Of a DNA stretch of 64,000 nt, positions 1 to 64,000 are shown in pieces. The position numbers and the translations under genes were made by a program. Each line of letters opens with the position of its first letter. The first letter of the stretch is position 1. The notes beneath the pieces were generated by a model. That model made no database searches and was not told the origin of the DNA. It saw only the letters and a program-made list of their open reading frames with translations. The stretch is from positions 96,081 through 160,080 of the forward strand of contig JADFDP010000001.1 in NCBI GenBank assembly GCA_018262835.1, written 5' to 3'. The DNA comes from Candidatus Aminicenantes bacterium. Its GTDB lineage: Bacteria; Acidobacteriota; Aminicenantia; UBA2199.

Positions 1-1
1 T

Positions 2-769
2 GGTGACGAAGCGTCGCTGGCGCAGATCGGCAAGAAGGATATCCAGTCATTTTTCCGCAGCCACTATGTGTCCGGGAATATGGCAGCCGTCGTCATCAGC
101 GACCTGGACGAGGAAATCATCAAGCCGCTGATCGCCGCCAGTCTCGGTTCGTTGCCCGCCGGCCCGGGGCTGCCATGCCGGCCGGTTGCTGCGCGCAAGC
201 CCGAATTGCCGCGCTTGACGGCGGAACGCCAATCGGAGCAAACGCATATTTCCATCTCCGTCCTGCTGCCGGGGCTTACTGCGGATGGCTTCGTACTGGC
301 GCGGCTGCTGGAAACCTGGTTGGGCAAGGGCATCGGCAGCCGCCTCTGGCCTTTGCGCGGCCGCGCGGACCTGACCTACGGGGTGAACGCCGAATTGTCG
401 CCCAACAGGGAAGGGATGCTGCTGAGCGTGTATATGCGAACCGACAGCGACCGGAGCGGCGAAGCGCAGGCGGAGCTGGCGCAGCTCCTGCGAGCCGTTC
501 ATGAAAACGGCATCGGCGCCGCCGAATTGGCCGCCGCCAAAGCGTATGCCCGGGCCGATTTCTGGCGCGAGAACGAATCCCGCGAGCGCCGTGCCGCCAC
601 CCTGGCCTTTCTGGAGGGCAGCGGGCTTTCCTATCGCCTGGCCGGCGATTTCAGCGAACGGCTGGAAAAAATCGGCCTGGAGGAATTCAACGCCTTCATC
701 CGCGAGTGGCTGGCTCCCGAACGCTGGGTCACCCTGCTGATCGGACCGCCAGATAAATTGGCGGAGTGA
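2..769 (+). CDS. M16 (pitrilysin/insulinase) family zinc peptidase, C-terminal part; 5' end outside the window
   Basis: The frame is open from base 2 (GDEASLAQIGKKDIQSFFRSHYVSGNMAAVVISDLDEE...). It runs into tracked ORF 68..769, whose first codon is an internal GTG. The pattern is typical of the non-catalytic Peptidase_M16_C half. Confidence 0.7.
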   Translation, partial: GDEASLAQIGKKDIQSFFRSHYVSGNMAAVVISDLDEEIIKPLIAASLGSLPAGPGLPCRPVAARKPELPRLTAERQSEQTHISISVLLPGLTADGFVLARLLETWLGKGIGSRLWPLRGRADLTYGVNAELSPNREGMLLSVYMRTDSDRSGEAQAELAQLLRAVHENGIGAAELAAAKAYARADFWRENESRERRAATLAFLEGSGLSYRLAGDFSERLEKIGLEEFNAFIREWLAPERWVTLLIGPPDKLAE

Positions 770-835
770 TGGCTGTGATTTACGGGTAGGATAACCGTTC
801 CGGGATCCGTATTCGCACTTCAGCGAGAAAGCACC

Positions 836-985
836 AAGCACCAAATCCCAAATTCCAAACAAATCTCAAATTCCAATCACCCAATGACCGAAACCAAGGC
901 GTTTGCGGTTTCTTTTCTTCGTTTTGGTCATTTGGACATTGGTATTTGGAACTTATTTGGAATTTGGTGCTTGGGATTTGCAATT
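836..985. repeat. Long imperfect inverted repeat (about 60-nt arms) built from degenerate CCAAAT/ATTTGG units
   Basis: Left arm 836-894 (..caccaaatcccaaattccaaacaaatctcaaattccaatcacccaatgaccgaaac) is roughly complementary to right arm 921-981 (gttttggtcatttggacattggtatttggaacttatttggaatttggtgcttgggatttgc). The innermost 11 nt pair 10/11. Confidence 0.6.
890..925 (+). terminator. Putative intrinsic terminator at the tip of the long hairpin, downstream of the M16 peptidase gene
   Basis: The stem gaaaccaa / tttgcggtttc has one bulge and loop ggcg, and is followed by ttttcttcgtttt. Confidence 0.4.
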
Positions 986-1041
986 TTTCTGCAACGCCGT
1001 CTCCGGCTTGCAATTTGGGCCTGGAAATTGTATAAATAAGG

Positions 1042-2448
1042 ATGGCCATTAAATTCTACTCCCACGGCGCCTGCCAGGAAGTCACCGGGTCCAAGCATTT
1101 TCTCGATATCGACGGCCGGCTGCTGCAAATCGATTGCGGCATGTTCCAGGGCCGGCGCGACGAATCCTACCAGAAGAACCGGCAGTTGCCGTTCGACGCC
1201 AAGGCAGTGCTGTCCCTCATCCTGACCCACGCCCATTTTGACCATTCGGGCGCCCTGCCGATCCTGGTCAAGAAAGGGTTCAAAGGCAACATCCATGCCA
1301 CGTCCGCCACCCGTGACATCGCCCAGATCATCCTGCTGGACAGCGCCCATATTCAGCAGAAGGACTACGAGATCATCCAGGAGAAGGCGGCCAAGCACCC
1401 TGAAAGGAAGCTCACGGCCTATGAGCCCCTGTACAGCGTCGAAGAGGCCGTCCAGCCCCTGAGGCATTTTGTCACCACGGACTACCATCGCCCGTTCCTC
1501 CCCCTGGATGGCGTGACGGCCGAATTCTTCGATGCCGGCCACATCCTGGGCGCGGCCATGGTGCACCTGGCCGTCGGCGGCCATCTGAACATCGGCTTCA
1601 GCGGCGATCTCGGACGCCCGGGCCTGCCCATTATCCGCGATCCCGAAATCATGCCGCCCATGGACTACCTGGTGCTGGAATCAACCTACGGCAACCGGCT
1701 GCACAAGTCGATCGGCCTGGCCGGTGAGGAATTGGCCGATATCATTCATAAGGCCCATTCCAGGCGCAGCAAGATCATCATCCCCGCTTTCACCATCGAG
1801 CGCACCCAGGAGCTGATCTACCTCATCCATGTTCTGCAACAGGAGGGCAAGGTACCCGCCCTGCCCATCTTCATCGACTCGCCGATGGCGGTCAACGCCA
1901 CCGCCATCTTCAAGATCCACCCCGAGTGCTTTGACGAGGAGACCATCCGCCGCTTCATCGGCGTCAATGTCGACCCCTTCGGCTTCGAGAACATCCGCTA
2001 CGTGGTCTCCACGGCCCAGTCCAAGGAGATCAACGCCTTCCCGGGACCGGCCATCATCATTTCCGCCAGCGGCATGGCCGAGTCGGGCCGCGTCCTGCAC
2101 CACCTGATCCGCCACATCGAGAACCCGGCCAACATCATCGCCATCGTTGGTTTCATGGCTGAACACACCCTGGGCCGCCGGCTGGCCGAGCGGTCCAAAG
2201 AGGTCAAGATCTTCGGCAAGCCCTTCCAGGTGAAGGCCGAGATCGCCACCCTGAACGCTTTTTCGGCGCATGCCGACTACGCCGAGACCTGCGCCTGGCT
2301 GAAGCGCCACGACCTGAAGCGACTCAAGAAAATTTTCCTGGTGCACGGCGAGGACGCGGCGCTGCAAAACCTGCAGCGCGAGCTGCTGGGCATCGGCATT
2401 CCCCAGGTCGAGATCGTCCGCTATGGCGGCTCGTACGAATTGAATTAA
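1042..2448 (+). CDS. MBL-fold metallo-hydrolase of the beta-CASP RNA-processing family (RNase J / CPSF-like)
   Basis: ATG start. It has the HxHxDH motif (THAHFDHSGALP), a beta-CASP-type length (468 aa) and the conserved N-terminal GACQEVTGSKHFL. Confidence 0.85.
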   Translation: MAIKFYSHGACQEVTGSKHFLDIDGRLLQIDCGMFQGRRDESYQKNRQLPFDAKAVLSLILTHAHFDHSGALPILVKKGFKGNIHATSATRDIAQIILLDSAHIQQKDYEIIQEKAAKHPERKLTAYEPLYSVEEAVQPLRHFVTTDYHRPFLPLDGVTAEFFDAGHILGAAMVHLAVGGHLNIGFSGDLGRPGLPIIRDPEIMPPMDYLVLESTYGNRLHKSIGLAGEELADIIHKAHSRRSKIIIPAFTIERTQELIYLIHVLQQEGKVPALPIFIDSPMAVNATAIFKIHPECFDEETIRRFIGVNVDPFGFENIRYVVSTAQSKEINAFPGPAIIISASGMAESGRVLHHLIRHIENPANIIAIVGFMAEHTLGRRLAERSKEVKIFGKPFQVKAEIATLNAFSAHADYAETCAWLKRHDLKRLKKIFLVHGEDAALQNLQRELLGIGIPQVEIVRYGGSYELN

Positions 2449-2467
2449 AAAAGCAGGCCGCGCGGCA

Positions 2468-3004
2468 ATGGAAATACTCAATTTTAACGGCATCTCCTGC
2501 CAGGTGGTGCGCCATAACCGGCGGCGGGTGCGCATCGCTTTCCGCAGCGGGTGCCTGCAGATCATCCTGCCCCGCCACCTCGACCCGCTGTCGATCATGG
2601 ACCGGCACAGGCAATGGATACTGGCAAAGCATGAATGGTTCCAGCGGCAGCGCCTCCTGGCCGAACAATTGGAACTCGTCCATCGTGCAAACGGAGAATT
2701 TTTGAGCCTGGTTCGGGAAATGAGCCGGCGCTATGCCGGGATTCTGGCGGTGCGGCCGTCAGGGATCGGTTTCCGCAAGATGAAAAGCAAGTGGGGAAGC
2801 TGCAGCGCCAAAGGCAAGATTTCTTTGAACACCTGGCTGCAAGTGCTGCCCGAAGAATTGATCGCTTTCATTGTCTTTCATGAGCTGGTCCACTTGCAAG
2901 TACGCAACCACGGCCCGGGGTTCAAGGCCCTGATCCGCGCTGAGTTCCCCCACCACCGCGATCTGGACAAGAAATTGCGTCTCTACGGCCTGAAAATCCT
3001 TTAA
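2468..3004 (+). CDS. YgjP-like (DUF45 / M48-related) metal-dependent hydrolase
   Basis: WGSCSAKGKISLNTWL is followed by the HExxH motif (VFHELVHLQVRNHGPGF), which is characteristic of the YgjP family. Confidence 0.8.
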   Translation: MEILNFNGISCQVVRHNRRRVRIAFRSGCLQIILPRHLDPLSIMDRHRQWILAKHEWFQRQRLLAEQLELVHRANGEFLSLVREMSRRYAGILAVRPSGIGFRKMKSKWGSCSAKGKISLNTWLQVLPEELIAFIVFHELVHLQVRNHGPGFKALIRAEFPHHRDLDKKLRLYGLKIL

Positions 3005-3054
3005 GAACCGCATCAGCTTGACAATATCCGGGCGAGTCGCTATACTTTTTGCCA

Positions 3055-5328
3055 ATGGCAAAGGTGAAAAAAGAAAATTTCGACGATAAAGAACTGTCCC
3101 TGAAAAACGAAATTTTCGGCATTTTTGCCCTGTTTTTCTCCTTTTTCCTGATCTTCAGCCTGGTCAGCTTTACGCCGCTGGATCCCAGCTTTTTCAATTC
3201 CGCCCATGGCCGCATTGTGCACAATTTCGGCGGCCGGGTGGGGGCGGAACTGGCGACGCTGCTGTTCAACCTGTTCGGATTCGCCTCGCTGCTGTTCATC
3301 ATTATATTTCTGTTCTTGACCGCATTTTTTCTTTTTAACCGCCGCATCGGCAGGGCGGTCAGCAAGGGCATCGGTTTTTTCATCCTGCTGGTCTCTCTGG
3401 CGGCATTTCTGGCCAACGTCAAGCCCTGGATCGCCGTGGCCGGGCAGCCGGTCCATTCGGGCGGCATGGCCGGCATGCTGCTCAATAATTTTTTAAGCGC
3501 CCAGATCAAGAGCGGTTTCGCTGCGGCGTTTTTCCTTTCGCTGCTGGGCATTTCCCTGGTGCTCATCGCCAAGATTTCGATAAAGAATATTTTCATTTTC
3601 CTGGCGCGTCTCCTGAAAAAGGTTGCCGTTCTTCTGGCGCTTTTTTTCCAAAAACGGCTGGAAAGCATCCGCAGAAACAGGAACCGCAAAAAAGTCCAGC
3701 AAAAATACGACGCGGCCGAAGGGAATTTTGTTTTCAAAGGCCGGCAGCCGCTGAAGCAAAGGGAAAACGAAGTCGTTTTGCATCCGGAAAAGAAAGCGCT
3801 GGTAAAAAAACCCAGCAAATTTCCCGAGGAAACCGGGATCTTCCCGGAATTGGAACAGGAGTTTCAGCCCGACGCCCAGTATCAGCCCCCCCCGCTGACC
3901 TATCTGGATGCTCCCAGCCGAAAAAGCCAGATCGACATCGACGAATTGGAAGAAAAGAAATTGGAACTGTCGCAGCGGCTGCAGGAATTCAAGATCAACG
4001 GCGAAATTGCCGAATACACTCCCGGGCCGGTCATTACCACATTTGAATTCGTCCCCGATGTCGGCGTCAAGGTCAAGGACGTGTCCAGCCTGACCGAGGA
4101 CCTGGCCCTGGTGGTCAAAGCCCAGTATGTCCGTATCGAGCGCATTTTGGGCAAAAAGGCCATCGGCATCGAGATCCCCAACAAGAAGCGCGAGACCATT
4201 CACCTGCGAGAATTGCTGGAGACCGCCCAATATCAGCATTCCAGCTCGCCGCTGACCCTGGCCCTGGGCAAGACCGCCAGCGGCGACATTTTCATTTCCG
4301 ATTTGAAGGAAATGCCCCATTTGCTGATCGCCGGCGCCACCGGCAGCGGCAAGAGCGTGGCCATCCACTCCATCATCCTGAGCGTTCTGTACAAGTCCTC
4401 GCCCAAGACCGTGAAATTCATCATGATCGACCCCAAGCGCATCGAACTGGCCATTTACAATGCCTTGCCGCACCTGCTTACACCGGTGGTGGTCAATCCC
4501 AAACTGGCCAAGAACGCCTTGGACTGGGCGGTTTTTGAAATGGAGAACCGTTATAAAAAATTGGCCACGCTGCAGGTGCGCAACATCGAGCAGTACAACA
4601 AGAAGCTGGAAATGCTCATCCAGTCGGAAGACGAAGAGCTGGAGCAGCTGGAGGACAAGGAGCCCATTCCCTATATCGTGATCATCATCGATGAATTGGC
4701 CGATCTGATGATGGTTTCGGCCAGGGAGATCGAGGATGATATCCTGCGGCTGGCCCAGAAGGCCCGGGCCATCGGCATTCATCTGATCCTGGCCACCCAG
4801 CGTCCTTCCATCGATGTCATCACCGGCAGCATCAAGAACAATTTTCCCTCGCGCATCGCGTTGGCCGTTCCGTCCAAGTACGATTCGCGGACGATCATCG
4901 ACCAGATCGGGGCGGAAAAGCTTCTGGGCAACGGCGATATGCTGTTCCTGCCTCCCAAGACCGCGTCTCTGATCCGCCTGCATTCGGCTTACGTTTCGGA
5001 ACCGGAGACCGTGCGCGTGGTCAATTTTCTGTCCAAGCAGGCCAAGCCCGAGTTCAACACCCAGATCATCAAGCATTCCGCCAGAAAGGAAGAAGCAAGC
5101 GAAGACCAGATCATGGACGAATTGTTTTTCGAGGCCGCGGAAACCATCATCAGCACCGGGCAGGCGTCGGCTTCCTACCTGCAGAGAAAAATGAGCGTGG
5201 GCTATGCCCGCGCCGGCCGGCTGATCGACCAGCTGCAGGAAAAAGGGGTCATCTCGCCGCCCAACAGCAGGAACCAGCGGGAAATTCTGATGACTTTCGA
5301 CGACTTGAAAAATATTAAAAAAGAATGA
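3055..5328 (+). CDS. ftsK: DNA translocase FtsK/SpoIIIE
   Basis: It has N-terminal multi-TM segments, a linker, a motor domain with Walker A GATGSGKS and Walker B IVIIIDELADL, and a C-terminal gamma winged-helix (SYLQRKMSVGYARAGRLIDQL). The tracked ORF starts at TTG 3049 and the first ATG is at 3055, so the start is uncertain. Confidence 0.95.
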   Translation: MAKVKKENFDDKELSLKNEIFGIFALFFSFFLIFSLVSFTPLDPSFFNSAHGRIVHNFGGRVGAELATLLFNLFGFASLLFIIIFLFLTAFFLFNRRIGRAVSKGIGFFILLVSLAAFLANVKPWIAVAGQPVHSGGMAGMLLNNFLSAQIKSGFAAAFFLSLLGISLVLIAKISIKNIFIFLARLLKKVAVLLALFFQKRLESIRRNRNRKKVQQKYDAAEGNFVFKGRQPLKQRENEVVLHPEKKALVKKPSKFPEETGIFPELEQEFQPDAQYQPPPLTYLDAPSRKSQIDIDELEEKKLELSQRLQEFKINGEIAEYTPGPVITTFEFVPDVGVKVKDVSSLTEDLALVVKAQYVRIERILGKKAIGIEIPNKKRETIHLRELLETAQYQHSSSPLTLALGKTASGDIFISDLKEMPHLLIAGATGSGKSVAIHSIILSVLYKSSPKTVKFIMIDPKRIELAIYNALPHLLTPVVVNPKLAKNALDWAVFEMENRYKKLATLQVRNIEQYNKKLEMLIQSEDEELEQLEDKEPIPYIVIIIDELADLMMVSAREIEDDILRLAQKARAIGIHLILATQRPSIDVITGSIKNNFPSRIALAVPSKYDSRTIIDQIGAEKLLGNGDMLFLPPKTASLIRLHSAYVSEPETVRVVNFLSKQAKPEFNTQIIKHSARKEEASEDQIMDELFFEAAETIISTGQASASYLQRKMSVGYARAGRLIDQLQEKGVISPPNSRNQREILMTFDDLKNIKKE

Positions 5329-5339
5329 CCCGGAGGCGG

Positions 5340-6407
5340 TTATTCCAGGAATTTAACCTGGAAGATGAAATTCTGCAGGGAGATGCGCGCCGACTCCTCG
5401 CCGCTGGTCTTTGATTCGTAGTCGAGCCGGTAGATCAACTTGAGCACTTCTTGGATCTTGAAATCAGGAAAATTCCTGACCAGGGCGATGAATTTGTTCA
5501 GGATGAACTGGGGCTGCTGCAATACCTTGCCGATGTCGGCAGTGGAAAAATGATGCTTCATGAGGAATTTGGCCGTGTATATTTTGTGATAATATGAGAT
5601 CAGGGTGCCGATGATGAAGCTGGGCTTGATGCCATTGATGAACAGGTACTTCAAAATGTCCAGGTAGACGGCGGCGTCCTCCCTTTCGATGGCTTCGGTC
5701 AGGTCCCAGATGGAATGGGAATTGATGCCGGTGATCAGCTCGTCCACGTCCTCGCTGTCGACATTCTGGCTCTTGGCGGCTGCCGCTTCCAGCTTGGGCA
5801 GCTGGTGGATGATGGAGACGAAATCGTCGGCCATGATCTCCTGGATCCTTTCGATGGCCCCGACCGTGATGGTAATCTTCCTTTCCTTCATGTACTGCTT
5901 GATGAAGTTTTTGATCTCCGCTTCACCGCTGCGGTCCAGATCGATGCAAACCGTTTGCGGGGATTCAAAGTTCTCCTTTAATTTGCCGATCTTGTCTTTT
6001 TTCAGCTGCCTGTAGTCGTCACGGCTCAGGTCCAGGGAAACAAAGACGATCAGGGTGGTGTGCGGATTGGGCTTTTGCAGGTAATGGGCTACGGCTTTTT
6101 TGGCGGCCGCGCTTAAGGAGATCTTTTTTTCGTCGCGGATGGCCACGGTGATGATCTTCTGGGAACTGATAAAAAAGCTGGAGCTATTGGCTTCGCTCAG
6201 TATCTCTTCCCAGCTGTTCTCCTCTTCGCTGTCGAAATAGTAGCGCTTGAAATTGAATTCGGTTCTGTGTTCGCCGAACACGCGGCCGATCTCGCTGATG
6301 ACGTATTCGCCCAGAAATTCATTGAAGCCATAGAGCAGGAGCAGGGGCGGGAATTGTTTTTCGGTCTGTATGCGGTTGACAAAACCGAAGAAAGTCGTCT
6401 CGGGCAT
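5340..6407 (-). CDS. holA: DNA polymerase III delta subunit
   Basis: It has the HolA-like N-terminus (PLLLLYGFNEFL) and length. It occupies the conserved leuS-lptE-holA position, and its ATG overlaps the lptE stop (ATGA). Confidence 0.75.
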   Translation of the reverse strand: MPETTFFGFVNRIQTEKQFPPLLLLYGFNEFLGEYVISEIGRVFGEHRTEFNFKRYYFDSEEENSWEEILSEANSSSFFISSQKIITVAIRDEKKISLSAAAKKAVAHYLQKPNPHTTLIVFVSLDLSRDDYRQLKKDKIGKLKENFESPQTVCIDLDRSGEAEIKNFIKQYMKERKITITVGAIERIQEIMADDFVSIIHQLPKLEAAAAKSQNVDSEDVDELITGINSHSIWDLTEAIEREDAAVYLDILKYLFINGIKPSFIIGTLISYYHKIYTAKFLMKHHFSTADIGKVLQQPQFILNKFIALVRNFPDFKIQEVLKLIYRLDYESKTSGEESARISLQNFIFQVKFLE

Positions 6408-6916
6408 CAGAAGTTTTCCAGGATGGCCGCGACAATGCTGGAAGCGAACTTTGCCGCAATTTTGACCAATGAATCCGTTTCCTGGGAAAAGAAATCGGCG
6501 CTGTCGGTTTCATAGGTTTCCCGGAAAGCCAAACCGGTTCCCTGATAAAACAAATCGTTCGTTCTCATATCGATCAGGCGCACATCGAGGGTGAGGCGCA
6601 CTTCATAGAAATTGGCCGCTCCCGATTCCGAATAGGAGATAGGGGCGGTGGCAAAGGCGGTGATCTTGCCTTCGAGAACCAGGTCGGCCGCGTTGGCCGA
6701 ATCGGCCAAACGCAGGCGGCTTCTGGCGATGAACTCGTCCCGGACCGCAAAACTGATGAACTGCTCGACCTGCAGGCGCGAGGTCTGGTTTTTGAAATTC
6801 GGGATGGCAATGGTTTGGGCCCCAGGCGGCAGGGTCTGCCCTCGTCCCGACAGGCGGTAGCCGCACTGGAGGTTCAGAATGGATATGGCGAGTAGCAGCC
6901 AGATCGCGTTTTTCAT
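6407..6916 (-). CDS. lptE: LPS-assembly lipoprotein LptE (RlpB)
   Basis: The signal peptide ends in a Cys followed by the LptE-type CGYRLSGRG. It sits between leuS and holA. I chose the start MKNAIWLLL (ATG 6914-6916) because it overlaps the leuS stop (ATGA). The tracked ORF extends to 7003 inside leuS. Confidence 0.65.
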   Translation of the reverse strand: MKNAIWLLLAISILNLQCGYRLSGRGQTLPPGAQTIAIPNFKNQTSRLQVEQFISFAVRDEFIARSRLRLADSANAADLVLEGKITAFATAPISYSESGAANFYEVRLTLDVRLIDMRTNDLFYQGTGLAFRETYETDSADFFSQETDSLVKIAAKFASSIVAAILENF

Positions 6917-9576
6917 TTGCAGACAATGCTGAGCATCTTGTTTTTGATAAAAATTATTTTTATGATCTGGCGACCTGCGAGCAACTGCTTGATTTTCCCG
7001 CATTTCATGGCCTCCTGCTTCACCGTTTCCTCGTCGCTATCGAGCGCGATGCGGATCTTGTCCTTGATCTTGCCGTTGACCTGGATCATGATGTTGACAT
7101 TTTCCTCGGCGATCAGCTCCGGATCGTACGCGGGCCAGGGCGCCCGGTAGACGGTAGCGGTCCCACCCAGCTGCTGCCAGAGCTCCTCGCCCAGATGGGG
7201 TGCGAAAGGGGCCAGCAAAAGGGTCAGGGTTTCGGCCAGCTCGGAAACGACGACCGGGTTGATGTTTTCCGGCAGCGCTTCCCTCTCCGGCGGCGCATAA
7301 GCATATATCTCATTTAAAAGCTCCATGATGGCGGCCACGGCCGTGTTGAACTGGAAGGTCTCGATCTGCGCCCCCACTTTGCGCACGGTCTGGTGCAGCT
7401 TGCGGCGCACGGCCCGTTCCGCCGGCCCCCATTGATCACCTGGCTTGATCGAATCTGCGGGGGCCGCGGAGTTACCAGCCGCCGGTGACATCTCAACGGG
7501 CAGGGCATCCCGCCATTCCCGCCGGAAGAGCGGCAGCGCGGCTTGCAGCCAGCGCCAGACGCGGGTGACGAAACGGTGCGAGCCGTGGATCCCCTCTTCG
7601 CTCCAGTGCACGTCATCCTCAAACGGCGCCACGAACATCTCATAGACGCGCAGTGAATCGGCGCCGAAACGTTCGGCCATGTCGTCCGGCGTGACGACAT
7701 TGCCTTTCGACTTGGACATGCGCGCCCAGCGCCAGACGATCTGGTCGGCGGGATACTGCTCGCGCTCGTCATGCTTGAGCACGATCCAATCGATGATCTT
7801 CTCGTCACCCGCGTTATTCTCCTCCTGCGGCCGTGGCCGGCGCCCCGGCGTCATGGCCAGCAGCGAACCCTGGTTGCGCAGCCTCAGGAAGGGCTCCTCG
7901 AAGCCCAGCAGCCCTTCGTCAAACAATACCTTCGTCCAGAAGCGGGCATAAAGCAGATGGGATCGGGCATGTTCGATCCCCCCGGTATATTGATCCACCG
8001 GCAACCAGTAGTCGAGGGCTGAACGTGAAGCAAAAAAATTATCGTTGCCGACGTCAGCAAAACGGAGAAAATACCAGGAAGAGCAGGCATAACCGCCCAT
8101 GGTATCCGTCTCGCGTCGGGCCGCGCCGCCGCACGTTGGGCAGACGGTCTCGACGAACGCGGGAATCGTGGCCAAGGGCGATTCGCCGGTGCCGGAGGGC
8201 TGGTAGTTCTCCACGTCGGGAAGCACGACCGGGAGCTGCGCTTCCGGGACCGGCACTTCACCGCACTTCGGGCAATGGATGATGGGAATCGGCGCTCCCC
8301 AATAGCGCTGCCGGGAAATCAGCCAATCGCGAAGGCGGTAGTGGATCATCGGGCGGCCAATCCCTTTTTCTTCCAGCCAGCGGCCGATCGCTTGCTTGAA
8401 TTCGGCCGTTGGCAAGCCATTCCATTTGCCGGAATTGACGGCAATTCCCTCTGTTGCTTCCGCGGACTCCAGATCGTAAGTGGAGCCATCCCGGCTGACC
8501 ACCTGCACGATGGGCAGGCTGAATTTCCTGGCGAATTCAAAATCACGGTTGTCGTGGCCCGGCACGCACATGATGGCGCCGGTGCCATAGTTCATCATTA
8601 CATAATCGGCGATCCAGACCGGGATTTTTTCTCCGTTGACCGGATTCACAGCATAAGCCCCGGTGAAAATGCCGGTCTTGGTCCGCGCCACATTAAGGCG
8701 GTCGATGTCTGACTCGCCCTGTGCCTTGCGGATGTAGTCCTGCACTTCGCTGCGCCGCTTCGCTGCGGTGAGGTGCGACACCAACGGGTGTTCCGGGGCC
8801 AATACGATGAAGGTAGCGCCGAACAGGGTATCCGGCCGGGTAGTGAAGACCCGGATGCTCTGCTTTTTGCCGGCCACGGCGAAATCCACCTCGGCCCCCT
8901 CGCTGCGGCCGATCCAGTCCCGCTGCATCTCCTTCATCCCCTCGGACCAGTCGAGCTTTTCCAGGTCGGCCAGCAGCCGATCGGCGTAAGCGGTTATGCG
9001 GAAAAACCATTGCGGCATCGGCTTCTTCTCAACCGGAGAATCGCATCGCCAGCAGCGGCCTTCCTTGACCTCCTCGTTGGCCAGGCCGGTCTTGCAGGAA
9101 GGGCACCAGTTGATGGGGGACGTGGCCCGATAGGCCAGCCCCCTGCGGTGGAGCAGCAGGAAGATCCACTGGGTCCATTTGTAATATCCGGGCAGGCTGG
9201 AATTGATTTCGCGCTCCCAGTCATAAGAGCAGCCGGCTTTGATCAGGGTTTCGCGGTAAGTGGCGGCGTACTCGGGCACCATCTCGCGCGGATTGCGGCC
9301 GCGCCGAATGGCCTCGTTCTCGGCCGGTTGGCCGAAGGCGTCCCAGCCCATGGGGTGCAGCACATTGTAACCTTGCATGCTCTTGAAGCGGCAGAACGTG
9401 TCGGTAGGCACATAATTCTTGAGATGGCCGACGTGGAGACCGGAGCCGGAAGGGTAGGGAAACATTTCCAGGCAGTAATATTTTTTCTTGCTTTCTTCGA
9501 GAAGAGTCCGGAAGGTGTGATTTTCCTGCCAGATCCGCTGCCACTTGGCCTCGATTTCCTTGAAGTTGTAGTTCAT
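6913..9576 (-). CDS. leuS: Leucine--tRNA ligase
   Basis: It has the class I HIGH motif (SGSGLHVGHLKNY), the KMSKS motif (RMSKSKGNV) and the CP1 editing domain. The start is set at MNYNFKEIEAKWQ (ATG 9574-9576), not at the tracked upstream extension. Confidence 0.97.
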   Translation of the reverse strand: MNYNFKEIEAKWQRIWQENHTFRTLLEESKKKYYCLEMFPYPSGSGLHVGHLKNYVPTDTFCRFKSMQGYNVLHPMGWDAFGQPAENEAIRRGRNPREMVPEYAATYRETLIKAGCSYDWEREINSSLPGYYKWTQWIFLLLHRRGLAYRATSPINWCPSCKTGLANEEVKEGRCWRCDSPVEKKPMPQWFFRITAYADRLLADLEKLDWSEGMKEMQRDWIGRSEGAEVDFAVAGKKQSIRVFTTRPDTLFGATFIVLAPEHPLVSHLTAAKRRSEVQDYIRKAQGESDIDRLNVARTKTGIFTGAYAVNPVNGEKIPVWIADYVMMNYGTGAIMCVPGHDNRDFEFARKFSLPIVQVVSRDGSTYDLESAEATEGIAVNSGKWNGLPTAEFKQAIGRWLEEKGIGRPMIHYRLRDWLISRQRYWGAPIPIIHCPKCGEVPVPEAQLPVVLPDVENYQPSGTGESPLATIPAFVETVCPTCGGAARRETDTMGGYACSSWYFLRFADVGNDNFFASRSALDYWLPVDQYTGGIEHARSHLLYARFWTKVLFDEGLLGFEEPFLRLRNQGSLLAMTPGRRPRPQEENNAGDEKIIDWIVLKHDEREQYPADQIVWRWARMSKSKGNVVTPDDMAERFGADSLRVYEMFVAPFEDDVHWSEEGIHGSHRFVTRVWRWLQAALPLFRREWRDALPVEMSPAAGNSAAPADSIKPGDQWGPAERAVRRKLHQTVRKVGAQIETFQFNTAVAAIMELLNEIYAYAPPEREALPENINPVVVSELAETLTLLLAPFAPHLGEELWQQLGGTATVYRAPWPAYDPELIAEENVNIMIQVNGKIKDKIRIALDSDEETVKQEAMKCGKIKQLLAGRQIIKIIFIKNKMLSIVCK

Positions 9577-9606
9577 TGCTTTTCCTTGACCGCTTGTCGA
9601 TTTTTT

Positions 9607-9635
9607 ATTATACTCGAAAACAGCCGGCGGGACAA
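9607..9635 (-). promoter_or_regulatory. Putative sigma70-type promoter of leuS
   Basis: On the minus strand it reads TTGTCC, a 17-nt spacer, then TATAAT, about 30 nt upstream of the leuS ATG. AAGGAAAAG lies in between as an RBS. Confidence 0.4.
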
Positions 9636-9782
9636 CGACGGCCGAGCATTTTTTCATACCAGCTCCGGATGATCGCGGTTTGAACCAAAAGCGATCCTTT
9701 GCGTATAAATGTTTCCAGGACTGGGGATGAAGAATTTGCTGGACGGCGAGATCATCAAGAAAGAAAAGTCCGGGAGGGCAAA

Positions 9783-10475
9783 ATGAACGAATTTTTCAAT
9801 GATTTTTTTGGCGTGATCGGCAACCCGGCTCAAACCATCGGCAAAATAATGGACAAAAAACGCTGGCAGGCCGTGCTGGCCGTCATCCTTTTGTTTAGCG
9901 CCATCGCTACCTTCCTGACTTATCCCGTCACCAAGGTGGAGCAGGCCAAGTTCATCCGTAACTCGGAAATGGCAGACAAATTGAGCGAAGAGCAATTGGC
10001 CAATTTGGATAAATTCACTCCCAGCCAGCGCTTGACCGGAGCCTTGTTTTCGCTCGTCTTTGCCGGGATGATGATCGTGGTGGCCGCCTTTTTCATCTAT
10101 CTTTTTTTCAAGGTGGCCGGCAGTGAAGGGAATTACGTTCATTATTTTTCCGGCGTGGTGCACGCGTCCATCTTGGACATGTTCCTGGGCGGGATACTGA
10201 AATCCTCCCTGATCCTGATGAAAAAAACCATGCTGGTCCACACCGGGCTGACCATGTTTTCCCCTGGAATGGACTTCCGTAGCCTGCCGTTTATTATTCT
10301 TTCCCAGTTCGATTTCTTTTCCCTCTGGTACCTCGCGGCCCTGGCGCTGGGCATCGCTTTTTTTGCAAAGATCAGCCTCCAAAAAAGCTTTTTCATTGCT
10401 TTTTTGTATTTTCTTTTTAAAAGCCTTGTTTTTGTCTCATTTTCCTATTTAAGCATTAAATTACTGGGCATGTGA
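9783..10475 (+). CDS. Yip1-domain-like integral membrane protein
   Basis: It has five predicted hydrophobic segments and a Yip1-like N-terminus (MNEFFNDFFGVIGNPAQTIGKIM). The start is set at ATG 9783. Confidence 0.5.
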   Translation: MNEFFNDFFGVIGNPAQTIGKIMDKKRWQAVLAVILLFSAIATFLTYPVTKVEQAKFIRNSEMADKLSEEQLANLDKFTPSQRLTGALFSLVFAGMMIVVAAFFIYLFFKVAGSEGNYVHYFSGVVHASILDMFLGGILKSSLILMKKTMLVHTGLTMFSPGMDFRSLPFIILSQFDFFSLWYLAALALGIAFFAKISLQKSFFIAFLYFLFKSLVFVSFSYLSIKLLGM

Positions 10476-10535
10476 GCCGGGCCTTTGTTTTTCAAAAACA
10501 TGGGGACCCCATTTTCGCCGCAATCGCCTAAATAC

Positions 10536-10564
10536 TTGACAATTCTTTAATTTTAATTTATTAA
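10536..10564 (+). promoter_or_regulatory. Putative sigma70-type promoter upstream of the OmpA-family gene
   Basis: It reads TTGACA (10536-10541), a 17-nt spacer, then TATTAA (10559-10564). Confidence 0.35.
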
Positions 10565-10626
10565 ATCCATTGTAATGGGAAAAAAACTCGTAGCCAGGCC
10601 ATTTTACTAAAGCGGGGGAGAAAAAA

Positions 10627-11895
10627 ATGAAAAAACTGCTGATTTTTGTCATTTTTATTTTTTTATGGGCAGCTTTGTTCACCAGCGCCGAAGAGAGCAA
10701 AAAAATACTGAATATACGGAAAGCGTATGTCTTTTTGCAGGAATCCCTATTGATCTCGGAAACGGATCTGAATTGTTCCTATTTCATCAAAGACGATATG
10801 CCGCGGGATATACGCATCGTAGGCAAACACCTGCCGGCTCATGAACGGATGGAATTTACCGACTTTGATGAACTGCTGATCAACAAAGGCTCCAGTGCCG
10901 GGTTCAAGGAGGGGGACCTGCTGATCATCATGAGCGAAGGCCGGGTCATTCATTCCCGCAGCCATGATCGCTTGGGACGGTATTTCCTGAAGAAATCCCT
11001 GGCCGAGATCACCTGCATTTATGACGAGCATGCCGTAATTCGGTTGCAAAAAGGATGCCATCCGGTCAATATCGGTGATTTCGGCATCCCGTACAAGCCG
11101 GAAGCGACTATGTTCGAAAAGAAGATCGATTACCAATACTGCCGCATTCCGGCCAATGCCATAAGCGGCAACGTCGTGTTTTGCGATTTGGCGCTGGGCA
11201 CTACCGGAGAAATTGCCGGTGATAATCAGTACGTGACGGTAGACCTGGGGGAGGGGGTGGTCGGCAAAGGCTCGTTCCTGTTGATCTACCGTGTTTTGCG
11301 CTCCGACCTGCCGCCGCTGATCATCGGCATGGGGATCGTCATTCATAGCGAGAACACCAATTCCACGATGAAAATATTGGATGCCAGTTCGGATATCCGG
11401 GTCGACGACCGGGTTTTGATCCTGCCCAAAATGGCTGGCGGCGCCTCGGCAGGCACGGGAGAAAAGGAAAATATCCCGATTGTCGAGACCCTTCAGAAGG
11501 AGGGTCAGGAACCGGATCAGGTTGCCGAGGGACAGGTTACGGAAGTACAAGGCGATGCTCTGAACTTTGACATCCTGTTCGAGTTTGACAGCAAGCAACC
11601 GGCTGCCGATCATGCCGCCGACTTTGCCGCCATCAAGGATTTCGTCGCCGCCAAGTCGGAATATCTGGTCACTCTGCGCGGTTATACCTGCAGCATCGGC
11701 GGTGAGGAATACAACCTGCGGCTTTCCTCGGCACGGGCCGAAGCGATCAAGAATATTTTGATCAGCCAGTACGGGATCGAGGCCGCCCGCATCGAGACGT
11801 TCTTTTACGGTGAAAAGGATCCCCAGTTCGACAACAGCAGCGAAATGGAACGCAGGAAAAACCGGCTGGTCAAAATCGAAGTGAACGGGAAATGA
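10627..11895 (+). CDS. OmpA/MotB-domain (peptidoglycan-binding) envelope protein
   Basis: It has a signal peptide (MKKLLIFVIFIFLWAALFTSAEE), a C-terminal OmpA-like domain (LRGYTCSIGGEEYNLRLSSARAEAIKNIL...RRKNRLVKIEV) and a GGGGAG RBS. Confidence 0.8.
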   Translation: MKKLLIFVIFIFLWAALFTSAEESKKILNIRKAYVFLQESLLISETDLNCSYFIKDDMPRDIRIVGKHLPAHERMEFTDFDELLINKGSSAGFKEGDLLIIMSEGRVIHSRSHDRLGRYFLKKSLAEITCIYDEHAVIRLQKGCHPVNIGDFGIPYKPEATMFEKKIDYQYCRIPANAISGNVVFCDLALGTTGEIAGDNQYVTVDLGEGVVGKGSFLLIYRVLRSDLPPLIIGMGIVIHSENTNSTMKILDASSDIRVDDRVLILPKMAGGASAGTGEKENIPIVETLQKEGQEPDQVAEGQVTEVQGDALNFDILFEFDSKQPAADHAADFAAIKDFVAAKSEYLVTLRGYTCSIGGEEYNLRLSSARAEAIKNILISQYGIEAARIETFFYGEKDPQFDNSSEMERRKNRLVKIEVNGK

Positions 11896-12449
11896 AAATC
11901 GCCCTGTATGCTTTACTGATCTGCTTCATCGGCGCCGGATTGGCACCGGTTTTCGGCAATGGAATCGACCTGATGGCGCTGAAAAAGCAAGAGGAAGAAA
12001 GAAGAAAAAAACTGGGCAAGTCAAAACTGGCCGTCAACGACAACAATGTCAATTCGGTTTCCATCGGCGGCAAAAAATATAGTTTTGTGCAGATGGAATC
12101 CGATGCATTCGTCCCCGAGGAATCCGTTGCGCCAAAGCGCGGAAAAGATGACAAAGAAGATGAAGCCAAGAACCCTGATTTTTGGAAAAAGCAGCAGAGC
12201 GAACTGGAAGAACGGATCGCCAAATTGAAGGGAGAAATCGAGGGCGCGCAACTGGAATTGAACAAACTTTGGTCTGATTTTTATATCAAAAGCATCCCGG
12301 CCGAGCAGGACGCGATCAGGGTCCAGATTTCGCAATTGACCAACCAGACTGAACAAAAAAAGCTTTTTGTAAGCCAGGCCGAAGCCCAACTGGATGAACT
12401 GTATGAAAAAGCGCACAAAGCGGGAATCCCCCCCGGCTGGTTGAGATAA
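11892..12449 (+). CDS. Secreted coiled-coil protein, function unknown
   Basis: Its ATG overlaps the preceding stop (ATGA). It has a signal peptide (MKIALYALLICFIGAGLAPVFG) followed by charged heptad-like sequence. Confidence 0.5.
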   Translation: MKIALYALLICFIGAGLAPVFGNGIDLMALKKQEEERRKKLGKSKLAVNDNNVNSVSIGGKKYSFVQMESDAFVPEESVAPKRGKDDKEDEAKNPDFWKKQQSELEERIAKLKGEIEGAQLELNKLWSDFYIKSIPAEQDAIRVQISQLTNQTEQKKLFVSQAEAQLDELYEKAHKAGIPPGWLR

Positions 12450-12547
12450 ATTTTTATGGTCTGCCGGCAGGGGGTTCGCTGCCGGCCGTCGGCAACGTGC
12501 CGGCTGTTTGCAAAATTCCGATGGGGATGATAAGATAAGCACCATCC

Positions 12548-13489
12548 ATGGATTATTTAAAAGTGCAGAAACCCATTCTGCCGTTGCTCAGATCGACGGA
12601 AAAGATCCTGGCCAGGCGCATCGGCAGCAAAGTCCATTTGATCTCTGAATTGCGGCAGCACACGCCGGTCGGCAAAGGGAAAAAGATCCGCGCCGCATTT
12701 TTTTTCCTCCTGGCCGGAATGAACCATGTTGAGGATGACGGGCTGCCGCAAATGGCGGCGGCCATTGAAATGCTCCATTTGTCCAGCCTGGTTCACGATG
12801 ATATCGTGGACAATTCCGCCTGGCGGCGCGGCGAAAAAACTGCCAATCACCATTTCGGCAATTATCTTTCCCTGCTCTGGGGCGATTTCCTGTTCATTAC
12901 TTCGCTGCGCATGCTTTCGCCGCAAAATCGCAACGCGGTCATGGATATGATGCTGGATGCGTCCTGGCAGATGATCGAAGGGCAGATCCTGGAATTTGAG
13001 AACAATTTCAACTACGGCATCCGTTCCCGCACCTACTATGAAATCATTCGCAAAAAAACATCCTCCATGTTTGCCGGCATTGCCCGCCTGGCAGCCCAGT
13101 TAAATGAAAAGCCGGGGCGTTCGACCGCCGATTTCTACCGTTTCGGCCGGGATTTCGGCATGATCTTCCAGATCAGCGATGACCTGTTGGATATCTTTTC
13201 CGACAGCGCCGGCAAGAGCCGTTTTCAGGATCTGCGTGAGGGCAAGGTGACCTTGCCTTATATCCTGCTGCTGCGCCACAACGGTTTGCCGCTCATCAGG
13301 AATTTCAGCCGTTCCGGACCGCAGCCGTTGCTGGAACGCTGCCGGACCCTGGGCATTATGGAGCAGTCGCTGCGGATCATCGATCGCTATTACAGGAAAT
13401 GCGCCTTTTTTTTGGCATCGTTCCCCTCCTCTGCCCATCGCGAGTCCCTGGAAAGCCTGCTGGAGTTCATCCGCTACCGTGAATACTGA
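12548..13489 (+). CDS. Polyprenyl diphosphate synthase (IspB/HepT-like trans-prenyltransferase)
   Basis: It has the first DDxxD motif (LVHDDIVDNS) and the second (FQISDDLLD). Confidence 0.85.
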   Translation: MDYLKVQKPILPLLRSTEKILARRIGSKVHLISELRQHTPVGKGKKIRAAFFFLLAGMNHVEDDGLPQMAAAIEMLHLSSLVHDDIVDNSAWRRGEKTANHHFGNYLSLLWGDFLFITSLRMLSPQNRNAVMDMMLDASWQMIEGQILEFENNFNYGIRSRTYYEIIRKKTSSMFAGIARLAAQLNEKPGRSTADFYRFGRDFGMIFQISDDLLDIFSDSAGKSRFQDLREGKVTLPYILLLRHNGLPLIRNFSRSGPQPLLERCRTLGIMEQSLRIIDRYYRKCAFFLASFPSSAHRESLESLLEFIRYREY

Positions 13490-14027
13490 AAACCCGGTTG
13501 AAATCGAAGTAAAAATAAGGGTCGAACGCCTGGAACCCTGGCTCGAGAAACTCCGCTGTCTGGCGGCCGAGGCGGAATCTCCCCGGGTTTTGGAAAGGAA
13601 CCTGGTTTTTGATACGGCGCAGCAGCGGTTGAAAAAACAGTCGGTCCTCCTCCGCCTGCGCCGCCTGGAAACCGGAAACGTTCTGACCATGAAAATCCCG
13701 GTGCAAAAAAACTCCCGCTACAAGATGCGCGAGGAGATCGAGGTGGAGGTTTCCGATTTCGCCAATATGGAAAAGATCCTGCTGGGCATCGGTTTCCGGA
13801 TTTATTTTGTCTATGAAAAATACCGGGAAGTATTCAAAAGGAAGGGGATCCGCGTCATGCTCGACGAAACGCCGATAGGGAATTTCCTGGAGATAGAGGG
13901 TGAACCGGCCGGCATTGACGCCATGGCCGCGGAGCTGGGATTTTCCGCAAAGGATTATATCCGCGACTCCTATTACCAGCTTTTTCTCCTTTCCGGGCGT
14001 TCCGGCAACATGGAATTCAAAGCGTGA
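13479..14027 (+). CDS. CYTH-domain protein (class IV adenylate cyclase / triphosphatase fold)
   Basis: It has the N-terminal EIEVKIRV (ExExK signature) and a length of about 180 aa. The GTG start overlaps the previous gene by 11 nt. Confidence 0.7.
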   Translation: MNTENPVEIEVKIRVERLEPWLEKLRCLAAEAESPRVLERNLVFDTAQQRLKKQSVLLRLRRLETGNVLTMKIPVQKNSRYKMREEIEVEVSDFANMEKILLGIGFRIYFVYEKYREVFKRKGIRVMLDETPIGNFLEIEGEPAGIDAMAAELGFSAKDYIRDSYYQLFLLSGRSGNMEFKA

Positions 14028-14878
14028 AGTTTTTCATCCTGGCCGGCGGCTACGGCAGAAGGGCCGAGCCGCTCTCCCTGATCAAGCCGAAACCGGTCTT
14101 CCCCTTGAACGGAGTGCCGCTGCTCGCTTTGCTGCTTCGGCAATTGCGCGCCCAGAATTGCACCGAGGGGTTCATCAATCTTCATCACCTGGGCGAACAG
14201 GTGATCGAGGCCGCGGGAGACGACCGGGGCATCCGCTTTATCCGCGAAAAAGAATTGAGCGGCAGCCGCGTACTGCGGCAGGCGCTGCCTTTTTTTTCGG
14301 ATTGGCTATTGGCGATCAACGGCGATACTTTCTTGGATATCCCCCTGGCCGGCATGTTGGAAAAAGCGGCCGCAACGGACGGGGATGGAATCCTGCTGGT
14401 GCGCCCGAACCCTGCGGGGCGCTATGCCGGCCTGAACATCGGCGGCGACGGGTTTCTGGAAAATGCCGGTCCGCGGCCCGGCATGGGGCTGATGTACGCC
14501 GGCGCGGCCCTGTTCAGGAAAAAGACGATTGAAAAAATAGACGACGGCAACTTTTTCAACAGCATTCAAAAGAACCGTTTGCGCTTCCAGACCGTTTTTT
14601 ATGACGGGATTTGGCTGGATATCGGCACCCCGGAACTGTATTTCCGGGCCAATTGGGAGTACAAGACCCATTGTTCGGATCGGCAAGCCAATGCCCTTTC
14701 GGAAAATGTCGAGATTTCGGCGCATTCCCGAGTGGAGAGATCGGTGCTCTGGGAAAACACCCGCATCGGCCCCGGCGGCGAATTGTCGGAATGCATCGTG
14801 ACCGGGAACCTGAAGCTGGAAAAAACCCGGCGGCACGGGCAGATCATTTCCCGACTTGGGGTTTTTCCCCTGCTTTGA
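14024..14878 (+). CDS. Sugar-phosphate nucleotidyltransferase family protein
   Basis: It has the N-terminal ILAGGYGRRAEPLSLIKPKPVFPL signature (GxGxR..K) and a C-terminal left-handed beta-helix-like region. The GTG start overlaps the previous stop (GTGA). Confidence 0.75.
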   Translation: MKFFILAGGYGRRAEPLSLIKPKPVFPLNGVPLLALLLRQLRAQNCTEGFINLHHLGEQVIEAAGDDRGIRFIREKELSGSRVLRQALPFFSDWLLAINGDTFLDIPLAGMLEKAAATDGDGILLVRPNPAGRYAGLNIGGDGFLENAGPRPGMGLMYAGAALFRKKTIEKIDDGNFFNSIQKNRLRFQTVFYDGIWLDIGTPELYFRANWEYKTHCSDRQANALSENVEISAHSRVERSVLWENTRIGPGGELSECIVTGNLKLEKTRRHGQIISRLGVFPLL

Positions 14879-14950
14879 GTCCGGATTTTAAATTTTTCCG
14901 GCCCCTTGTTTTTTGCTTAAAAAAATATTACTATTACAGCGGGAGTCAAC

Positions 14951-15505
14951 ATGAAGGACATCAATTTATTGCTGGAAAAATTCAAGATGATCACCGGCGG
15001 CGGCCATTCGGATACGGTTTTCAAATCGGTTATCAACGATATTGCCAAGTTTTATTGTGATAATTTTGATCTGGAGGCCGACGAAGTGGCCATATTGCTT
15101 ACCGACAAGGACAACATGGTGCTGTCCTTCGCCTATCCCGAACACCTGGTCAACGCCGGCATGATCCCGATCTCCTCCCCCGACGCCTTCGCGGCCCGGG
15201 TCTACAAGCTGAACAAGGGCCTGATCGAAAACAATTTCAACCAGATGAAGCATCTGCATCTTTTCGAATTTATCAAGGGGCCCGGCGACAAGATCAGGAA
15301 AATCTGGAAGATGATGAGCACGGTCCTGCGTGCGGGCGACTTGAAGTTCGGCATCATTGAACTTTCCCGCAAAGGATCTGCCGTAGAGGAAGCGGGTGAG
15401 GATTTCAGCCCGGAAAACCAGGAATTTTTGGAAGACACCATCATCGAGATCACTCCTTATTTGCTCAAAGTCCTGCCGGGCGATTTCAGGGGGAAACTCG
15501 TTTGA
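14951..15505 (+). CDS. GAF-domain-like protein, function unknown
   Basis: It has an ATG with a GGGAG RBS. The length and beta/alpha pattern (AILLTDKDNMVLSFAYP...GIIELSRKG) resemble a single GAF domain. This assignment is by eye only. Confidence 0.45.
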   Translation: MKDINLLLEKFKMITGGGHSDTVFKSVINDIAKFYCDNFDLEADEVAILLTDKDNMVLSFAYPEHLVNAGMIPISSPDAFAARVYKLNKGLIENNFNQMKHLHLFEFIKGPGDKIRKIWKMMSTVLRAGDLKFGIIELSRKGSAVEEAGEDFSPENQEFLEDTIIEITPYLLKVLPGDFRGKLV

Positions 15506-16035
15506 AAGCCCGCCTGCGCCAGATCCTGCTGGAGAAGTCAGTGGTCAGGGGCAGGGAATTCAAGCTGGCTTCGGGCAAGACCAGTGATTTTTATGTTGAC
15601 GCCCGGGTGACCACGTTGGACGCCGAGGGGGCCGCCCTCTGCGGCAGGCTCTTTCTGGACATGCTGTCCGTTTATAAAGTGGACGCGGTGGGCGGCTATT
15701 CGATCGGCGCCGATCCCATCGTCACGGCCATTGCCGTCGTCAGCCATCTGGAAATGCGGCCGCTGCCTGCCTTCATCATCCGCAAGGAAGAAAAGTCCCA
15801 CGGCACGCGCAAGATGATCGAGGGCAATTTCCGTTCCGGCATGCGCGTGGCCCTGTTCGACGACGTCATCACCTCGGGCGGCTCGATCATCAAGGGCGCC
15901 AGACAGGTCGAATCCGAGGGCGGCAGGGTGGAAGTGATCATGGCCGTCCTGGACCGCGAGGAAGGCGGCCGCGAGACGATTGAAGGACAAGGCTACCGCT
16001 TTGCGTCCATCTTTACGAAAAAGGACCTGTTGTAA
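15502..16035 (+). CDS. pyrE: Orotate phosphoribosyltransferase
   Basis: It has FKLASGKTSDFYVD and the PRPP-binding loop (VALFDDVITSGGS). The TTG start overlaps the preceding stop. Confidence 0.9.
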   Translation: MKARLRQILLEKSVVRGREFKLASGKTSDFYVDARVTTLDAEGAALCGRLFLDMLSVYKVDAVGGYSIGADPIVTAIAVVSHLEMRPLPAFIIRKEEKSHGTRKMIEGNFRSGMRVALFDDVITSGGSIIKGARQVESEGGRVEVIMAVLDREEGGRETIEGQGYRFASIFTKKDLL

Positions 16036-16106
16036 AGCGGATCAAGCCATATCTTTCCGGAGACCGACCGGTCGCCTCAGCAAACCAAATTTTTCGAGGA
16101 GACAAC

Positions 16107-16556
16107 ATGATGGGTCAAAGATCGTCAGGGCCAATAATTTTTGAGAACGAGATGTTCAGCCTGGAGCAAAGCGTCGAGTGTCCCATACCCGGCTATTTGA
16201 TATTCAGAGTGAAGGGTGAAACGGCCGGGTTGGCCCAGTTGCCGGCGGAAACGGCAAAGGCGCTGGGGAAAATGCTGGCGCAGGCGGTGAAGGCCATTGA
16301 AGAAGCGGTCCGGCCGGAGCGGGTCTATATCCTTTCATTTTGCGAAGTCGATCCCCGGCTGCACTTCCATTTGTTTCCGCGCACCGGCTGGCTGCTGAAG
16401 GAATACTTCAAGGCCAATGACTGCGCCAACGATCCGGTCAACGGGCCCATGCTGTTCGAATGGGCGCGGGGCGCTTTCGGCCCGGGCAGCCGCATGCCCA
16501 AGGGAACTCCGGATATGGAAACCGCTGGCGCGGCCATGCGGGCGATCCTGAAATAA
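16107..16556 (+). CDS. HIT-family-like hydrolase
   Basis: It has a histidine-triad-like motif (LHFHLFPR) at the expected position, plus a GAGGAG RBS. Confidence 0.6.
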   Translation: MMGQRSSGPIIFENEMFSLEQSVECPIPGYLIFRVKGETAGLAQLPAETAKALGKMLAQAVKAIEEAVRPERVYILSFCEVDPRLHFHLFPRTGWLLKEYFKANDCANDPVNGPMLFEWARGAFGPGSRMPKGTPDMETAGAAMRAILK

Positions 16557-16607
16557 AAACAAGTACCACGAAAAGTGACCGGCTGCAGCCCGAGTGCCGG
16601 AGTCGCC

Positions 16608-18029
16608 TCACTCGCCGCCGGTGAGCCGCTTCCAGTCGGGCGGCATGTCCAGCTGCAGCAGGCACATTTTTTCCCGGCCGACATCCCGGTTCCAGTTCGC
16701 CGCCCAGACGATCGAGGAGCCGTCGCGGCTCATGGCGCCATGGGTTTCCTCGAAATAGGCTTCGCTGGTGTTGTAGGTCTTGGCGAGCATGAAAGCGCGG
16801 GGTCTGGCCGTATCCAGGCGGATGAGCACATTGCTGCGGTCCAGCCAGTTTTTTTCCGCCGTGTTTTTCGCGATGTGGGTGCTGACCAGGCAGTATCCCG
16901 GCGTGTTGCACGAAATATGGACCCCGGATTGGAAGCCGATGGGGGAGTCGCTGTCGTAAAAGAGGCGGAGCAGCGGCACGTGGCCGGTGCCTTGGTAACT
17001 GCCGTTGGCATCCAGGATCGGCCGCGTTTCCCAGGCCAGGAGGACCAGGTCAATGAAATCGGTCCGGGAATTTTGCATCACCAGGACCTCGCGGCCTTGG
17101 ATGTCAAGACCGGTGTCGGCATGGGAGGTGGTATAGTCGATGCGCTGGAAGCGGGTCAGCGAACGGTTGGCGATGGTCATGCCCCTCAGCTTGCCGCCGT
17201 TCTCGGACATGCCCCCGACCAGGACCCAGTTGCCGTTGACCGACATTCCCACCCAGTCGATGTCGGATTCCTCATTCGTAATCGTATAAAGACCGAGTAT
17301 TCGGTTGTCCGTCCGGTCCCAGCAGAAAAGATAGCGCGGCCGGTATTCATCCCGGGTCCCCTGCAGGACGAACGCCCAGTAGCGCCGGTCGGCCGAGGCT
17401 TCTCCCTCCTGGCGCATGGTGATGCGGTACAGGTCGGGTTCGGCGGCCAGGATCGGAGCGATGCGCGGGTCCGTTGCGAAATCCTTGACTACCGTCCTCT
17501 CCCTGCTCAGGACGTCATCCCGGATGATGCGGAAGCCGGAGAGCCCCCACAGCAGGTTAGGATCGTCGTTGTCCCAGCGCGGATCCTCGCTGGCGTCGGT
17601 TTGAAAAACAAGGTTGGCGGCCTGGTTGCAGGGATAGGGAGAGGTCTTATACACCGCGTAGTCGCCCGTATTCTTCAGCAGCGCGATGAAGGTCCGGTCA
17701 CGATTGAAGGGATCAAAGCGTGAGTATTCGTGCCTCCCCTGAATGCCGTCGGCCTCGGTCACCCGTGTCAGGCGGGTCAAGTAGCAGGGATCGCGGAAGG
17801 GGATACCGATTTCCGGGAAGGGGAGCGCGGACTCGACGCAGCGGGCGTTGTCCGCCTCAAGGGGCCGCGGCACCTCGACGAAGGTGAAACCGGCGGGATA
17901 GTCATATCCTTGGCCATTCGGCTCCGGTACATCCTGGGAACGGCCGCAGCCACAGGCCATTGCCAGCGCTATCATTACTCCCCCGGCTGCCAGCAGCCAT
18001 CGCCGGTCTTTCGTCTTCCCGACCCTCAT
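16608..18029 (-). CDS. Lipoprotein with beta-propeller-like repeats, function unknown
   Basis: It has a signal peptide with Cys (LAMACGCG) and repeated W/D-rich beta-strand segments. The overlapping ORF 16575..17723 (+) has antisense-type composition. Confidence 0.6.
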   Translation of the reverse strand: MRVGKTKDRRWLLAAGGVMIALAMACGCGRSQDVPEPNGQGYDYPAGFTFVEVPRPLEADNARCVESALPFPEIGIPFRDPCYLTRLTRVTEADGIQGRHEYSRFDPFNRDRTFIALLKNTGDYAVYKTSPYPCNQAANLVFQTDASEDPRWDNDDPNLLWGLSGFRIIRDDVLSRERTVVKDFATDPRIAPILAAEPDLYRITMRQEGEASADRRYWAFVLQGTRDEYRPRYLFCWDRTDNRILGLYTITNEESDIDWVGMSVNGNWVLVGGMSENGGKLRGMTIANRSLTRFQRIDYTTSHADTGLDIQGREVLVMQNSRTDFIDLVLLAWETRPILDANGSYQGTGHVPLLRLFYDSDSPIGFQSGVHISCNTPGYCLVSTHIAKNTAEKNWLDRSNVLIRLDTARPRAFMLAKTYNTSEAYFEETHGAMSRDGSSIVWAANWNRDVGREKMCLLQLDMPPDWKRLTGGE

Positions 18030-18219
18030 CCGTTGATTTTACCACGGCAGAAAGCATTTTGCGAAATGGACCCATGCGTCAAGGGCATCATGGATAGTCG
18101 TTCCTGCTAAACCGTTTGGTTTGACAAACGCTTCATCCTTTGTAAAAATGAATTGCCATCCCCGGCGGGAAAATCAAAGTGACTGATTTTTGCGGAATCA
18201 TTCAATAAAAGGAATGCCC

Positions 18220-18810
18220 ATGAAGAGAATATGCGTTTTCTGCGGTTCCAGCCCCGGTGCCAGGCCCGAATATGTCCGGGCGGCGCGGCAATTGGGCGGC
18301 ATCCTCGCCCGGAGGAAGGTCGGCCTGGTGTTCGGCGGCGGCAGGCTGGGCATGATGGGCCAGTTGGCCCAGGCCGCCCTGGAAAACGACGGTGAAGTCA
18401 TCGGGGTGATTCCCAGGGAACTTTATGAAAAGAAAGTGGCTTTCAGCGGCCTTGCTGATCTGCGAGTGGTGGAATCCATGCACGAGCGCAAGGCGCTGAT
18501 GGCCGAACTTGCCGATGGCTTCATGGCATTGCCGGGCGGGTTGGGCACCCTGGAGGAGATCTTCGAAATGATGACCTGGGCGCAATTGGGCATGCATGGC
18601 AAGCCCTGCGGCCTGCTGAATGTCGCTCATTACTATACCCAATTGCTGGGTTTTCTCGACCAGGTCCTGGCGCAGCGGTTCCTGGATGCGGCGCACCGTT
18701 CCATGATCCTGGCCGCCGAACATCCCGAGGAACTGCTCCGACAGTTCGAAGCCTACCGGCCGCCGGCCGCCGACAAGGCGGCCTGGGCGCTGCAAATGGA
18801 ACAACTGTAA
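18220..18810 (+). CDS. LOG family cytokinin riboside 5'-monophosphate phosphoribohydrolase (TIGR00730-type)
   Basis: It has GGGRLGMMG and PGGLGTLEE motifs. The start is set at MKRICVFCGSS (ATG 18220), with AAGGA 6 nt upstream. Confidence 0.9.
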   Translation: MKRICVFCGSSPGARPEYVRAARQLGGILARRKVGLVFGGGRLGMMGQLAQAALENDGEVIGVIPRELYEKKVAFSGLADLRVVESMHERKALMAELADGFMALPGGLGTLEEIFEMMTWAQLGMHGKPCGLLNVAHYYTQLLGFLDQVLAQRFLDAAHRSMILAAEHPEELLRQFEAYRPPAADKAAWALQMEQL

Positions 18811-18848
18811 AAACAGGGGCGATTCGCGAATCGCCCATCTTTGTTCTT
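18808..18848. terminator. Bidirectional intrinsic terminator between convergent genes
   Basis: The perfect palindrome gggcgattcgcgaatcgccc (18817-18836) is flanked by a T-rich tract on the plus strand (atctttgttctttctt). On the minus strand it is followed by ctgttttt. Confidence 0.55.
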
Positions 18849-18850
18849 TC

Positions 18851-19822
18851 TTATTTCTCCGCCGTGATCTCTGAGATGATCTCCAGCACTCGGGAATGAA
18901 CGCGGCCGTTGCTGGCCAGGATGCCGCGGTTGTGGCTCAGCGTCTTGCCGGCGGAAAAATCGAGTTTTTTCCCGTCGATGTCGCTGACCCAGCCGCCGGC
19001 TTCTTCCACGATCAAGCTGCCGGCGGCGTGGTCCCAGATCTTCTCGCGGTAGTCGGGGGTGGCGGGGTTGGGGATGCGCAGGTAGATATCGGCCTGGCCT
19101 GATGCCACGATGCCGTACTTGACCTGGCTGTCCATCTGCTCGGGGGGGCTCGAGATCAGCAGGCGGCGGGATATCTCGAGCTGGGTGTCCTTGTCGCTGT
19201 GCGAGGACTCGTAGCTTTCTACGAATTTCATCAGGCGCGGATCGGTTTTGACCGAAGCGCGAATGGGCTCGGCGCTGCCGGTCATGGCCGAGATCCTCCA
19301 GCTGCCCTGGCCCTGAATGGCCCAGAACAGGGTGCCGCCGGAAGCCGGCGGCAGGTTCGGGCAGCCCAGGATGCCTAGGCGGACCAGGCCTCCCTGGACC
19401 AGCGCCAGGGCGATGGCGAACTGTTCGCCGCGCAGGAAGCCCTTGGTGCCGTCGATGGGGTCCAGGGTCCAGAAAGTCGCGTTGGGTTCCGCTCCGCCAA
19501 GATCGATGCAGTCGCAGATCTCTTTTTCCCTCAGGGGTGCGTCGCTCTTTTTCAGGTAATGAATGATCTTGGCGAACAATCCCCAATTTTCGGAACGGCG
19601 CAGGGCCAGCGAGTCTTCTTCGCCCACGATGGGCATGCCGGGGAAATGGCTGCTGAGAATTTTGCAGATCAGGGCCTGGACGGCAAAATCGGCGATAGTC
19701 ACCGGGCTGCGGTCGGTCTTGGTCAGGGTGTCGCCGCTGGTCAATTCCTTCTGTATCGTGCCCGCCATGGCCATGGCCATGCCGACCGCCTGCAGGCCGA
19801 TTTCCTTTTCTTTTTGCAACAT
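18851..19822 (-). CDS. 3'(2'),5'-bisphosphate nucleotidase / inositol monophosphatase family (HAL2/CysQ-like)
   Basis: It has the motifs WTLDPIDGTKGF and IWDHAAGSLIVEEAGG. Confidence 0.85.
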   Translation of the reverse strand: MLQKEKEIGLQAVGMAMAMAGTIQKELTSGDTLTKTDRSPVTIADFAVQALICKILSSHFPGMPIVGEEDSLALRRSENWGLFAKIIHYLKKSDAPLREKEICDCIDLGGAEPNATFWTLDPIDGTKGFLRGEQFAIALALVQGGLVRLGILGCPNLPPASGGTLFWAIQGQGSWRISAMTGSAEPIRASVKTDPRLMKFVESYESSHSDKDTQLEISRRLLISSPPEQMDSQVKYGIVASGQADIYLRIPNPATPDYREKIWDHAAGSLIVEEAGGWVSDIDGKKLDFSAGKTLSHNRGILASNGRVHSRVLEIISEITAEK

Positions 19823-19864
19823 GAGAATTCCTTATTTATGGTTTACGCAAGTGGTTCGGGATGG

Positions 19865-20209
19865 CTAGCTGCGGTCGAAGTCGTCCTGGTATCGGGTGAT
19901 GTCGTCCTCGCCCAAATAGGTCCCGGTCTGCACTTCGATAAAGACCAGCTCTTCTTTTCCCGGATTTTCCATGCGGTGCTTGGTCTTTTCCGGAATAAAG
20001 ACCGCCTGCCTTTTTTCCAGTCTGACAATCTCCTCACCCAGGGTGACCAGGGCCTGCCCCCGCGCCACCACCCAGTTCTCGGCGCGGTGTTCGTGGCTTT
20101 GCAGGGAAAGCCTTTTCCCGGGCTTGACCAAGATGCGCTTGACCTTCAGGCCTGTTTCTTCGAACAGGATCTCGAAGCCGCCCCAGGGCCGCTCTTCCTT
20201 GTAGTTCAT
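19865..20209 (-). CDS. Stand-alone cupin, similar to the type II mannose-6-phosphate isomerase C-terminal domain
   Basis: It has RPWGGFEIL...[25 protein letters not shown]. Its ATG overlaps the gmd stop (ATGA). Confidence 0.75.
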
Positions 20210-21180
20210 AAGCGGTAGTCCTTTTTAAGCAGGGCCATGTCGGAATCGACCATCATTTTGATCAATTCGGCGAAGTGGACCTTGGGCTGCCAGCCCAGTA
20301 TTTTTTTGGCCTTGCTGAAGTCGCCGCGGAGCAGGTCGACTTCGGCCGGGCGGATGAATTTGTTGTCCAGGACCACAAAATCTTTGTAATCGAGGCCCAG
20401 GTGCGAAAAGGCGATCTCCACCAGCTCCTGCACCGAATGGGTCTCGCCGCTGGCGATCACGAAGTCATCGGGCTTGTCCTGCTGCAGCATCAGCCACATG
20501 GCCTCGACATAGTCCAGGGCGAAGCCCCAGTCGCGCTGGGCTCCCAGATTGCCCAGGCGCAGCTCCTGGCTCAAGCCAAGTTTGATCCTGGCGGCGTTGT
20601 AGGTGACCTTGCGGGTGACGAACTCGATGCCCCGGCGGGGTGACTCGTGGTTGAAAAGTATGCCCGAAACACCGAAGATGTTGTAGCTTTCCCGGTAATT
20701 GACCGTGATCCAATGGCCGTAGACCTTGGCCACGCCGTAGGGGCTGCGCGGATGAAAGGGGGTCAGCTCGGTTTGGGGGATCTCCTTGACCATGCCGAAC
20801 ATTTCCGATGAAGAAGCCTGGTAAAAGCGTATGCGCGGATTGACGGCGCGGATGGCTTCCAGCATGCGGGTGACGCCGATGGCCGTGAATTCCGCGGTCA
20901 GCACCGGCTGGTCCCATGAGGTGGGGACAAAGCTCATGGCGGCCAGGTTGTATACTTCGTCGGGTTGGATCTCCGCGATGACCTTGCTGATGGAATACTG
21001 GTCCAGCAGGTCGGCCTGCCGGATCTTGATGCGGTCCTTGATGTGTTCGATGCGGTCGAATTTTTCCATGCTGGAACGGCGCACCATGCCGTAGACCTCA
21101 TACCCTTTGTCCAGCAGGAAATCGGCGAGGTAGGACCCGTCCTGACCGGTGACGCCGGTGATCAAAGCTTTTTTGGCCAT
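20206..21180 (-). CDS. gmd: GDP-mannose 4,6-dehydratase
   Basis: It has [35 protein letters not shown] and the SDR YxxxK (YGVAKVY). The start is set at MAKKAL (ATG 21178-21180). Confidence 0.95.
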
Positions 21181-21275
21181 AGTCGCTCCTCTGTAAGAAA
21201 TCATTTTAGCCGAATCACCGCGGCGAGTCAAATCGCTCAGCGGCAGGACCGACTTCGTCCATCCGCCGTTGACAT

Positions 21276-21304
21276 TTGAAATTATTGGCTGCAAATCCTA
21301 TAAT
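21276..21304 (+). promoter_or_regulatory. Near-consensus sigma70-type promoter for the small ORF 21322..21513
   Basis: It reads TTGAAA (21276-21281), a 17-nt spacer, then TATAAT (21299-21304), followed by GGAGAAA and the ATG. Confidence 0.5.
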
Positions 21305-21321
21305 GTGCCTGGAGAAACGGC

Positions 21322-21513
21322 ATGACTCTGGACGATTATATTGAAATTCAGCTGATCAAAGTAAAGATATCCCGCAAGCAGGCCGACCGGCAACTGCTGC
21401 AGTGGCTTCTGGAATTACGAACTCTGCGCGGGCAGGTCAAACAGCTTGAAGCGGACAACAAGCGCCTGAAGCGTGACTATGAAAAAGTCCTTTTGCAAAA
21501 CCCGCGCGACTGA
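21322..21513 (+). CDS. Small (63-aa) coiled-coil protein, function unknown
   Basis: It has an ATG with a GGAGAAA RBS and a near-consensus promoter. The sequence is heptad-like (LRGQVKQLEADNKRLKRDYEKVLL), and no larger ORF competes for this interval. Confidence 0.45.
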   Translation: MTLDDYIEIQLIKVKISRKQADRQLLQWLLELRTLRGQVKQLEADNKRLKRDYEKVLLQNPRD

Positions 21514-21528
21514 AGCGTCATCCCGGCG

Positions 21529-22476
21529 TCAGGACATTTCTTTTCTGAATTCCTCTTTCAACAGCGGCACGACGACGAACAGGTCGCCGACGATGCCGTA
21601 GTCGGCTTTCTTGAAGATGGGGGCTTCCGGGTCCTTGTTGACCGCCACGATGATCTTCGAGGTCTTCATGCCCACGAAATGCTGGATGGCTCCCGATATG
21701 CCGCAGGCAACATAAAGCTTGGGGTTGACCACCTTGCCGGTCTGTCCCACCTGCATGTCGGATGTGGCGAAACCGGCGTCGACCGCGGCCCGCGAAGCGC
21801 CGACCCCGGCATTCAGAACCTTGGCCAGGTCCTCCAGGATGATGAAATTTTCCTTGCCCTTCATGGCCCGGCCTCCGGAGACAATGATCTCGGCTTCGGT
21901 CAGATCTATTTTTTGTGAGGCGCTCTTGAGTACTTCGGTGATCTTTGTCCCCAATTCGCCGCTGTCCATGGCCACGGTCCTGACTTCCGGCGTCGCGGCC
22001 GCCGCCGTGGTCTCGACGGCGATGACGTTGGGCCTGACGGTGAACAGGGCCGTCCCGGCATCGATCCGGTATTCGGCCAGCAGCTTGCCCGAATAGACCG
22101 GCTTGAGGGCTTGGCGCTTGTCCAGGTCGACGGCCAGGCAGTCGCTGACCAGGCTGGCCTTGGCCTTGGCGGCCAGGCGCGGGAACAAATCCTTGCCCTG
22201 GGCGGAAAAAATGCCGCAAAAAATGTCGAGTTTGAATTCCTGGATGACCGCGGCCAGGGTGCGGGCGTAACGGTCGGGCTGGTAGGAGAGGTCGGCCCCT
22301 TTGACCTGGACGACGGTCTGGATGCCTTTCAGCTCCTCCATGTACGGCTGCGTGTCCTGGCAAAAAAGCACGGCGTGCACTGGCTGGCCGCTTTTCCTGG
22401 CCAGGCTGAGCAGTTCCCGGTTCGATTTTTTGAAAACCCCGTCCTTCAATTCCATATACAATCCGATATTGGCCAT
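21529..22476 (-). CDS. etfA: Electron transfer flavoprotein alpha subunit
   Basis: It has the C-terminal FAD-binding signature ([34 protein letters not shown]). Confidence 0.92.
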
Positions 22477-22485
22477 GTTCGTCTC

Positions 22486-23256
22486 CTACAGCACCTTGGC
22501 TTCTTCGCGCAGAAGCCGGACCAATTCGTGCACGGCCGCGGCCGGCTCGCCGGGAATGATCCTTCCCTGAGGTTTTTCGGCCGGCGCCGACAGCTTGAGC
22601 AGGCGAATTCTGTTCTGGGACTCGTCAATGCCGATTTCGCTCAGCGTGATTTTCTTTATTTCAACCTTTTTGGCTTTCATGATGCCCATCATCGAGGCGT
22701 AGCGGGGGGTATTCAGGCCCTTGGCCGCGGCCACGACGCAAGGGACGGCCATTTCGATCTTTTCCCTGGCCCCTTCGTCAATCTCCCGTTCCACCTTGAC
22801 CTTCTGTTCCTCGAGGGCGAAAGCCATGACGTTGGTGGCCGCCGGGATGCCCAGCTCCTCGGCGAGCAGGATGTGCAGCTGATAGGCGTCGTCGTCGATG
22901 GCCTGCTTGCCCATGAAAATGACCCCGAAATCCTTGTCCATGCGAATGACCTGGGCCAGGGCCCGGGCCGTGTTCTGATAATCCAGGGCCACAGTGCATT
23001 CCACGTGCACGGCGCGGTCGGCCCCCATGGCCAGGGCGGTGCGCAGCGCGTTTTGCACCCGCTCCGGCCCAAGGCATACGGCGGTCAGCATGGAAGCGGG
23101 AATTTTTTCCTTCAGTTTCAAGGCCTCTTCGATGGCGTATTCATCGTAGGGGCTGACGATCCACTTGATGGCCGCCTCATTGATGGATTTGCCGTCCTTG
23201 ACCAGAATGCTGGCCTCGGTATCGGGAACCTGCTTGACGCAAACGTAAATATTCAC
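22486..23256 (-). CDS. etfB: Electron transfer flavoprotein beta subunit
   Basis: It begins (V)NIYVCVKQVPDTEA, which is typical of EtfB. The GTG start at 23254-23256 has GGAGGA 5 nt upstream. The tracked ORF's upstream extension to 23388 is not EtfB-like. Confidence 0.9.
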   Translation of the reverse strand: MNIYVCVKQVPDTEASILVKDGKSINEAAIKWIVSPYDEYAIEEALKLKEKIPASMLTAVCLGPERVQNALRTALAMGADRAVHVECTVALDYQNTARALAQVIRMDKDFGVIFMGKQAIDDDAYQLHILLAEELGIPAATNVMAFALEEQKVKVEREIDEGAREKIEMAVPCVVAAAKGLNTPRYASMMGIMKAKKVEIKKITLSEIGIDESQNRIRLLKLSAPAEKPQGRIIPGEPAAAVHELVRLLREEAKVL

Positions 23257-23317
23257 TTTTTCCTCCAAAATATGAAAAAAAAGGTTTGAATACGGGAATC
23301 TTGCCTGGAAACGCCTA

Positions 23318-23346
23318 TTTATAGCGCAAAAACGATACAAAGTCAA
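23318..23346 (-). promoter_or_regulatory. Putative sigma70-type promoter of etfBA
   Basis: On the minus strand it reads TTGACT (23341-23346), a 17-nt spacer, then TATAAA (23318-23323). Confidence 0.4.
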
Positions 23347-23403
23347 CCGCCCCCCGCTGCCTGACCAACAGCAGGGAGCCTTGACCACTCCGGAGCGAAC
23401 TTC

Positions 23404-26400
23404 CTACTGTTTCTGATCTTCGACGATGATCTGGATCTTCACTACATCCAATGACCCTGAATACAGAGTTTGGTTTTTATCCACCTTCAGCAGTTCCCGC
23501 CAGAGGTCCGGCAGGTTGTTCATGATGAATTCGCCGTTGCTGCCGCTGCTGCACTCCTTGTCGCCGGCTTTGAGCCGGATGCCAACCAGCCGCGGTTCGT
23601 TCTCATCGCAGCGCCCGTTCCGGTCGTCATCCCGGAAAATGAAACCGCGCAGCCGGTGGCAGGGAACCAACGCATAGGTCAACTCCCGGCGCTGGCTGCG
23701 GCTGGCAAGCTGGGTGGGCGGAGAGATCAGCACCAGGTCCTCCGGGATGGAACGGAAATCGATCTGCACGGCCACGTTTTCCTGGCCAGCCGGGACAAAG
23801 AACCTGCCTTCGGCGTTGCTGCGGAAGAGGCGGCCGCGGTTGTCCTTGAAGCGCATGGCCGCGATGCCGGTTTCGCCGGCATCCTTGCGGCCGTTGAGGT
23901 TGCGGTCGGCATAGACCAATCCCGGGATCAGGTCCTGGGGAAGCAATCGCAACCGGTCGGTCTGGGCAAAGGCCTCGCAATACTCACCTGACGCCGACTC
24001 GGGGCCGAAGGCCTGATAGCCGGTGTAGCCCCGGACCCAGATACTGCCCTGCAGGTAATTCTCCTTGAATTCGCTCGGGATCAGCGCCTGGTAGGTATAC
24101 TGCAGGTAGGAATCCTTCTGCAGGCCCTGGTAACCCCAGGAAAATTCCTTGAACAGGCTCAGATTGGCCGGGAGCTCAGTCCCGGCGAAAACCAGGCTGG
24201 GCGTGAACTCGGCCTTGATGAAAAGCGACGGCAGGTCGGTGGCACTGGCCAGGCCGTTGGGACAGCGGTTTTCCACGCGGACGTTGAAATTCAGCATGTC
24301 TCCCGGCTCGGGATATTCCCGGGGCGCTTCCTTGACCAGCCAGTATTCGGCGGCCGGGAGCGTGCCGTATGCTTCGCTCCAGTTCATGCCCCATTCGCTC
24401 TCCAACAGGTAGGTGAAATAATCCAGGGTGCGCTTGAATTGAAAGTCGTCGTTGTCTTTCGTGGCCGTCAGGTAGAGCAGGATCTGCCAGGGCTGGTACT
24501 GGAAAACCTGGCCGCGGTTCATGTTCTCCACGCGGGTACTCAATGGCAGGCCGGTTTCATGGTCCCAGATATCGGCCAGTTTCTTCCGCGTCGGGGCCAT
24601 ATCCAGCCCCAGGATATTTCGCGCGACGACCTGGGCCGCGATCCCGGCGAAGTCGCGGGCGCGGCCGGACAGGAATTCTCGCAGTTCCTTTTCGAACACG
24701 GGCCGCAGTTCCTGCGGCGCCAGGGAAATGAAGAGCAGGTCCTGGGCTTTCAACATGCCGGATTCTTTCTCCAGGATCTGCTGCCAGAATGCGTCCGGAA
24801 GCGCGTACTGCAGCTTGGCGACCGTTATTTTATCCGCCTTTTCCCGGCTGGGCAGCATGACCAGTTCTCCGGTTTCATTCTTTTTGAAGGCAGTGAAACT
24901 GGCCGGGACGAAGCCGATGATTTTGAATTGGCTGACCAGTTTTTCCTGCATTTCCAGGCTGGCCTCAAGGCGCTGGCGGTCCGCTCCAGGGTTATTCATG
25001 AATATCTTTTCGGCGACCAGCTTGTTGGCCAGGACTTCGGTAGAGAATTCATTCTTGCTGTCCAGCGCTTCCAGGTTCACCCCGGAGGGCCGGGAGCCCT
25101 TGACCGCCAGCTTGGCCCTCGACAGGAAAACGTCTCCCTGCCATTCCAGGCCCGCATGGCTGTCCAGCAGCAGGCGGACGTATTGTTTCCCGGACTGGTC
25201 CAGGCTGCGGCCCTGCTCGCGGATGACGCGCTCCGCGCTGGCGTCCAGATCCTTACCCAGCTGTTGCAGTGAGAACGAGAGCAATCCGATCTGCGCGGTG
25301 TCGGTCTCGTATTGCGGGGCAAAGACCTTGGTATAGGTGACCGGGAGCAAATTCTCGGACGTCAGGGCCGTGTGCGGGGATTGTACCATGGCGGTCTCGC
25401 TGAATATGGGGGCCATGTCGTCGTAAGACTTGATGAACGTCAGCAGGGGCAACATTTCCTGGGTGAAGGGATAGTTCTTGATCAGGTTCAACGGCGGCCG
25501 CTGCACCTGCAGGTTCGTCTTTTTCAGGAACAGGCCCGTTTCCTCGATGGTGCGGTAGATGACCGTTGCGAAGAGGTCTTTTTCGCCCGGCATCTGGCTC
25601 TCGAACGCCAGGATCAGCGGCGCCAGGGTTTCCAGACCGATCTTTTGCTTGAAATCGGCCTGGGGCTCGGCGAAAAGCCCGATGTCGCTGGAGTAATATT
25701 TTTCCTTCATTTTCGCGAAAAGCGCCGGGAAAATGGTGCCGCCGGCCTTGAAATCCGCATATACCGCCAGGGCGTAAGCGGGCAGATCCGCGGGCATGCC
25801 CTTGCCGGCCAGGAACAGTCCTTCGAATTCACGGATCTTTTTCGCCGCCAGCTCGTCTTCACCGTTCTCTTTCAGGGCCAGGATGAACAGGCATTCCTCG
25901 CGCAGGTTGCCGCTGTCGAATTTCTCGTTGTCAAGGGAAGACAGTTCCGTCCGGAGTTGCCGGCCCAGCGTGGCCGCCTCGGGCCGCCCATCTTTGCCGA
26001 GCTCCACCAGGGAAAGGTACAGCGAAGCCCGGTCGTACAAGTTGGCTTTTTCTTTTTGGCGAACGGCCCGGCCGTCGGCGAATTCCCAGCGTTCAGGCAG
26101 GTCGGCAACGTGGGCGGCGACAAAATCGAGCTTGCGGGCGATCAGGCCGTTCAGCTTGTCCTTGCTTTCCGCTTTTTCCTCGCGGGCAACGGCCTTGTTC
26201 ATGGCCAGCAACTCGAAGGCCACCTGGGCCGGGGTCATGCTGCGCATGGTGTTCTTTTCCTTCCAGCGGCCGATTTCCTTCTGCGGGTAATCCCCGGCGT
26301 AGGAGAGCCACAAGCTGCCGTCGGGCAGGGTCAGTCCCAGGCCGGAATGGAAATACAATTCCTCGACATTGGACAGGGCGTAGTTCTTCAGTCTTTCCCT

Positions 26401-29400
26401 GACGAAATCGGGCAGGCTGCCCTTTTCAAAATCGATGTTCTCCCAAAGATGCAGGGCGGCATAGGAGGCGAACATCGCCTTTTCGGTGTGGAAATACGGC
26501 TCGATATAGGCCAGTGCCAGCTCGGGATACTGGACGAAGCCCATGGGGCGTTCCTCGATGACCAGGCAGCAGCCCGCCGCTTCGCGGCGCAGGATGATGC
26601 AGCAGGTCGCTTTTTCCGATTCGCTGCGCCTGCCGTCCTGGGCGGTGCCCCGCACCTGGGCCTGGTTGCAATAGCGCCCGGGATCGGCGTCGGCCGGAGC
26701 GATCAGGCTGTAGACCAGGAGGCGGGATGTACCGGCCGCCAGGTTGCCGATGTTCCAGGTCAGGGTGGTCGTGCCGCCGGGATCGGCGATGGATTTTCCG
26801 TCCAGGGCAGAAGAACCGCTGACATACTGCAGCGGGGCCGGCAGAACGTCCTCGATCTGCACGTCATCCATGCTGCTGCTGCCGCTGTTGCGGATCTCGA
26901 TCTCAAAGCGGTATATCCCCCCGGGTTGCTGGGCGGGCGGGCAGGTTTTTTTGATCTCCAGCCGCGGTTCACCCAGGAAAGGGCAATTGACGGTGACGAT
27001 ACGGGTATTGTTCTCGCCGTTGCACTCGCAGATCTCGTTGGTCTCGTCGATGACCATGCGGAAGGAATGGGCAACTCCCGGCGTGTAGGTGGCACTGGTG
27101 AAGTCCAGGCTCACCGTCGCGCCGGCCGCGATGGAGATCCTTTTTTCAAAGATCAGGGCGGGCGCTTCATCGTAGATGCGGATCAAGGTGTTGTTGGCGG
27201 CGCTGTTGCCCGAATTGGTCACCTTCAAGGTCCACTGGATGGTGCCGGAAGGCTGGCACTGCCAGGAAATGTCCGCAAAAGCAAGGTCCAGGCAGGCGGC
27301 CTCGATGTTAACGCAGCGGTCGTTGTTGCTGCCGTTCCATTCGCAGATGGCGTCATTGTAATCCGCCTCGATGCGGACGGAAAGCCCGCAGCCGGGCACG
27401 AGCGTGCAAAGGTCCTTGGAGACGTCACGGGAGCGAACGCTGAAGTTCTGGGTGCCGCCCGTGGCGGACATGTTCACTCCGGAGAAGACCTGGGTCCACT
27501 GGTCGAGCACGCTGCCGCGGCAGCCGCTTTCGCCACAAAGGGTGAAACGCACGGCGATATTGTCGGTCAGGGCCTGGCCGCAGCCCAGGTTGGCCAGGCG
27601 GACCGTGCCGCCGATGGTGACGGTGCCGTCACTGCTGCAGGCGGCGTTCAGGTTCGCCGCCTCCACCGTGATATCAGGAATGGCCAGGAGCAGCGTGTTG
27701 CTGCCGGCATTGTTGCCGCCGTCCAATTCGCAGATGGCGTTGTCCGGGTCGATGCTGGCGGTGAAATTGCAGGTGCAACCGACGATGCCGGAGGTGAAGT
27801 TGAAGACCACGTCGCGGCTCTCGCCGGCGGCGAGAGAAATAGTCTGTTCGCTGAAAGTCAGGCCGCAGTCGGAGCTCAAGCGTACCACCACGTTGCTGGC
27901 GTCAGCGCAGCCGGTGTTGGCCACGGTTACGGTGGTGCCGGTGAGGCTGCCGTCGCCCAGGCAGACAACGGCGCTGGCCACGGAAGTGATGGTCAGATCG
28001 GGAAAGGGCAGGGTGTAGGTGGTGGAGGCCTGATTGTTGGCGCCGGTGCATTCGCAGATGGCGTTCTGCGAGTCCACGGTCACGGCGATGGCCGGGAAGC
28101 TGCAGACATACGGGGCGACGGTGAACGAGCGGGTCCAGTTGAAGGTCACGCTGGAGGAGGCGCCCGGGGCGATGGGCAGGGTGCCGCCCAGGTCGGCATT
28201 GTAAAAGAGCTCGGAGGTCCAACCCCGGCCATCGTCCACCAATATGCTGAAATCGCTGTTAATGGCATTGCCGCCGCTGTTGCGCATGGTTACGGTAATG
28301 GTGTTGTTAATGGTGGTGTCCGCGGCGCAGTTCGTATTTGCGGTTACGTTTACAGCCTCAAGGTCGAGACAATTCGAGGTTTTATCGGTACAATAGGTAT
28401 TGTCGGTGCCATCCCATTCGCAGATGGAGTTGGTGTGGTCGGTTTCGATATGGATGGACACCAGGCAGTTGAGGGTGTCGGTACAGAAGTTGGCGGCGAT
28501 ATCCTGCGGCTGGATGGTAAATGTCTGGGTACCGCCGGTAGCGGCGATGCTTACTCCTGTAAATATCTGGGTCCATTGGTTAACCTGGCTGCCGCCGCAC
28601 CCAGGGCTGTTAAACAAGGTAAAACGCATGGGGATATTGTCGGTAAGGTTCGGGCCGCAGCCGTTATTGATCAAGGTAACGGAACCGGATACCCGTATCA
28701 CGCCGTCATCCAGGCAGGTCACCAGCAGTGCCTCATCCTGGATTTCCAGGTCCGGGATGGAAATGTTTTGGGAAGAGGTTCGGGTATTGTTGCCACCCTC
28801 ACATTCGCAGATGGTATCGTTTGGATCGATGACAGCAGTAAAATTACAGGTGCAGGTTACCATCCCGGACGTAAAGGGGAAAAAAACATCTCGTGTTTCG
28901 CCTGCGGCCAGCTCAACGGTCTGATCAGGGAAGGTTAAGCCACAGTCGGATGTGAGTCGTACCACCACGCCGGTGGCGTTGCCGCACCCGGTATTGCTGA
29001 CATTGACCGTGGTTTCGTCTAGGCTGCCGTCGCTGCTGCAAATTACCGTGTTCGCCACGCTATTGACGGTCAAATCCGGGGTGTTTATCGGTTTATCGGC
29101 ACATCGTGAATTATCCGCGCCGTCGCTTTCACAAATACTGTTGGCATAGTCTGCTTCTATGAGGATTGATGTCTGGCAGCCGCTGGAATTGGTGCAAATA
29201 TTGGTGGTAATGTCGTGGGAGGTTATGGCAAAGACCTGGGTGCCGCCGCCGGCAGCGATATTGACGCCGGTCAGCGTTTCCGTCCACTGGGAGAGGACAT
29301 TTCCCGCGCAGCCGCTGTTGTCATACAGGGTGAAGCGCACCGGCACATCGGCGGTGAGGTTGGAGCCGCAGCCGGCGTTGGCAAGGGCGACGATGCCGGA

Positions 29401-32400
29401 AACGGTGACCTGACCGTCGGCCACGCAGGTTACGCCAAGGGTGTCGGCAGTGACTTCGAGATCGGGGATATCGACCGCCTTGTTGTCGGCGCAGCGGGTG
29501 TTATCGCTGTCGTCGCATTCACAGATGGTGTTGGAGTAATCGGCTTCGATCCGGATCGAGACCTGGCAGCCGGCGGAATTGGCGACCAGGTTGGTGGTCA
29601 CGATTTGCGGAGTCATGGTGAATGACTGGGTGCCGCCGCCGGCCGGGATGTTGACGGCGCTGAATGTCTGGGTCCATTGGCTCAAGACATTGCCGCTGCA
29701 GCCGGTGTTGTCATACAGGGTGAAGCGCATCGGAACATCGCTGGTGAGGTTGGAGCCGCAGCCGGCGTTGGCGAGGGTGACGCTGCCGGAAACGGTGACC
29801 TGACCGTCGGCCACGCAGGTTACTCCAAGGGTGTCGGTAGTGACTTCGAGATCGGGGATATCGACCGGCTTGTTGTCGGCGCACCAGGTGTTGTTGGTGC
29901 CGTCACATTCGCAGATGCTGTTGGAATAATCGGCCTCGATCCGGATCGAGACCCGGCAGCCGGTGGAGCTGAGGCAGAGGTTTCTGCTGACGGTGTGGGG
30001 GGTAATGGCGAACGCTTGCGTTCCGCCTCCGGAGGTCATGTTGACACCGGAAAGGGTTTGGGTCCACTGTTCGATGATATTGCCACTGCAGCCGGTGTTG
30101 TCATACAGGGTGAAGCGCATCGGAACGTTGGCGTTGAGATTGGTGCCGCAACCGCTGTTGGCCAGAGTAACATTCCCCGAGATCTGCACCTGACCGCCGC
30201 CGCTGCAGGAGATGGCCAGGGTGTCGGATTGGACGGTGATATCGGGGACGGTCATGGTGAAGGGAGCTGACGACTGGCTGTTGTTGGCTCCGTTGCACTC
30301 ACAGATGGCATTGTCGGGATCGATGGAAGCGGTGAATGTGCAGGTGCAGGAGGCGCAGACCGGGGGATAGGCGAAGGTCAGGTTGGTGCTGGCGCCGGAT
30401 GCCAGGTTGATGGTCTGGTCGGTGAAGGGGATGCCGCAATCGGAGGTTACGCGGACGACGACGCCGTTGGCGGCTCCGCAGCCGATGTTGGATACGTTGA
30501 CGGTTGCGGTTCCAGTCAGGTTGCCGTCGCCAATGCAGGTGAAGGCGGGGGTGAGGCTGTTGACCCGCAGGTCGGGAAGCGTCAGAGCATAATCTTCGCT
30601 GCGGGTGTTATTGGCGCCGTTGCATTCGCAGACCGTGTTGGTCGGATCGACCGTGGCGGTGAAGGAGCAGGTGCAGTCGGTGCAATCGGCCCAGGATCCG
30701 CTGACCGGGAAGGTGACGGTGGTCGAGGCGCCGGCGGCGAGGGTACCGGTGACCGTCTGGTTGCCGAAGGCCAGGCAGCCGTCGCTGGCCAGCGAGACTT
30801 GGAAATTCGCGGCCGTTCCGAATCCCTGGTTGCGCACCGTGACAGCGATGGAACCGGAGATGGAATCGGCGGCACAGGAGATATTGCTGAAATCGATATC
30901 GGTCACCACCAGGTCGGGCAAGGTGGTGGCGTAGGTTTCGATCCGCGTGTTGTTGTTGCCATCGTATTCGCAGATGGCGCTGGCCGGGTCAACCGTGGCT
31001 GTAAATTGGCAATTCTCATCCGTGCAGTCGGCCCAGGAGCCGCTGATCGTGAAGGTCAACGTGGTGGAGGCGCCGGCCGCCAGGCTGACCACGGTCTGGT
31101 TGCTGAAAGCCAGGCAGCCGTCGGTCGCCAGGGAGACCTGGAAATTGCCGGCCGTGCCGCAGCCCTGGTTGTTGACTGTGACCGTGACATTGCCGGAGAT
31201 AGCGTCATTGGCGCAGGTCACATTGCTGAAATCGATGTCCGTGATGATCAGGTCCGGGATGGGCGAAGTGTAGGCCGCGGATGCCAGGGAATTATTGGTG
31301 CTGTCGCATTCGCAGATCACATTATCCGGGTCTGCAGTAGCGGTAAAAACGCAGGTACAGCGCGAACTATCGGGCGTAAAGGAGAAGGTCAGGGTGGTGG
31401 AAGCCCCGGCAGCCAGGGAAGGGATGGTCTGGTCGGTGAACGTGTAGCCGCAATCGGAGACCAGCCGCACCGGGATGTTGCTGGCCGTACCGCAACCGTT
31501 GTTGTGGACCGTGACCTGGACAGAGCCGAAGAGACTACCATCCGCCGTGCAGCTGATAGATGGGGTAACGGCCGTGATGCGCAGGTCGGGTACGTCCACC
31601 GTTTTGTTGCTGCAGCGGGCATTATTGCCGCCATTGCATTCGCAGATGGTGCTGGGGGCCGGGTCTACTTCCAGATGAACCGAGACCTGACAGCCGGTGG
31701 AGTTGGTGCAGATATTGGAGATAATGTCGCGGTTGGTGATGGTGAAGACCTGGCTGCCGCCGGCAGCGATATTAACCCCGGGAAAGGTCTCCGTCCACTG
31801 GGCTAATTGCGTACCGGCGCAGTTGATATTGGAAAACAGGGTGAAGCGCACCGGCAGGTTGCCCACCACGGCCGCATTGCAGCCCGTGTTGGCGATGGTG
31901 GCCGTTCCCGAAACGCGTATTTGACCGTCCTGCAGGCAGGCAACGTTGAGCGCGTCGCCAGTGACCTGCAGGTCGGGAATAGACACGGTCTTGTTTGGTG
32001 CGCAGTAATTGTTATTGCTGTCAGTGCATTCGCAGATAGTGGCGTTGTAATCGACGCTTATCTCCAACGATACCAGGCAGCCGGTTGAATTCACGCATAG
32101 GTTACGATTGAAAGTGCGGTTGATGGCAAAGGTCTGAGTGCCGCCGGCTGGGATATTGACGCCGGCCTGGTTGAAGAACAAACTGCCATTGTTGCCGCTG
32201 CACGTATCGTCATCATTGAAGATGCGGATGCGAATGGGGATATTGGCCACCAGGTTGGCTCCGCAGCCGTCGTTGGCGATGACCAGGTTGCCCTGGATGC
32301 GGATCTGGCCGTCGGCGGAACAGGAAATGGCCAGGGTTTCGCTGTCGACGCGCAGGTCGGGGATGGTGAAGGTTTTATCGCTGCACAGGGTGTTGTCCGC

Positions 32401-35400
32401 GCCGTCGCACTCGCAGATGGTGTTGGTGTAGTCGGCCTCGCTGCGGATGGATAACTGGCAACCCGAAGCGCTGCTGCAGGCATTGCCGGTAATGTCGTAA
32501 TTGGTGATGGTGAAGGACTGGCTGCCGCCGGCGGCAATGTTGACGCCAGTGAAGGTCTGGGTCCATTGGGCCACCTGGCTGCCCGTGCAGCCGACGCCGC
32601 TGAACAGGGTGAAGCGCATGGGCACGTCCTGGGCTAGGGTGCCCGAGCAGCCGGCATTGCGCAATGTCACATTGCCTGAAATTCTGTATTGGCCGTCGGC
32701 GACGCAAGTAATGGCCAGCGTATCGCTGGCCACTTCCAGGTCGGAGATGGCCGGGGAGTAGGATTGCGGGCCGAGAGAGTTGTTGCTTTCGTTGCATTCG
32801 CAGACCGTGCTGCCGCTGTCCACGGTGGCGGTAAAGTTGTAGGTGCAGGGGGAGCAATCGGGGTTCCAGGAGGTCACGTCGATGGTGACCGTGGTCGTGG
32901 CGCCTGCCGCCAGGTCGCCGGCATAGGAGCCGCTGCCGGTCCAGCCGTTGCCGTCGCTGACCTGTACGGTGAAGCCGCCATAGGCGATGCCGTCGCCCTG
33001 GTTGCGCACCGTGACTGTGATGTTGCCGCTGAAGCTGCCGTCGGTTGTACAGGAGATAACCGGCGAGATCGCCGTGGCGATCAGGTCGGGCATTTGCAGG
33101 GTGGCGGCCGGTGCGTTGGCCCAGGCGGGGGTGGTGCAGTCATAGCCCTGGGTATTCGGGTTGTTGTCGGTTGCGTCGCCGCTGGTGCCGCAGCCCCAGA
33201 TAGCGCGGATGTTGTTCTGGCGCAGCGCCGCCGCGCAGTTCGCCTGGGGAGCGTCGGGGCTCAATTGGGCGGTGATGGTGAACGAGGCCGTGCCGCCGCT
33301 GGCGGCCAGGTTGTTGATCTCCCAGCCGTAGACCTGTCCGCCCATCCCCGTTATGCCGGCCGAGCCGCCCACGTAGGTGAGCCAGTCGCCCAGGGTGTCC
33401 TCGATGCGCACCACTTCGGCGACGCCCGTGCCGCTATTGGTCACAATGATGTTCCAGGTCTGGTTGGCGCCGCAAGCCACCTGGCTGCTGACCGGTGTCT
33501 TGCTGACGGTCAGGGCGGGATAGAGGGCGGTGATCTGCTGGTTGGCGGGCGTATTGTACTGCGTGTCGCCGCAGCAGTCGTAGTAATATAGGTTAAAGCC
33601 CAGGTTGGCGGTGGTATAGCAGCTCGAGCGCACGGAAAAGACCAGGGTCGCGGTGTCGTTGCCGCCTGCGGCCTGGATCAGGTCGCACAGATTGCTGGCC
33701 GTGCTCGAGGTACTATAAAAGATCAGCTGGTTGCCGCTGACCGTGGGCTCAGGCGCGGGGTCGGTGAGGACACCGCCGCAGGTGACCGCGGCGCTGTTGG
33801 CGATGTAGGTGAGACCGGCCGGCAGGGTGATGACCAGGTCCACATGGCTGGCGTCGGTGGGGCCGGGGTTGTTGATGGTGACGGTCAACTCGGTGGAATC
33901 GTCGCAGGAATTCAGGCTGATGGGATTGACCGCGATGTTCAGGAAACCGACCGACGGCTGGCGGGTCTCGGTGCGCACGGCGGAAACGGCGATGGAACCG
34001 AGACAGAGGTTGTTGTCCGGAGGATCGACGCCGGGCTTGGTGGCGGAACTGCCGTCGGCATCGCCGCAGCCCCACCAGGCGCGCAAGGTGTTGTCCAGGT
34101 CGGGGCTGCAGGGCGAGCTGTCGGTGTGGGCGGTCAGGGTCAGGTTGACGCTGGTGCCAGTGGGGACATTCTCCAATTCCCAGGTCACCCTCTGGCCCAC
34201 ATGGGTGCCGTTGTCCGAGGTATAGGGCGCATCCCCGGTGGAAGAAACATAGGTATAGGCGGCGTCCATGATGTCTTCCACCCAGAGGATGGGCATGGTA
34301 TAGCCGCTGTTGTTGGTGACGGTGATATTCCAGGTAATGTCCTGGTTGCAATCGATCGGTGTATTGGCCCGGGTCTTGGTGACCGTGATCTGTGGAGCCC
34401 GGAAAGCCACGGTAAAAACGCTGTTCGCGGTGTTGAACACCTGGCCGCAGGGGTTTTCATAGCTGGTGGCCACGGTGACGTTGCCTCCGGCAAAAGGGCA
34501 ATCAGCGGCCAGGTCGTACTCGATCTCGATGGTGTCGCCGGGATCGGCGGTGGCCAGCCCCGGGATCTGGGTGCTGGTCCATTGCAGGGGGGAGACGGTG
34601 GGGCTTGGGTCATAGGCGGCATTGGGCCCGTTCCAGCCGCCGCCGTTCAGGCGCCAGCGGGTGCTGCCGGATACATATAACAAACCGGCCGGCAGGGTTT
34701 CCGTGACCTGGAGGTTATAACAGGTGGTTTGCCCTGCGTTTTTAAGCGTAATCATTCCGCTGGGACTGGAACAGGCATCGACCGGAGTGGTGACCACGTT
34801 GGTATTGATCAGCAGCGGCCGGGGGATGGCCACCGTGGAATTGTCGCTGACCGGGACTTGGCAGTCCGAGCCGCCGCAGCCCCAGGAGGAGGTGGCCGCG
34901 TTGGTCAGGTTGTCGCAGTCGACCAGGAGCGCCTGCAGGGTGACTTCGCGGCGCTGGCCGGCGGTCATCTCGCTGATGGCGATGGTGCAGCCGTTGATGG
35001 CCGCTCCCAGGTGGTTCTGGTCGGCGGTGACAGTCACTCCGGTCATGTTGTCGACCGTGGCGCTCGAAAAGTTGAGGCCGGCACCCAGCACATCGTCCAG
35101 CCAGACATTGTAAGCCGAGCCGCTGCCGCGGTTGGTCAAATAGATCTTCCATTCCACCATGTTGGTGGTGGCGTAGTATATTTCCGGGGTTTTCTCGATG
35201 AGCAGGTCGCCGCTCAGTAGAAGGGCCGGAGTATCGCTGGCCGTGGCTGAGCAGGTGTCGTCATAGACGGCGTCATCGTTGCAGTTGTCGTCGAAGTAGG
35301 CGGTAGCCGACAGCTCGCTGCCGTTGTTGCAGCGCTTCTGGACGGTCAGCCGGATCACCGCGTTCTGCCCGGAACCGTTGAAACCGTCGGCGAAATACCA

Positions 35401-37731
35401 GACATAATCGTCGCCGACCAGGGCCGGCGTGCAGGATGTGGGCGCCACGGCGCCGCTGCAGACCGCGGCCGCCGGGTCCACGATATAGTAATTCAGGCCC
35501 GATAGCACCAGGCGTACGTCGCGCGGGTTGGCCGTGCCTGAGGTTTGGGCCAGGGTCAGGGTGATCTCCTGGGTCTGGCACTTGTCCACGATCTGCCCCA
35601 GGCCGGCGATGGCCAGCGACATGGCCGGCGCTTCCACCGCCACCGTCGTGGCTTCGAGTATCTCGCCGTCCTGGAGACACTCCGAACCGCTGATTCCCAT
35701 TTGCAGGCCGGACCAGGAATAAAACGTAGTCCCGGCACAGGCCGACACCGTGGCTTCGGTGATGGTCAACCGGTACATGATGGTCAAGTTCTTGTTATTG
35801 ACCATATCGGCCGCACACCCGCTAAAATCAAGGGAAAGATTGCCGCCGGGGGTGGTATCGGTCAAGAGGACACAGGCCGTGATATCGGCGCCGTTATAGG
35901 TAACGGTCAATGATCCGGGCACATACTGCTGCTGGTTTTCCGCGAATTCCCTGAAAGTCAGCGTATTGAGAAGAATGCCGGCGCTGCCGAAATCATAGGT
36001 GTTGGTATATTCGATGGTCTCGCACCGCTCCTGAGTGACGGGATTGGCGGTTTTATTGGAATCGGCGATCTCTTCGCACTCGATGGCCGTGGTCTGGGAA
36101 TCGGAAGCGTTCAGGGTGCAGCCGCAGCAGTCGATGACCGCGGCGCTGATGGAGTTGGTGAAGGTGGTGAAGCAGAACGCTTCGCATTGCGTGCGGTCAG
36201 GCACCTGAACGGTGATGCTGGTGTTCAGCGAGGCCGGGGGGGCATAGGTCCAGGTGATGGTGCCGCCGGTACCGCCGCCGCCGGGGACCCAGGTCCCGCC
36301 CCCGGCATCCACTACAGTAAAGCCATTCGGTATGGTATCCACTACGGTTACATCGCCGGTGCTGCCGCTGCTGCAGGTGAGCGGCCCTGAATAGGAGGAA
36401 GTAATGCTGTAGGCGATCGGGGAGCCGATCTGCACGATCGCCGGCGCCCCGGATTTGTTTACCGCAAGCGTTGGCGCTGCGGCCGGGCCGGAAAGGGAGC
36501 TCAGGTGAACCGGAGGATAGAAATGGTTATTGCAGTCGTCCTCGTAGTCGGTGATCCAGACCAGGCTGTGGGAGGGGAAAGGGCCGCACCAGGCGTTGAA
36601 CTGCACGGTGAACTCCAGAACGAAAGTTTCGCCGGCGGCCAGGCTGGGGATGATGAAGCAGCCGCCGCTGTAGGTCGCCGGGGCGGTGACCGCGGTGACG
36701 GAGAGCGGGGAGAGATCGACGCACAGCTCCACGTCATGGGCCCGGCCGTCACCGGTGTTGCTGACGGTGAAGCTGGCGGTGGCCGTATCGTTGCAGTAGT
36801 CGAAGGTGATGTCGGCCGGCGTGTATTGGATGAGCGGGGTCTTGACGATGCGCTGCACCGAGGCGGTGGCGGTGGATGGCGGGACGGTGTCGGCCGTGTT
36901 GTAGCAAGCGGTCACCAGGTCGCAGCCCCAGCGCGCGTCGGCGTTGTTGTCCAGCAGCTCGCAGGCCGTGACCGTGGCTGTGATGTCAACGGTGATCTTC
37001 TCGCCGGGATCCATGGATGCGAAGCCGGGAATTTCGCTTGCGCCCCAGGTCGTGGTCTGGCCGCTGTTGCTGCCGGCCGGAGCAGAAGAGACGTAGGCCA
37101 GTCCGGCGCCCAGCACATCGGTCACCACCACGTTTTCAATGGTGCCGAAACCGGTATTTTCTATGGTCAGGGTCCAGGTGACGTCCTGGCCGATCTCCTG
37201 GGGAATCACGTTGGGCGTTTTTTTGATGGTCAGGCCGCCGGGCAGGACCTGGATACTGAGGACTCCTGTTTCGTCGAGCATGGGCGTGCCGCTGATCTCG
37301 TAGTCGATGCGCACGTTCAGGGAACCCGACACCGCCGAGCAGTCGGTGGCCAAGTCGAAGGCAACGTTCAGGGTCGCGCCGTTATTCAGGGTGAACGGTC
37401 CGCTGCACTGTGTGTCGATATTCCAGACCAGGTCGCTGCCGGAGAGGGTCGGGTCTGCCGTGCAGAATGCGGCGCCGCCGTCGGCATCGATGCTGGCGGT
37501 TCCCGCGACATAGGAAAACCCGGTCAGGCTGCCGAGCTTGGCGGTAACGATCAGATCGGTCAGGGGGTTGCCGGAATTGTTCAACACACTGATGGTGTAT
37601 GTCTTGGCTTCGCACTGGTTGATGGTGCTGTCGCCGCTGACGCCGGTGGACTGGGCCGGCAGGGTGGCGGCCAGCAGAATGAAGATCAGGATCCAGGCCG
37701 GTTGCAGGGAATATTTTTTTTGGGCGTTCAT
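23404..37731 (-). CDS. Giant (4,775-aa) secreted Cys-rich repeat protein, adhesin-like: DUF11-type repeats, 17 CARDB-like modules, a helical module of unknown function and an SdrD-B/CnaB-like tail
   Basis: It is a single uninterrupted frame. The start is set at MNAQKKYSLQPAWILIFILLAATLPAQS (signal peptide, ATG 37729-37731, GGGAGA RBS). DUF11 signatures recur (LTIKKTPNV..TWTLTIENTG..VVVTDVLGAGLAYVSS). The CARDB-like modules end in [IV]CE[CYSWL]xxx[ND]N. The C-terminus carries RGFIFRDDDRNGRCDENEP-type SdrD-B-like modules. Confidence 0.9.
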   Translation of the reverse strand: MNAQKKYSLQPAWILIFILLAATLPAQSTGVSGDSTINQCEAKTYTISVLNNSGNPLTDLIVTAKLGSLTGFSYVAGTASIDADGGAAFCTADPTLSGSDLVWNIDTQCSGPFTLNNGATLNVAFDLATDCSAVSGSLNVRIDYEISGTPMLDETGVLSIQVLPGGLTIKKTPNVIPQEIGQDVTWTLTIENTGFGTIENVVVTDVLGAGLAYVSSAPAGSNSGQTTTWGASEIPGFASMDPGEKITVDITATVTACELLDNNADARWGCDLVTACYNTADTVPPSTATASVQRIVKTPLIQYTPADITFDYCNDTATASFTVSNTGDGRAHDVELCVDLSPLSVTAVTAPATYSGGCFIIPSLAAGETFVLEFTVQFNAWCGPFPSHSLVWITDYEDDCNNHFYPPVHLSSLSGPAAAPTLAVNKSGAPAIVQIGSPIAYSITSSYSGPLTCSSGSTGDVTVVDTIPNGFTVVDAGGGTWVPGGGGTGGTITWTYAPPASLNTSITVQVPDRTQCEAFCFTTFTNSISAAVIDCCGCTLNASDSQTTAIECEEIADSNKTANPVTQERCETIEYTNTYDFGSAGILLNTLTFREFAENQQQYVPGSLTVTYNGADITACVLLTDTTPGGNLSLDFSGCAADMVNNKNLTIMYRLTITEATVSACAGTTFYSWSGLQMGISGSECLQDGEILEATTVAVEAPAMSLAIAGLGQIVDKCQTQEITLTLAQTSGTANPRDVRLVLSGLNYYIVDPAAAVCSGAVAPTSCTPALVGDDYVWYFADGFNGSGQNAVIRLTVQKRCNNGSELSATAYFDDNCNDDAVYDDTCSATASDTPALLLSGDLLIEKTPEIYYATTNMVEWKIYLTNRGSGSAYNVWLDDVLGAGLNFSSATVDNMTGVTVTADQNHLGAAINGCTIAISEMTAGQRREVTLQALLVDCDNLTNAATSSWGCGGSDCQVPVSDNSTVAIPRPLLINTNVVTTPVDACSSPSGMITLKNAGQTTCYNLQVTETLPAGLLYVSGSTRWRLNGGGWNGPNAAYDPSPTVSPLQWTSTQIPGLATADPGDTIEIEYDLAADCPFAGGNVTVATSYENPCGQVFNTANSVFTVAFRAPQITVTKTRANTPIDCNQDITWNITVTNNSGYTMPILWVEDIMDAAYTYVSSTGDAPYTSDNGTHVGQRVTWELENVPTGTSVNLTLTAHTDSSPCSPDLDNTLRAWWGCGDADGSSATKPGVDPPDNNLCLGSIAVSAVRTETRQPSVGFLNIAVNPISLNSCDDSTELTVTINNPGPTDASHVDLVITLPAGLTYIANSAAVTCGGVLTDPAPEPTVSGNQLIFYSTSSTASNLCDLIQAAGGNDTATLVFSVRSSCYTTANLGFNLYYYDCCGDTQYNTPANQQITALYPALTVSKTPVSSQVACGANQTWNIIVTNSGTGVAEVVRIEDTLGDWLTYVGGSAGITGMGGQVYGWEINNLAASGGTASFTITAQLSPDAPQANCAAALRQNNIRAIWGCGTSGDATDNNPNTQGYDCTTPAWANAPAATLQMPDLIATAISPVISCTTDGSFSGNITVTVRNQGDGIAYGGFTVQVSDGNGWTGSGSYAGDLAAGATTTVTIDVTSWNPDCSPCTYNFTATVDSGSTVCECNESNNSLGPQSYSPAISDLEVASDTLAITCVADGQYRISGNVTLRNAGCSGTLAQDVPMRFTLFSGVGCTGSQVAQWTQTFTGVNIAAGGSQSFTITNYDITGNACSSASGCQLSIRSEADYTNTICECDGADNTLCSDKTFTIPDLRVDSETLAISCSADGQIRIQGNLVIANDGCGANLVANIPIRIRIFNDDDTCSGNNGSLFFNQAGVNIPAGGTQTFAINRTFNRNLCVNSTGCLVSLEISVDYNATICECTDSNNNYCAPNKTVSIPDLQVTGDALNVACLQDGQIRVSGTATIANTGCNAAVVGNLPVRFTLFSNINCAGTQLAQWTETFPGVNIAAGGSQVFTITNRDIISNICTNSTGCQVSVHLEVDPAPSTICECNGGNNARCSNKTVDVPDLRITAVTPSISCTADGSLFGSVQVTVHNNGCGTASNIPVRLVSDCGYTFTDQTIPSLAAGASTTLTFSFTPDSSRCTCVFTATADPDNVICECDSTNNSLASAAYTSPIPDLIITDIDFSNVTCANDAISGNVTVTVNNQGCGTAGNFQVSLATDGCLAFSNQTVVSLAAGASTTLTFTISGSWADCTDENCQFTATVDPASAICEYDGNNNTRIETYATTLPDLVVTDIDFSNISCAADSISGSIAVTVRNQGFGTAANFQVSLASDGCLAFGNQTVTGTLAAGASTTVTFPVSGSWADCTDCTCSFTATVDPTNTVCECNGANNTRSEDYALTLPDLRVNSLTPAFTCIGDGNLTGTATVNVSNIGCGAANGVVVRVTSDCGIPFTDQTINLASGASTNLTFAYPPVCASCTCTFTASIDPDNAICECNGANNSQSSAPFTMTVPDITVQSDTLAISCSGGGQVQISGNVTLANSGCGTNLNANVPMRFTLYDNTGCSGNIIEQWTQTLSGVNMTSGGGTQAFAITPHTVSRNLCLSSTGCRVSIRIEADYSNSICECDGTNNTWCADNKPVDIPDLEVTTDTLGVTCVADGQVTVSGSVTLANAGCGSNLTSDVPMRFTLYDNTGCSGNVLSQWTQTFSAVNIPAGGGTQSFTMTPQIVTTNLVANSAGCQVSIRIEADYSNTICECDDSDNTRCADNKAVDIPDLEVTADTLGVTCVADGQVTVSGIVALANAGCGSNLTADVPVRFTLYDNSGCAGNVLSQWTETLTGVNIAAGGGTQVFAITSHDITTNICTNSSGCQTSILIEADYANSICESDGADNSRCADKPINTPDLTVNSVANTVICSSDGSLDETTVNVSNTGCGNATGVVVRLTSDCGLTFPDQTVELAAGETRDVFFPFTSGMVTCTCNFTAVIDPNDTICECEGGNNTRTSSQNISIPDLEIQDEALLVTCLDDGVIRVSGSVTLINNGCGPNLTDNIPMRFTLFNSPGCGGSQVNQWTQIFTGVSIAATGGTQTFTIQPQDIAANFCTDTLNCLVSIHIETDHTNSICEWDGTDNTYCTDKTSNCLDLEAVNVTANTNCAADTTINNTITVTMRNSGGNAINSDFSILVDDGRGWTSELFYNADLGGTLPIAPGASSSVTFNWTRSFTVAPYVCSFPAIAVTVDSQNAICECTGANNQASTTYTLPFPDLTITSVASAVVCLGDGSLTGTTVTVANTGCADASNVVVRLSSDCGLTFSEQTISLAAGESRDVVFNFTSGIVGCTCNFTASIDPDNAICELDGGNNAGSNTLLLAIPDITVEAANLNAACSSDGTVTIGGTVRLANLGCGQALTDNIAVRFTLCGESGCRGSVLDQWTQVFSGVNMSATGGTQNFSVRSRDVSKDLCTLVPGCGLSVRIEADYNDAICEWNGSNNDRCVNIEAACLDLAFADISWQCQPSGTIQWTLKVTNSGNSAANNTLIRIYDEAPALIFEKRISIAAGATVSLDFTSATYTPGVAHSFRMVIDETNEICECNGENNTRIVTVNCPFLGEPRLEIKKTCPPAQQPGGIYRFEIEIRNSGSSSMDDVQIEDVLPAPLQYVSGSSALDGKSIADPGGTTTLTWNIGNLAAGTSRLLVYSLIAPADADPGRYCNQAQVRGTAQDGRRSESEKATCCIILRREAAGCCLVIEERPMGFVQYPELALAYIEPYFHTEKAMFASYAALHLWENIDFEKGSLPDFVRERLKNYALSNVEELYFHSGLGLTLPDGSLWLSYAGDYPQKEIGRWKEKNTMRSMTPAQVAFELLAMNKAVAREEKAESKDKLNGLIARKLDFVAAHVADLPERWEFADGRAVRQKEKANLYDRASLYLSLVELGKDGRPEAATLGRQLRTELSSLDNEKFDSGNLREECLFILALKENGEDELAAKKIREFEGLFLAGKGMPADLPAYALAVYADFKAGGTIFPALFAKMKEKYYSSDIGLFAEPQADFKQKIGLETLAPLILAFESQMPGEKDLFATVIYRTIEETGLFLKKTNLQVQRPPLNLIKNYPFTQEMLPLLTFIKSYDDMAPIFSETAMVQSPHTALTSENLLPVTYTKVFAPQYETDTAQIGLLSFSLQQLGKDLDASAERVIREQGRSLDQSGKQYVRLLLDSHAGLEWQGDVFLSRAKLAVKGSRPSGVNLEALDSKNEFSTEVLANKLVAEKIFMNNPGADRQRLEASLEMQEKLVSQFKIIGFVPASFTAFKKNETGELVMLPSREKADKITVAKLQYALPDAFWQQILEKESGMLKAQDLLFISLAPQELRPVFEKELREFLSGRARDFAGIAAQVVARNILGLDMAPTRKKLADIWDHETGLPLSTRVENMNRGQVFQYQPWQILLYLTATKDNDDFQFKRTLDYFTYLLESEWGMNWSEAYGTLPAAEYWLVKEAPREYPEPGDMLNFNVRVENRCPNGLASATDLPSLFIKAEFTPSLVFAGTELPANLSLFKEFSWGYQGLQKDSYLQYTYQALIPSEFKENYLQGSIWVRGYTGYQAFGPESASGEYCEAFAQTDRLRLLPQDLIPGLVYADRNLNGRKDAGETGIAAMRFKDNRGRLFRSNAEGRFFVPAGQENVAVQIDFRSIPEDLVLISPPTQLASRSQRRELTYALVPCHRLRGFIFRDDDRNGRCDENEPRLVGIRLKAGDKECSSGSNGEFIMNNLPDLWRELLKVDKNQTLYSGSLDVVKIQIIVEDQKQ
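27000..33090 (-). repeat. In-frame tandem array of 17 CARDB-like modules inside the giant gene (two module classes, about 105-115 aa and about 128-131 aa)
   Basis: Each module starts with PDL/PDI and ends with ICECDGxNN-type motifs. Writing S for the short class and L for the long class, the order is S L L L S S S S L L L S L S S L S. Confidence 0.9.
29082..30250 (-). repeat. Three consecutive near-identical 390-nt copies (modules 9-11 of the array)
   Basis: Segment 29401-29493 and segment 29791-29883 differ at only 3 of about 93 positions. The same 390-nt offset relates 29671-29790 to 30061-30180. Confidence 0.85.
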
Positions 37732-37732
37732 T

Positions 37733-40225
37733 TTATTTTTCTCCCTGTACGGTGATGACAATGCCGCTGAAGGGCAAGGGGATATCCAGCGCGGTCTGGC
37801 CCGGCGGCAGGGTCAGGTCGTGGCGGACGGTCTGGCCGCCGAAGGTGATGGCGAGCGCATGCTTTCCCGGGGGCAGTTTGGAAAAGACGAAGGCGCCTTC
37901 CTTGCCGGTCGTCTGCAGGCTGCCGTCGAGCGTGACCGTGAAGTCGGCCAGCAGCGGCTCGCCGGCATCGAAGGCCTGGTTGGGGTCCTTGTCAAAAAAT
38001 ACGCGTCCCTGCAGGCGGCAGAGGGGCGTTTCGTCATCGCCCTTGAAGGTGACGGCGAAGTCGACGGTATCGGTCAGCCCGTCGAACAGGGTGACGGCCT
38101 TGGTGGTGGGGAAGACCACCCGGTATTTTTTCGGCAGCGTGGCCTGGTTGAGCCCCAGGGCATAGTCGCCAGGGAACAGGCTTTGGAAGGAATAGCGGCC
38201 TTCGGAGTCGGTAAGCGACCGCTGGCCGTTGGACAGGCGCACCTCGATCCCGGGCAGGAGGGTGTCGGCCAGCGAATAGGATTCATCATTATCCCGGTCC
38301 AGGAAAACGCTGCCTTCCACGGTGCTGTAAAATACAAGGGTCGTGGTGGAGATGTTGATGAACTCTTCGGCCTCCAGGCGCAGGTTTTGCCCGGACTGGT
38401 CCAGGGCGGTGAATACCGCCCGGTTGATGTTGCGGCCGCGGCGGACGTCGGCGCCGATGACCACCTGGAAGCTCAGGACGGATGTCCGGCCGGGCGGAAT
38501 GGCGGGGATCTGCCAGTTCAAGCGGCTGTGGCTTTGCGGGTCGGACAGTTTGCTGCCGTCGCATGCGCTCGAGCCGGGGACATAATCAAAGCCCTGGGGC
38601 AGTGAGTCCTCCAGACGGGGGGTGAGCAGCAGGGACGGCGAGCGGTTTTCCGTGACCAGGCGGAAACGGATGATCCGCCCCACTTCGCTTTGCGGGGTGT
38701 CGACCTTCTTGCTGAAACGCACCTGGGCGGTGGCAATGGGATCGCTGACCACGGTGGTACTCACCGTGTTGGAGATCATTGGTTTGGGGAGGACGGCGCT
38801 TTCCAGGCTGGCGCTGTTGGCAATACGCATGCCGGCGACCACGTCACCCCGGATCCGTGCCCGGAAAGAAACGCTGGTTTCCTTGCCGGCGGGGATCTCC
38901 CCGGTCCAACGCAGCGTGTTCCCCTGCTGCTGGAAGGAGAGGCCGCCCTGCTGGGAGACCAGTTCGAGATCGGCGGCCAGGATATCCTGAAGGCGGGAGG
39001 CGGGCAAGGGTTGCGCGGCCGGGTTGTTGATCTTGATCTGATACTCCAGCGTAGCGCCGGGCCGGGCCTGGCTGAGGCTGACGGTCTTTTCCAGCCGGAT
39101 GCGGAATTCCTGGACTTTGATCACGGCCGGATTGGAAGCCAGTGCTTCGGGAAGCAGAGAATGCTGGAAATGGGCCAGGTTGCGGATCTCCAGCGGCGGA
39201 CAATTTTCGGCGATCTGCAAGCGCACCCGGATCACGATCTTGTCACCCTGGTCCAGTTTGCGGAAAAACCAGGAGATCTTGTTTCCCGAACGCGCAGCTT
39301 TCGGGGCGGCGTCGTCGTCCAGGTAAAACAGATAGGCGGGCAGTTCATCCCACAGGGTAATATTGAGGAAATCGCCTGCGGAATTGTTTTTGAGCAGCAG
39401 CGTCATTTCGATTTGCTGGCCGGGATAGGCTTGGGACAGAGAAAATGATTTTTCCAAGAATCCGGGAATGAGGGGTTTGACTTCGACGGTGACGGTTGCC
39501 GTGTGGCTGATGCCTCCCCCGCTGGCGGTGATGGTCAGTGGGTAGATGCCCGGAATCGTTTGCGCCGCGGTCTTGATCTCCAACACGGATGGGAAGCCCG
39601 CTTGGAAAGGGTTGGGAGTGAACAAATGGCTGAAACCGGCCGGGGCTCCGCTCAGGCTGAGTGCGAGCGGCAGGTTGAACCCATGGCTGGCCTCGGCCTG
39701 GATCTGAAACTGCAGCGAGCCTCCAGCCGCGGTGGCCTGGGAGGAGGGGCTGGCCGTCAGGACGAAATCCGGGCAGGGCCGGCTCTGCAGGGGAACATCG
39801 AACACGCTGCCCGGAGCCGTGGCCTCGGCCTTGAACACGAGCAGGTCGGTGCCGGCGAAAACCAGGTGGATCGCATGGGAATAGGAGGCATCCTTGGAAA
39901 CGAAGCGGACGTGGGCCACGGGGGCGCCGCTGCCGTTCCCGGTCAGCCAGACATCGATGATGACATCGTTGTAGTCTCCATCGTCGGCATCCTCGAACCC
40001 GAAGCGCAGCCCTTCACCCACCTGCGAGCTCTGGACCTCGTAGCAGTTGAAGCTGGAGCCATCGCTGCGGATGACCGCGCTGTAGGGATACAACTCCAGC
40101 GAACTGCCGTCGCAATACGTGGCCTTGATCGGGTTCTGGCGGACGTCCGCGCCGGCAAGCGCCGCGGCCAGGAACAGGCAGGCTGCCAGGCAGGTCCATA
40201 TTTTTTTAAGGGTCTTTTTTTTCAT
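37733..40225 (-). CDS. Secreted 830-aa surface protein: DUF4114-like N-terminal domain, DUF11-type repeats and an SdrD-B/CnaB-like tail
   Basis: It has a signal peptide (MKKKTLKKIWTCLAACLFLAAALAGA) and GFEDADDGDYNDVIIDV (a DUF4114-type motif). DUF11-like repeats recur (LEKTVSLSQARPGATLEYQIKINN; FSKKVDTPQSEVGRIIRFRLVTEN..LEDSLPQGFDYVPGS). The C-terminus has GSVFLDRDNDESY / GRVFFDKDPNQAFD modules. The stop lies 1 nt before the giant gene's ATG. Confidence 0.85.
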   Translation of the reverse strand: MKKKTLKKIWTCLAACLFLAAALAGADVRQNPIKATYCDGSSLELYPYSAVIRSDGSSFNCYEVQSSQVGEGLRFGFEDADDGDYNDVIIDVWLTGNGSGAPVAHVRFVSKDASYSHAIHLVFAGTDLLVFKAEATAPGSVFDVPLQSRPCPDFVLTASPSSQATAAGGSLQFQIQAEASHGFNLPLALSLSGAPAGFSHLFTPNPFQAGFPSVLEIKTAAQTIPGIYPLTITASGGGISHTATVTVEVKPLIPGFLEKSFSLSQAYPGQQIEMTLLLKNNSAGDFLNITLWDELPAYLFYLDDDAAPKAARSGNKISWFFRKLDQGDKIVIRVRLQIAENCPPLEIRNLAHFQHSLLPEALASNPAVIKVQEFRIRLEKTVSLSQARPGATLEYQIKINNPAAQPLPASRLQDILAADLELVSQQGGLSFQQQGNTLRWTGEIPAGKETSVSFRARIRGDVVAGMRIANSASLESAVLPKPMISNTVSTTVVSDPIATAQVRFSKKVDTPQSEVGRIIRFRLVTENRSPSLLLTPRLEDSLPQGFDYVPGSSACDGSKLSDPQSHSRLNWQIPAIPPGRTSVLSFQVVIGADVRRGRNINRAVFTALDQSGQNLRLEAEEFINISTTTLVFYSTVEGSVFLDRDNDESYSLADTLLPGIEVRLSNGQRSLTDSEGRYSFQSLFPGDYALGLNQATLPKKYRVVFPTTKAVTLFDGLTDTVDFAVTFKGDDETPLCRLQGRVFFDKDPNQAFDAGEPLLADFTVTLDGSLQTTGKEGAFVFSKLPPGKHALAITFGGQTVRHDLTLPPGQTALDIPLPFSGIVITVQGEK

Positions 40226-40242
40226 GTGGTTCTCCTCTGCGC

Positions 40243-42609
40243 TTAATAAAGGACGACCAGCTTGAAATAGCCGACCGTGGAACGGTAATCCGCGCCGACC
40301 AGCTGCCGGTCGCGGTAATCGATGATCTCGGCTCCCAGGCCGACGCGGACATGGCGCTGGACCAGATATCCCAGCTCGGCGGCCAGCGCCTCCTTGCGGT
40401 TTTCGATCGGCCCCCAGATGCGCAGCAGCTTGTAGTTGGCCAGGAATTCGAGCTTGCGCGAAAAAGTGATCTTGGCGCCTTGGACCGAGGCCAGGGAGTT
40501 GCTCTGGATCCCGTCATAGGGAGGATACAGTTCGAAGTTGGTGTCATAGCGCCATTGGGAATAGAGTGAAAGCCACTGCCTGGCGCGCCACAGCAGCCTG
40601 AAGTTCAGCTGTTCTTCCGATCTTTCCTGCAGGGAGACCGGGGCGATGTCCCGGCCGATCTGCTTGTAGTAATTGAGGCTCAGGCTCATGTCCTTGAGCG
40701 GCGAGCCGAACAGGAACAGGGACCAGAGGCGGCGGCGTCCCTCGCGGCCGTTGTTCTGGTTCAACTGGAGCTCGTACCGGCCCATGGCCCGGAAGCGCGG
40801 GGTTTCGATGCCGCCGCCCAGCGACAGGATGTTGTTTTTGATGGTCATTTCTTCCTGGCTGCTGACTTCGCGGCGGACGCGGGAGTCGATGAAGAAGCTT
40901 TTGCTGATGTGGCGGCGGATGCCCGCTTCGTAGATGTCGGCGTCAAGCAGCCGCTGGCCGTTTTTTTCGTCCAGGAGCTCCTTCTGGTAGCTCACGAAGA
41001 TGCCTTCGCTGCCGGTCAGGTACTCGAGCAGGAACGAGGCCGAGTGGCCGATGGTGTCGCTGGCCACGTCCAGCCGGTCGTTGAAGGTCTGGCCGCGGTA
41101 ATCGACCTGGAAGAAGCCCGCTCCCTTGGCGCCGAGCCACAGCCGCTGCCGCCCGCCCAGCAGGAAATCCCTGATCTCGGTGTCCTTGACGATCCGGGGC
41201 TTGTCAAAATCGCTGTCCATCTCGATCTTTCCCCAGGCCTTTGTTTTTTCATTGTTCAGGAACGAAGACAGGTAGAGCGTCCGGGTGCGCAGGTCGTTGG
41301 CCAGGGATTCCTTCTCGCCCCAGCCGCCGGACAGTACCAGCTGCCGGTTCTCCCATTCCAGGAAGGAGTGGTATTCCTTTTCATCGACCGCCAGGCTGGC
41401 CAGGGAAAAGGGATACAGCTCGGCGCCGATGTTGCGGGTGAACTGGAAGGGGGAAAGGAAGATATTCCTCTCGGCGTAGGCGGGGAAGATCTGGTACAGG
41501 CTGTAACCGTATTTCAGCTGCTGGTTGGCAAAGAGGGGGAAATCGGCGTTGATCGACCAGGCATTGAAGAAAAGGCGGAGCTGCTTGCTGAAATTGAGGA
41601 TGCCGCCGCCGAAAAACCCGTTCTGTTCCTTCTGCTGCGGCTCGGAACTCAGTGAGAATTCTCCGAAAAAGGTCAGCGGCCGCGAATCGACATTGACCCC
41701 GAAAGTGAAAATACCGCGGCGGCTGTCCCAGGCTTTCCCCAGGCCCAGGGTGGCGTCGGCGTCGGCGATGTACGACAGGTTGAACTTGATGAACTCCCAG
41801 GGAGCGGCGAACGCCCTGACGCCGAGAACATCGCGGGTGAAGCGGCCGGCCAGCGATTCGAACTGGTAGCTGACCCTGACCCAGACGGGATTTCCCAGGG
41901 AGTCGATAGGAAAGACCGGGCTGGTGAAAATGATCGCTCCCCGGTCGTAATCGATAAAGTAATCGCGGTTGCGGACCATAGGGGTGTAGCCGATCTCCAG
42001 GCCGGGGTTGCTGGCGCTGCGGGTCACCAGCTGGATGTTTTCGCTGCCGCGCAGGATGGGCGACTCGTTCAGGTAATATGGGCCGACGCCGAGGTCCGAT
42101 GGGAATTCCTCGATGCCCGCTTCGCCGCGGCTCACGCCGGCGAGGACCTCCACCCCGGCGTGCTCGCTCTTTTTCCCCAGAATGCCGCCGCGGAAAGGGT
42201 GGTAGTAGCGGGAGAACACCGAATCCAGGAAAACGCCCAGGCGTTGGTCGCCCAGGGAGATGTATTCCTTTTCATTGCCGATGGTGAGCAGGAAATCGAG
42301 AGGCGGCTCGGTGATGCGATTCTCGGGATCGTAGTCCAGGTGGCCGCTGACGGCGTATTCGCCGTGGTTCAACGTGCCGTCGACCATGAAGGAGGCCCTC
42401 TCCCGCGTCGAAAAATCGGCCGGCAGCCCCAGGTCGCTGTAGCGGAAGCGGAACTCATTGCCTTTCACGCTCGCCCAGTTCAGGCGCAGCATGGCGATGC
42501 CCATCAGGTACAGCTTGTCCTTGACCGGTGGCTCGGTTTTAACCTCGTTTTTTTGAAAACAGGAGACTGAAAAGACCAGAATGGAAAGGGTGATGATAAG
42601 TTTTTTCAT
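40243..42609 (-). CDS. Large (788-aa) predicted outer-membrane beta-barrel protein, family not recognised
   Basis: It has a signal peptide (MKKLIITLSILVFSVSC), long stretches of alternating-hydrophobicity strands rich in Y/F/G/N/S, and a C-terminal ...GYFKLVVLY with a terminal aromatic. The ATG at 42607-42609 has a GGAG RBS. The tracked start at 42615 is TTG. Confidence 0.6.
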   Translation of the reverse strand: MKKLIITLSILVFSVSCFQKNEVKTEPPVKDKLYLMGIAMLRLNWASVKGNEFRFRYSDLGLPADFSTRERASFMVDGTLNHGEYAVSGHLDYDPENRITEPPLDFLLTIGNEKEYISLGDQRLGVFLDSVFSRYYHPFRGGILGKKSEHAGVEVLAGVSRGEAGIEEFPSDLGVGPYYLNESPILRGSENIQLVTRSASNPGLEIGYTPMVRNRDYFIDYDRGAIIFTSPVFPIDSLGNPVWVRVSYQFESLAGRFTRDVLGVRAFAAPWEFIKFNLSYIADADATLGLGKAWDSRRGIFTFGVNVDSRPLTFFGEFSLSSEPQQKEQNGFFGGGILNFSKQLRLFFNAWSINADFPLFANQQLKYGYSLYQIFPAYAERNIFLSPFQFTRNIGAELYPFSLASLAVDEKEYHSFLEWENRQLVLSGGWGEKESLANDLRTRTLYLSSFLNNEKTKAWGKIEMDSDFDKPRIVKDTEIRDFLLGGRQRLWLGAKGAGFFQVDYRGQTFNDRLDVASDTIGHSASFLLEYLTGSEGIFVSYQKELLDEKNGQRLLDADIYEAGIRRHISKSFFIDSRVRREVSSQEEMTIKNNILSLGGGIETPRFRAMGRYELQLNQNNGREGRRRLWSLFLFGSPLKDMSLSLNYYKQIGRDIAPVSLQERSEEQLNFRLLWRARQWLSLYSQWRYDTNFELYPPYDGIQSNSLASVQGAKITFSRKLEFLANYKLLRIWGPIENRKEALAAELGYLVQRHVRVGLGAEIIDYRDRQLVGADYRSTVGYFKLVVLY

Positions 42610-42645
42610 CCGCAACTCCGGCTGATGATTTGCGACTATCTTAGT

Positions 42646-42674
42646 ATTATATAAAACAGCTAAAATTTCTTCAA
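42646..42674 (-). promoter_or_regulatory. Near-consensus sigma70-type promoter in the AT-rich gap upstream of the large OM barrel gene
   Basis: On the minus strand it reads TTGAAG (42669-42674), a 17-nt spacer, then TATAAT (42646-42651). Confidence 0.5.
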
Positions 42675-42692
42675 CTAATTAAATCCAAACAA

Positions 42693-43139
42693 TCAGAGAT
42701 GGATGAATATCCCGGCGCTGATGCGGGTCTTGTTCAGATCGGAAAAATGAAGGAAGCGCAGGTCGGCGCGAAGGGAGAACATGGAGGTGAAGAACAGATG
42801 AAAGCCGCCGCCGATAAAGGTATAAAAATTGTAATCGCTGAATTTGAAATTTAGTTTTTCAAACTCGCCTCCGGCTCCCAGGGCGGCGTACGGCGCGAAA
42901 CTCCCGAATTTGGGCCGGAATTTGACGGCTGCGCTCAAGCTGTTCCAGCCCGTCTCGCTGATCCGGTAGCCTTCAAATTCGAATTTGAGCATGGGCACGA
43001 AGGTGCCGGAACCGGCCGACAGGCCGTAGAAAAAACCGGAAGGCTGGCGGATGGAGCCGGCGATCAATCCTGCGTCCAGGGCGAACGCGTTCATGGCCAG
43101 GAAAAGAAAGCCCAGCGAGAAAACCGTTTTTTTAATCAT
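42693..43139 (-). CDS. Small (148-aa) outer-membrane beta-barrel protein (OmpW/OmpX-size, 8-strand type)
   Basis: It has a signal peptide (MIKKTVFSLGFLFLAMNAFA) and alternating amphipathic strands with G/Y/F. Its ATG overlaps the upstream gene's end by 8 nt. Confidence 0.55.
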   Translation of the reverse strand: MIKKTVFSLGFLFLAMNAFALDAGLIAGSIRQPSGFFYGLSAGSGTFVPMLKFEFEGYRISETGWNSLSAAVKFRPKFGSFAPYAALGAGGEFEKLNFKFSDYNFYTFIGGGFHLFFTSMFSLRADLRFLHFSDLNKTRISAGIFIHL

Positions 43140-44496
43140 TGTTTTTTCCTGTTTTTTGCAGCAGCGGCCTGCCGTAGTAGTCTATTTCCAATGCCGGCCA
43201 TTCTTTGCTGATATAGAGAGAATAGTTTTTCTGGAAAAGGGGGAAAATGAAACCGTCGTTGATGATCGCCTCGCTGATGCGGGCGATCTGCTCCATCAGC
43301 AGCTCCTGGGAATTGCTGAATTTTACTTCATCCAGTTCGCTGAGCATGCGCAGGGTCCTGGCGTTGAATTGGTTGAAACTTGACTCCTTCAGGATGCGGC
43401 TGATTTTTTCTTCGGCGGGAACTTTTTTCTGAAAGATCTTGTCGATTAGAACATACTGAATGGCCGCCGAATTCAGGAATGCCATAAACTGACTGTCATC
43501 AATGAACAGGGTCTCGATCTTGAAGTTGCTGCTTTTCAAAAAAGCGGTCAGGTCTTTTTCCAAGTTGGAGAGAGAAGCCAGGATGTAAAGCTTGATGTCG
43601 GAGGATTTCAGGATGGAGGCGGTTTTTTGCGGGGAAAGGGTTTTGATCCGGATGGAGACCGGCGATTCCTCGTCCGCGGTCAGCGTGTGCAACTCCCTGT
43701 ATTTGAATCCCGTGGCTTCGTTGAATCTTTTCAACAGAGTGAAAAGGGCGATCTTGGTATTCTGGCCGATATCGCCTTGCAGAAAGCACAGGTAGATGTT
43801 CTGGTAAATGCCGGAATCGAATTCCCGGAAGTTGTCCTTGAACTGGTTCGGGTTGGACAAAAAAATGTCGGGCAGCGGGTTTTCGGCAAAAGTGATCCTG
43901 ATTTTGTCCAGGTAACTCCGCCCTCCGGCATAGAAGGGATTGGCTTTTAACATGAGATGGTGGTTCTTTTCCCACTCCTGCGGATAAAAAAGTCCGGAAA
44001 ATGACTGTTCGTTTTCAGCCAGCACCACCAGTTCCGGGGCGGTGAGCAGGCTCAGGATATCCGGGGTATCCGCCAGCAGCTCGATTCCGACCTGGTTGTC
44101 GCTGGCGCGTATGTTCTTGACCGTTTTGTTCAACTTGCTGGCTGCGAAAAGATCCAGCCCCATGAATATCTTCAATGACACCTGGATGTTTTTGGAGGTC
44201 AGCGGCTTGCCGTCGGAAAAACTGAGGTTGTCCTTGAGGATCAGGTTCAGGGTTTTGCTGGCGGCGATGTAGCGGTATTCCTGGAAGACATTGCTGAATA
44301 TCTCGCCGTCTTTTTTCAAATAAAAAAAATTTTCATAGATCAGGGAGTAAAAGATCAGGTTGGAATAATTGGCGGTGTTCAGGTTGAAGGAAGCCGGTTC
44401 ATTCAACCGGATGTTGATCTCCCCCCCGTAATAGGGTTTGATGGCGAAAATCAGCGTCAGCGCCAGGGGAAGAAGCAGCCATTTCCCTTTAGCCAT
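43132..44496 (-). CDS. Family-5 (peptide/nickel type) solute-binding-protein-like periplasmic protein, with no ABC partners nearby
   Basis: The start is set at MAKGKWLLLPLALTLIFA (ATG 44494-44496), which overlaps the upstream stop by 8 nt. The SBP_bac_5-like N-terminal region reads GGEINIRLNEPASFNL...LIYENFFYLKKDGEI..LSFSDGKPLTSKNI. The tracked 611-aa ORF extends upstream into the neighbouring gene. Confidence 0.7.
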   Translation of the reverse strand: MAKGKWLLLPLALTLIFAIKPYYGGEINIRLNEPASFNLNTANYSNLIFYSLIYENFFYLKKDGEIFSNVFQEYRYIAASKTLNLILKDNLSFSDGKPLTSKNIQVSLKIFMGLDLFAASKLNKTVKNIRASDNQVGIELLADTPDILSLLTAPELVVLAENEQSFSGLFYPQEWEKNHHLMLKANPFYAGGRSYLDKIRITFAENPLPDIFLSNPNQFKDNFREFDSGIYQNIYLCFLQGDIGQNTKIALFTLLKRFNEATGFKYRELHTLTADEESPVSIRIKTLSPQKTASILKSSDIKLYILASLSNLEKDLTAFLKSSNFKIETLFIDDSQFMAFLNSAAIQYVLIDKIFQKKVPAEEKISRILKESSFNQFNARTLRMLSELDEVKFSNSQELLMEQIARISEAIINDGFIFPLFQKNYSLYISKEWPALEIDYYGRPLLQKTGKNND

Positions 44497-45835
44497 TGCG
44501 TTTTCCCCAAAACTGGACCACGAAGCGCTCCGGGTCGCCCCGTTTTTGCCAAACCCCCGTCCAGAATCCCCTGATCTTCTGCCAGACGCCTGCCGAGACA
44601 AACTGTATTTCGCCTGAAATTTTTCCCGTGTATACCGGTCTCTGGCCGCCGTTCTGGATGTCATAAAAAAACAGCTGATCGGAAGTGCGCGAGTAATCGC
44701 TGACGGCCAGCCATTCGCCCCCCAGGGCGGCCAGGGAAGCGCCCCTCTTTTCGGGTGAGGGAATTTTTTCTTCAAATTCCGAGGTGAACAGATGGTAATT
44801 GTAGCTGCGGTCGATGAGGTGTACGCCCTGCAGCTGTCCCTCCCGGATGGAAAAATCCAGGGCCATGGCCGGGGTGATTTTTTTTTCATAGATACCCGAT
44901 CTGTTGGCGGGATCGCTGAAAGGCATGAAATAAATTTTGTCCTTGAAATAGTTCTTGCCTTCTTCATAGCGCCCGCCGACCAGGTATGGGTTCTGGTTTA
45001 AAATGAGATATTTGCAGGGAACAAAATCGATTTTCTGGATTTCCTGCCACTGGCCGTCATGAAAGGCCATAACCTTGGCGGCGGGAGAAAAGTTATTTCC
45101 GGCCGTTAAAACAAGCCCCTGGCCGGTTGGCAGCAGCAGGAGCTTGCCTTCGTAATGAAGCACCGGATAAACCGGCCGCGTCCATTCCAGTTTGATCTGG
45201 AAGGACTTCTCCAGCCGCATTTCCCTGGCCAGGTAAACGACGATCTCGTCGGGGTAGTAAAAAAAATATTGCTCTTGCCCGTCGTCGCCGGTGATGGACT
45301 GGATATCCATCAGGTTCTTTTTGCTTTCAAATTCAAGCAATTTGGAAAAACCCAGCTCGGAAAAAGCGAAATTCCTGGCATTCAATAATTCCATTTCTCC
45401 TTTGCTGAGGGCTTCTTCAAAATATTTGACGGCGACGATTTTGTCCTGCAGGCGGGAAAAAATGGTCAGCCCAAGGCCGGTTTTGCTTTTGTTTTGAATT
45501 AATTTCAGGTCCAGCAGGTAGTGGAGGTCATCGACCCGACTCAGGTTGAATTCCCCCCGCCCATCGGCGAAATTGACCAACAGGTCGGAGACGAGGATGT
45601 TTTTTCCATTTTCCAGGCGAGAGACCAGCATTTGATAAATCTTTTGCATTGCCGTATCGCTCAGTTCCGAATCATTCTCGAAGCGGATGACCGCCACCCG
45701 GATATCGAACCTGTTTTTAAAAAATTCGTCCAGGAAAGCAGCGCTTTCCGCAATCAGGGCTTCGGCGCTTTGCTGGCCAAAGGCATTGCCGCAATACAAA
45801 AAAAGCAGCAGCAGCGAGCAGATCACTTTTTTCAT
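44489..45835 (-). CDS. Secreted 448-aa protein, function unknown
   Basis: It has an ATG and a signal peptide (MKKVICSLLLLFLYCGNAFGQQ). The N-terminal VAVIRFENDSELS resembles the TolB-N/LpoB/CsgG-type FEN motif, and the rest is beta-rich. Confidence 0.6.
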   Translation of the reverse strand: MKKVICSLLLLFLYCGNAFGQQSAEALIAESAAFLDEFFKNRFDIRVAVIRFENDSELSDTAMQKIYQMLVSRLENGKNILVSDLLVNFADGRGEFNLSRVDDLHYLLDLKLIQNKSKTGLGLTIFSRLQDKIVAVKYFEEALSKGEMELLNARNFAFSELGFSKLLEFESKKNLMDIQSITGDDGQEQYFFYYPDEIVVYLAREMRLEKSFQIKLEWTRPVYPVLHYEGKLLLLPTGQGLVLTAGNNFSPAAKVMAFHDGQWQEIQKIDFVPCKYLILNQNPYLVGGRYEEGKNYFKDKIYFMPFSDPANRSGIYEKKITPAMALDFSIREGQLQGVHLIDRSYNYHLFTSEFEEKIPSPEKRGASLAALGGEWLAVSDYSRTSDQLFFYDIQNGGQRPVYTGKISGEIQFVSAGVWQKIRGFWTGVWQKRGDPERFVVQFWGKRNG

Positions 45836-45845
45836 GCGGCGGGGT

Positions 45846-46901
45846 TCACTTTTTTTTCAAGGTGATCTTCAAGTTGAGATTGAGTATGACGTCTTCGGAA
45901 TTATCGGGGATCTCCAGCGTGATGGGCAAATCGATGGTTTTGCGTGCCGGACTGATCTGAAGCGGTCTCTCGCCGGTATCCTCGTCGGTTTTTATTGCGG
46001 CAACCCTGATGGCGTCGGTGTCTTTTTGCTCTTCATCGGCGAAATTCATCTCGGGGATTTCAATGTCCGATTTTTCATTGATCAATTCCTGGGCGTCTTC
46101 CAGGTTGAATATGTCTTCGTCAGCGGGAGCTTTCAGTGAATCCTCGGCGTCCACCATGGGGGAAGAAAGCTCGAAAACCTCTTCCTCCGCGGTGTTGGCC
46201 ATCGGGATCTCCTCGGCCATGTTCTTTAAGGCAACATTTTTTTCCGCGGGCTTGGGAGTGGATGAGGTGATCTCTTCCCGGGAAAACATGACGGTCTTGT
46301 CCTTCTGGAAAATGGACAATTGGTTTTTAAGGTGCAGGATAACCAGCTTGATGATGGCGTGCAGGCCTTCCAGCACGTTCTCCCCGTTTGTGGCCACGGT
46401 CGGGAAAAAGGATTTGTTGTCCTGGTTCAGATCCTTGTTCAGGGTATTGAGGGGCAGGATCTCCTTCAGGTCTCTTTTGTTGAACTGAAAGATCAGCGGC
46501 ATTTTTTCGAATTGCAGGTTGTTGAGTTTCAAATTCTTTTTCAAATTGGTGAAGCTCTCGATGTTCTGTTCGCGCAGGATGACCTGGGAGTCGGCGACGA
46601 AAACCACGCCGTCGGCTCCCTGCAGCACGAGCTTGCGGGTGGTGTCGTAGGCCACCTGTCCGGGAACGGTATAAAGCTGGATCTTCACGGAGTAATTGCC
46701 CAGCTTCCCGATTTCCATGGGCAGGAAATCAAAAAACAGGGTGCGGTCGCCGTCGGTGTCCAGGGTGATCAGCTTGCCTTTGTTCTCGACTTCCTCGCTA
46801 TTGAAAATGTAACGCAAGCATGTGGTTTTTCCGCTCAATGCCGGCCCGTAATACACGATCTTGGCCGTGATCTCCTTGTTGTTGTAATTGACAAAAGCCA
46901 T
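45846..46901 (-). CDS. MglA-family Ras-like small GTPase with an acidic C-terminal extension of about 160 aa
   Basis: Over its first 190 aa or so it aligns by eye with Myxococcus MglA. Shared elements are VNYNNKEITAKIVYYGPALSGKTT (P-loop), GDRTLFFDFLP (intrinsic Arg / switch I), LYTVPGQ (MglA-type G3), FNKRDL (G4) and PTVATNGENV (G5). Confidence 0.85.
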   Translation of the reverse strand: MAFVNYNNKEITAKIVYYGPALSGKTTCLRYIFNSEEVENKGKLITLDTDGDRTLFFDFLPMEIGKLGNYSVKIQLYTVPGQVAYDTTRKLVLQGADGVVFVADSQVILREQNIESFTNLKKNLKLNNLQFEKMPLIFQFNKRDLKEILPLNTLNKDLNQDNKSFFPTVATNGENVLEGLHAIIKLVILHLKNQLSIFQKDKTVMFSREEITSSTPKPAEKNVALKNMAEEIPMANTAEEEVFELSSPMVDAEDSLKAPADEDIFNLEDAQELINEKSDIEIPEMNFADEEQKDTDAIRVAAIKTDEDTGERPLQISPARKTIDLPITLEIPDNSEDVILNLNLKITLKKK

Positions 46902-47398
46902 TAAAATGGATCCTCTTCGTTGGCGGGATCTTCCCCATCCCGGGTGCTTTCAAAAGGGGGCGTGCTTTGGCTGCGGGCTTCGGGGAAAGAATCCTTGCGG
47001 AATCTGTCTCCGGGATAGGGGGATCCCGAGCCCTGGCCGGCGGAGTCCTTGCGATGGTCCAGGACGATCACGCTATCGGCGTTGATTTCGGTGGTCGATC
47101 GATCCTGACCGCTCTTGTCCTGCCACTTGCGGGTGCGGATCTTGCCCTCGACCAGCACCATATCGCCTTTGCCCACGCTTTTTTCAACTTTTTGGGCCAG
47201 GGGCCCCCAGGCGACGATGTTGTGCCATTCGGTCGGCAAGTCCTTCCAGGCGCTGCTGCCCTGGTCATAATATCCTTCGTTGGTGGCCAGGGAAAACTTG
47301 GCAAGCTGCTTGCCGCTGTTGGGCATGACGGTGAGTTCGGGAACTTTTCCGGTTCGGCCGACCAGAATGACGCGGTTCAGGCTGCGGACTTGGCTCAT
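46901..47398 (-). CDS. ssb: Single-stranded DNA-binding protein
   Basis: It has an OB fold (LNRVILVGRTGKVPEL...TEWHNIVAWGPLAQ), a Gly/Pro/Ser-rich linker and an acidic tip (EEDPF). Confidence 0.92.
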   Translation of the reverse strand: MSQVRSLNRVILVGRTGKVPELTVMPNSGKQLAKFSLATNEGYYDQGSSAWKDLPTEWHNIVAWGPLAQKVEKSVGKGDMVLVEGKIRTRKWQDKSGQDRSTTEINADSVIVLDHRKDSAGQGSGSPYPGDRFRKDSFPEARSQSTPPFESTRDGEDPANEEDPF

Positions 47399-47399
47399 G

Positions 47400-48167
47400 T
47401 TATTCGCTGAACTCCTTGATTTTTTGTCCGGCCAGCGAGGCTTCTTCGGACAATGGGAAACGGGATATCAATTCCTTTAAAATGGCGATGCCTTCACCTT
47501 GCCGGCCCATTTCGATCAGGGCATAGCCCTTTTTGAGAATGGCGGCCGGGGCCTTGTCGCCCCCCTTGTACTTCCCCAGCAGTTCATTGAAGGTATTGAT
47601 GGCGTCCTGGTATTTTTTCTTGGCGTAAAAGCATTCACCGATCCAGTACAGGGAATTGTCGGCCAGGCCGCTTTCCGGGAAGCTGCGGATGAATTGCCTG
47701 AACCCTTCAATGGCCAGGTCAAAATTTTCCTTGATGTAGTCGGAATAGGCCGCATAATAAATGTTGGCGGGATCCTGGGTCACAGCCGTCTCGTCGGGGG
47801 CGGCGGGATTGGCCGTTCCCGCCGGCAAGGTTCCCGCCGTTCCCGCCTGAAAATTGGTTATTTTGTCGTCCAGTTTGTTCAGGGAATTTTTCAGATCGTT
47901 TAATTCTTCCTTGAAAAACTGCATGCTGAGCATGAAATTTTCTTTGCTTTGCGCCAGGTCGGCCTGGTTCCTGGCGATGGCACTGATTTTTTCATCGCCG
48001 ATGCTTGATTTTTTAAGCAGTTCCGCGATTTGGGCGGAAAGTACGGCCACCGAGTCGGAAATTCTTTGCATCTCGTCCAGGATGATCTGGGTGTCTTTCT
48101 TCACCGCCTGCAGCGGCAGGCTGAGCAGCAGCACGGACAACAGTGCCGGAATGAACGTCAATTTCAT
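47400..48167 (-). CDS. cpoB: Tol-Pal system protein CpoB/YbgF
   Basis: It has a signal peptide, an N-terminal coiled coil and a C-terminal TPR region (YYAAYSDYIKENFDLAIEGFRQFIRSFPESGLADNSLYWIGECFY). It lies directly after pal. Confidence 0.85.
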   Translation of the reverse strand: MKLTFIPALLSVLLLSLPLQAVKKDTQIILDEMQRISDSVAVLSAQIAELLKKSSIGDEKISAIARNQADLAQSKENFMLSMQFFKEELNDLKNSLNKLDDKITNFQAGTAGTLPAGTANPAAPDETAVTQDPANIYYAAYSDYIKENFDLAIEGFRQFIRSFPESGLADNSLYWIGECFYAKKKYQDAINTFNELLGKYKGGDKAPAAILKKGYALIEMGRQGEGIAILKELISRFPLSEEASLAGQKIKEFSE

Positions 48168-48172
48168 GCGGA

Positions 48173-48709
48173 CTATTTTTTGGTGATGACAAACTCGTCG
48201 CGGCGGTTCTGAAAATAGGACTCTTCGTTCTCACCCTGAACCAGCGGCTTGTTTTTGCCGTAGGAGACAATCTTGATCTTGGCGGCGTTCATGCCCAGGG
48301 AAACGAGGTAATTTTTTGCGGCTTCGGCCCTTTTTTCGCCCAGGGCGATGTTGTATTCGACGGTGCCCCTTTCGTCGCAATGACCTTCGATCAAAACTTC
48401 CACGCTGGCGAACTTGAGCAGCCAGTTGGCGTTGGCCTGCAGGATGGCCTTCATGTCTTCCCGGATCGAGTATTGGTCAAAGTCGAAGTTGATCCTTTTG
48501 AGAATCTGGTCTTTGTTCAATTCCTCCAGGGATTTCTGCTGAAAGATCTCTTCCTCGCTTAAGACGGGTTTTTCAACCTGCGTCGTCGGCTCCTCCACTT
48601 TTTCCACCACCGGCTCTTGAACGGGGCTGACTTTTGCGGTTTTTTTACCGCAGGCATTGAACATCAGGATCAGCGACAGTGCCACCAAAACCAGCAGACA
48701 TTTTTTCAT
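48173..48709 (-). CDS. pal: Peptidoglycan-associated lipoprotein Pal
   Basis: It has a lipoprotein signal (LILMFNAC) and an OmpA-like domain (IEGHCDERGTVEYNIALGEKRAEAAKNYL). Confidence 0.9.
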   Translation of the reverse strand: MKKCLLVLVALSLILMFNACGKKTAKVSPVQEPVVEKVEEPTTQVEKPVLSEEEIFQQKSLEELNKDQILKRINFDFDQYSIREDMKAILQANANWLLKFASVEVLIEGHCDERGTVEYNIALGEKRAEAAKNYLVSLGMNAAKIKIVSYGKNKPLVQGENEESYFQNRRDEFVITKK

Positions 48710-48739
48710 GGTTCCTCCTAAATTCTATTATTACTTAAA

Positions 48740-48768
48740 AATATAATATATAAGAAAAATTTTGTCAA
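48740..48768 (-). promoter_or_regulatory. Near-consensus sigma70-type promoter upstream of pal
   Basis: On the minus strand it reads TTGACA (48763-48768), a 17-nt spacer, then TATATT (48740-48745), followed by a GGAGGAA RBS and the pal ATG. Confidence 0.5.
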
Positions 48769-48782
48769 ATTTATTCTGGCCT

Positions 48783-50075
48783 TTATTTGGATGATTTCTG
48801 CCATTTCGGCATTTTGTTCTCGCCGCTGGCGGTGATCTGCCGGATGTTGCGGCCGTCATAATCGACCAGGTACAGCTGATATCTGCCGCTGCGATTCGAG
48901 GAAAAAACCAGGTGGCGGCCGTCGGGCGACCAGGAAGGGTTTTCGTTGCGGCCGGCGTTTTCGGTCAATTTGCTGATCTCGTTGCTTTTCAAGTTGAAGA
49001 TATAAATATCGAAGCGGTTCTCGATGCGCGAAACAAAAGCCAGGCGCATCCCGTCCGGCGACCAGGCGACGGAATCATGATAGGAACCTTCGGTGGTGAT
49101 GCGGCGGATATTGCTGCCTTCGGCATCCATGACGTAGATCTGCGGCGTGCCGCTGCGTTGGGAGGTAAAGGCGATCTCCCGGCCGTTGGGGCTCCAGCAT
49201 GGCGACGTGTCGATGGCCGGATTGAAAGTCAGCCGTTTTTCTTTTCCCGTCTTCATGTCCTTCAGATAAATTTCAGCGTTGCCGTTCTTGGAAGAGGTGT
49301 AGACGATCTGCTCGGCCACGGGCGACCAGTCGGCCGCGTAATTGCTGCCTCCGCTGGACAGCAGTTCCGTTTTTCCGGCATAGATGTCAAACATGAAAAG
49401 GTCGGGATTCAGGTTCCGGTATGAGGTGTAAAGGATTTTTTCATTGTCGGCGCTCCAGGAAGGCAACATGTCGATGGCACCGCTGAACGTGATGCGTGTC
49501 GGCCGGAAGCCATCATAGTCCATGATGTAGATATCCTTGTCGCTGGGGGACTCCGAAACGTAGACGATCTTGGAGGTGAACAGCGGCTTTTCACCGAAAT
49601 GCTTCAGCATCTCGTCGGCCGCCCGATGGGCGATCAGGCGGCTGAGGTCTTTTTTGCCGCCGAAATTCCGTCCGAAAATGAACCTTTCGCTGGCGACTTC
49701 AAATACCTTGATTGAAAAAATGATTCGTTCGTCGGCCGTGATCTCCAGCTGGCCGGAAATGAGGATATTGGCCTGGATGGATGCCCAATCCTTGAAGTTG
49801 ATGGCGTTGGGATTGAAACGGGAAATATAGGAATAATGCTCGCGCGGCACCATTTTAAAGATGCGGGAAAACTCCAGGTCCTTCCATATGGTTTCATAGA
49901 TCGCACTTTTTAAATCGCTTTTTTGCCCCGCGGCTTCGTTGAACTGGAATTCCGGCATGGCCACCGGGATCATGGGCATGCCTTCCTTGATGCGGATGGT
50001 GATTTCCTCTTGGCCGCCCAGCTGCCAGCATAGCAGGAAAATTGACAAGCATAGAACGGTTCGGCGCATTTTCAT
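48783..50075 (-). CDS. tolB: Tol-Pal system beta-propeller protein TolB
   Basis: It has the TolB N-domain plus repeated propeller blades (PSWSADNEKILYTS, ADWSPVAEQIVYTS, PCWSPNGREIAFTS, VAWSPDGMRLAFVS, PSWSPDGRHLVFSS). I prefer the start at MKMRR (ATG 50073-50075), which has a GGGAGA RBS and overlaps the tolA stop as TAATG. The tracked start is 50087. Confidence 0.92.
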   Translation of the reverse strand: MKMRRTVLCLSIFLLCWQLGGQEEITIRIKEGMPMIPVAMPEFQFNEAAGQKSDLKSAIYETIWKDLEFSRIFKMVPREHYSYISRFNPNAINFKDWASIQANILISGQLEITADERIIFSIKVFEVASERFIFGRNFGGKKDLSRLIAHRAADEMLKHFGEKPLFTSKIVYVSESPSDKDIYIMDYDGFRPTRITFSGAIDMLPSWSADNEKILYTSYRNLNPDLFMFDIYAGKTELLSSGGSNYAADWSPVAEQIVYTSSKNGNAEIYLKDMKTGKEKRLTFNPAIDTSPCWSPNGREIAFTSQRSGTPQIYVMDAEGSNIRRITTEGSYHDSVAWSPDGMRLAFVSRIENRFDIYIFNLKSNEISKLTENAGRNENPSWSPDGRHLVFSSNRSGRYQLYLVDYDGRNIRQITASGENKMPKWQKSSK

Positions 50076-50860
50076 TATTTCTCCCATTCAAATTCAAAAT
50101 GGACGACCAGATACTGCGATGAAAAGTCGTTGGGCAGCGGCGCGAAGGGCGCGGCATTCTCGATGGCCCGCCGGGCCGACAGGTCCAAGGAAGCGATGCC
50201 GCTCGAATGCTCCACGCGCAGGTCGCTGATCTCGCCGTCGCGGCGGACGATGAAATGAACGCCGGTGACGTATTTCCCCTTCAGCCCGGGCGCGACCAGG
50301 GAACTGTACCATGAAGATGAGATGCGGTTGCGTAAAAGGTCGACGTAATAGGCATGCGGGAAATAGCCGCCGGGACCGCCCGAACCGTCTCCCCAGCCGC
50401 TGCCGTCACCGCTGCCCGCCGGGCCGCCGCCGCTGGAAATGCCGGTTTTCAACCCTGGGTCAATGAGGGTCCCCTGGATCGGGGCTTCGCTTTTGGTTGC
50501 CGTCTTTTCCTTGCGGATGACCGAGATCATCTTTTCGTCTTCGACAATTTTTTTGCTCTCTTTGTCGGGAAAACGCAGCGGAGATTGAAATTTCTTTTCC
50601 ACCGTCAGGTTCTTGACGCCCGTGCCCTTTTCTTCGATCAAGGCGGCCTGGGCCGCGGACTCCTGTTTTTCCCCCGTGGGGGGCAAGCCGCCGTTCCCGG
50701 TCTTGCCGGCGCCTCCCCCTCCGCCCCCGCCGCCGATGTCGACCAGGTCCACGTAATAGGTCATTTCCCCGCTGGATTTGCCGGGGGACGGAATGATGAA
50801 AAGCGCGGCCAGGGAGGCATGCAGCACGATCGAAAGCACCAGGGTGGCCTTGAATTTCAT
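50075..50860 (-). CDS. TolA-like / TonB-C-terminal-domain energy-transducer protein
   Basis: It has an N-terminal TM anchor, a Gly/Pro-rich linker (including G8) and a TonB_C-like end (RRAIENAAPFAPLP). It occupies the position between tolR and tolB, and its ATG overlaps the tolR stop. Confidence 0.7.
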   Translation of the reverse strand: MKFKATLVLSIVLHASLAALFIIPSPGKSSGEMTYYVDLVDIGGGGGGGGAGKTGNGGLPPTGEKQESAAQAALIEEKGTGVKNLTVEKKFQSPLRFPDKESKKIVEDEKMISVIRKEKTATKSEAPIQGTLIDPGLKTGISSGGGPAGSGDGSGWGDGSGGPGGYFPHAYYVDLLRNRISSSWYSSLVAPGLKGKYVTGVHFIVRRDGEISDLRVEHSSGIASLDLSARRAIENAAPFAPLPNDFSSQYLVVHFEFEWEK

Positions 50861-51270
50861 TGCCGCGACTTCTGCTCCACGATCATGCCGACCGTGTCCA
50901 CGCCGGCGAGCTTGATGATGTCCATCACTTCGATAATGTATCCGTAAGAAAGGCTTTTATCGGCCTTGAGGAAAACGATTTTCTTGTCGCGGTTGAAAAA
51001 ATAGCTTTTCAGGCGGGATTCCAGGAAATAGAGGTTGACGATCTGGTTGTTCATGTAAACGTAGCGGTCCTTGGTCAGCGTCAGGACCAGGCCGCCCGAA
51101 CTCGGGTTGGTGCGGGTTTCGGCCGACGGCAGCTTGACCGTGATCCCGGTCTGCATCATCGGGGCCGTGACCATGAAAATGATCAGCAGCACCAGCATGA
51201 CGTCGACCAGCGGCGTGATGTTGATCTCAGCCAGGTTGCTGTGCAGCTGATGCCGGGATTGAATTTTCAT
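50857..51270 (-). CDS. tolR: Biopolymer transport protein TolR/ExbD
   Basis: It has EINITPLVDVMLVLLIIFMVTAP. The start is set at MKIQSRHQ (ATG 51268-51270), which overlaps the tolQ stop (ATGA). The tracked ORF's upstream extension lies inside tolQ. Confidence 0.88.
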   Translation of the reverse strand: MKIQSRHQLHSNLAEINITPLVDVMLVLLIIFMVTAPMMQTGITVKLPSAETRTNPSSGGLVLTLTKDRYVYMNNQIVNLYFLESRLKSYFFNRDKKIVFLKADKSLSYGYIIEVMDIIKLAGVDTVGMIVEQKSRQ

Positions 51271-51962
51271 CAGTTGAGTTTTTCGCTTAAGTTCAGGAAT
51301 TCCAGCACGAAATCTTCCATCATGGCAATGATCACCTTGAGTTTGTTCAGCAGCAGGTTGTAGAAGATGACCGCGGGAATGGCGGCGAACAGCCCCAGGG
51401 CGGTGGCGATCAGGGCTTCGGCGATCCCGGGAGCGACCGTGGCCAGGTTGGCGTTCATTTGAATGCCGATCTGCTGGAAAGAACTCATGATCCCCCAAAC
51501 CGTTCCGAACAAGCCGATGAACGGCGCGGCCGAGGCGCAGGTGGCCAGGAAGCCGTTCAGGCGCTCAAAACGGGTGATCTCCTGGTTGGAACCCCGGAGC
51601 AGCGCCCGGTGCAGGCTGTCCAAATCGAGCTTTTCCAGCTTCTGGCCGCTGCCGGTCTGCTGGGCGATCTCCCGGTAGCCGAAACGGAATATCTCGCCCA
51701 AAGGGTTGTTGCCATAGAAGGCTTTGGCATTGTTGATCTCGCTGAAGTTCTTGTTTTTCTTGAAAAAATCCAGGAATTTATAACTGTTTTTCCTGGCCCG
51801 CGAATATTCCATGAGCTTGAAAATGATAATCGCCCAGGAAATGATGGAAAATGCCAGAAGCAGCAGCAAGACCAGCTTGACCACGGTGGACGCGTTCTGA
51901 ATCAGATAGACGAAATCGCCGTTGTGGTTGCCGGGATTGATTGTGAAGAGTATGTGTTTCAT
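51270..51962 (-). CDS. tolQ: MotA/TolQ/ExbB proton-channel protein TolQ
   Basis: It has three TM segments and the conserved C-terminal half (APFIGLFGTVWGIMSSF...VAPGIAEALIATALGLFAAIPAV). The start is set at MKHILF (ATG 51960-51962). Confidence 0.9.
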   Translation of the reverse strand: MKHILFTINPGNHNGDFVYLIQNASTVVKLVLLLLLAFSIISWAIIIFKLMEYSRARKNSYKFLDFFKKNKNFSEINNAKAFYGNNPLGEIFRFGYREIAQQTGSGQKLEKLDLDSLHRALLRGSNQEITRFERLNGFLATCASAAPFIGLFGTVWGIMSSFQQIGIQMNANLATVAPGIAEALIATALGLFAAIPAVIFYNLLLNKLKVIIAMMEDFVLEFLNLSEKLN

Positions 51963-52158
51963 TACTTTGTTTTTACCACAAATCCCCGCCGTTTTCAACC
52001 CGGAAGGACGTTTTGTCCGGCTTGGTCAGGGAGTTTTTTGCCGTTTTGTCGCTTTTGCGGCCGTTTTGCATGCCGGGGACCGCATTTTTTGCTACGGCGG
52101 CCGGCGCATTTGATTTTTTTTGCGAATGATTATACAATTGACCGCATAGGTGAATTAG

Positions 52159-53703
52159 ATGAAAACAAAAATCAAGGAATTGATCAAGCTGCGTGAAGAA
52201 AAGGACGCGGCCGGCGGGTTGGACAAACTGGCCCAGCGGCGGGCCCGCGGCTTGATGACCGCCAGGGACCGCATCGAGTACTTGTTCGATCCCAATACTT
52301 TTGTCGAACTGCAGGGATATGTGGCCCACCATTCGGGCAATTTCGGGCTGGAAAAGAAAAAATTCCTCGGTGACGGCGTGATCACCGGTTTTGGCAAGAT
52401 CAATGACCAGGTCGCTTATGTCTATTCCCAGGATTTCACCGTTCTTGGTGGTTCGCTGGGAGAGATGCACGCCAAAAAGATCGTCAATATCATGGACCTG
52501 GCCCTGAAAGCAGGGGCGCCGGTCATCGGCATCAATGATTCGGGCGGCGCCCGCATCCAGGAAGGGATCAACAGCCTGGCCGGCTACGGTGATATTTTTT
52601 TCCGCAACACCATTTCCTCGGGCGTCATCCCCCAGATCTCGGTGATCATGGGGCCCTGCGCCGGCGGCGCGGTGTACTCCCCGGGCATCACCGACTTCGT
52701 TTTCATGGTCGACAAATCCAGCTACATGTTCGTTACCGGGCCGGAAGTCATCAAGGCCGTGAACAAGGAAGAGGTCACCTTCGAGGAACTCGGGGGCGCC
52801 GAAAGCCATGCCTCCGTTTCCGGCGTGGCCCATTTCGTCGGCCGCGATGAAAAAGATACCCTGGACATGGTCAAGGAACTGCTCAGTTACCTGCCGTCAT
52901 CCAATATGGAGCAGGCGCCCGACACCGACACCGACGATCCTTTTGACCGCATGGATGACAAGCTGAACGAGATCGTTCCGGTGAATCCCAACAAACCCTA
53001 CGATGTCAAGGAATTGATTCTGGCGGTGGTCGACCAGCAGAAGTTCCTTGAAATCCACAAGAGCTACGCCCAGAACCTGGTGGTCGGCTTTGCCCGCCTG
53101 GGCGGCAAATCGGTGGGTATTGTCGCCAACAATCCCGGAATTTTCGCCGGGACGCTCGACGTCCAGGCTTCCCTGAAGGGGGCGCGTTTCATCCGGTTTT
53201 GCGATGCCTTCAACATCCCGCTGATCAGTTTTGTCGATGTCCCGGGTTTTCTGCCCGGCCGGGACCAGGAGCAGCTGGGCATCATCAAGCACGGAGCCAA
53301 AATGCTTTATGCCTATTCCGAAGCCACGGTGCCCAAATTGACGGTGATCACCCGCAAGGCTTACGGGGGGGCGTACATCGTGATGAGTTCCAAGCACCTG
53401 GGTGCCGATGTGGTCTGCGCCTGGCCCACGGCCGAGATCGCGGTCATGGGGCCGCAGGGTGCCATCAATATCATTTTTAAAAAAGATATTTCCGAAGCCG
53501 TCGAGCCGGAAACGGTCCGCGAGCGGCTGATCTCCGAATACAAGGAAAAATTCGCCAATCCCAAGGAACCGGCCGCCTACGGTTATGTGGACGAAATCAT
53601 CCTGCCGGTGGAAACCAGGCCTTTCCTGATCAAGAACCTGGAAGCCCTGGCCCACAAATCGCAAAAGCTTCCACTGAAAAAGCATGGCAATATCCCCCTC
53701 TAA
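52159..53703 (+). CDS. Acyl-CoA carboxyltransferase (propionyl-CoA carboxylase beta / methylmalonyl-CoA carboxyltransferase 12S family)
   Basis: It shows full-length similarity by eye to PccB-type proteins (RERIEYLFDPNTFVEL, GGSLGEMHAKKI, GPCAGGAVYSP, AYGGAYIVMSSKHLGAD). Confidence 0.92.
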   Translation: MKTKIKELIKLREEKDAAGGLDKLAQRRARGLMTARDRIEYLFDPNTFVELQGYVAHHSGNFGLEKKKFLGDGVITGFGKINDQVAYVYSQDFTVLGGSLGEMHAKKIVNIMDLALKAGAPVIGINDSGGARIQEGINSLAGYGDIFFRNTISSGVIPQISVIMGPCAGGAVYSPGITDFVFMVDKSSYMFVTGPEVIKAVNKEEVTFEELGGAESHASVSGVAHFVGRDEKDTLDMVKELLSYLPSSNMEQAPDTDTDDPFDRMDDKLNEIVPVNPNKPYDVKELILAVVDQQKFLEIHKSYAQNLVVGFARLGGKSVGIVANNPGIFAGTLDVQASLKGARFIRFCDAFNIPLISFVDVPGFLPGRDQEQLGIIKHGAKMLYAYSEATVPKLTVITRKAYGGAYIVMSSKHLGADVVCAWPTAEIAVMGPQGAINIIFKKDISEAVEPETVRERLISEYKEKFANPKEPAAYGYVDEIILPVETRPFLIKNLEALAHKSQKLPLKKHGNIPL

Positions 53704-53712
53704 GGAGAAGTC

Positions 53713-55200
53713 ATGAAAGAAAAAGTTTTGATTCCCACCCGCGGCGTCATTGCCCTGGATATCATCAATTCCCTGAACAGCATGGGCATGGAAACATTGC
53801 TGATGCATTCGCCCGAGGATTCGCTAAGCCTGCCGGTCAAGCTGGCCGACCGCAGTTATAAATTCTATTCTTCGCGACTGGAAGACAGCTACCTGGATAG
53901 CGAAGCCATCCTGGAAAAAGCGCGGGAGGTCCACGCCGATTACATCCATCCCGGCTACGGTTTTTTGGCCGAAAGCCCGGAATTCGCCAAACTCTGCCGG
54001 GACAGCAACATCCGCTTTATCGGTCCTGACAGCCCGGTGCTGGCCGCGGTGGAAGACAAGATCAAATTGCGGGAGACCGCAGCCTCCCTGGGGCTGCCGA
54101 TCTTGAAATTTTCCGAATTGATCAAGAGCCCCCTGGATTTCGAGGCCTGCAAAGGCGACTTCAATTATCCGATCATCATCAAGCCGCTGAAAGGATCGGG
54201 CGGCCGGGGTATCCACGTCGCCGACTACCGGCGCGATGCCCAGGAGCGGATCGCCAACCTGTTGAAACGGGAAGAAAACACCCGCAACGGCGTGTTTTTT
54301 GAAGAATTCAGGCCTTACGCCCACCATATCGAGATTCCTTTTTTCCGCGACATCAAGGACAATATCCTCTTCCTGCCAGAAATTGAATCATCGATCCAGC
54401 GCCGTTTTCAAAAGATATTCCAGGAGTCGCCGTCGCCGAACCTGGATGAGCGCGTGCGCGCCTGCCTCTACGAGCGCTCCCAGGCGCTGCTCAAGAAAAT
54501 CAATTACGTGGGGCTGGGTTATGTCGAGTTCATCGTGGAAAACAACGAATGCCTGTTTTCCGAGATCAACCCCACTTTTCAGATCAACACCCTGATTTCC
54601 GAAGTCCATTTGACCTCGAATTTTCTGAAAAAGCAGGTGGTGATCTCCCGCGGAGAGCTGCTGCACCATGTGCAGGGCGTGAGGATCGTCAAGCCCACGC
54701 ACCACGTGCTGCTGATCTCGCTGATGGCTGAAGATCCCATCGACAATTTCATGCCGTCCACCGGCGCGATCAGCCATTTCTTTCATTATTCGACCATCCG
54801 CAATGTCTTCAAGACCACCCTGTACACCGGGGCGCGGGTGACCCCGATGTACGATCCCTTCATCGGCAAGATCCTGACCTACGCCGTGGAGCGCCAGAAC
54901 GCCATCAACGACATGCGCATCTTCCTGGACAACATCATCATCCGCGGCATCCGCACCAACCTGGTGTTTTTCAAGCACCTGCTGGAAAACGAATCCTTGC
55001 GCAATGGCGAGACCATCATTGATTTCCTGCACCTGAAGTTCGATTTCGGCAAACTGAAAAAGAGCGAAGAGGAACTATTGATCGCCGCCGCCCTGCTGGC
55101 CGCCGATTTTCACATCGACAACCGCAAGAAGAACTACAAGGCCAAGCTGGAAAAAATGAAGCAGCCCGGCCTGTTGAAAAGGCTCTTCGGCGGCTTTTGA
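53713..55200 (+). CDS. Biotin carboxylase (ATP-grasp) homologue with substituted catalytic residues
   Basis: It has an AAGGAG RBS and is collinear with AccC (HPGYGFLAE, IIIKPLKGSGGRGI, SIQRRFQK, GYVEFI, MAEDP). The E. coli R292/E296/R338 equivalents read T288/N292/S336 (see findings). Confidence 0.8.
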   Translation: MKEKVLIPTRGVIALDIINSLNSMGMETLLMHSPEDSLSLPVKLADRSYKFYSSRLEDSYLDSEAILEKAREVHADYIHPGYGFLAESPEFAKLCRDSNIRFIGPDSPVLAAVEDKIKLRETAASLGLPILKFSELIKSPLDFEACKGDFNYPIIIKPLKGSGGRGIHVADYRRDAQERIANLLKREENTRNGVFFEEFRPYAHHIEIPFFRDIKDNILFLPEIESSIQRRFQKIFQESPSPNLDERVRACLYERSQALLKKINYVGLGYVEFIVENNECLFSEINPTFQINTLISEVHLTSNFLKKQVVISRGELLHHVQGVRIVKPTHHVLLISLMAEDPIDNFMPSTGAISHFFHYSTIRNVFKTTLYTGARVTPMYDPFIGKILTYAVERQNAINDMRIFLDNIIIRGIRTNLVFFKHLLENESLRNGETIIDFLHLKFDFGKLKKSEEELLIAAALLAADFHIDNRKKNYKAKLEKMKQPGLLKRLFGGF

Positions 55201-55205
55201 GGTGC

Positions 55206-55724
55206 ATGATGAAATACAAATTTCATATTGACAAAAAAATAGTGGATGTCGAGATCGCCAACAGCGCCACCTTCCATTCGCCGACCGAGATCAAGATCGA
55301 CAAGAGCAAGCTCGACATCCTGATCGGGGAAATCAGGGAAGATGAGGTGCTTTCGTTCTTTGTCGACAACAAGCTGCACCAGGTCGAGATCGTCCGTGAC
55401 GAAGGCGGATACCCCCAGGGGATCTACGTCAACGACGAGTTCTATTCCGCTTCCCTGCTCAAGATCGACCGCCTGTTCTACTACAAGGAAAAGCCGGTCA
55501 GCGCCTCCAAGTCCGGAATGGTCAAGAGTTTTATCCCCGGCTACATCAAAAAGATCTTTTTCCGCGCCCAGGACCGGGTGGAGGAGAACGACATCGTCCT
55601 GATCCACGAGGCCATGAAGATGGAGAACGAGATCCGCGCCCCCAAGTCCGGCGTGATCAAGGCCATGGGCGTCCAGGAAGGCGACAACATCCTGGCCAAC
55701 CACCTGCTTTTCGAGATCGAGTAA
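55206..55724 (+). CDS. Biotin carboxyl carrier protein (biotinyl domain)
   Basis: It has a C-terminal biotinyl domain with the attachment motif EAMKMENEI. The start is ambiguous (TTG 55197, ATG 55206 or ATG 55209). Confidence 0.85.
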   Translation: MMKYKFHIDKKIVDVEIANSATFHSPTEIKIDKSKLDILIGEIREDEVLSFFVDNKLHQVEIVRDEGGYPQGIYVNDEFYSASLLKIDRLFYYKEKPVSASKSGMVKSFIPGYIKKIFFRAQDRVEENDIVLIHEAMKMENEIRAPKSGVIKAMGVQEGDNILANHLLFEIE

Positions 55725-55791
55725 TTTTTCCAGGCAAGCGGGCCGCTGCCATTTCGATTTTTCGGCTTCTTACGCTATAATACCCCCTCCC

Positions 55792-57387
55792 ATGAAACGC
55801 CCATTGCTTCTCCTGCCGCTCGCCGTGTTCCTGGCGCTGCCAACCGCCTGCTCCAAAAAACCGCCCATCGAGAACGTGCTTCTTGTCTCCCTGGACACCA
55901 CCCGCGCCGACTACGTTGACAGCGGCCGCGGCAGCCGGGCCTGGACTCCCGAGCTGCGCCGCTTCGCCGCGGGTTCCTGGGTTTTCGACAACGCCTACTC
56001 GCCGATCCCGCAGACCCTGCCCGCCCATTTGGCGGTGCTCAGCGGGCGCCTGCCGCACGAACTCGGCGTATTCGGGAATGAATACGTTTATGACGGGCGC
56101 TACCCGCTGCTGCAGCAGGTGTTGCAGCGCCGCGGCTGGCGCACTGCCGGGATCGTCTCGTTGGGCACGCTGGCGGCAGCGACCGGCATCGCCCGGGGAT
56201 TTGACCAGTATCATGACCAGCTGAATGACGGCAGCCATTTTTTCGCCGCCGCTGAAAAAGTGACCGATGCCGCCATCGGCCAGCTGCAGCGGTTCAAAAA
56301 CAGCAAGTTCTTTGTCTTCGCCCATTACTCGGATCCTCACCCGCCTTATGCTCCGCCGCAGAGCCAGGCTCCCTTCACCATTGAACTCGACGGCCGCCCG
56401 CTGCTGACTTTCAACGCGTATTCCGGGAGCATCGCCCGGCTGCGCCTGGAGCTGGCCCCGGGGACGCACCGCTTGGTCTTGCGGACGGAGGTACCCGCCG
56501 GGGATTTTGAATTCTTCATTATCCGCCGCCTGCAGGCGGGAAAGGGAGCGGACATCACCCTAGAGAACCTGGAATACAGCACGGATTATTACGGCGGTTC
56601 GCACGTGCTGCGCCAGGGGCGGGGCGCCGCCGTCATCCGCGTCCGCCGCGGCGGCGAACTCCGTCTCTTTCAGATCATCCCCATTTTGACCCGGCGGGCG
56701 GCCCAGGAAAACTACCGCCGCGAGGTGGAATATCTGGACCGGCAGGTGGGCCGGCTGCTGCGCGCCCTGGAAAAAGGCCCGGCCGCCGGTCGTACCGCGG
56801 TGGTCGTGTTCGCCGATCACGGCGAAGGGTTGGGCGAACGCGAAGGATTCATCGGGCACGTGCGTTTCCTCAACCGGCAGTTCATCCGCGTGCCCCTGTG
56901 GGTCCGCATCCCCGGGCAGGCGCCGCGCCGTTTCAACGGCCCCGTATCCCTGCGGGAGATCTCCTCCTGGTTGAGCGGCCTGCTGGGCATTGAAGGTTCT
57001 CCCCTCATCCGTGCCGGCAGCACATGGTCGGATCTGCGTCGCGGCAGCCCGGGCCGGGAGCCGGTCTGTTCTTTCACTTTCGCGCCCGCCGCGGGCAATG
57101 ACCTCTGCTCGGTCATCCTCTGGCCGATCCAGTGGATCGTCAGCCGTGATCCGCAGACCGGGGTCGAGAGCCGCGAGTGCTACGACCTGCGCCTGGCTGC
57201 GGAACGCAAGATGGACGCCATCCCCCCAGAATTGATCGCAAGGCAGGAGCCGGCCTTGTGGCGGCAATTTGAAAATTCACGACCTTTGTGGCAGGCTGCT
57301 TTTGCCCGCCGCGGCCGGCCGACCTCCAAGGCCAGCCGGCGCCAGATCGAAAAGCTGAAGACGCTCGGCTACCTCCGCTGCCCATGA
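55792..57387 (+). CDS. Sulfatase / alkaline-phosphatase-superfamily lipoprotein
   Basis: It has a lipoprotein-type signal (LALPTACSKK), an N-terminal metal-binding segment (LLVSLDTTRADY) and later ADHGEGLGE, which is typical of the superfamily. Confidence 0.75.
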   Translation: MKRPLLLLPLAVFLALPTACSKKPPIENVLLVSLDTTRADYVDSGRGSRAWTPELRRFAAGSWVFDNAYSPIPQTLPAHLAVLSGRLPHELGVFGNEYVYDGRYPLLQQVLQRRGWRTAGIVSLGTLAAATGIARGFDQYHDQLNDGSHFFAAAEKVTDAAIGQLQRFKNSKFFVFAHYSDPHPPYAPPQSQAPFTIELDGRPLLTFNAYSGSIARLRLELAPGTHRLVLRTEVPAGDFEFFIIRRLQAGKGADITLENLEYSTDYYGGSHVLRQGRGAAVIRVRRGGELRLFQIIPILTRRAAQENYRREVEYLDRQVGRLLRALEKGPAAGRTAVVVFADHGEGLGEREGFIGHVRFLNRQFIRVPLWVRIPGQAPRRFNGPVSLREISSWLSGLLGIEGSPLIRAGSTWSDLRRGSPGREPVCSFTFAPAAGNDLCSVILWPIQWIVSRDPQTGVESRECYDLRLAAERKMDAIPPELIARQEPALWRQFENSRPLWQAAFARRGRPTSKASRRQIEKLKTLGYLRCP

Positions 57388-58730
57388 GCCGTTTTTCCCC
57401 GCCCGCTTCTTCCGCCTTTTCCTGGGACCGCTGGGAACCCTTGTTCCGCCTGGCGGTCATGGCGTCCGGCGCGCTGATCCTGGGCTGGTCCCTGCTTACC
57501 GGCCGCCTTTTTCCCGGCCTGTGGGGACAAGCGGGGGCTCAGCCTGCGGGCGTTTTCCTGCGCCTGCTGCTGGGGGCCACCACGACCATTTTTCTGGCAG
57601 CGATCGTCTGGCGAACGATCTTCTGGTTCCGCTACCGCCCGGCGGACTCGGCGCTGGTCAGCGAATGGCCGGCACTGACCATCCTGCTTCCGGCCTATAA
57701 CGAAGGCGCGGCGGTGTTCGCCACGGTGGCCGCGATCGCGGCCAGCGACTATCCGGCCGGACTGCTGAAGATCATTGCCGTGGACGACGGATCGCTGGAC
57801 GATACCCACGCCCACCTGCTCCGGGCCAAAGGCTGCTATCCCGGGCTGCTGGAGATCATCCGCTTTGCCAATAACCGCGGCAAGCGCCATGCCCTTTACG
57901 AGGCTTTCCGCGGCGTGCAGACGCCATTCGTCGTCACCGTGGACTCGGACACCGAGGTGGCGCCCGACGCCATCCGCGAGCTGGTCGCGCCGCTGGTGCT
58001 CGATCCCGATGCCGGGGCCGCGACCGGCCGCATCCGCATCCTCAACAGCCGGGCCAATCTGTTCACGCGCATGCTCGATGTCAATTTCGCCATGGCCTTT
58101 GATTTCACCCGCGCCATTGAGTCCACTTTCGCCAGCGTTTTCTGCACTTCGGGGGCATTCTCGGTCTATCGTTCCGCCGCCTTGCTCCGGGTCGCCGATG
58201 ACTGGCGCGATCAGAAGTTCCTCGGCCGCCCCTGCTCTTACGGCGAAGACCGGAGCCTGGCCAATTTCATGCTGCGCCTCGGCTACGGCACGGTATTCCA
58301 GCGCTCCGCCGTCGCCCGCACCCGGGTGCCCGAGCGCTTGGGCCAGATCCTGAAAATGCTCACCCGCTGGGCGCGCAGCAACATCCGCGAAAGCATCGTG
58401 TTTGCTTCGGTGATGTTCCATGCCAACCGCCGCGGCAACCGCTTCTGGCCGGTCCTGGAGTTCGTCAGCACCTCGGTGCTGGTTTTCCTGCATTTGGTAT
58501 GGTTTTACGCGCTCCTGGCCAGCGGCCTGGCCGGCGGCGAATTCCTGCTGCGCGCCGTCGCCTCCACCGTGCTCTTCGGTTTCCTGTATATGTTGTACTT
58601 CATCCGCATCGAGGGCGGCCGGGAGTTTCCCTACGCGCTGGCTTTCACTTTGTTCTGCAGCCCGCTGATGGTCGGCATTTTCACCGTCGCCGGACTTACC
58701 CTCACCACCCGGAGCTGGTCCACTCGCTGA
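57384..58730 (+). CDS. Processive family-2 glycosyltransferase (HasA/NodC/PgaC-like polysaccharide synthase)
   Basis: It has flanking TM segments, DDGSLDDT, VDSDT, GAFSVYR, GEDRSLA and TRWARSNIRES (a QxxRW-type motif resembling HasA RWNKSFFRES). Its ATG 57384 overlaps the sulfatase stop (ATGA). Confidence 0.85.
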   Translation: MSRFSPPASSAFSWDRWEPLFRLAVMASGALILGWSLLTGRLFPGLWGQAGAQPAGVFLRLLLGATTTIFLAAIVWRTIFWFRYRPADSALVSEWPALTILLPAYNEGAAVFATVAAIAASDYPAGLLKIIAVDDGSLDDTHAHLLRAKGCYPGLLEIIRFANNRGKRHALYEAFRGVQTPFVVTVDSDTEVAPDAIRELVAPLVLDPDAGAATGRIRILNSRANLFTRMLDVNFAMAFDFTRAIESTFASVFCTSGAFSVYRSAALLRVADDWRDQKFLGRPCSYGEDRSLANFMLRLGYGTVFQRSAVARTRVPERLGQILKMLTRWARSNIRESIVFASVMFHANRRGNRFWPVLEFVSTSVLVFLHLVWFYALLASGLAGGEFLLRAVASTVLFGFLYMLYFIRIEGGREFPYALAFTLFCSPLMVGIFTVAGLTLTTRSWSTR

Positions 58731-58796
58731 TCCGCTTTGCCGACCGGCGGGGATCGAAATGATTTGGTGATTTGTCTGTCATGATGAAGGCGGGAT

Positions 58797-59471
58797 ATGG
58801 AGGATGCCATGAACGAGGCGATCTCCGGTTTGATCGTGGCGGCCGTTACGGCGGCCTTGGTCGGGGCGATATTTTTCTGGACCGGGAAAGCGAAAAGAAA
58901 GAAGATCGGGGCCTTGCGCGCCCTCTGCATCCAGCGGGGCTGGAATTACCGGTACGACAGCGGCTCCCTGCACCACGGGCATCATATCGAGGGCAACGGC
59001 TGGACGTTCGAGGCGGTCTCGCGGTCCAGCGGCCGCGAGAGCGCTCCTGGGTCGTCCCCCTGGGACCATTCTTCCAAATGGACCTCGCAGAAGGAAAGCC
59101 CAGGCCGCTGCACGTTTATCCTGGGCAGCCGCCTATTAGGGCGCGGACTGGAGGATATGGCCGCGATGCCGGTGCGAATACAAGTTCGTTGGTCCCGCTA
59201 TCTCGGGGAAGAAGTCATCGGCCTTCAGTTGTTCTCGGCTGGTGAGCGGCTGGATGCAATGTATATCCTTGCAGCCAAGGATCGTCCGCCGGCGGCGGGC
59301 CTCCTGCCGACACGTGCCGAGGAGCTGCTGCTCGCCTGGCCGCAAGAGCTTCCCCTGGTCGTCCGCTCCTCGCCAATGCGACTCTCACTGCAGGTTAACG
59401 GCAAACGGCTGGAAAATGTGGACCAGGTTGCCCGCTTTTTAGAGCTGGGAGAGAGCCTCCTCCGGGATTGA
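58797..59471 (+). CDS. Membrane-anchored protein, function unknown
   Basis: It has a single N-terminal TM segment (ISGLIVAAVTAALVGAIFFW). An alternative start at ATG 58809 has GGAGGA upstream. Confidence 0.45.
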   Translation: MEDAMNEAISGLIVAAVTAALVGAIFFWTGKAKRKKIGALRALCIQRGWNYRYDSGSLHHGHHIEGNGWTFEAVSRSSGRESAPGSSPWDHSSKWTSQKESPGRCTFILGSRLLGRGLEDMAAMPVRIQVRWSRYLGEEVIGLQLFSAGERLDAMYILAAKDRPPAAGLLPTRAEELLLAWPQELPLVVRSSPMRLSLQVNGKRLENVDQVARFLELGESLLRD

Positions 59472-59475
59472 AGTT

Positions 59476-59509
59476 AAAAAATGGGGCGGCGCGAAGCAGT
59501 CCGCCCCAT
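59476..59509 (-). terminator. Intrinsic terminator of the BNR/sortilin-like gene
   Basis: On the minus strand the 9-bp stem atggggcgg / ccgccccat has an 11-nt loop and is followed by TTTTT. Confidence 0.65.
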
Positions 59510-59524
59510 CACCGACATGTCGGA

Positions 59525-62500
59525 TTAATCCCTTATTTCCAGCAGCCGTCCCGGGGTCCAGGGGGCTTTGGCGGCGTCAAGTTCCTTTTCCAGCCTGGGC
59601 ATATCTTCTTGAACGATGCTTTTTAACTTGAGCAGCAGCGGGGCAAGCTCCTCACGGACGATCTTTACGCCCTCTGCTTGGCTCTTGCCCGGGTCGGCAG
59701 TGGTGCCGAACTGGTTGTTGATGATGGTCGAAAGGCGCGACCACAGCGGCATATGCGTTGGAGGTATTTCTTCATCACTGGCCTTGGGTTCCAGGCCGCG
59801 GATGGCGTAAACGATCTCGTCCAGTTTCTTTTCTACTGCGGTCGCCAGGCCCGCCAGGGATGACGCGCCCCGCGGCAGGGATACCATGGTCTGCTTGATG
59901 CGCAGCAGCTTGCCCTGCAGCTCGGCGGCGAGCTCCATGGCTCCCTGCAGCACGCGGGTCAGATCGGCCACCTGGCGCTGGAAGCGCACCAGGGCGGAGC
60001 GGTCCGGAGCCGGCAGGGTGGCGTTGGCCACCGCCTTGGCCGTGAATTCCTGGCTTGCGCCCAGCGGGGTGACCCGGTCGTCAATTACCTTGGCCACGGT
60101 CACCTTGTATTTGCCTGGCATGACCATCAGGCCGGCATCGTCCTTGGCCAGGGGATTGTACTTGCCTTCGGCCTTGACCGGGAACGGCGATGGATGGCTC
60201 AGGTCCCAGGCCAGGCGGTTGATCCCCTTGGCCGGCTGGGCGCGCAGCTCGCGGACCACGTTGCCTTCGGCGTCGCTGATGGTGAACAGCAGGTAGGGCG
60301 GCGTCTCCAGGTTCTCCAGGCGGAGCTCCTCCCAGCTGGGATTGGGGATGGGCTTGCCTTTTTCGAACAGATCCTTGTCTTTTTTTTGCCTGGCCTGCTT
60401 TTGGGTCTGGTAGGCCTCCTTGAGATAATAGGTGAAGACGGCGCCGTAATCGGGATTGGCGGCGGTGAAATAGGTGTCGCCCTGGCCGTATTTCATCGTG
60501 GTCTGGACGAACATCAGGGCGTCCCTGACCGGAAAGAGCTGGAACTCGCTTTGCATGGCCGCCGGGGTGAAGCGGCGCAGCGGGGAGTAGTCGTCGAGGA
60601 CATAGATGCCACGTCCGAAAGTGGCCAGTACCAGGTCGTTCTCGCGGCGCTGGATGACGATGTCCCTGACGGCGACGGTCGGGATCCCGGCCTTGAGCTG
60701 GGTCCATTCCCTGCCCCCGTCCACAGTGAAGAATACTCCGAACTCGGTGCCCGCAAAAAGCAGGTCGGGGTTGACGTGGTCCTGGGCGATGGTATGCACT
60801 GTGCCGTTCACCGGCATGTTGGCGGCGATGGAGACCCAGGTCCGGCCCTTGTCACCGCTTTTCAGCAGATAGGGCTTGAAGTCGTCGCGCAGGATGTTGT
60901 CAAAAGAGGCGTAGACGACGTTCTCGTCAAAGCGGGAAGGGAGGATGTCGCTGACATAGGTGTTGGCCGGAACGCCGGGGAACTTGTCGGTTTTACGCCA
61001 CTCCTTGCCGCCGTTCTCCGTCACCTGGATCAAGCCATCGTCGGTTCCGGCGAAGAGCAGGCCTTCCCGCAGCGGGGATTCGTCCAGGGAGATGATGATG
61101 CCGTACAGGGAGGTGGAGACGTCCTTGGCCACCGCATCGGCGCTCCAGAACTTGTTCATGACCGGCCAGGTGTCGCGGTCGATCTGGGCCGTCAGGTCGT
61201 CGCTGATCACTTGCCAGGAGTCGCCGCGGTCGTCGCTGCGAAAGACCTTGTTGGCCGCACAATACAGGCGGGTATGGGAGTGGGGGCTGATCAGCAGCGG
61301 CGTGTTCCAGTTCCAGCGGTAGGTCTTCTCCCCCTGCCGCGGTTGGGGCTTGATCACGTTGATCTCCATGCTCTTGCGGTCGTAGCGCACGATGTTGCCG
61401 TACTGCCACTCGGCGTAGACGATGTTGGGGTCGGTGGGGTCGACCTGCGAGAAGAAGCCGTCGCCGCCGACGGTATTGAACCATTCGTCCGAGGTGACGC
61501 CGTCGGAGCTGATGTTGCGCGAGGGGCCGCCCATGCTATTGTTGTCCTGGGTGCCGCCATAGATGAAATAGAAAGGCAACGATTCGTCGACCGCCACCCG
61601 GTAGAACTGGGTCACCGGCAGGTTGCTCTTGAACAGCCAGTTCTCACCGTTGTCATAGGTCTCATAGATGCCGCCGTCGCCGCCGATCATGAAATGGGCG
61701 GTGTCCCTGGGGTCGATCCACAAGGCGTGGTCGTCGACGTGCCGGCGCTTCAAGCCCAGCGCCGTCCAGGTCTTGCCGCCGTCGATCGTGACCTGGGAAA
61801 CCGTTTCCACCGAGTAGACCTTGTTCACGTCGAGCGGGTCGCAGTAGATCTCGTTGTAGTACTGTCCCTGGGCCGTGTGCGGCCCCATTTTGCTCCACGA
61901 CTCGCCGCGGTCGCTGGAGCGGAAGAAGCCGCCCTCGTCCCCGGCTGCCTCGATGATGGCGTAGACCACGTCGGGATTCACCGGCGAGATGGCCAGGCCG
62001 ATGCCGCCCATGTCGACCGTCGGCAGCCCCGAAGTGACCTTGCGCCAGGTGGCGCCGCCGTCGGTGGTCTTGTGGATGGCCGTTTCCGGCCCGCCGCCGA
62101 TCTTGGTGTGCACGTGCCGCCGGCGCTGCTCCGAGGAAGCGATGATCACATTGGGGTCGCGCGGGTCCATGACCATGCAGTTGATCCCCGTGTTCTCGCT
62201 GATGTTCAGCACTTTCCTCCAGCTCAGGCCGCCGTCGACGGTCTTGAACAGGCCGCGATCGCCGCCCGGTCCCCAAGCCGACCCTTCAGCGGCCACGTAG
62301 ACGGTGCGGGTGTCCTTGGGGTTGATCAGGATCATGCCGATCTGGCGCGATGCCTTCAGTCCCATGTTCTTCCAGCTTTTGCCGTTGTCGACCGTCTTGT
62401 ACACGCCGTCGCCATAGCCCAGGGCGCGCTGGTGGTTGTTCTCGCCGGTGCCGGCCCAGACCACGTTGGGATTGCCGGGGTCCATGGCCAGGCAGCCCAG

Positions 62501-62785
62501 GGAGTAGGCGCCGTAGTTGTCGAAGACGGGCGTCCAGGTGATGCCGGAGTTTTCGGTCTTCCAGATATGGCCGCTGGCCACGGCAACGAAGTACTGCTTG
62601 GGATTGACCGGGTTGACGGCGAAGTCGGCGATGCGTCCCGAGTTGAAAGCCGGGCCGACGGAACGGAACTTCAGCCCGGAGAACAGGTCGGAGTTCATGG
62701 CTGGTTCTTTTTTGACCGGCGCAGCCGCCTGAGCCAGCATCGCGGCCATGAGAAAGACCAAAGCTTTAAAAATATGTTTTTTCAT
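59525..62785 (-). CDS. Secreted BNR/Asp-box repeat protein with tandem beta-propellers (sortilin/Vps10-like, glycosyl-hydrolase-like)
   Basis: It has a signal peptide plus at least 10 Asp-box motifs of SxDxGxTW type (TENSGITW, TVDNGKSW, TVDGGLSW, TTDGGATW, SSDRGESW, TIDGGKTW, SDDRGDSW, SGDKGRTW, TVDGGREW). Confidence 0.85.
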   Translation of the reverse strand: MKKHIFKALVFLMAAMLAQAAAPVKKEPAMNSDLFSGLKFRSVGPAFNSGRIADFAVNPVNPKQYFVAVASGHIWKTENSGITWTPVFDNYGAYSLGCLAMDPGNPNVVWAGTGENNHQRALGYGDGVYKTVDNGKSWKNMGLKASRQIGMILINPKDTRTVYVAAEGSAWGPGGDRGLFKTVDGGLSWRKVLNISENTGINCMVMDPRDPNVIIASSEQRRRHVHTKIGGGPETAIHKTTDGGATWRKVTSGLPTVDMGGIGLAISPVNPDVVYAIIEAAGDEGGFFRSSDRGESWSKMGPHTAQGQYYNEIYCDPLDVNKVYSVETVSQVTIDGGKTWTALGLKRRHVDDHALWIDPRDTAHFMIGGDGGIYETYDNGENWLFKSNLPVTQFYRVAVDESLPFYFIYGGTQDNNSMGGPSRNISSDGVTSDEWFNTVGGDGFFSQVDPTDPNIVYAEWQYGNIVRYDRKSMEINVIKPQPRQGEKTYRWNWNTPLLISPHSHTRLYCAANKVFRSDDRGDSWQVISDDLTAQIDRDTWPVMNKFWSADAVAKDVSTSLYGIIISLDESPLREGLLFAGTDDGLIQVTENGGKEWRKTDKFPGVPANTYVSDILPSRFDENVVYASFDNILRDDFKPYLLKSGDKGRTWVSIAANMPVNGTVHTIAQDHVNPDLLFAGTEFGVFFTVDGGREWTQLKAGIPTVAVRDIVIQRRENDLVLATFGRGIYVLDDYSPLRRFTPAAMQSEFQLFPVRDALMFVQTTMKYGQGDTYFTAANPDYGAVFTYYLKEAYQTQKQARQKKDKDLFEKGKPIPNPSWEELRLENLETPPYLLFTISDAEGNVVRELRAQPAKGINRLAWDLSHPSPFPVKAEGKYNPLAKDDAGLMVMPGKYKVTVAKVIDDRVTPLGASQEFTAKAVANATLPAPDRSALVRFQRQVADLTRVLQGAMELAAELQGKLLRIKQTMVSLPRGASSLAGLATAVEKKLDEIVYAIRGLEPKASDEEIPPTHMPLWSRLSTIINNQFGTTADPGKSQAEGVKIVREELAPLLLKLKSIVQEDMPRLEKELDAAKAPWTPGRLLEIRD

Positions 62786-63006
62786 TTTGCCTCCCTGGGG
62801 AACCCGCTGTTGGCGATTTTTTCATGAACCGGCACCCTGGTTAAGGGCCTGCCCGGCGTGGCGAAAAAAATCCCCGGCAAAACCATCTTCGGTTCCTCAA
62901 CGTCGTTTATACGTGCCTTGCCTTTTTTTGTTCACTGCCGGGGCGCGTTGTGATTTTTCTTGCTTTTTTCACGCCGATTGCATAAGATGAAATCCAGGGA
63001 GAAGCC

Positions 63007-64000
63007 ATGATGCAGAGCGCAGAAAAAAAAGTGATCCTCATCGTCGACGACGATGCCGCGATCGTCGACCTGCTCAGCAAATTGTGCGTCAAGCAGGGCT
63101 ACGACTTCCTGGTGGCGCGCAACGGCCGTCAAGGACTGGCCGTGGCGCGGGAAAACGGGCCGGACCTGATCCTCATGGATGCCATGATGCCGGAGATGAC
63201 CGGGTTTGAAGCCACCGCCGCCTTGAAAAAAGATGTGCTCACGGCCCATATCCCGGTCATCATGGTCACCGCCCAGGATTCGCTGGAAGACCGCCTGACC
63301 GGCATCGCCAGGGGGGCCAACGATTTTCTGACCAAGCCCTTCAATTCACAGGAGCTGGCCCTGCGCATCAAAAACAACCTGAAGATCAAGGAATATGGGG
63401 ATTTCCTTAAAAAGCACAATGACATTTTGGAAGAGCAAGTCAAAGCGAGAACGGCGGAACTTAGCGCGGCCATGGAGAAACTGCACCAGGCGCATGAAAA
63501 AATCAAAACTTCCTATATAGAAACGATCTACCGCCTGACCCTGGCCGCGGAATACCGGGACGACGATACCGGGACCCATATCCAGCGGACCAGCCACTAT
63601 GCCCGATTGCTGGCCCAGGTACTCAAGCGGGCGGATGATTTCGTCGAGTCGGTTTTTTTCTCGTCGCCCATGCATGATATCGGGAAAGTTGGCATCCCGG
63701 ACAATGTTCTTTTAAAAAAAGGCCCTTTGAGCGCCGAAGAATGGGGGATCATCAAGGGCCATACGCAGATCGGCGCCAAAATCCTGAGCGGTTCGGAATC
63801 TTCCTTCCTGCGCCTGGGGGAAAGCATCGCCCTCAACCATCATGAGCGCTGGGACGGCGGCGGCTATCCCCGCGGGTTGAAGGGCGAAGCCATTCCCATC
63901 GAGGGAAGGATCATGAATATCGTCGACCAGTATGACGCCCTGCGCAGCCGCAGGCCATATAAGCCGGCGTTCGACCATGAAAAAACGGTCCAGATCATTA
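63007..64000 (+). CDS. Response regulator with REC and HD-GYP (cyclic-di-GMP phosphodiesterase-type) domains; 3' end outside the window
   Basis: It is not in the supplied ORF track because no stop falls inside the window. My translation from ATG 63007 gives [42 protein letters not shown] (REC). It then gives [23 protein letters not shown] (HD-GYP). An AGGGAG RBS precedes the ATG. Confidence 0.9.

Follow-up and report, generated by a model that had tools for sequence, protein, structure and literature searches.

Layout of the seven-gene block

The window analysed here comprises 64,000 nt of contig JADFDP010000001.1 (positions 96,081-160,080), and the block of interest occupies window positions 23404-46901 on the minus strand. 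Re-reading the coordinates from the sequence recovered all seven minus-strand open reading frames, with spacings exactly as given in the first-pass annotation. In the order GTPase, 448-aa protein, SBP-like protein, small outer membrane protein (OMP), barrel, 830-aa protein and giant, the junctions are a 10-nt gap, two 8-nt overlaps, and gaps of 83, 17 and 1 nt. A 611-aa mechanical ORF for the SBP-like protein is an over-extension, and 454 aa were retained. A run of tol-pal, cpoB and ssb genes is contiguous with the GTPase gene, which ssb overlaps by 1 nt. The features are as follows.

46901..51998, minus: tolQ, tolR, tolA, tolB, pal, cpoB and ssb, upstream part of module A (Pfam)
45846-46901, minus: GTPase, 351 aa, whole gene (ORF)
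46323..46901, minus: MglA-type G domain, GTPase residues 1-193 (PDB MglA structures 5ymx and 6h17, E = 1e-58)
45846..46322, minus: acidic C-terminal tail of the GTPase, 158 aa (alignment of 9 orthologues)
44489..45835, minus: 448-aa periplasmic protein, predicted N-terminal alpha/beta domain and beta-propeller
43132..44496, minus: SBP_bac_5-like periplasmic protein, 454 aa (Pfam PF00496, 41.4 bits)
42693..43139, minus: putative small OM beta-barrel, 148 aa, last module A gene (signal peptide from sequence)
42646..42674, minus (read 42674-42646): promoter-like site (TTGAAG-17-TATAAT) within inserted DNA, ahead of b788 in the 83-nt gap
40243..42609, minus: b788, module B gene 1, predicted 788-aa outer-membrane beta-barrel (AF2 model; no curated family)
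37733..40225, minus: module B gene 2, 830-aa secreted protein (signal peptide, Pfam domains)
23404..37731, minus: module B gene 3, predicted 4775-aa giant fibrillar surface protein (signal peptide, Pfam DUF11 and CARDB)
26992..33114, minus: CARDB-type array of the giant, 17 Cys-rich repeats, about residues 1540-3580 (motif count)
24292..26604, minus: non-repeat region of the giant, ~770 aa, Leu/Ala/Glu-rich, about residues 3710-4480
23407..24291, minus: C-terminal module of the giant, DUF11-like and two SdrD_B/CarboxypepD_reg-like domains
23347..23403, minus: right cassette boundary, between the giant stop codon and the ancestral ETF promoter (alignments A5 and A8)
23316..23346, minus: ancestral ETF promoter TTGACT-N17-TATAAA, kept in relatives without the insertion; the true start of ETF-beta is the GTG at 23256

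The promoter previously proposed for the 83-nt gap has a good candidate in TTGAAG-17-TATAAT, which fits a sigma-70-like consensus at 10 of 12 positions and is second-best across the 16-kb region scanned. Since the gap contains no convincing terminator, both modules may be co-transcribed in this genome via read-through. Close gene packing is by itself a usual operon feature; conservation is the informative test.

Two conserved units and an insertion

The block was compared with ~65 related loci from uncultured Aminicenantes-type bacteria, using tblastn of the window proteins against 30 barrel-anchored genome loci and a second set anchored on the 448-aa protein. Across these loci, the block divides at the 83-nt gap. 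Module A keeps the order pal-cpoB-ssb-GTPase-448aa-SBP-like-small OMP at each locus, even where the 448-aa protein is as little as 36% identical, and tolQRAB usually comes before it. In the 448-aa-anchored loci, ssb-GTPase-448aa-SBP-small OMP is invariably present, and tol-pal-ssb orthologues are colinear in L001-3, L011, L032-33, L036-37 and L041-64. The colinearity even outlasts the loss of tolQRAB directly upstream (L031, L035). The module B order barrel-830aa-giant is kept in 23/23 informative loci (tblastn, loci with enough DNA).

The two units rarely meet. Among the 30 barrel-anchored loci, module A lies upstream of the barrel only in L001, L002, L003 and L011, and L052 is the sole further case. 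The neighbourhood survey that the first-pass annotation had set beforehand as the check on its proposal found the complete seven-gene order only in the window and these five related loci, the lack of conservation that the annotation had named as counting against the proposal. Adjacency is missing in L031, L033, L062-64, L038 and L039. At ~20 distant barrel loci the upstream genes are unrelated, and when the 10 kb upstream of the barrel were compared among 16 barrel-anchored loci, no conserved gene was common to them.

Eleven loci have an empty site: here the small OMP gene leads without a break into ETFb-ETFa-GMD, which in the window come after the giant. These include the window's nearest relatives by Tol-Pal and GTPase identity (L041-44; TolB 89-92% and GTPase 88-91% identical). 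Given this empty site, and the occurrence of the trio elsewhere with unrelated upstream genes, module B is an insertion of ~19.3 kb (about 23350-42690) with its own promoter-like site. Junction alignments map it to the interval from the small OMP stop codon to the conserved ETF -35; likeness to the empty-site relatives starts again at the -35 TTGAC (alignments A5 and A8), and the promoter region of the 83-nt gap shows no similarity to their intergenic region. The GC content shifts from 0.50-0.53 to 0.58-0.63. Sequence identities are likewise incongruent, module A being nearest to L001 and L041-44, and module B to L003 and L011. The seven genes are two independently conserved units side by side, and no single apparatus. 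Our preferred explanation, which we consider probable, is a two-unit one, with a module B cassette inserted beside a Tol-Pal/GTPase module A. Module B is self-contained and, in some Aminicenantes lineages, has entered between the last module A gene and the ETF promoter.

The barrel and its DUF11 partners

The protein b788 has a signal peptide, a possible lipobox and a C-terminal Tyr; Y, F or W ends 91 of 92 full-length family members. Its AF2 model (pLDDT 85.8, pTM 0.73) predicts a large all-beta barrel with high confidence, in agreement with the original assignment. One strand (residues 33-50) is followed by a conserved beta N-domain of ~200 aa (about 51-256) and 27 further long strands. This gives a predicted total of about 28; strand count and N-domain position were both deduced solely by parity and from the DSSP string. 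Foldseek, suggested at the outset for the proteins of unclear function, returned generic large OM barrels only, with TM-scores of about 0.3 (SlpA 9e-11, LptD, MtrB, BtuB, FimD, SprA); the top three matches, with E = 9e-11 to 3e-10, are all to Deinococcus SlpA complexes. There is no match to b788 in Pfam or NCBIfam. About 100 homologues share at least 44% identity, and most carry N-terminal SH3, AMIN or HEAT extensions, none of which is found in the window's b788. Extensions of this kind should lie in the periplasm, where those of the SH3b and AMIN types should bind peptidoglycan.

A homologue of the 830-aa protein directly follows b788 in all 23 loci with enough DNA, and also in L038 and L039. 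The protein comprises a signal peptide, a weak DUF4114-like N-terminus, three DUF11/CLIPPER domains and a C-terminal SdrD_B and CarboxypepD_reg region (Pfam: three DUF11, one SdrD_B and two CarboxypepD_reg stretches). Fibrillar adhesins use DUF11/CLIPPER as a stalk domain (PMC12617251). The giant, correctly described before as a DUF11/CARDB protein (7 DUF11 and 9 CARDB stretches in Pfam), consists of a signal peptide, ~1500 aa of DUF11-type domains, the CARDB array, a presumably helical region and a C-terminal module. Its N-terminal 1000 aa have a match in 21 loci, nearly all of them at 45-83% identity, and the match comes after the 830-aa homologue. The CARDB-type repeats (Pfam CARDB E = 2e-105) have a period of 105-130 aa, each closed by 'ICEC..NN', and the ~770-aa region gave no Pfam match at E <= 1 and no PDB sequence match. 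The C-terminal module, with a weak SdrD_B match, is built like the end of the 830-aa protein: in BLASTP, residues 619-785 of the latter align with giant residues 4585-4741 (1408-1564 of the 1598-aa fragment compared) at E = 2e-6.

An exhaustive profile search with the barrel N-domain (E <= 1e-10) showed it to be common to 829 protein clusters. Among the top matches, 102 proteins have at least 1000 aa, and each contains exactly one N-domain (102/102), followed by 557-589 aa (interquartile range), compared with 537 aa in b788. DUF11 or SdrD_B-like segments lie upstream of the N-domain in 83 of the 102 and downstream in none. For P0359 and P0363, Pfam confirms that DUF11 comes first, then SdrD_B, then the OM-barrel, and P0366 has N-terminal discoidin domains in addition. 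In other bacteria, one polypeptide runs from adhesin domains through DUF11, SdrD_B and a spacer to the N-domain and barrel. Some long fusion proteins may be non-canonical OMPs, as a likeness to the b788 barrel region is detectable in only 37/102 and an aromatic C-terminal residue occurs in only 9/102. As separate genes, the trio recurs at the distant barrels P0341 and P0340, the latter from a Candidatus Zymogenaceae genome. As the trio is kept in every informative locus, extends across phyla and exists elsewhere as single-chain fusions, the sequence evidence supports a functional tie between b788 and both DUF11 proteins, and a link that is real and deep. The barrel and its two DUF11 proteins, grouped in the first-pass annotation, therefore hold together as a unit; the GTPase and its three neighbours are not part of it.

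Module B most likely builds an OM-anchored fibrillar surface structure. We infer that the 830-aa protein and the giant are Sec-exported, and that the DUF11-SdrD_B-CarboxypepD_reg module common to their C-termini docks on, or threads into, the ~28-strand barrel via the conserved N-domain. In this model, b788 would act as the anchor, and possibly as an export pore too.

The barrel, the 448-aa protein and both gene sets fall outside every curated family (Pfam, NCBIfam) and every described system, in line with the earlier remark that the genes fit no known system. DUF11/CLIPPER fibrillar adhesins such as Acinetobacter silvestris B9T28_05395 (PMC12617251) are alike in having a signal peptide, tandem DUF11/CLIPPER and Ig-like repeats, a very large size and a terminal envelope-anchoring module. 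However, their OmpA-like anchor lies in the same chain, whereas the candidate anchor here is a separate, uncurated barrel, or its fused copy in other phyla; the 17 CARDB repeats and the helical region without recognisable family also set the giant apart. The fusion relatives recall type V secretion (classical autotransporters, intimin/invasin-type inverse autotransporters), where a repetitive adhesin-type passenger and an OM beta-barrel form one chain, and the Aminicenantes trio resembles a split version, loosely analogous to two-partner systems. Type V barrels, in contrast, have 12-16 strands and lack the 200-aa domain that b788 is predicted to carry after its first strand, and no Autotransporter, POTRA, ShlB or intimin family was matched in Pfam/NCBIfam. 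By description, grappling-hook filaments (Aureispira GhpA; Litorilinea GhlA, a DUF11 protein of 6596 aa; bioRxiv 10.1101/2025.08.19.671072) are also single giant beads-on-a-string Ig-like proteins, with DUF11 as the repeating unit in GhlA. Like them, the giant could span a filament >100 nm long. Yet GhlA has no signal peptide and a probable monoderm host, while the giant carries a Sec signal and a CARDB array and is paired with an OM barrel of its own.

Two other roles for module B were weighed. The barrel could be an SlpA/OmpM-like tether between OM and peptidoglycan, with the DUF11/CARDB proteins forming an S-layer-like coat or sheath. The best structural matches of b788, the extensions of most homologues, which could bind cell wall, and a weak Pfam SlpA_C match in one distant homologue (P0340, E = 3e-4, below cut-off) point this way, and in Chloroflexota, filaments attached to the envelope are built from giant DUF11 proteins (bioRxiv 10.1101/2025.08.19.671072). 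Nevertheless, the low TM-scores, the absence of an SLH domain or coiled coil, the missing extension in the window's own barrel, the odd coat stoichiometry of one 4775-aa protein per barrel and the adhesin-typical discoidin domains of fusion proteins make a coat improbable; SlpA, moreover, is not paired with DUF11 giants. We also doubt strongly that b788 is mainly an usher-like or two-partner-like secretion pore that releases the 830-aa protein and the giant or passes them to another anchor. The FimD usher, LptD and SprA translocon barrels do appear among its Foldseek matches, and no other secretion genes are conserved beside the trio. In the fusions, however, the passenger is covalently joined to the barrel, which argues for anchoring as the ancestral role, and no chaperone, POTRA or plug families were detected (Pfam, NCBIfam). 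In line with the first-pass annotation, no T1SS, T2SS, POTRA, T9SS-CTD or chaperone-usher family was matched in these databases either.

The GTPase and its Tol-Pal neighbours

Judged by its sequence, the GTPase is a true MglA-family member with a tail, as first annotated: it carries Arg53, Thr78 and Gln82, hallmarks of MglA (for Thr78, see PMC3000849). Its tail retains the short motifs LSIFQKDKTVMFSR, EEvFEL and DIFnLeD and the C-terminal segment '..PItLeIP....InLnLkI.lKKK' across 9 orthologues, the most distant of them from a locus whose 448-aa protein is 36% identical. Tailed homologues form at least 120 clusters of 324-369 aa, save four fragment or fused gene calls. The AF2 model of the 448-aa protein (pLDDT 85.1) has TolB 7mx5 as its top Foldseek match (E = 5e-9, 425 columns); hhalign against TolB gave 7.7% probability and Pfam no match, so that the protein is predicted to be TolB-like in architecture only. 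The designation SBP-like holds in part: the SBP_bac_5 threshold is passed over the N-terminal 124 residues only, with weak NikA-type PDB matches, and no ABC transporter genes adjoin the gene. Orthologues of the small OMP have sub-threshold OMP_b-brl matches (E = 1e-4 and 0.01); the window's 148-aa protein has none.

We suggest that module A is a lineage-wide extension of the Tol-Pal operon, in which an MglA-type switch with a tail but no MglB is inherited together with a TolB-like periplasmic protein, an SBP-like protein without a transporter and a small OMP. The most likely target of module A is an envelope process related to Tol-Pal.

This contrasts with the original proposal of a single GTPase-controlled adhesion or gliding apparatus made of all seven genes, with the MglA-type switch governing the barrel and the DUF11 proteins. 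Tight packing on one strand throughout and the shared gene order of the five related loci are consistent with it. So is the precedent of Myxococcus Agl-Glt, where a TolQR-like motor under the direction of MglA-GTP couples to an OM platform that holds an adhesin (PMC11135422, PMC9946355), and here too an MglA-family GTPase adjoins TolQR-type motor genes. Yet these neighbours are bona fide Tol-Pal genes (TolB, Pal, CpoB), the GTPase has its conserved tail, and only an accidental insertion connects it to the barrel and adhesin genes. The adjacency fails in 11 loci, the nearest relatives included, and at the distant barrels and further loci named above; the junction is an insertion scar before the conserved ETF promoter, the cassette carries its own promoter-like site, and the halves differ in their identity patterns. 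Gliding finds no backing either, as no MglB, Glt/Agl-specific, SprB/T9SS or type IV pilus genes occur in the annotated part of the window. A single apparatus is therefore highly improbable. For module A itself, the synteny could partly stem from shared ancestry rather than shared function, and its last four genes may be no functional unit at all, carried along behind tol-pal/ssb by synteny inherited within Aminicenantia while acting in unrelated processes. This is unlikely but a serious alternative: all ~35 loci belong to a single class-level lineage, the unrelated housekeeping gene ssb lies mid-run, and the tetrad has no inner-membrane component to couple a cytoplasmic GTPase to periplasmic proteins. 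Against it, colinearity is kept down to 36-45% identity of the 448-aa protein and despite the loss of tolQRAB from the immediate upstream position, the gene junctions overlap or measure at most 10 nt, and the 448-aa protein has the predicted domain architecture of TolB.

Conservation of two gene modules and insertion of one

Seven minus-strand ORFs run from the gene of the MglA-type GTPase to that of the 4775-aa giant, and their spacings are those of the first-pass annotation, which had the gene anatomy right (a 10-nt gap, two 8-nt overlaps, then gaps of 83, 17 and 1 nt). The 83-nt gap before b788, the gene of the 788-aa OM barrel (40243-42609, minus strand), holds a promoter-like TTGAAG-17-TATAAT. 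The genes ssb, cpoB, pal, tolB, tolA, tolR and tolQ lie 5' of the GTPase, and those of ETF-beta, ETF-alpha and GDP-mannose dehydratase (GMD) lie 3' of the giant. Pfam and NCBIfam returned weak Arf/Ras matches for the 351-aa GTPase and no match for the 448-aa, 148-aa and 788-aa proteins. The remaining genes of the window are ordinary chromosomal housekeeping genes (FtsK, LeuRS, HolA and others). Corrected gene starts, the ETF promoter and further envelope-type genes are listed here.

Revised and additional features of the window
43132-44967, minus strand: SBP-like ORF as called mechanically (611 aa), overlapping the gene of the 448-aa protein; an artefact
44496, minus strand: true start of the SBP-like gene, an ATG (MAKGKWLL...; 454 aa)
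22486-23388, minus strand: ETF-beta ORF as called mechanically (GTG at 23388, 300 aa); over-extended
23238-23266, minus strand: true ETF-beta start, GTG at 23256, with a conserved GGAGG; 256 aa as in relatives
23316-23346, minus strand: conserved ETF promoter, TTGACT-N17-TATAAA, inside the apparent (over-extended) ETF-beta ORF
16608-18029, minus strand: further envelope-type gene, a 473-aa ORF with no Pfam match
59525-62785, minus strand: further envelope-type gene, a 1086-aa Sortilin/BNR-repeat protein
10627-11895, plus strand: further envelope-type gene, a 422-aa OmpA-family protein

The GTPase had been tied to the barrel and the adhesins. The neighbourhood survey contradicts this, as the coupling is not conserved and reflects a local insertion accident. 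A genome-collection scan anchored on b788 yielded 30 loci with 10-kb flanks (b788 identity 45-92%), which were searched by tblastn with all window proteins. A homologue of the 830-aa protein follows b788 in all 23 loci with enough downstream DNA, and in 21 loci this is followed by a homologue of the N-terminus of the giant. The series from Tol-Pal to the small OMP gene lies 5' of the barrel in only four of the 30 (L001, L002, L003, L011), and the 5' regions of 16 distant loci have no conserved gene in common. A second survey was anchored on the 448-aa protein and covered six contigs and a further 24 loci from metagenomes. Here, the order (cpoB-)ssb-GTPase-448aa-SBP-like(-small OMP), which we call module A together with the upstream tol-pal genes, was found in every locus, down to 36-45% identity, and is kept in L031 and L035 although tolQRAB is not immediately upstream. 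The genes 3' of the small OMP gene differ between loci: ETF-beta, ETF-alpha and GMD in 11 loci (L035-37, L041-44, L048, L053, L054, L058), other genes in L031, L033/34 and L062-64, and b788 only in L052, besides L001-L003, L011 and the window. The run of ETF, GMD, cupin and inositol phosphatase genes found after the small OMP gene is the same series that lies 3' of the giant in the window. Homologues of b788, the 448-aa protein and the tailed GTPase come almost only from MAGs labelled Aminicenantes or Acidobacteriota, or from mislabelled bins.

Alignment with empty sites, where the small OMP gene directly precedes the ETF genes, places both junctions. Similarity ends directly past the small OMP stop codon and resumes at the ETF promoter (23316-23346), followed by the GGAGG and the ETF-beta start at 23256; GC content, 0.50-0.53 on one side of the junction, rises to 0.58-0.63 on the other. 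The two insertion junctions carry no direct or inverted repeat of at least 8 nt, and the inserted DNA contains no integrase or transposase ORF. The conservation surveys, the junction alignments and the GC shift therefore identify b788, the 830-aa gene and the giant as a cassette of ~19.3 kb that has a promoter-like site of its own and was inserted where module A adjoins the ETF promoter. Loci differ in whether they carry it there, in a pattern incongruent with the module A phylogeny. The nearest module A relatives of the window, L041-44 (TolB 89-92%, GTPase 88-91% and 448-aa protein 79-83% identical), lack the cassette, whereas the more distant L002, L003 and L011 (448-aa protein 63-66%) have it, with b788 at 87-94%. 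Tol-Pal and the GTPase are nearest to L001 and L041-44, the barrel and the 830-aa protein to L003 and L011. The incongruence of the two halves suggests that close lineages have exchanged the cassette or that it has moved independently among them. As this case shows, cassette insertion can produce tight packing on one strand, and a synteny check is needed before such a block is called one system.

The large barrel and its DUF11 partners

The AF2 model of b788 (pLDDT 85.8, pTM 0.73) consists of one strand (residues 33-50), a beta domain of ~200 aa (the N-domain) and 27 long strands in which every second turn is short. This points to a predicted barrel of 28 strands whose N-domain would be extracellular or lumenal, with the parity taken from the DSSP string only. 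The earlier assignment as an OM barrel is upheld; Foldseek returned only large OM barrels of a generic kind (SlpA, LptD, MtrB, BtuB, FimD, SprA), with TM ~0.3. Neither the N-domain nor the barrel is covered by Pfam or NCBIfam, and a profile of the N-domain found no relative in the PDB. The C-terminal residue is Y, F or W in 91 of 92 family members. Most homologues (~60% identity; P0010-P0094, for example in loci L005 and L027) are longer, at 850-990 aa, and most carry an N-terminal SH3_3/SH3_4, AMIN or HEAT-repeat extension, which b788 of the window lacks. The 830-aa counterparts of these extended barrels are longer as well (1118-1230 aa), with divergent N-termini.

Both partner proteins have signal peptides, as read from sequence, and a common DUF11-SdrD_B-CarboxypepD_reg terminus. 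In the 830-aa protein, Pfam identifies DUF11 (E = 1.4e-24), SdrD_B and CarboxypepD_reg; in the giant, DUF11 (E = 1.7e-82) and CARDB. The giant begins with ~1500 aa of DUF11 type, followed by 17 Cys-rich CARDB repeats, a region of ~770 aa and the terminal module. The ~770-aa region (residues ~3710-4480; 24292-26604, minus strand) is rich in Leu, Ala and Glu, lies between beta-sandwich domains near the C-terminus and is presumably helical; it has no Pfam match at E <= 1 and no PDB relative. The C-terminal 1598 aa of the giant gave one weak Ig-domain match only when compared with PDB sequences.

An exhaustive profile search with b788 recovered 1928 clusters at E <= 1e-3, 829 at E <= 1e-10 and only 22 at E <= 1e-30, with a common core at b788 residues ~106-285. 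Among the best 147 matches, 102 are proteins of at least 1000 aa. Every one of these contains a single N-domain, after which 557-589 aa remain (interquartile range; 537 aa in b788). DUF11/SdrD_B-like segments precede the N-domain in 83 of the 102 and follow it in none, and the median spacer is 427 aa. Pfam annotation of example fusions gave the order DUF11 - SdrD_B - ... - Porin_4/OMP_b-brl. One fusion, P0366, has discoidin domains added at its N-terminus and is a stand-alone protein in a diderm context. An aromatic C-terminus (F, Y or W) is present in only nine of the 102 fusions (among P0358-P0486), most of which end in R, K, Q or E, and is therefore not used as support for them; the non-aromatic ends could stem from truncated gene calls, from a short extension of the C-terminus or from an assembly signal of another kind.

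The split arrangement also recurs at a distance. The standalone barrels P0341 and P0340, the latter from Candidatus Zymogenaceae, are followed by a DUF11/SdrD_B protein of 748-958 aa and a DUF11 giant. The split point, between the end of SdrD_B/CarboxypepD_reg and the start of the N-domain of b788, is a linker in the fused proteins. The fused and split forms make up a Rosetta-stone pattern. The link between barrel and adhesins made in the first-pass annotation thus stands, on the trio in 23 of 23 informative loci, on P0341 and P0340 and on the single-chain fusions. The natural occurrence of fused and split versions indicates interacting parts, and makes the barrel-adhesin interaction directly testable.

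We propose that the b788-type unit (N-domain and ~28-strand barrel) may be a widespread, undescribed OM system that displays, and possibly secretes, DUF11/CLIPPER adhesins. Its single-chain form, spread over hundreds of protein clusters, would be 'giant-barrel autotransporter-like'. In the split three-gene form of Aminicenantes and Candidatus Zymogenaceae, the C-terminal SdrD_B/CarboxypepD_reg module of the adhesin would plug into the barrel. We put this forward tentatively, as possible rather than probable, and the same holds for an independent second proposal, that the tailed GTPase is a spatial regulator of Tol-Pal. In the most likely mechanism, Sec would export the 830-aa protein and the giant, and the barrel would then anchor, and possibly translocate, both via their common C-terminal module. 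If the barrel-adhesin pairing is confirmed, it would be a novel means by which diderm bacteria retain or export very large fibrillar adhesins, built on a barrel family that lies outside Pfam and NCBIfam yet occurs in more than 800 sequence clusters.

Comparison with described surface systems

A gliding-type apparatus had been suggested for the block, with the GTPase in control. Nothing supports gliding, and the coupling of the GTPase to barrel and adhesins is not conserved. The Agl-Glt machinery (AglRQS motor, GltA-K, CglB adhesin) does couple MglA to an OM platform, whereas the motor genes of the window are canonical Tol-Pal. SprB-type adhesins, as cargo of the T9SS, carry a C-terminal sorting domain; the giant and the 830-aa protein contain neither Por_Secre_tail nor CHU_C according to Pfam and NCBIfam, and the only T9SS-related match is a partial, far sub-threshold similarity to the PorU2 N-terminus inside a CARDB repeat.

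Type V secretion follows a comparable logic, but its translocator barrels have 12-16 strands (with POTRA in TpsB) compared with ~28 in the b788 model, and neither b788 nor its fusion relatives match a type V family of Pfam or NCBIfam. A chaperone-usher system combines a 24-strand usher, which has a plug, with a periplasmic chaperone. The trio includes no chaperone-like gene, Usher and PapD families were not found with Pfam or NCBIfam, and the Foldseek match to FimD is generic (TM 0.24). SlpA complexes are the best Foldseek matches of b788, at TM ~0.3; SlpA/OmpM tethers, however, join an N-terminal SLH domain to an SlpA_C barrel, and b788 has no SLH domain, while SlpA_C was matched below threshold in one distant b788 homologue only. 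On the adhesin side, DUF11 now goes by the name CLIPPER and has been shown to serve fibrillar adhesins as a stalk domain stabilised by isopeptide bonds (PMC12617251), and filaments exceeding 100 nm in length can be formed by giant DUF11 proteins (bioRxiv 10.1101/2025.08.19.671072). The giant and the 830-aa protein share the signal peptide and tandem DUF11 domains of such stalk adhesins; their anchoring module is inferred from the fusions. The cassette is best filed among the OM-anchored fibrillar adhesins, as a variant that follows an autotransporter-like logic and has a novel large barrel, in fused and split forms. Searches of the literature on MglA and Tol-Pal, on Aminicenantes with DUF11 or gliding, and on DUF11 with beta-barrels found no description of either module, and both are uncharacterised.

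An MglA-type GTPase among Tol-Pal genes

The genes upstream of the GTPase are a Tol-Pal set, in which TolQ, TolR, TolA, TolB, Pal and CpoB are encoded together. In the window, Pfam identifies TolB_N and PD40, OmpA, and TPR/YfiO; MotA_ExbB, ExbD and TonB_2 were matched in orthologous loci colinear with the window. The conserved gene order and the overlapping junctions suggest that module A is one operon from pal-cpoB-ssb on. It is an undescribed, Tol-Pal-associated gene set with an orphan MglA.

The assignment of the GTPase to the MglA type is borne out by its residues 1-193, which match M. xanthus MglA (5ymx, 6h17; E = 1e-58) and T. thermophilus MglA (3t12; E = 9e-49). In MglA proteins, Thr characteristically replaces Asp in the PM3 motif (TxxGQ; PMC3000849), and the sequence reads G51-D52-R53 and T78-V79-P80-G81-Q82, with Arg53, Thr78 and Gln82 present. 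A cognate MglB (Roadblock/LC7) is encoded within about four genes in 390 of 449 MglA members (PMC4316618). The neighbours of the GTPase (cpoB, ssb, 448-aa, SBP-like) gave no Robl_LC7 match, and it is therefore an 'orphan' MglA in the sense of that study, at least locally. MglA proteins are single domains of ~195 aa, whereas the window GTPase, at 351 aa, has a conserved C-terminal extension of 158 aa. This tail is acidic and gave only an insignificant TfuA-like match in Pfam at E <= 1 (E = 0.13); its short acidic-hydrophobic motifs and basic-ended C-terminal segment are kept in distant orthologues. A homologue search with the GTPase gave at least 8000 matches, of which those listed are close tailed relatives; among these, the tailed family numbers at least 120 clusters, 324-369 aa in length, besides four fragment or fused gene calls.

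The AF2 model of the 448-aa protein (pLDDT 85.1) is an alpha/beta domain followed by a beta-propeller, and its best full-length Foldseek match is TolB (7mx5; 425 of 448 columns, E = 5e-9, TM only 0.30-0.33). TolB_N, PD40 and all other Pfam/NCBIfam families gave no match, and a PDB sequence search returned nothing useful. Homology to TolB was rejected, with an hhalign probability of 7.7% against an Aminicenantes TolB alignment; the protein is TolB-like in architecture only. The SBP-like protein matches PF00496 above the cut-off, N-terminally and over profile positions 17-156 of 368 only, and none of the ~35 module A loci contains ABC transporter genes. Orthologues of the small OMP gave sub-threshold OMP_b-brl matches only (Pfam).

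By analogy, the GTPase would have a role in a Tol-Pal-related process. As a tailed, MglB-less MglA paralogue in a tol-pal operon, it may act on Tol-Pal itself as a spatial regulator, an arrangement that would be related to, but simpler than, the MglA-TolQR-like coupling in Myxococcus gliding. The sole precedent is the action of Myxococcus MglA-GTP on the TolQR-like Agl motor (PMC11135422). A conserved MglA-type gene in a Tol-Pal operon suggests a connection, open to testing, of a polarity GTPase with the machinery of cell-envelope constriction, and bears on the evolution of the Myxococcus gliding motor from Tol-like systems.

Within the tol-pal/cpoB operon lies ssb (46901-47398, minus strand), which shares 1 nt with the start codon of the GTPase gene. 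The two genes are adjacent in all related loci that reach far enough upstream, and SSB and the GTPase are even fused in one publicly available gene call (P0335, 437 aa). The motifs EEvFEL and DIFnLeD of the GTPase tail loosely recall SSB C-terminal tips.
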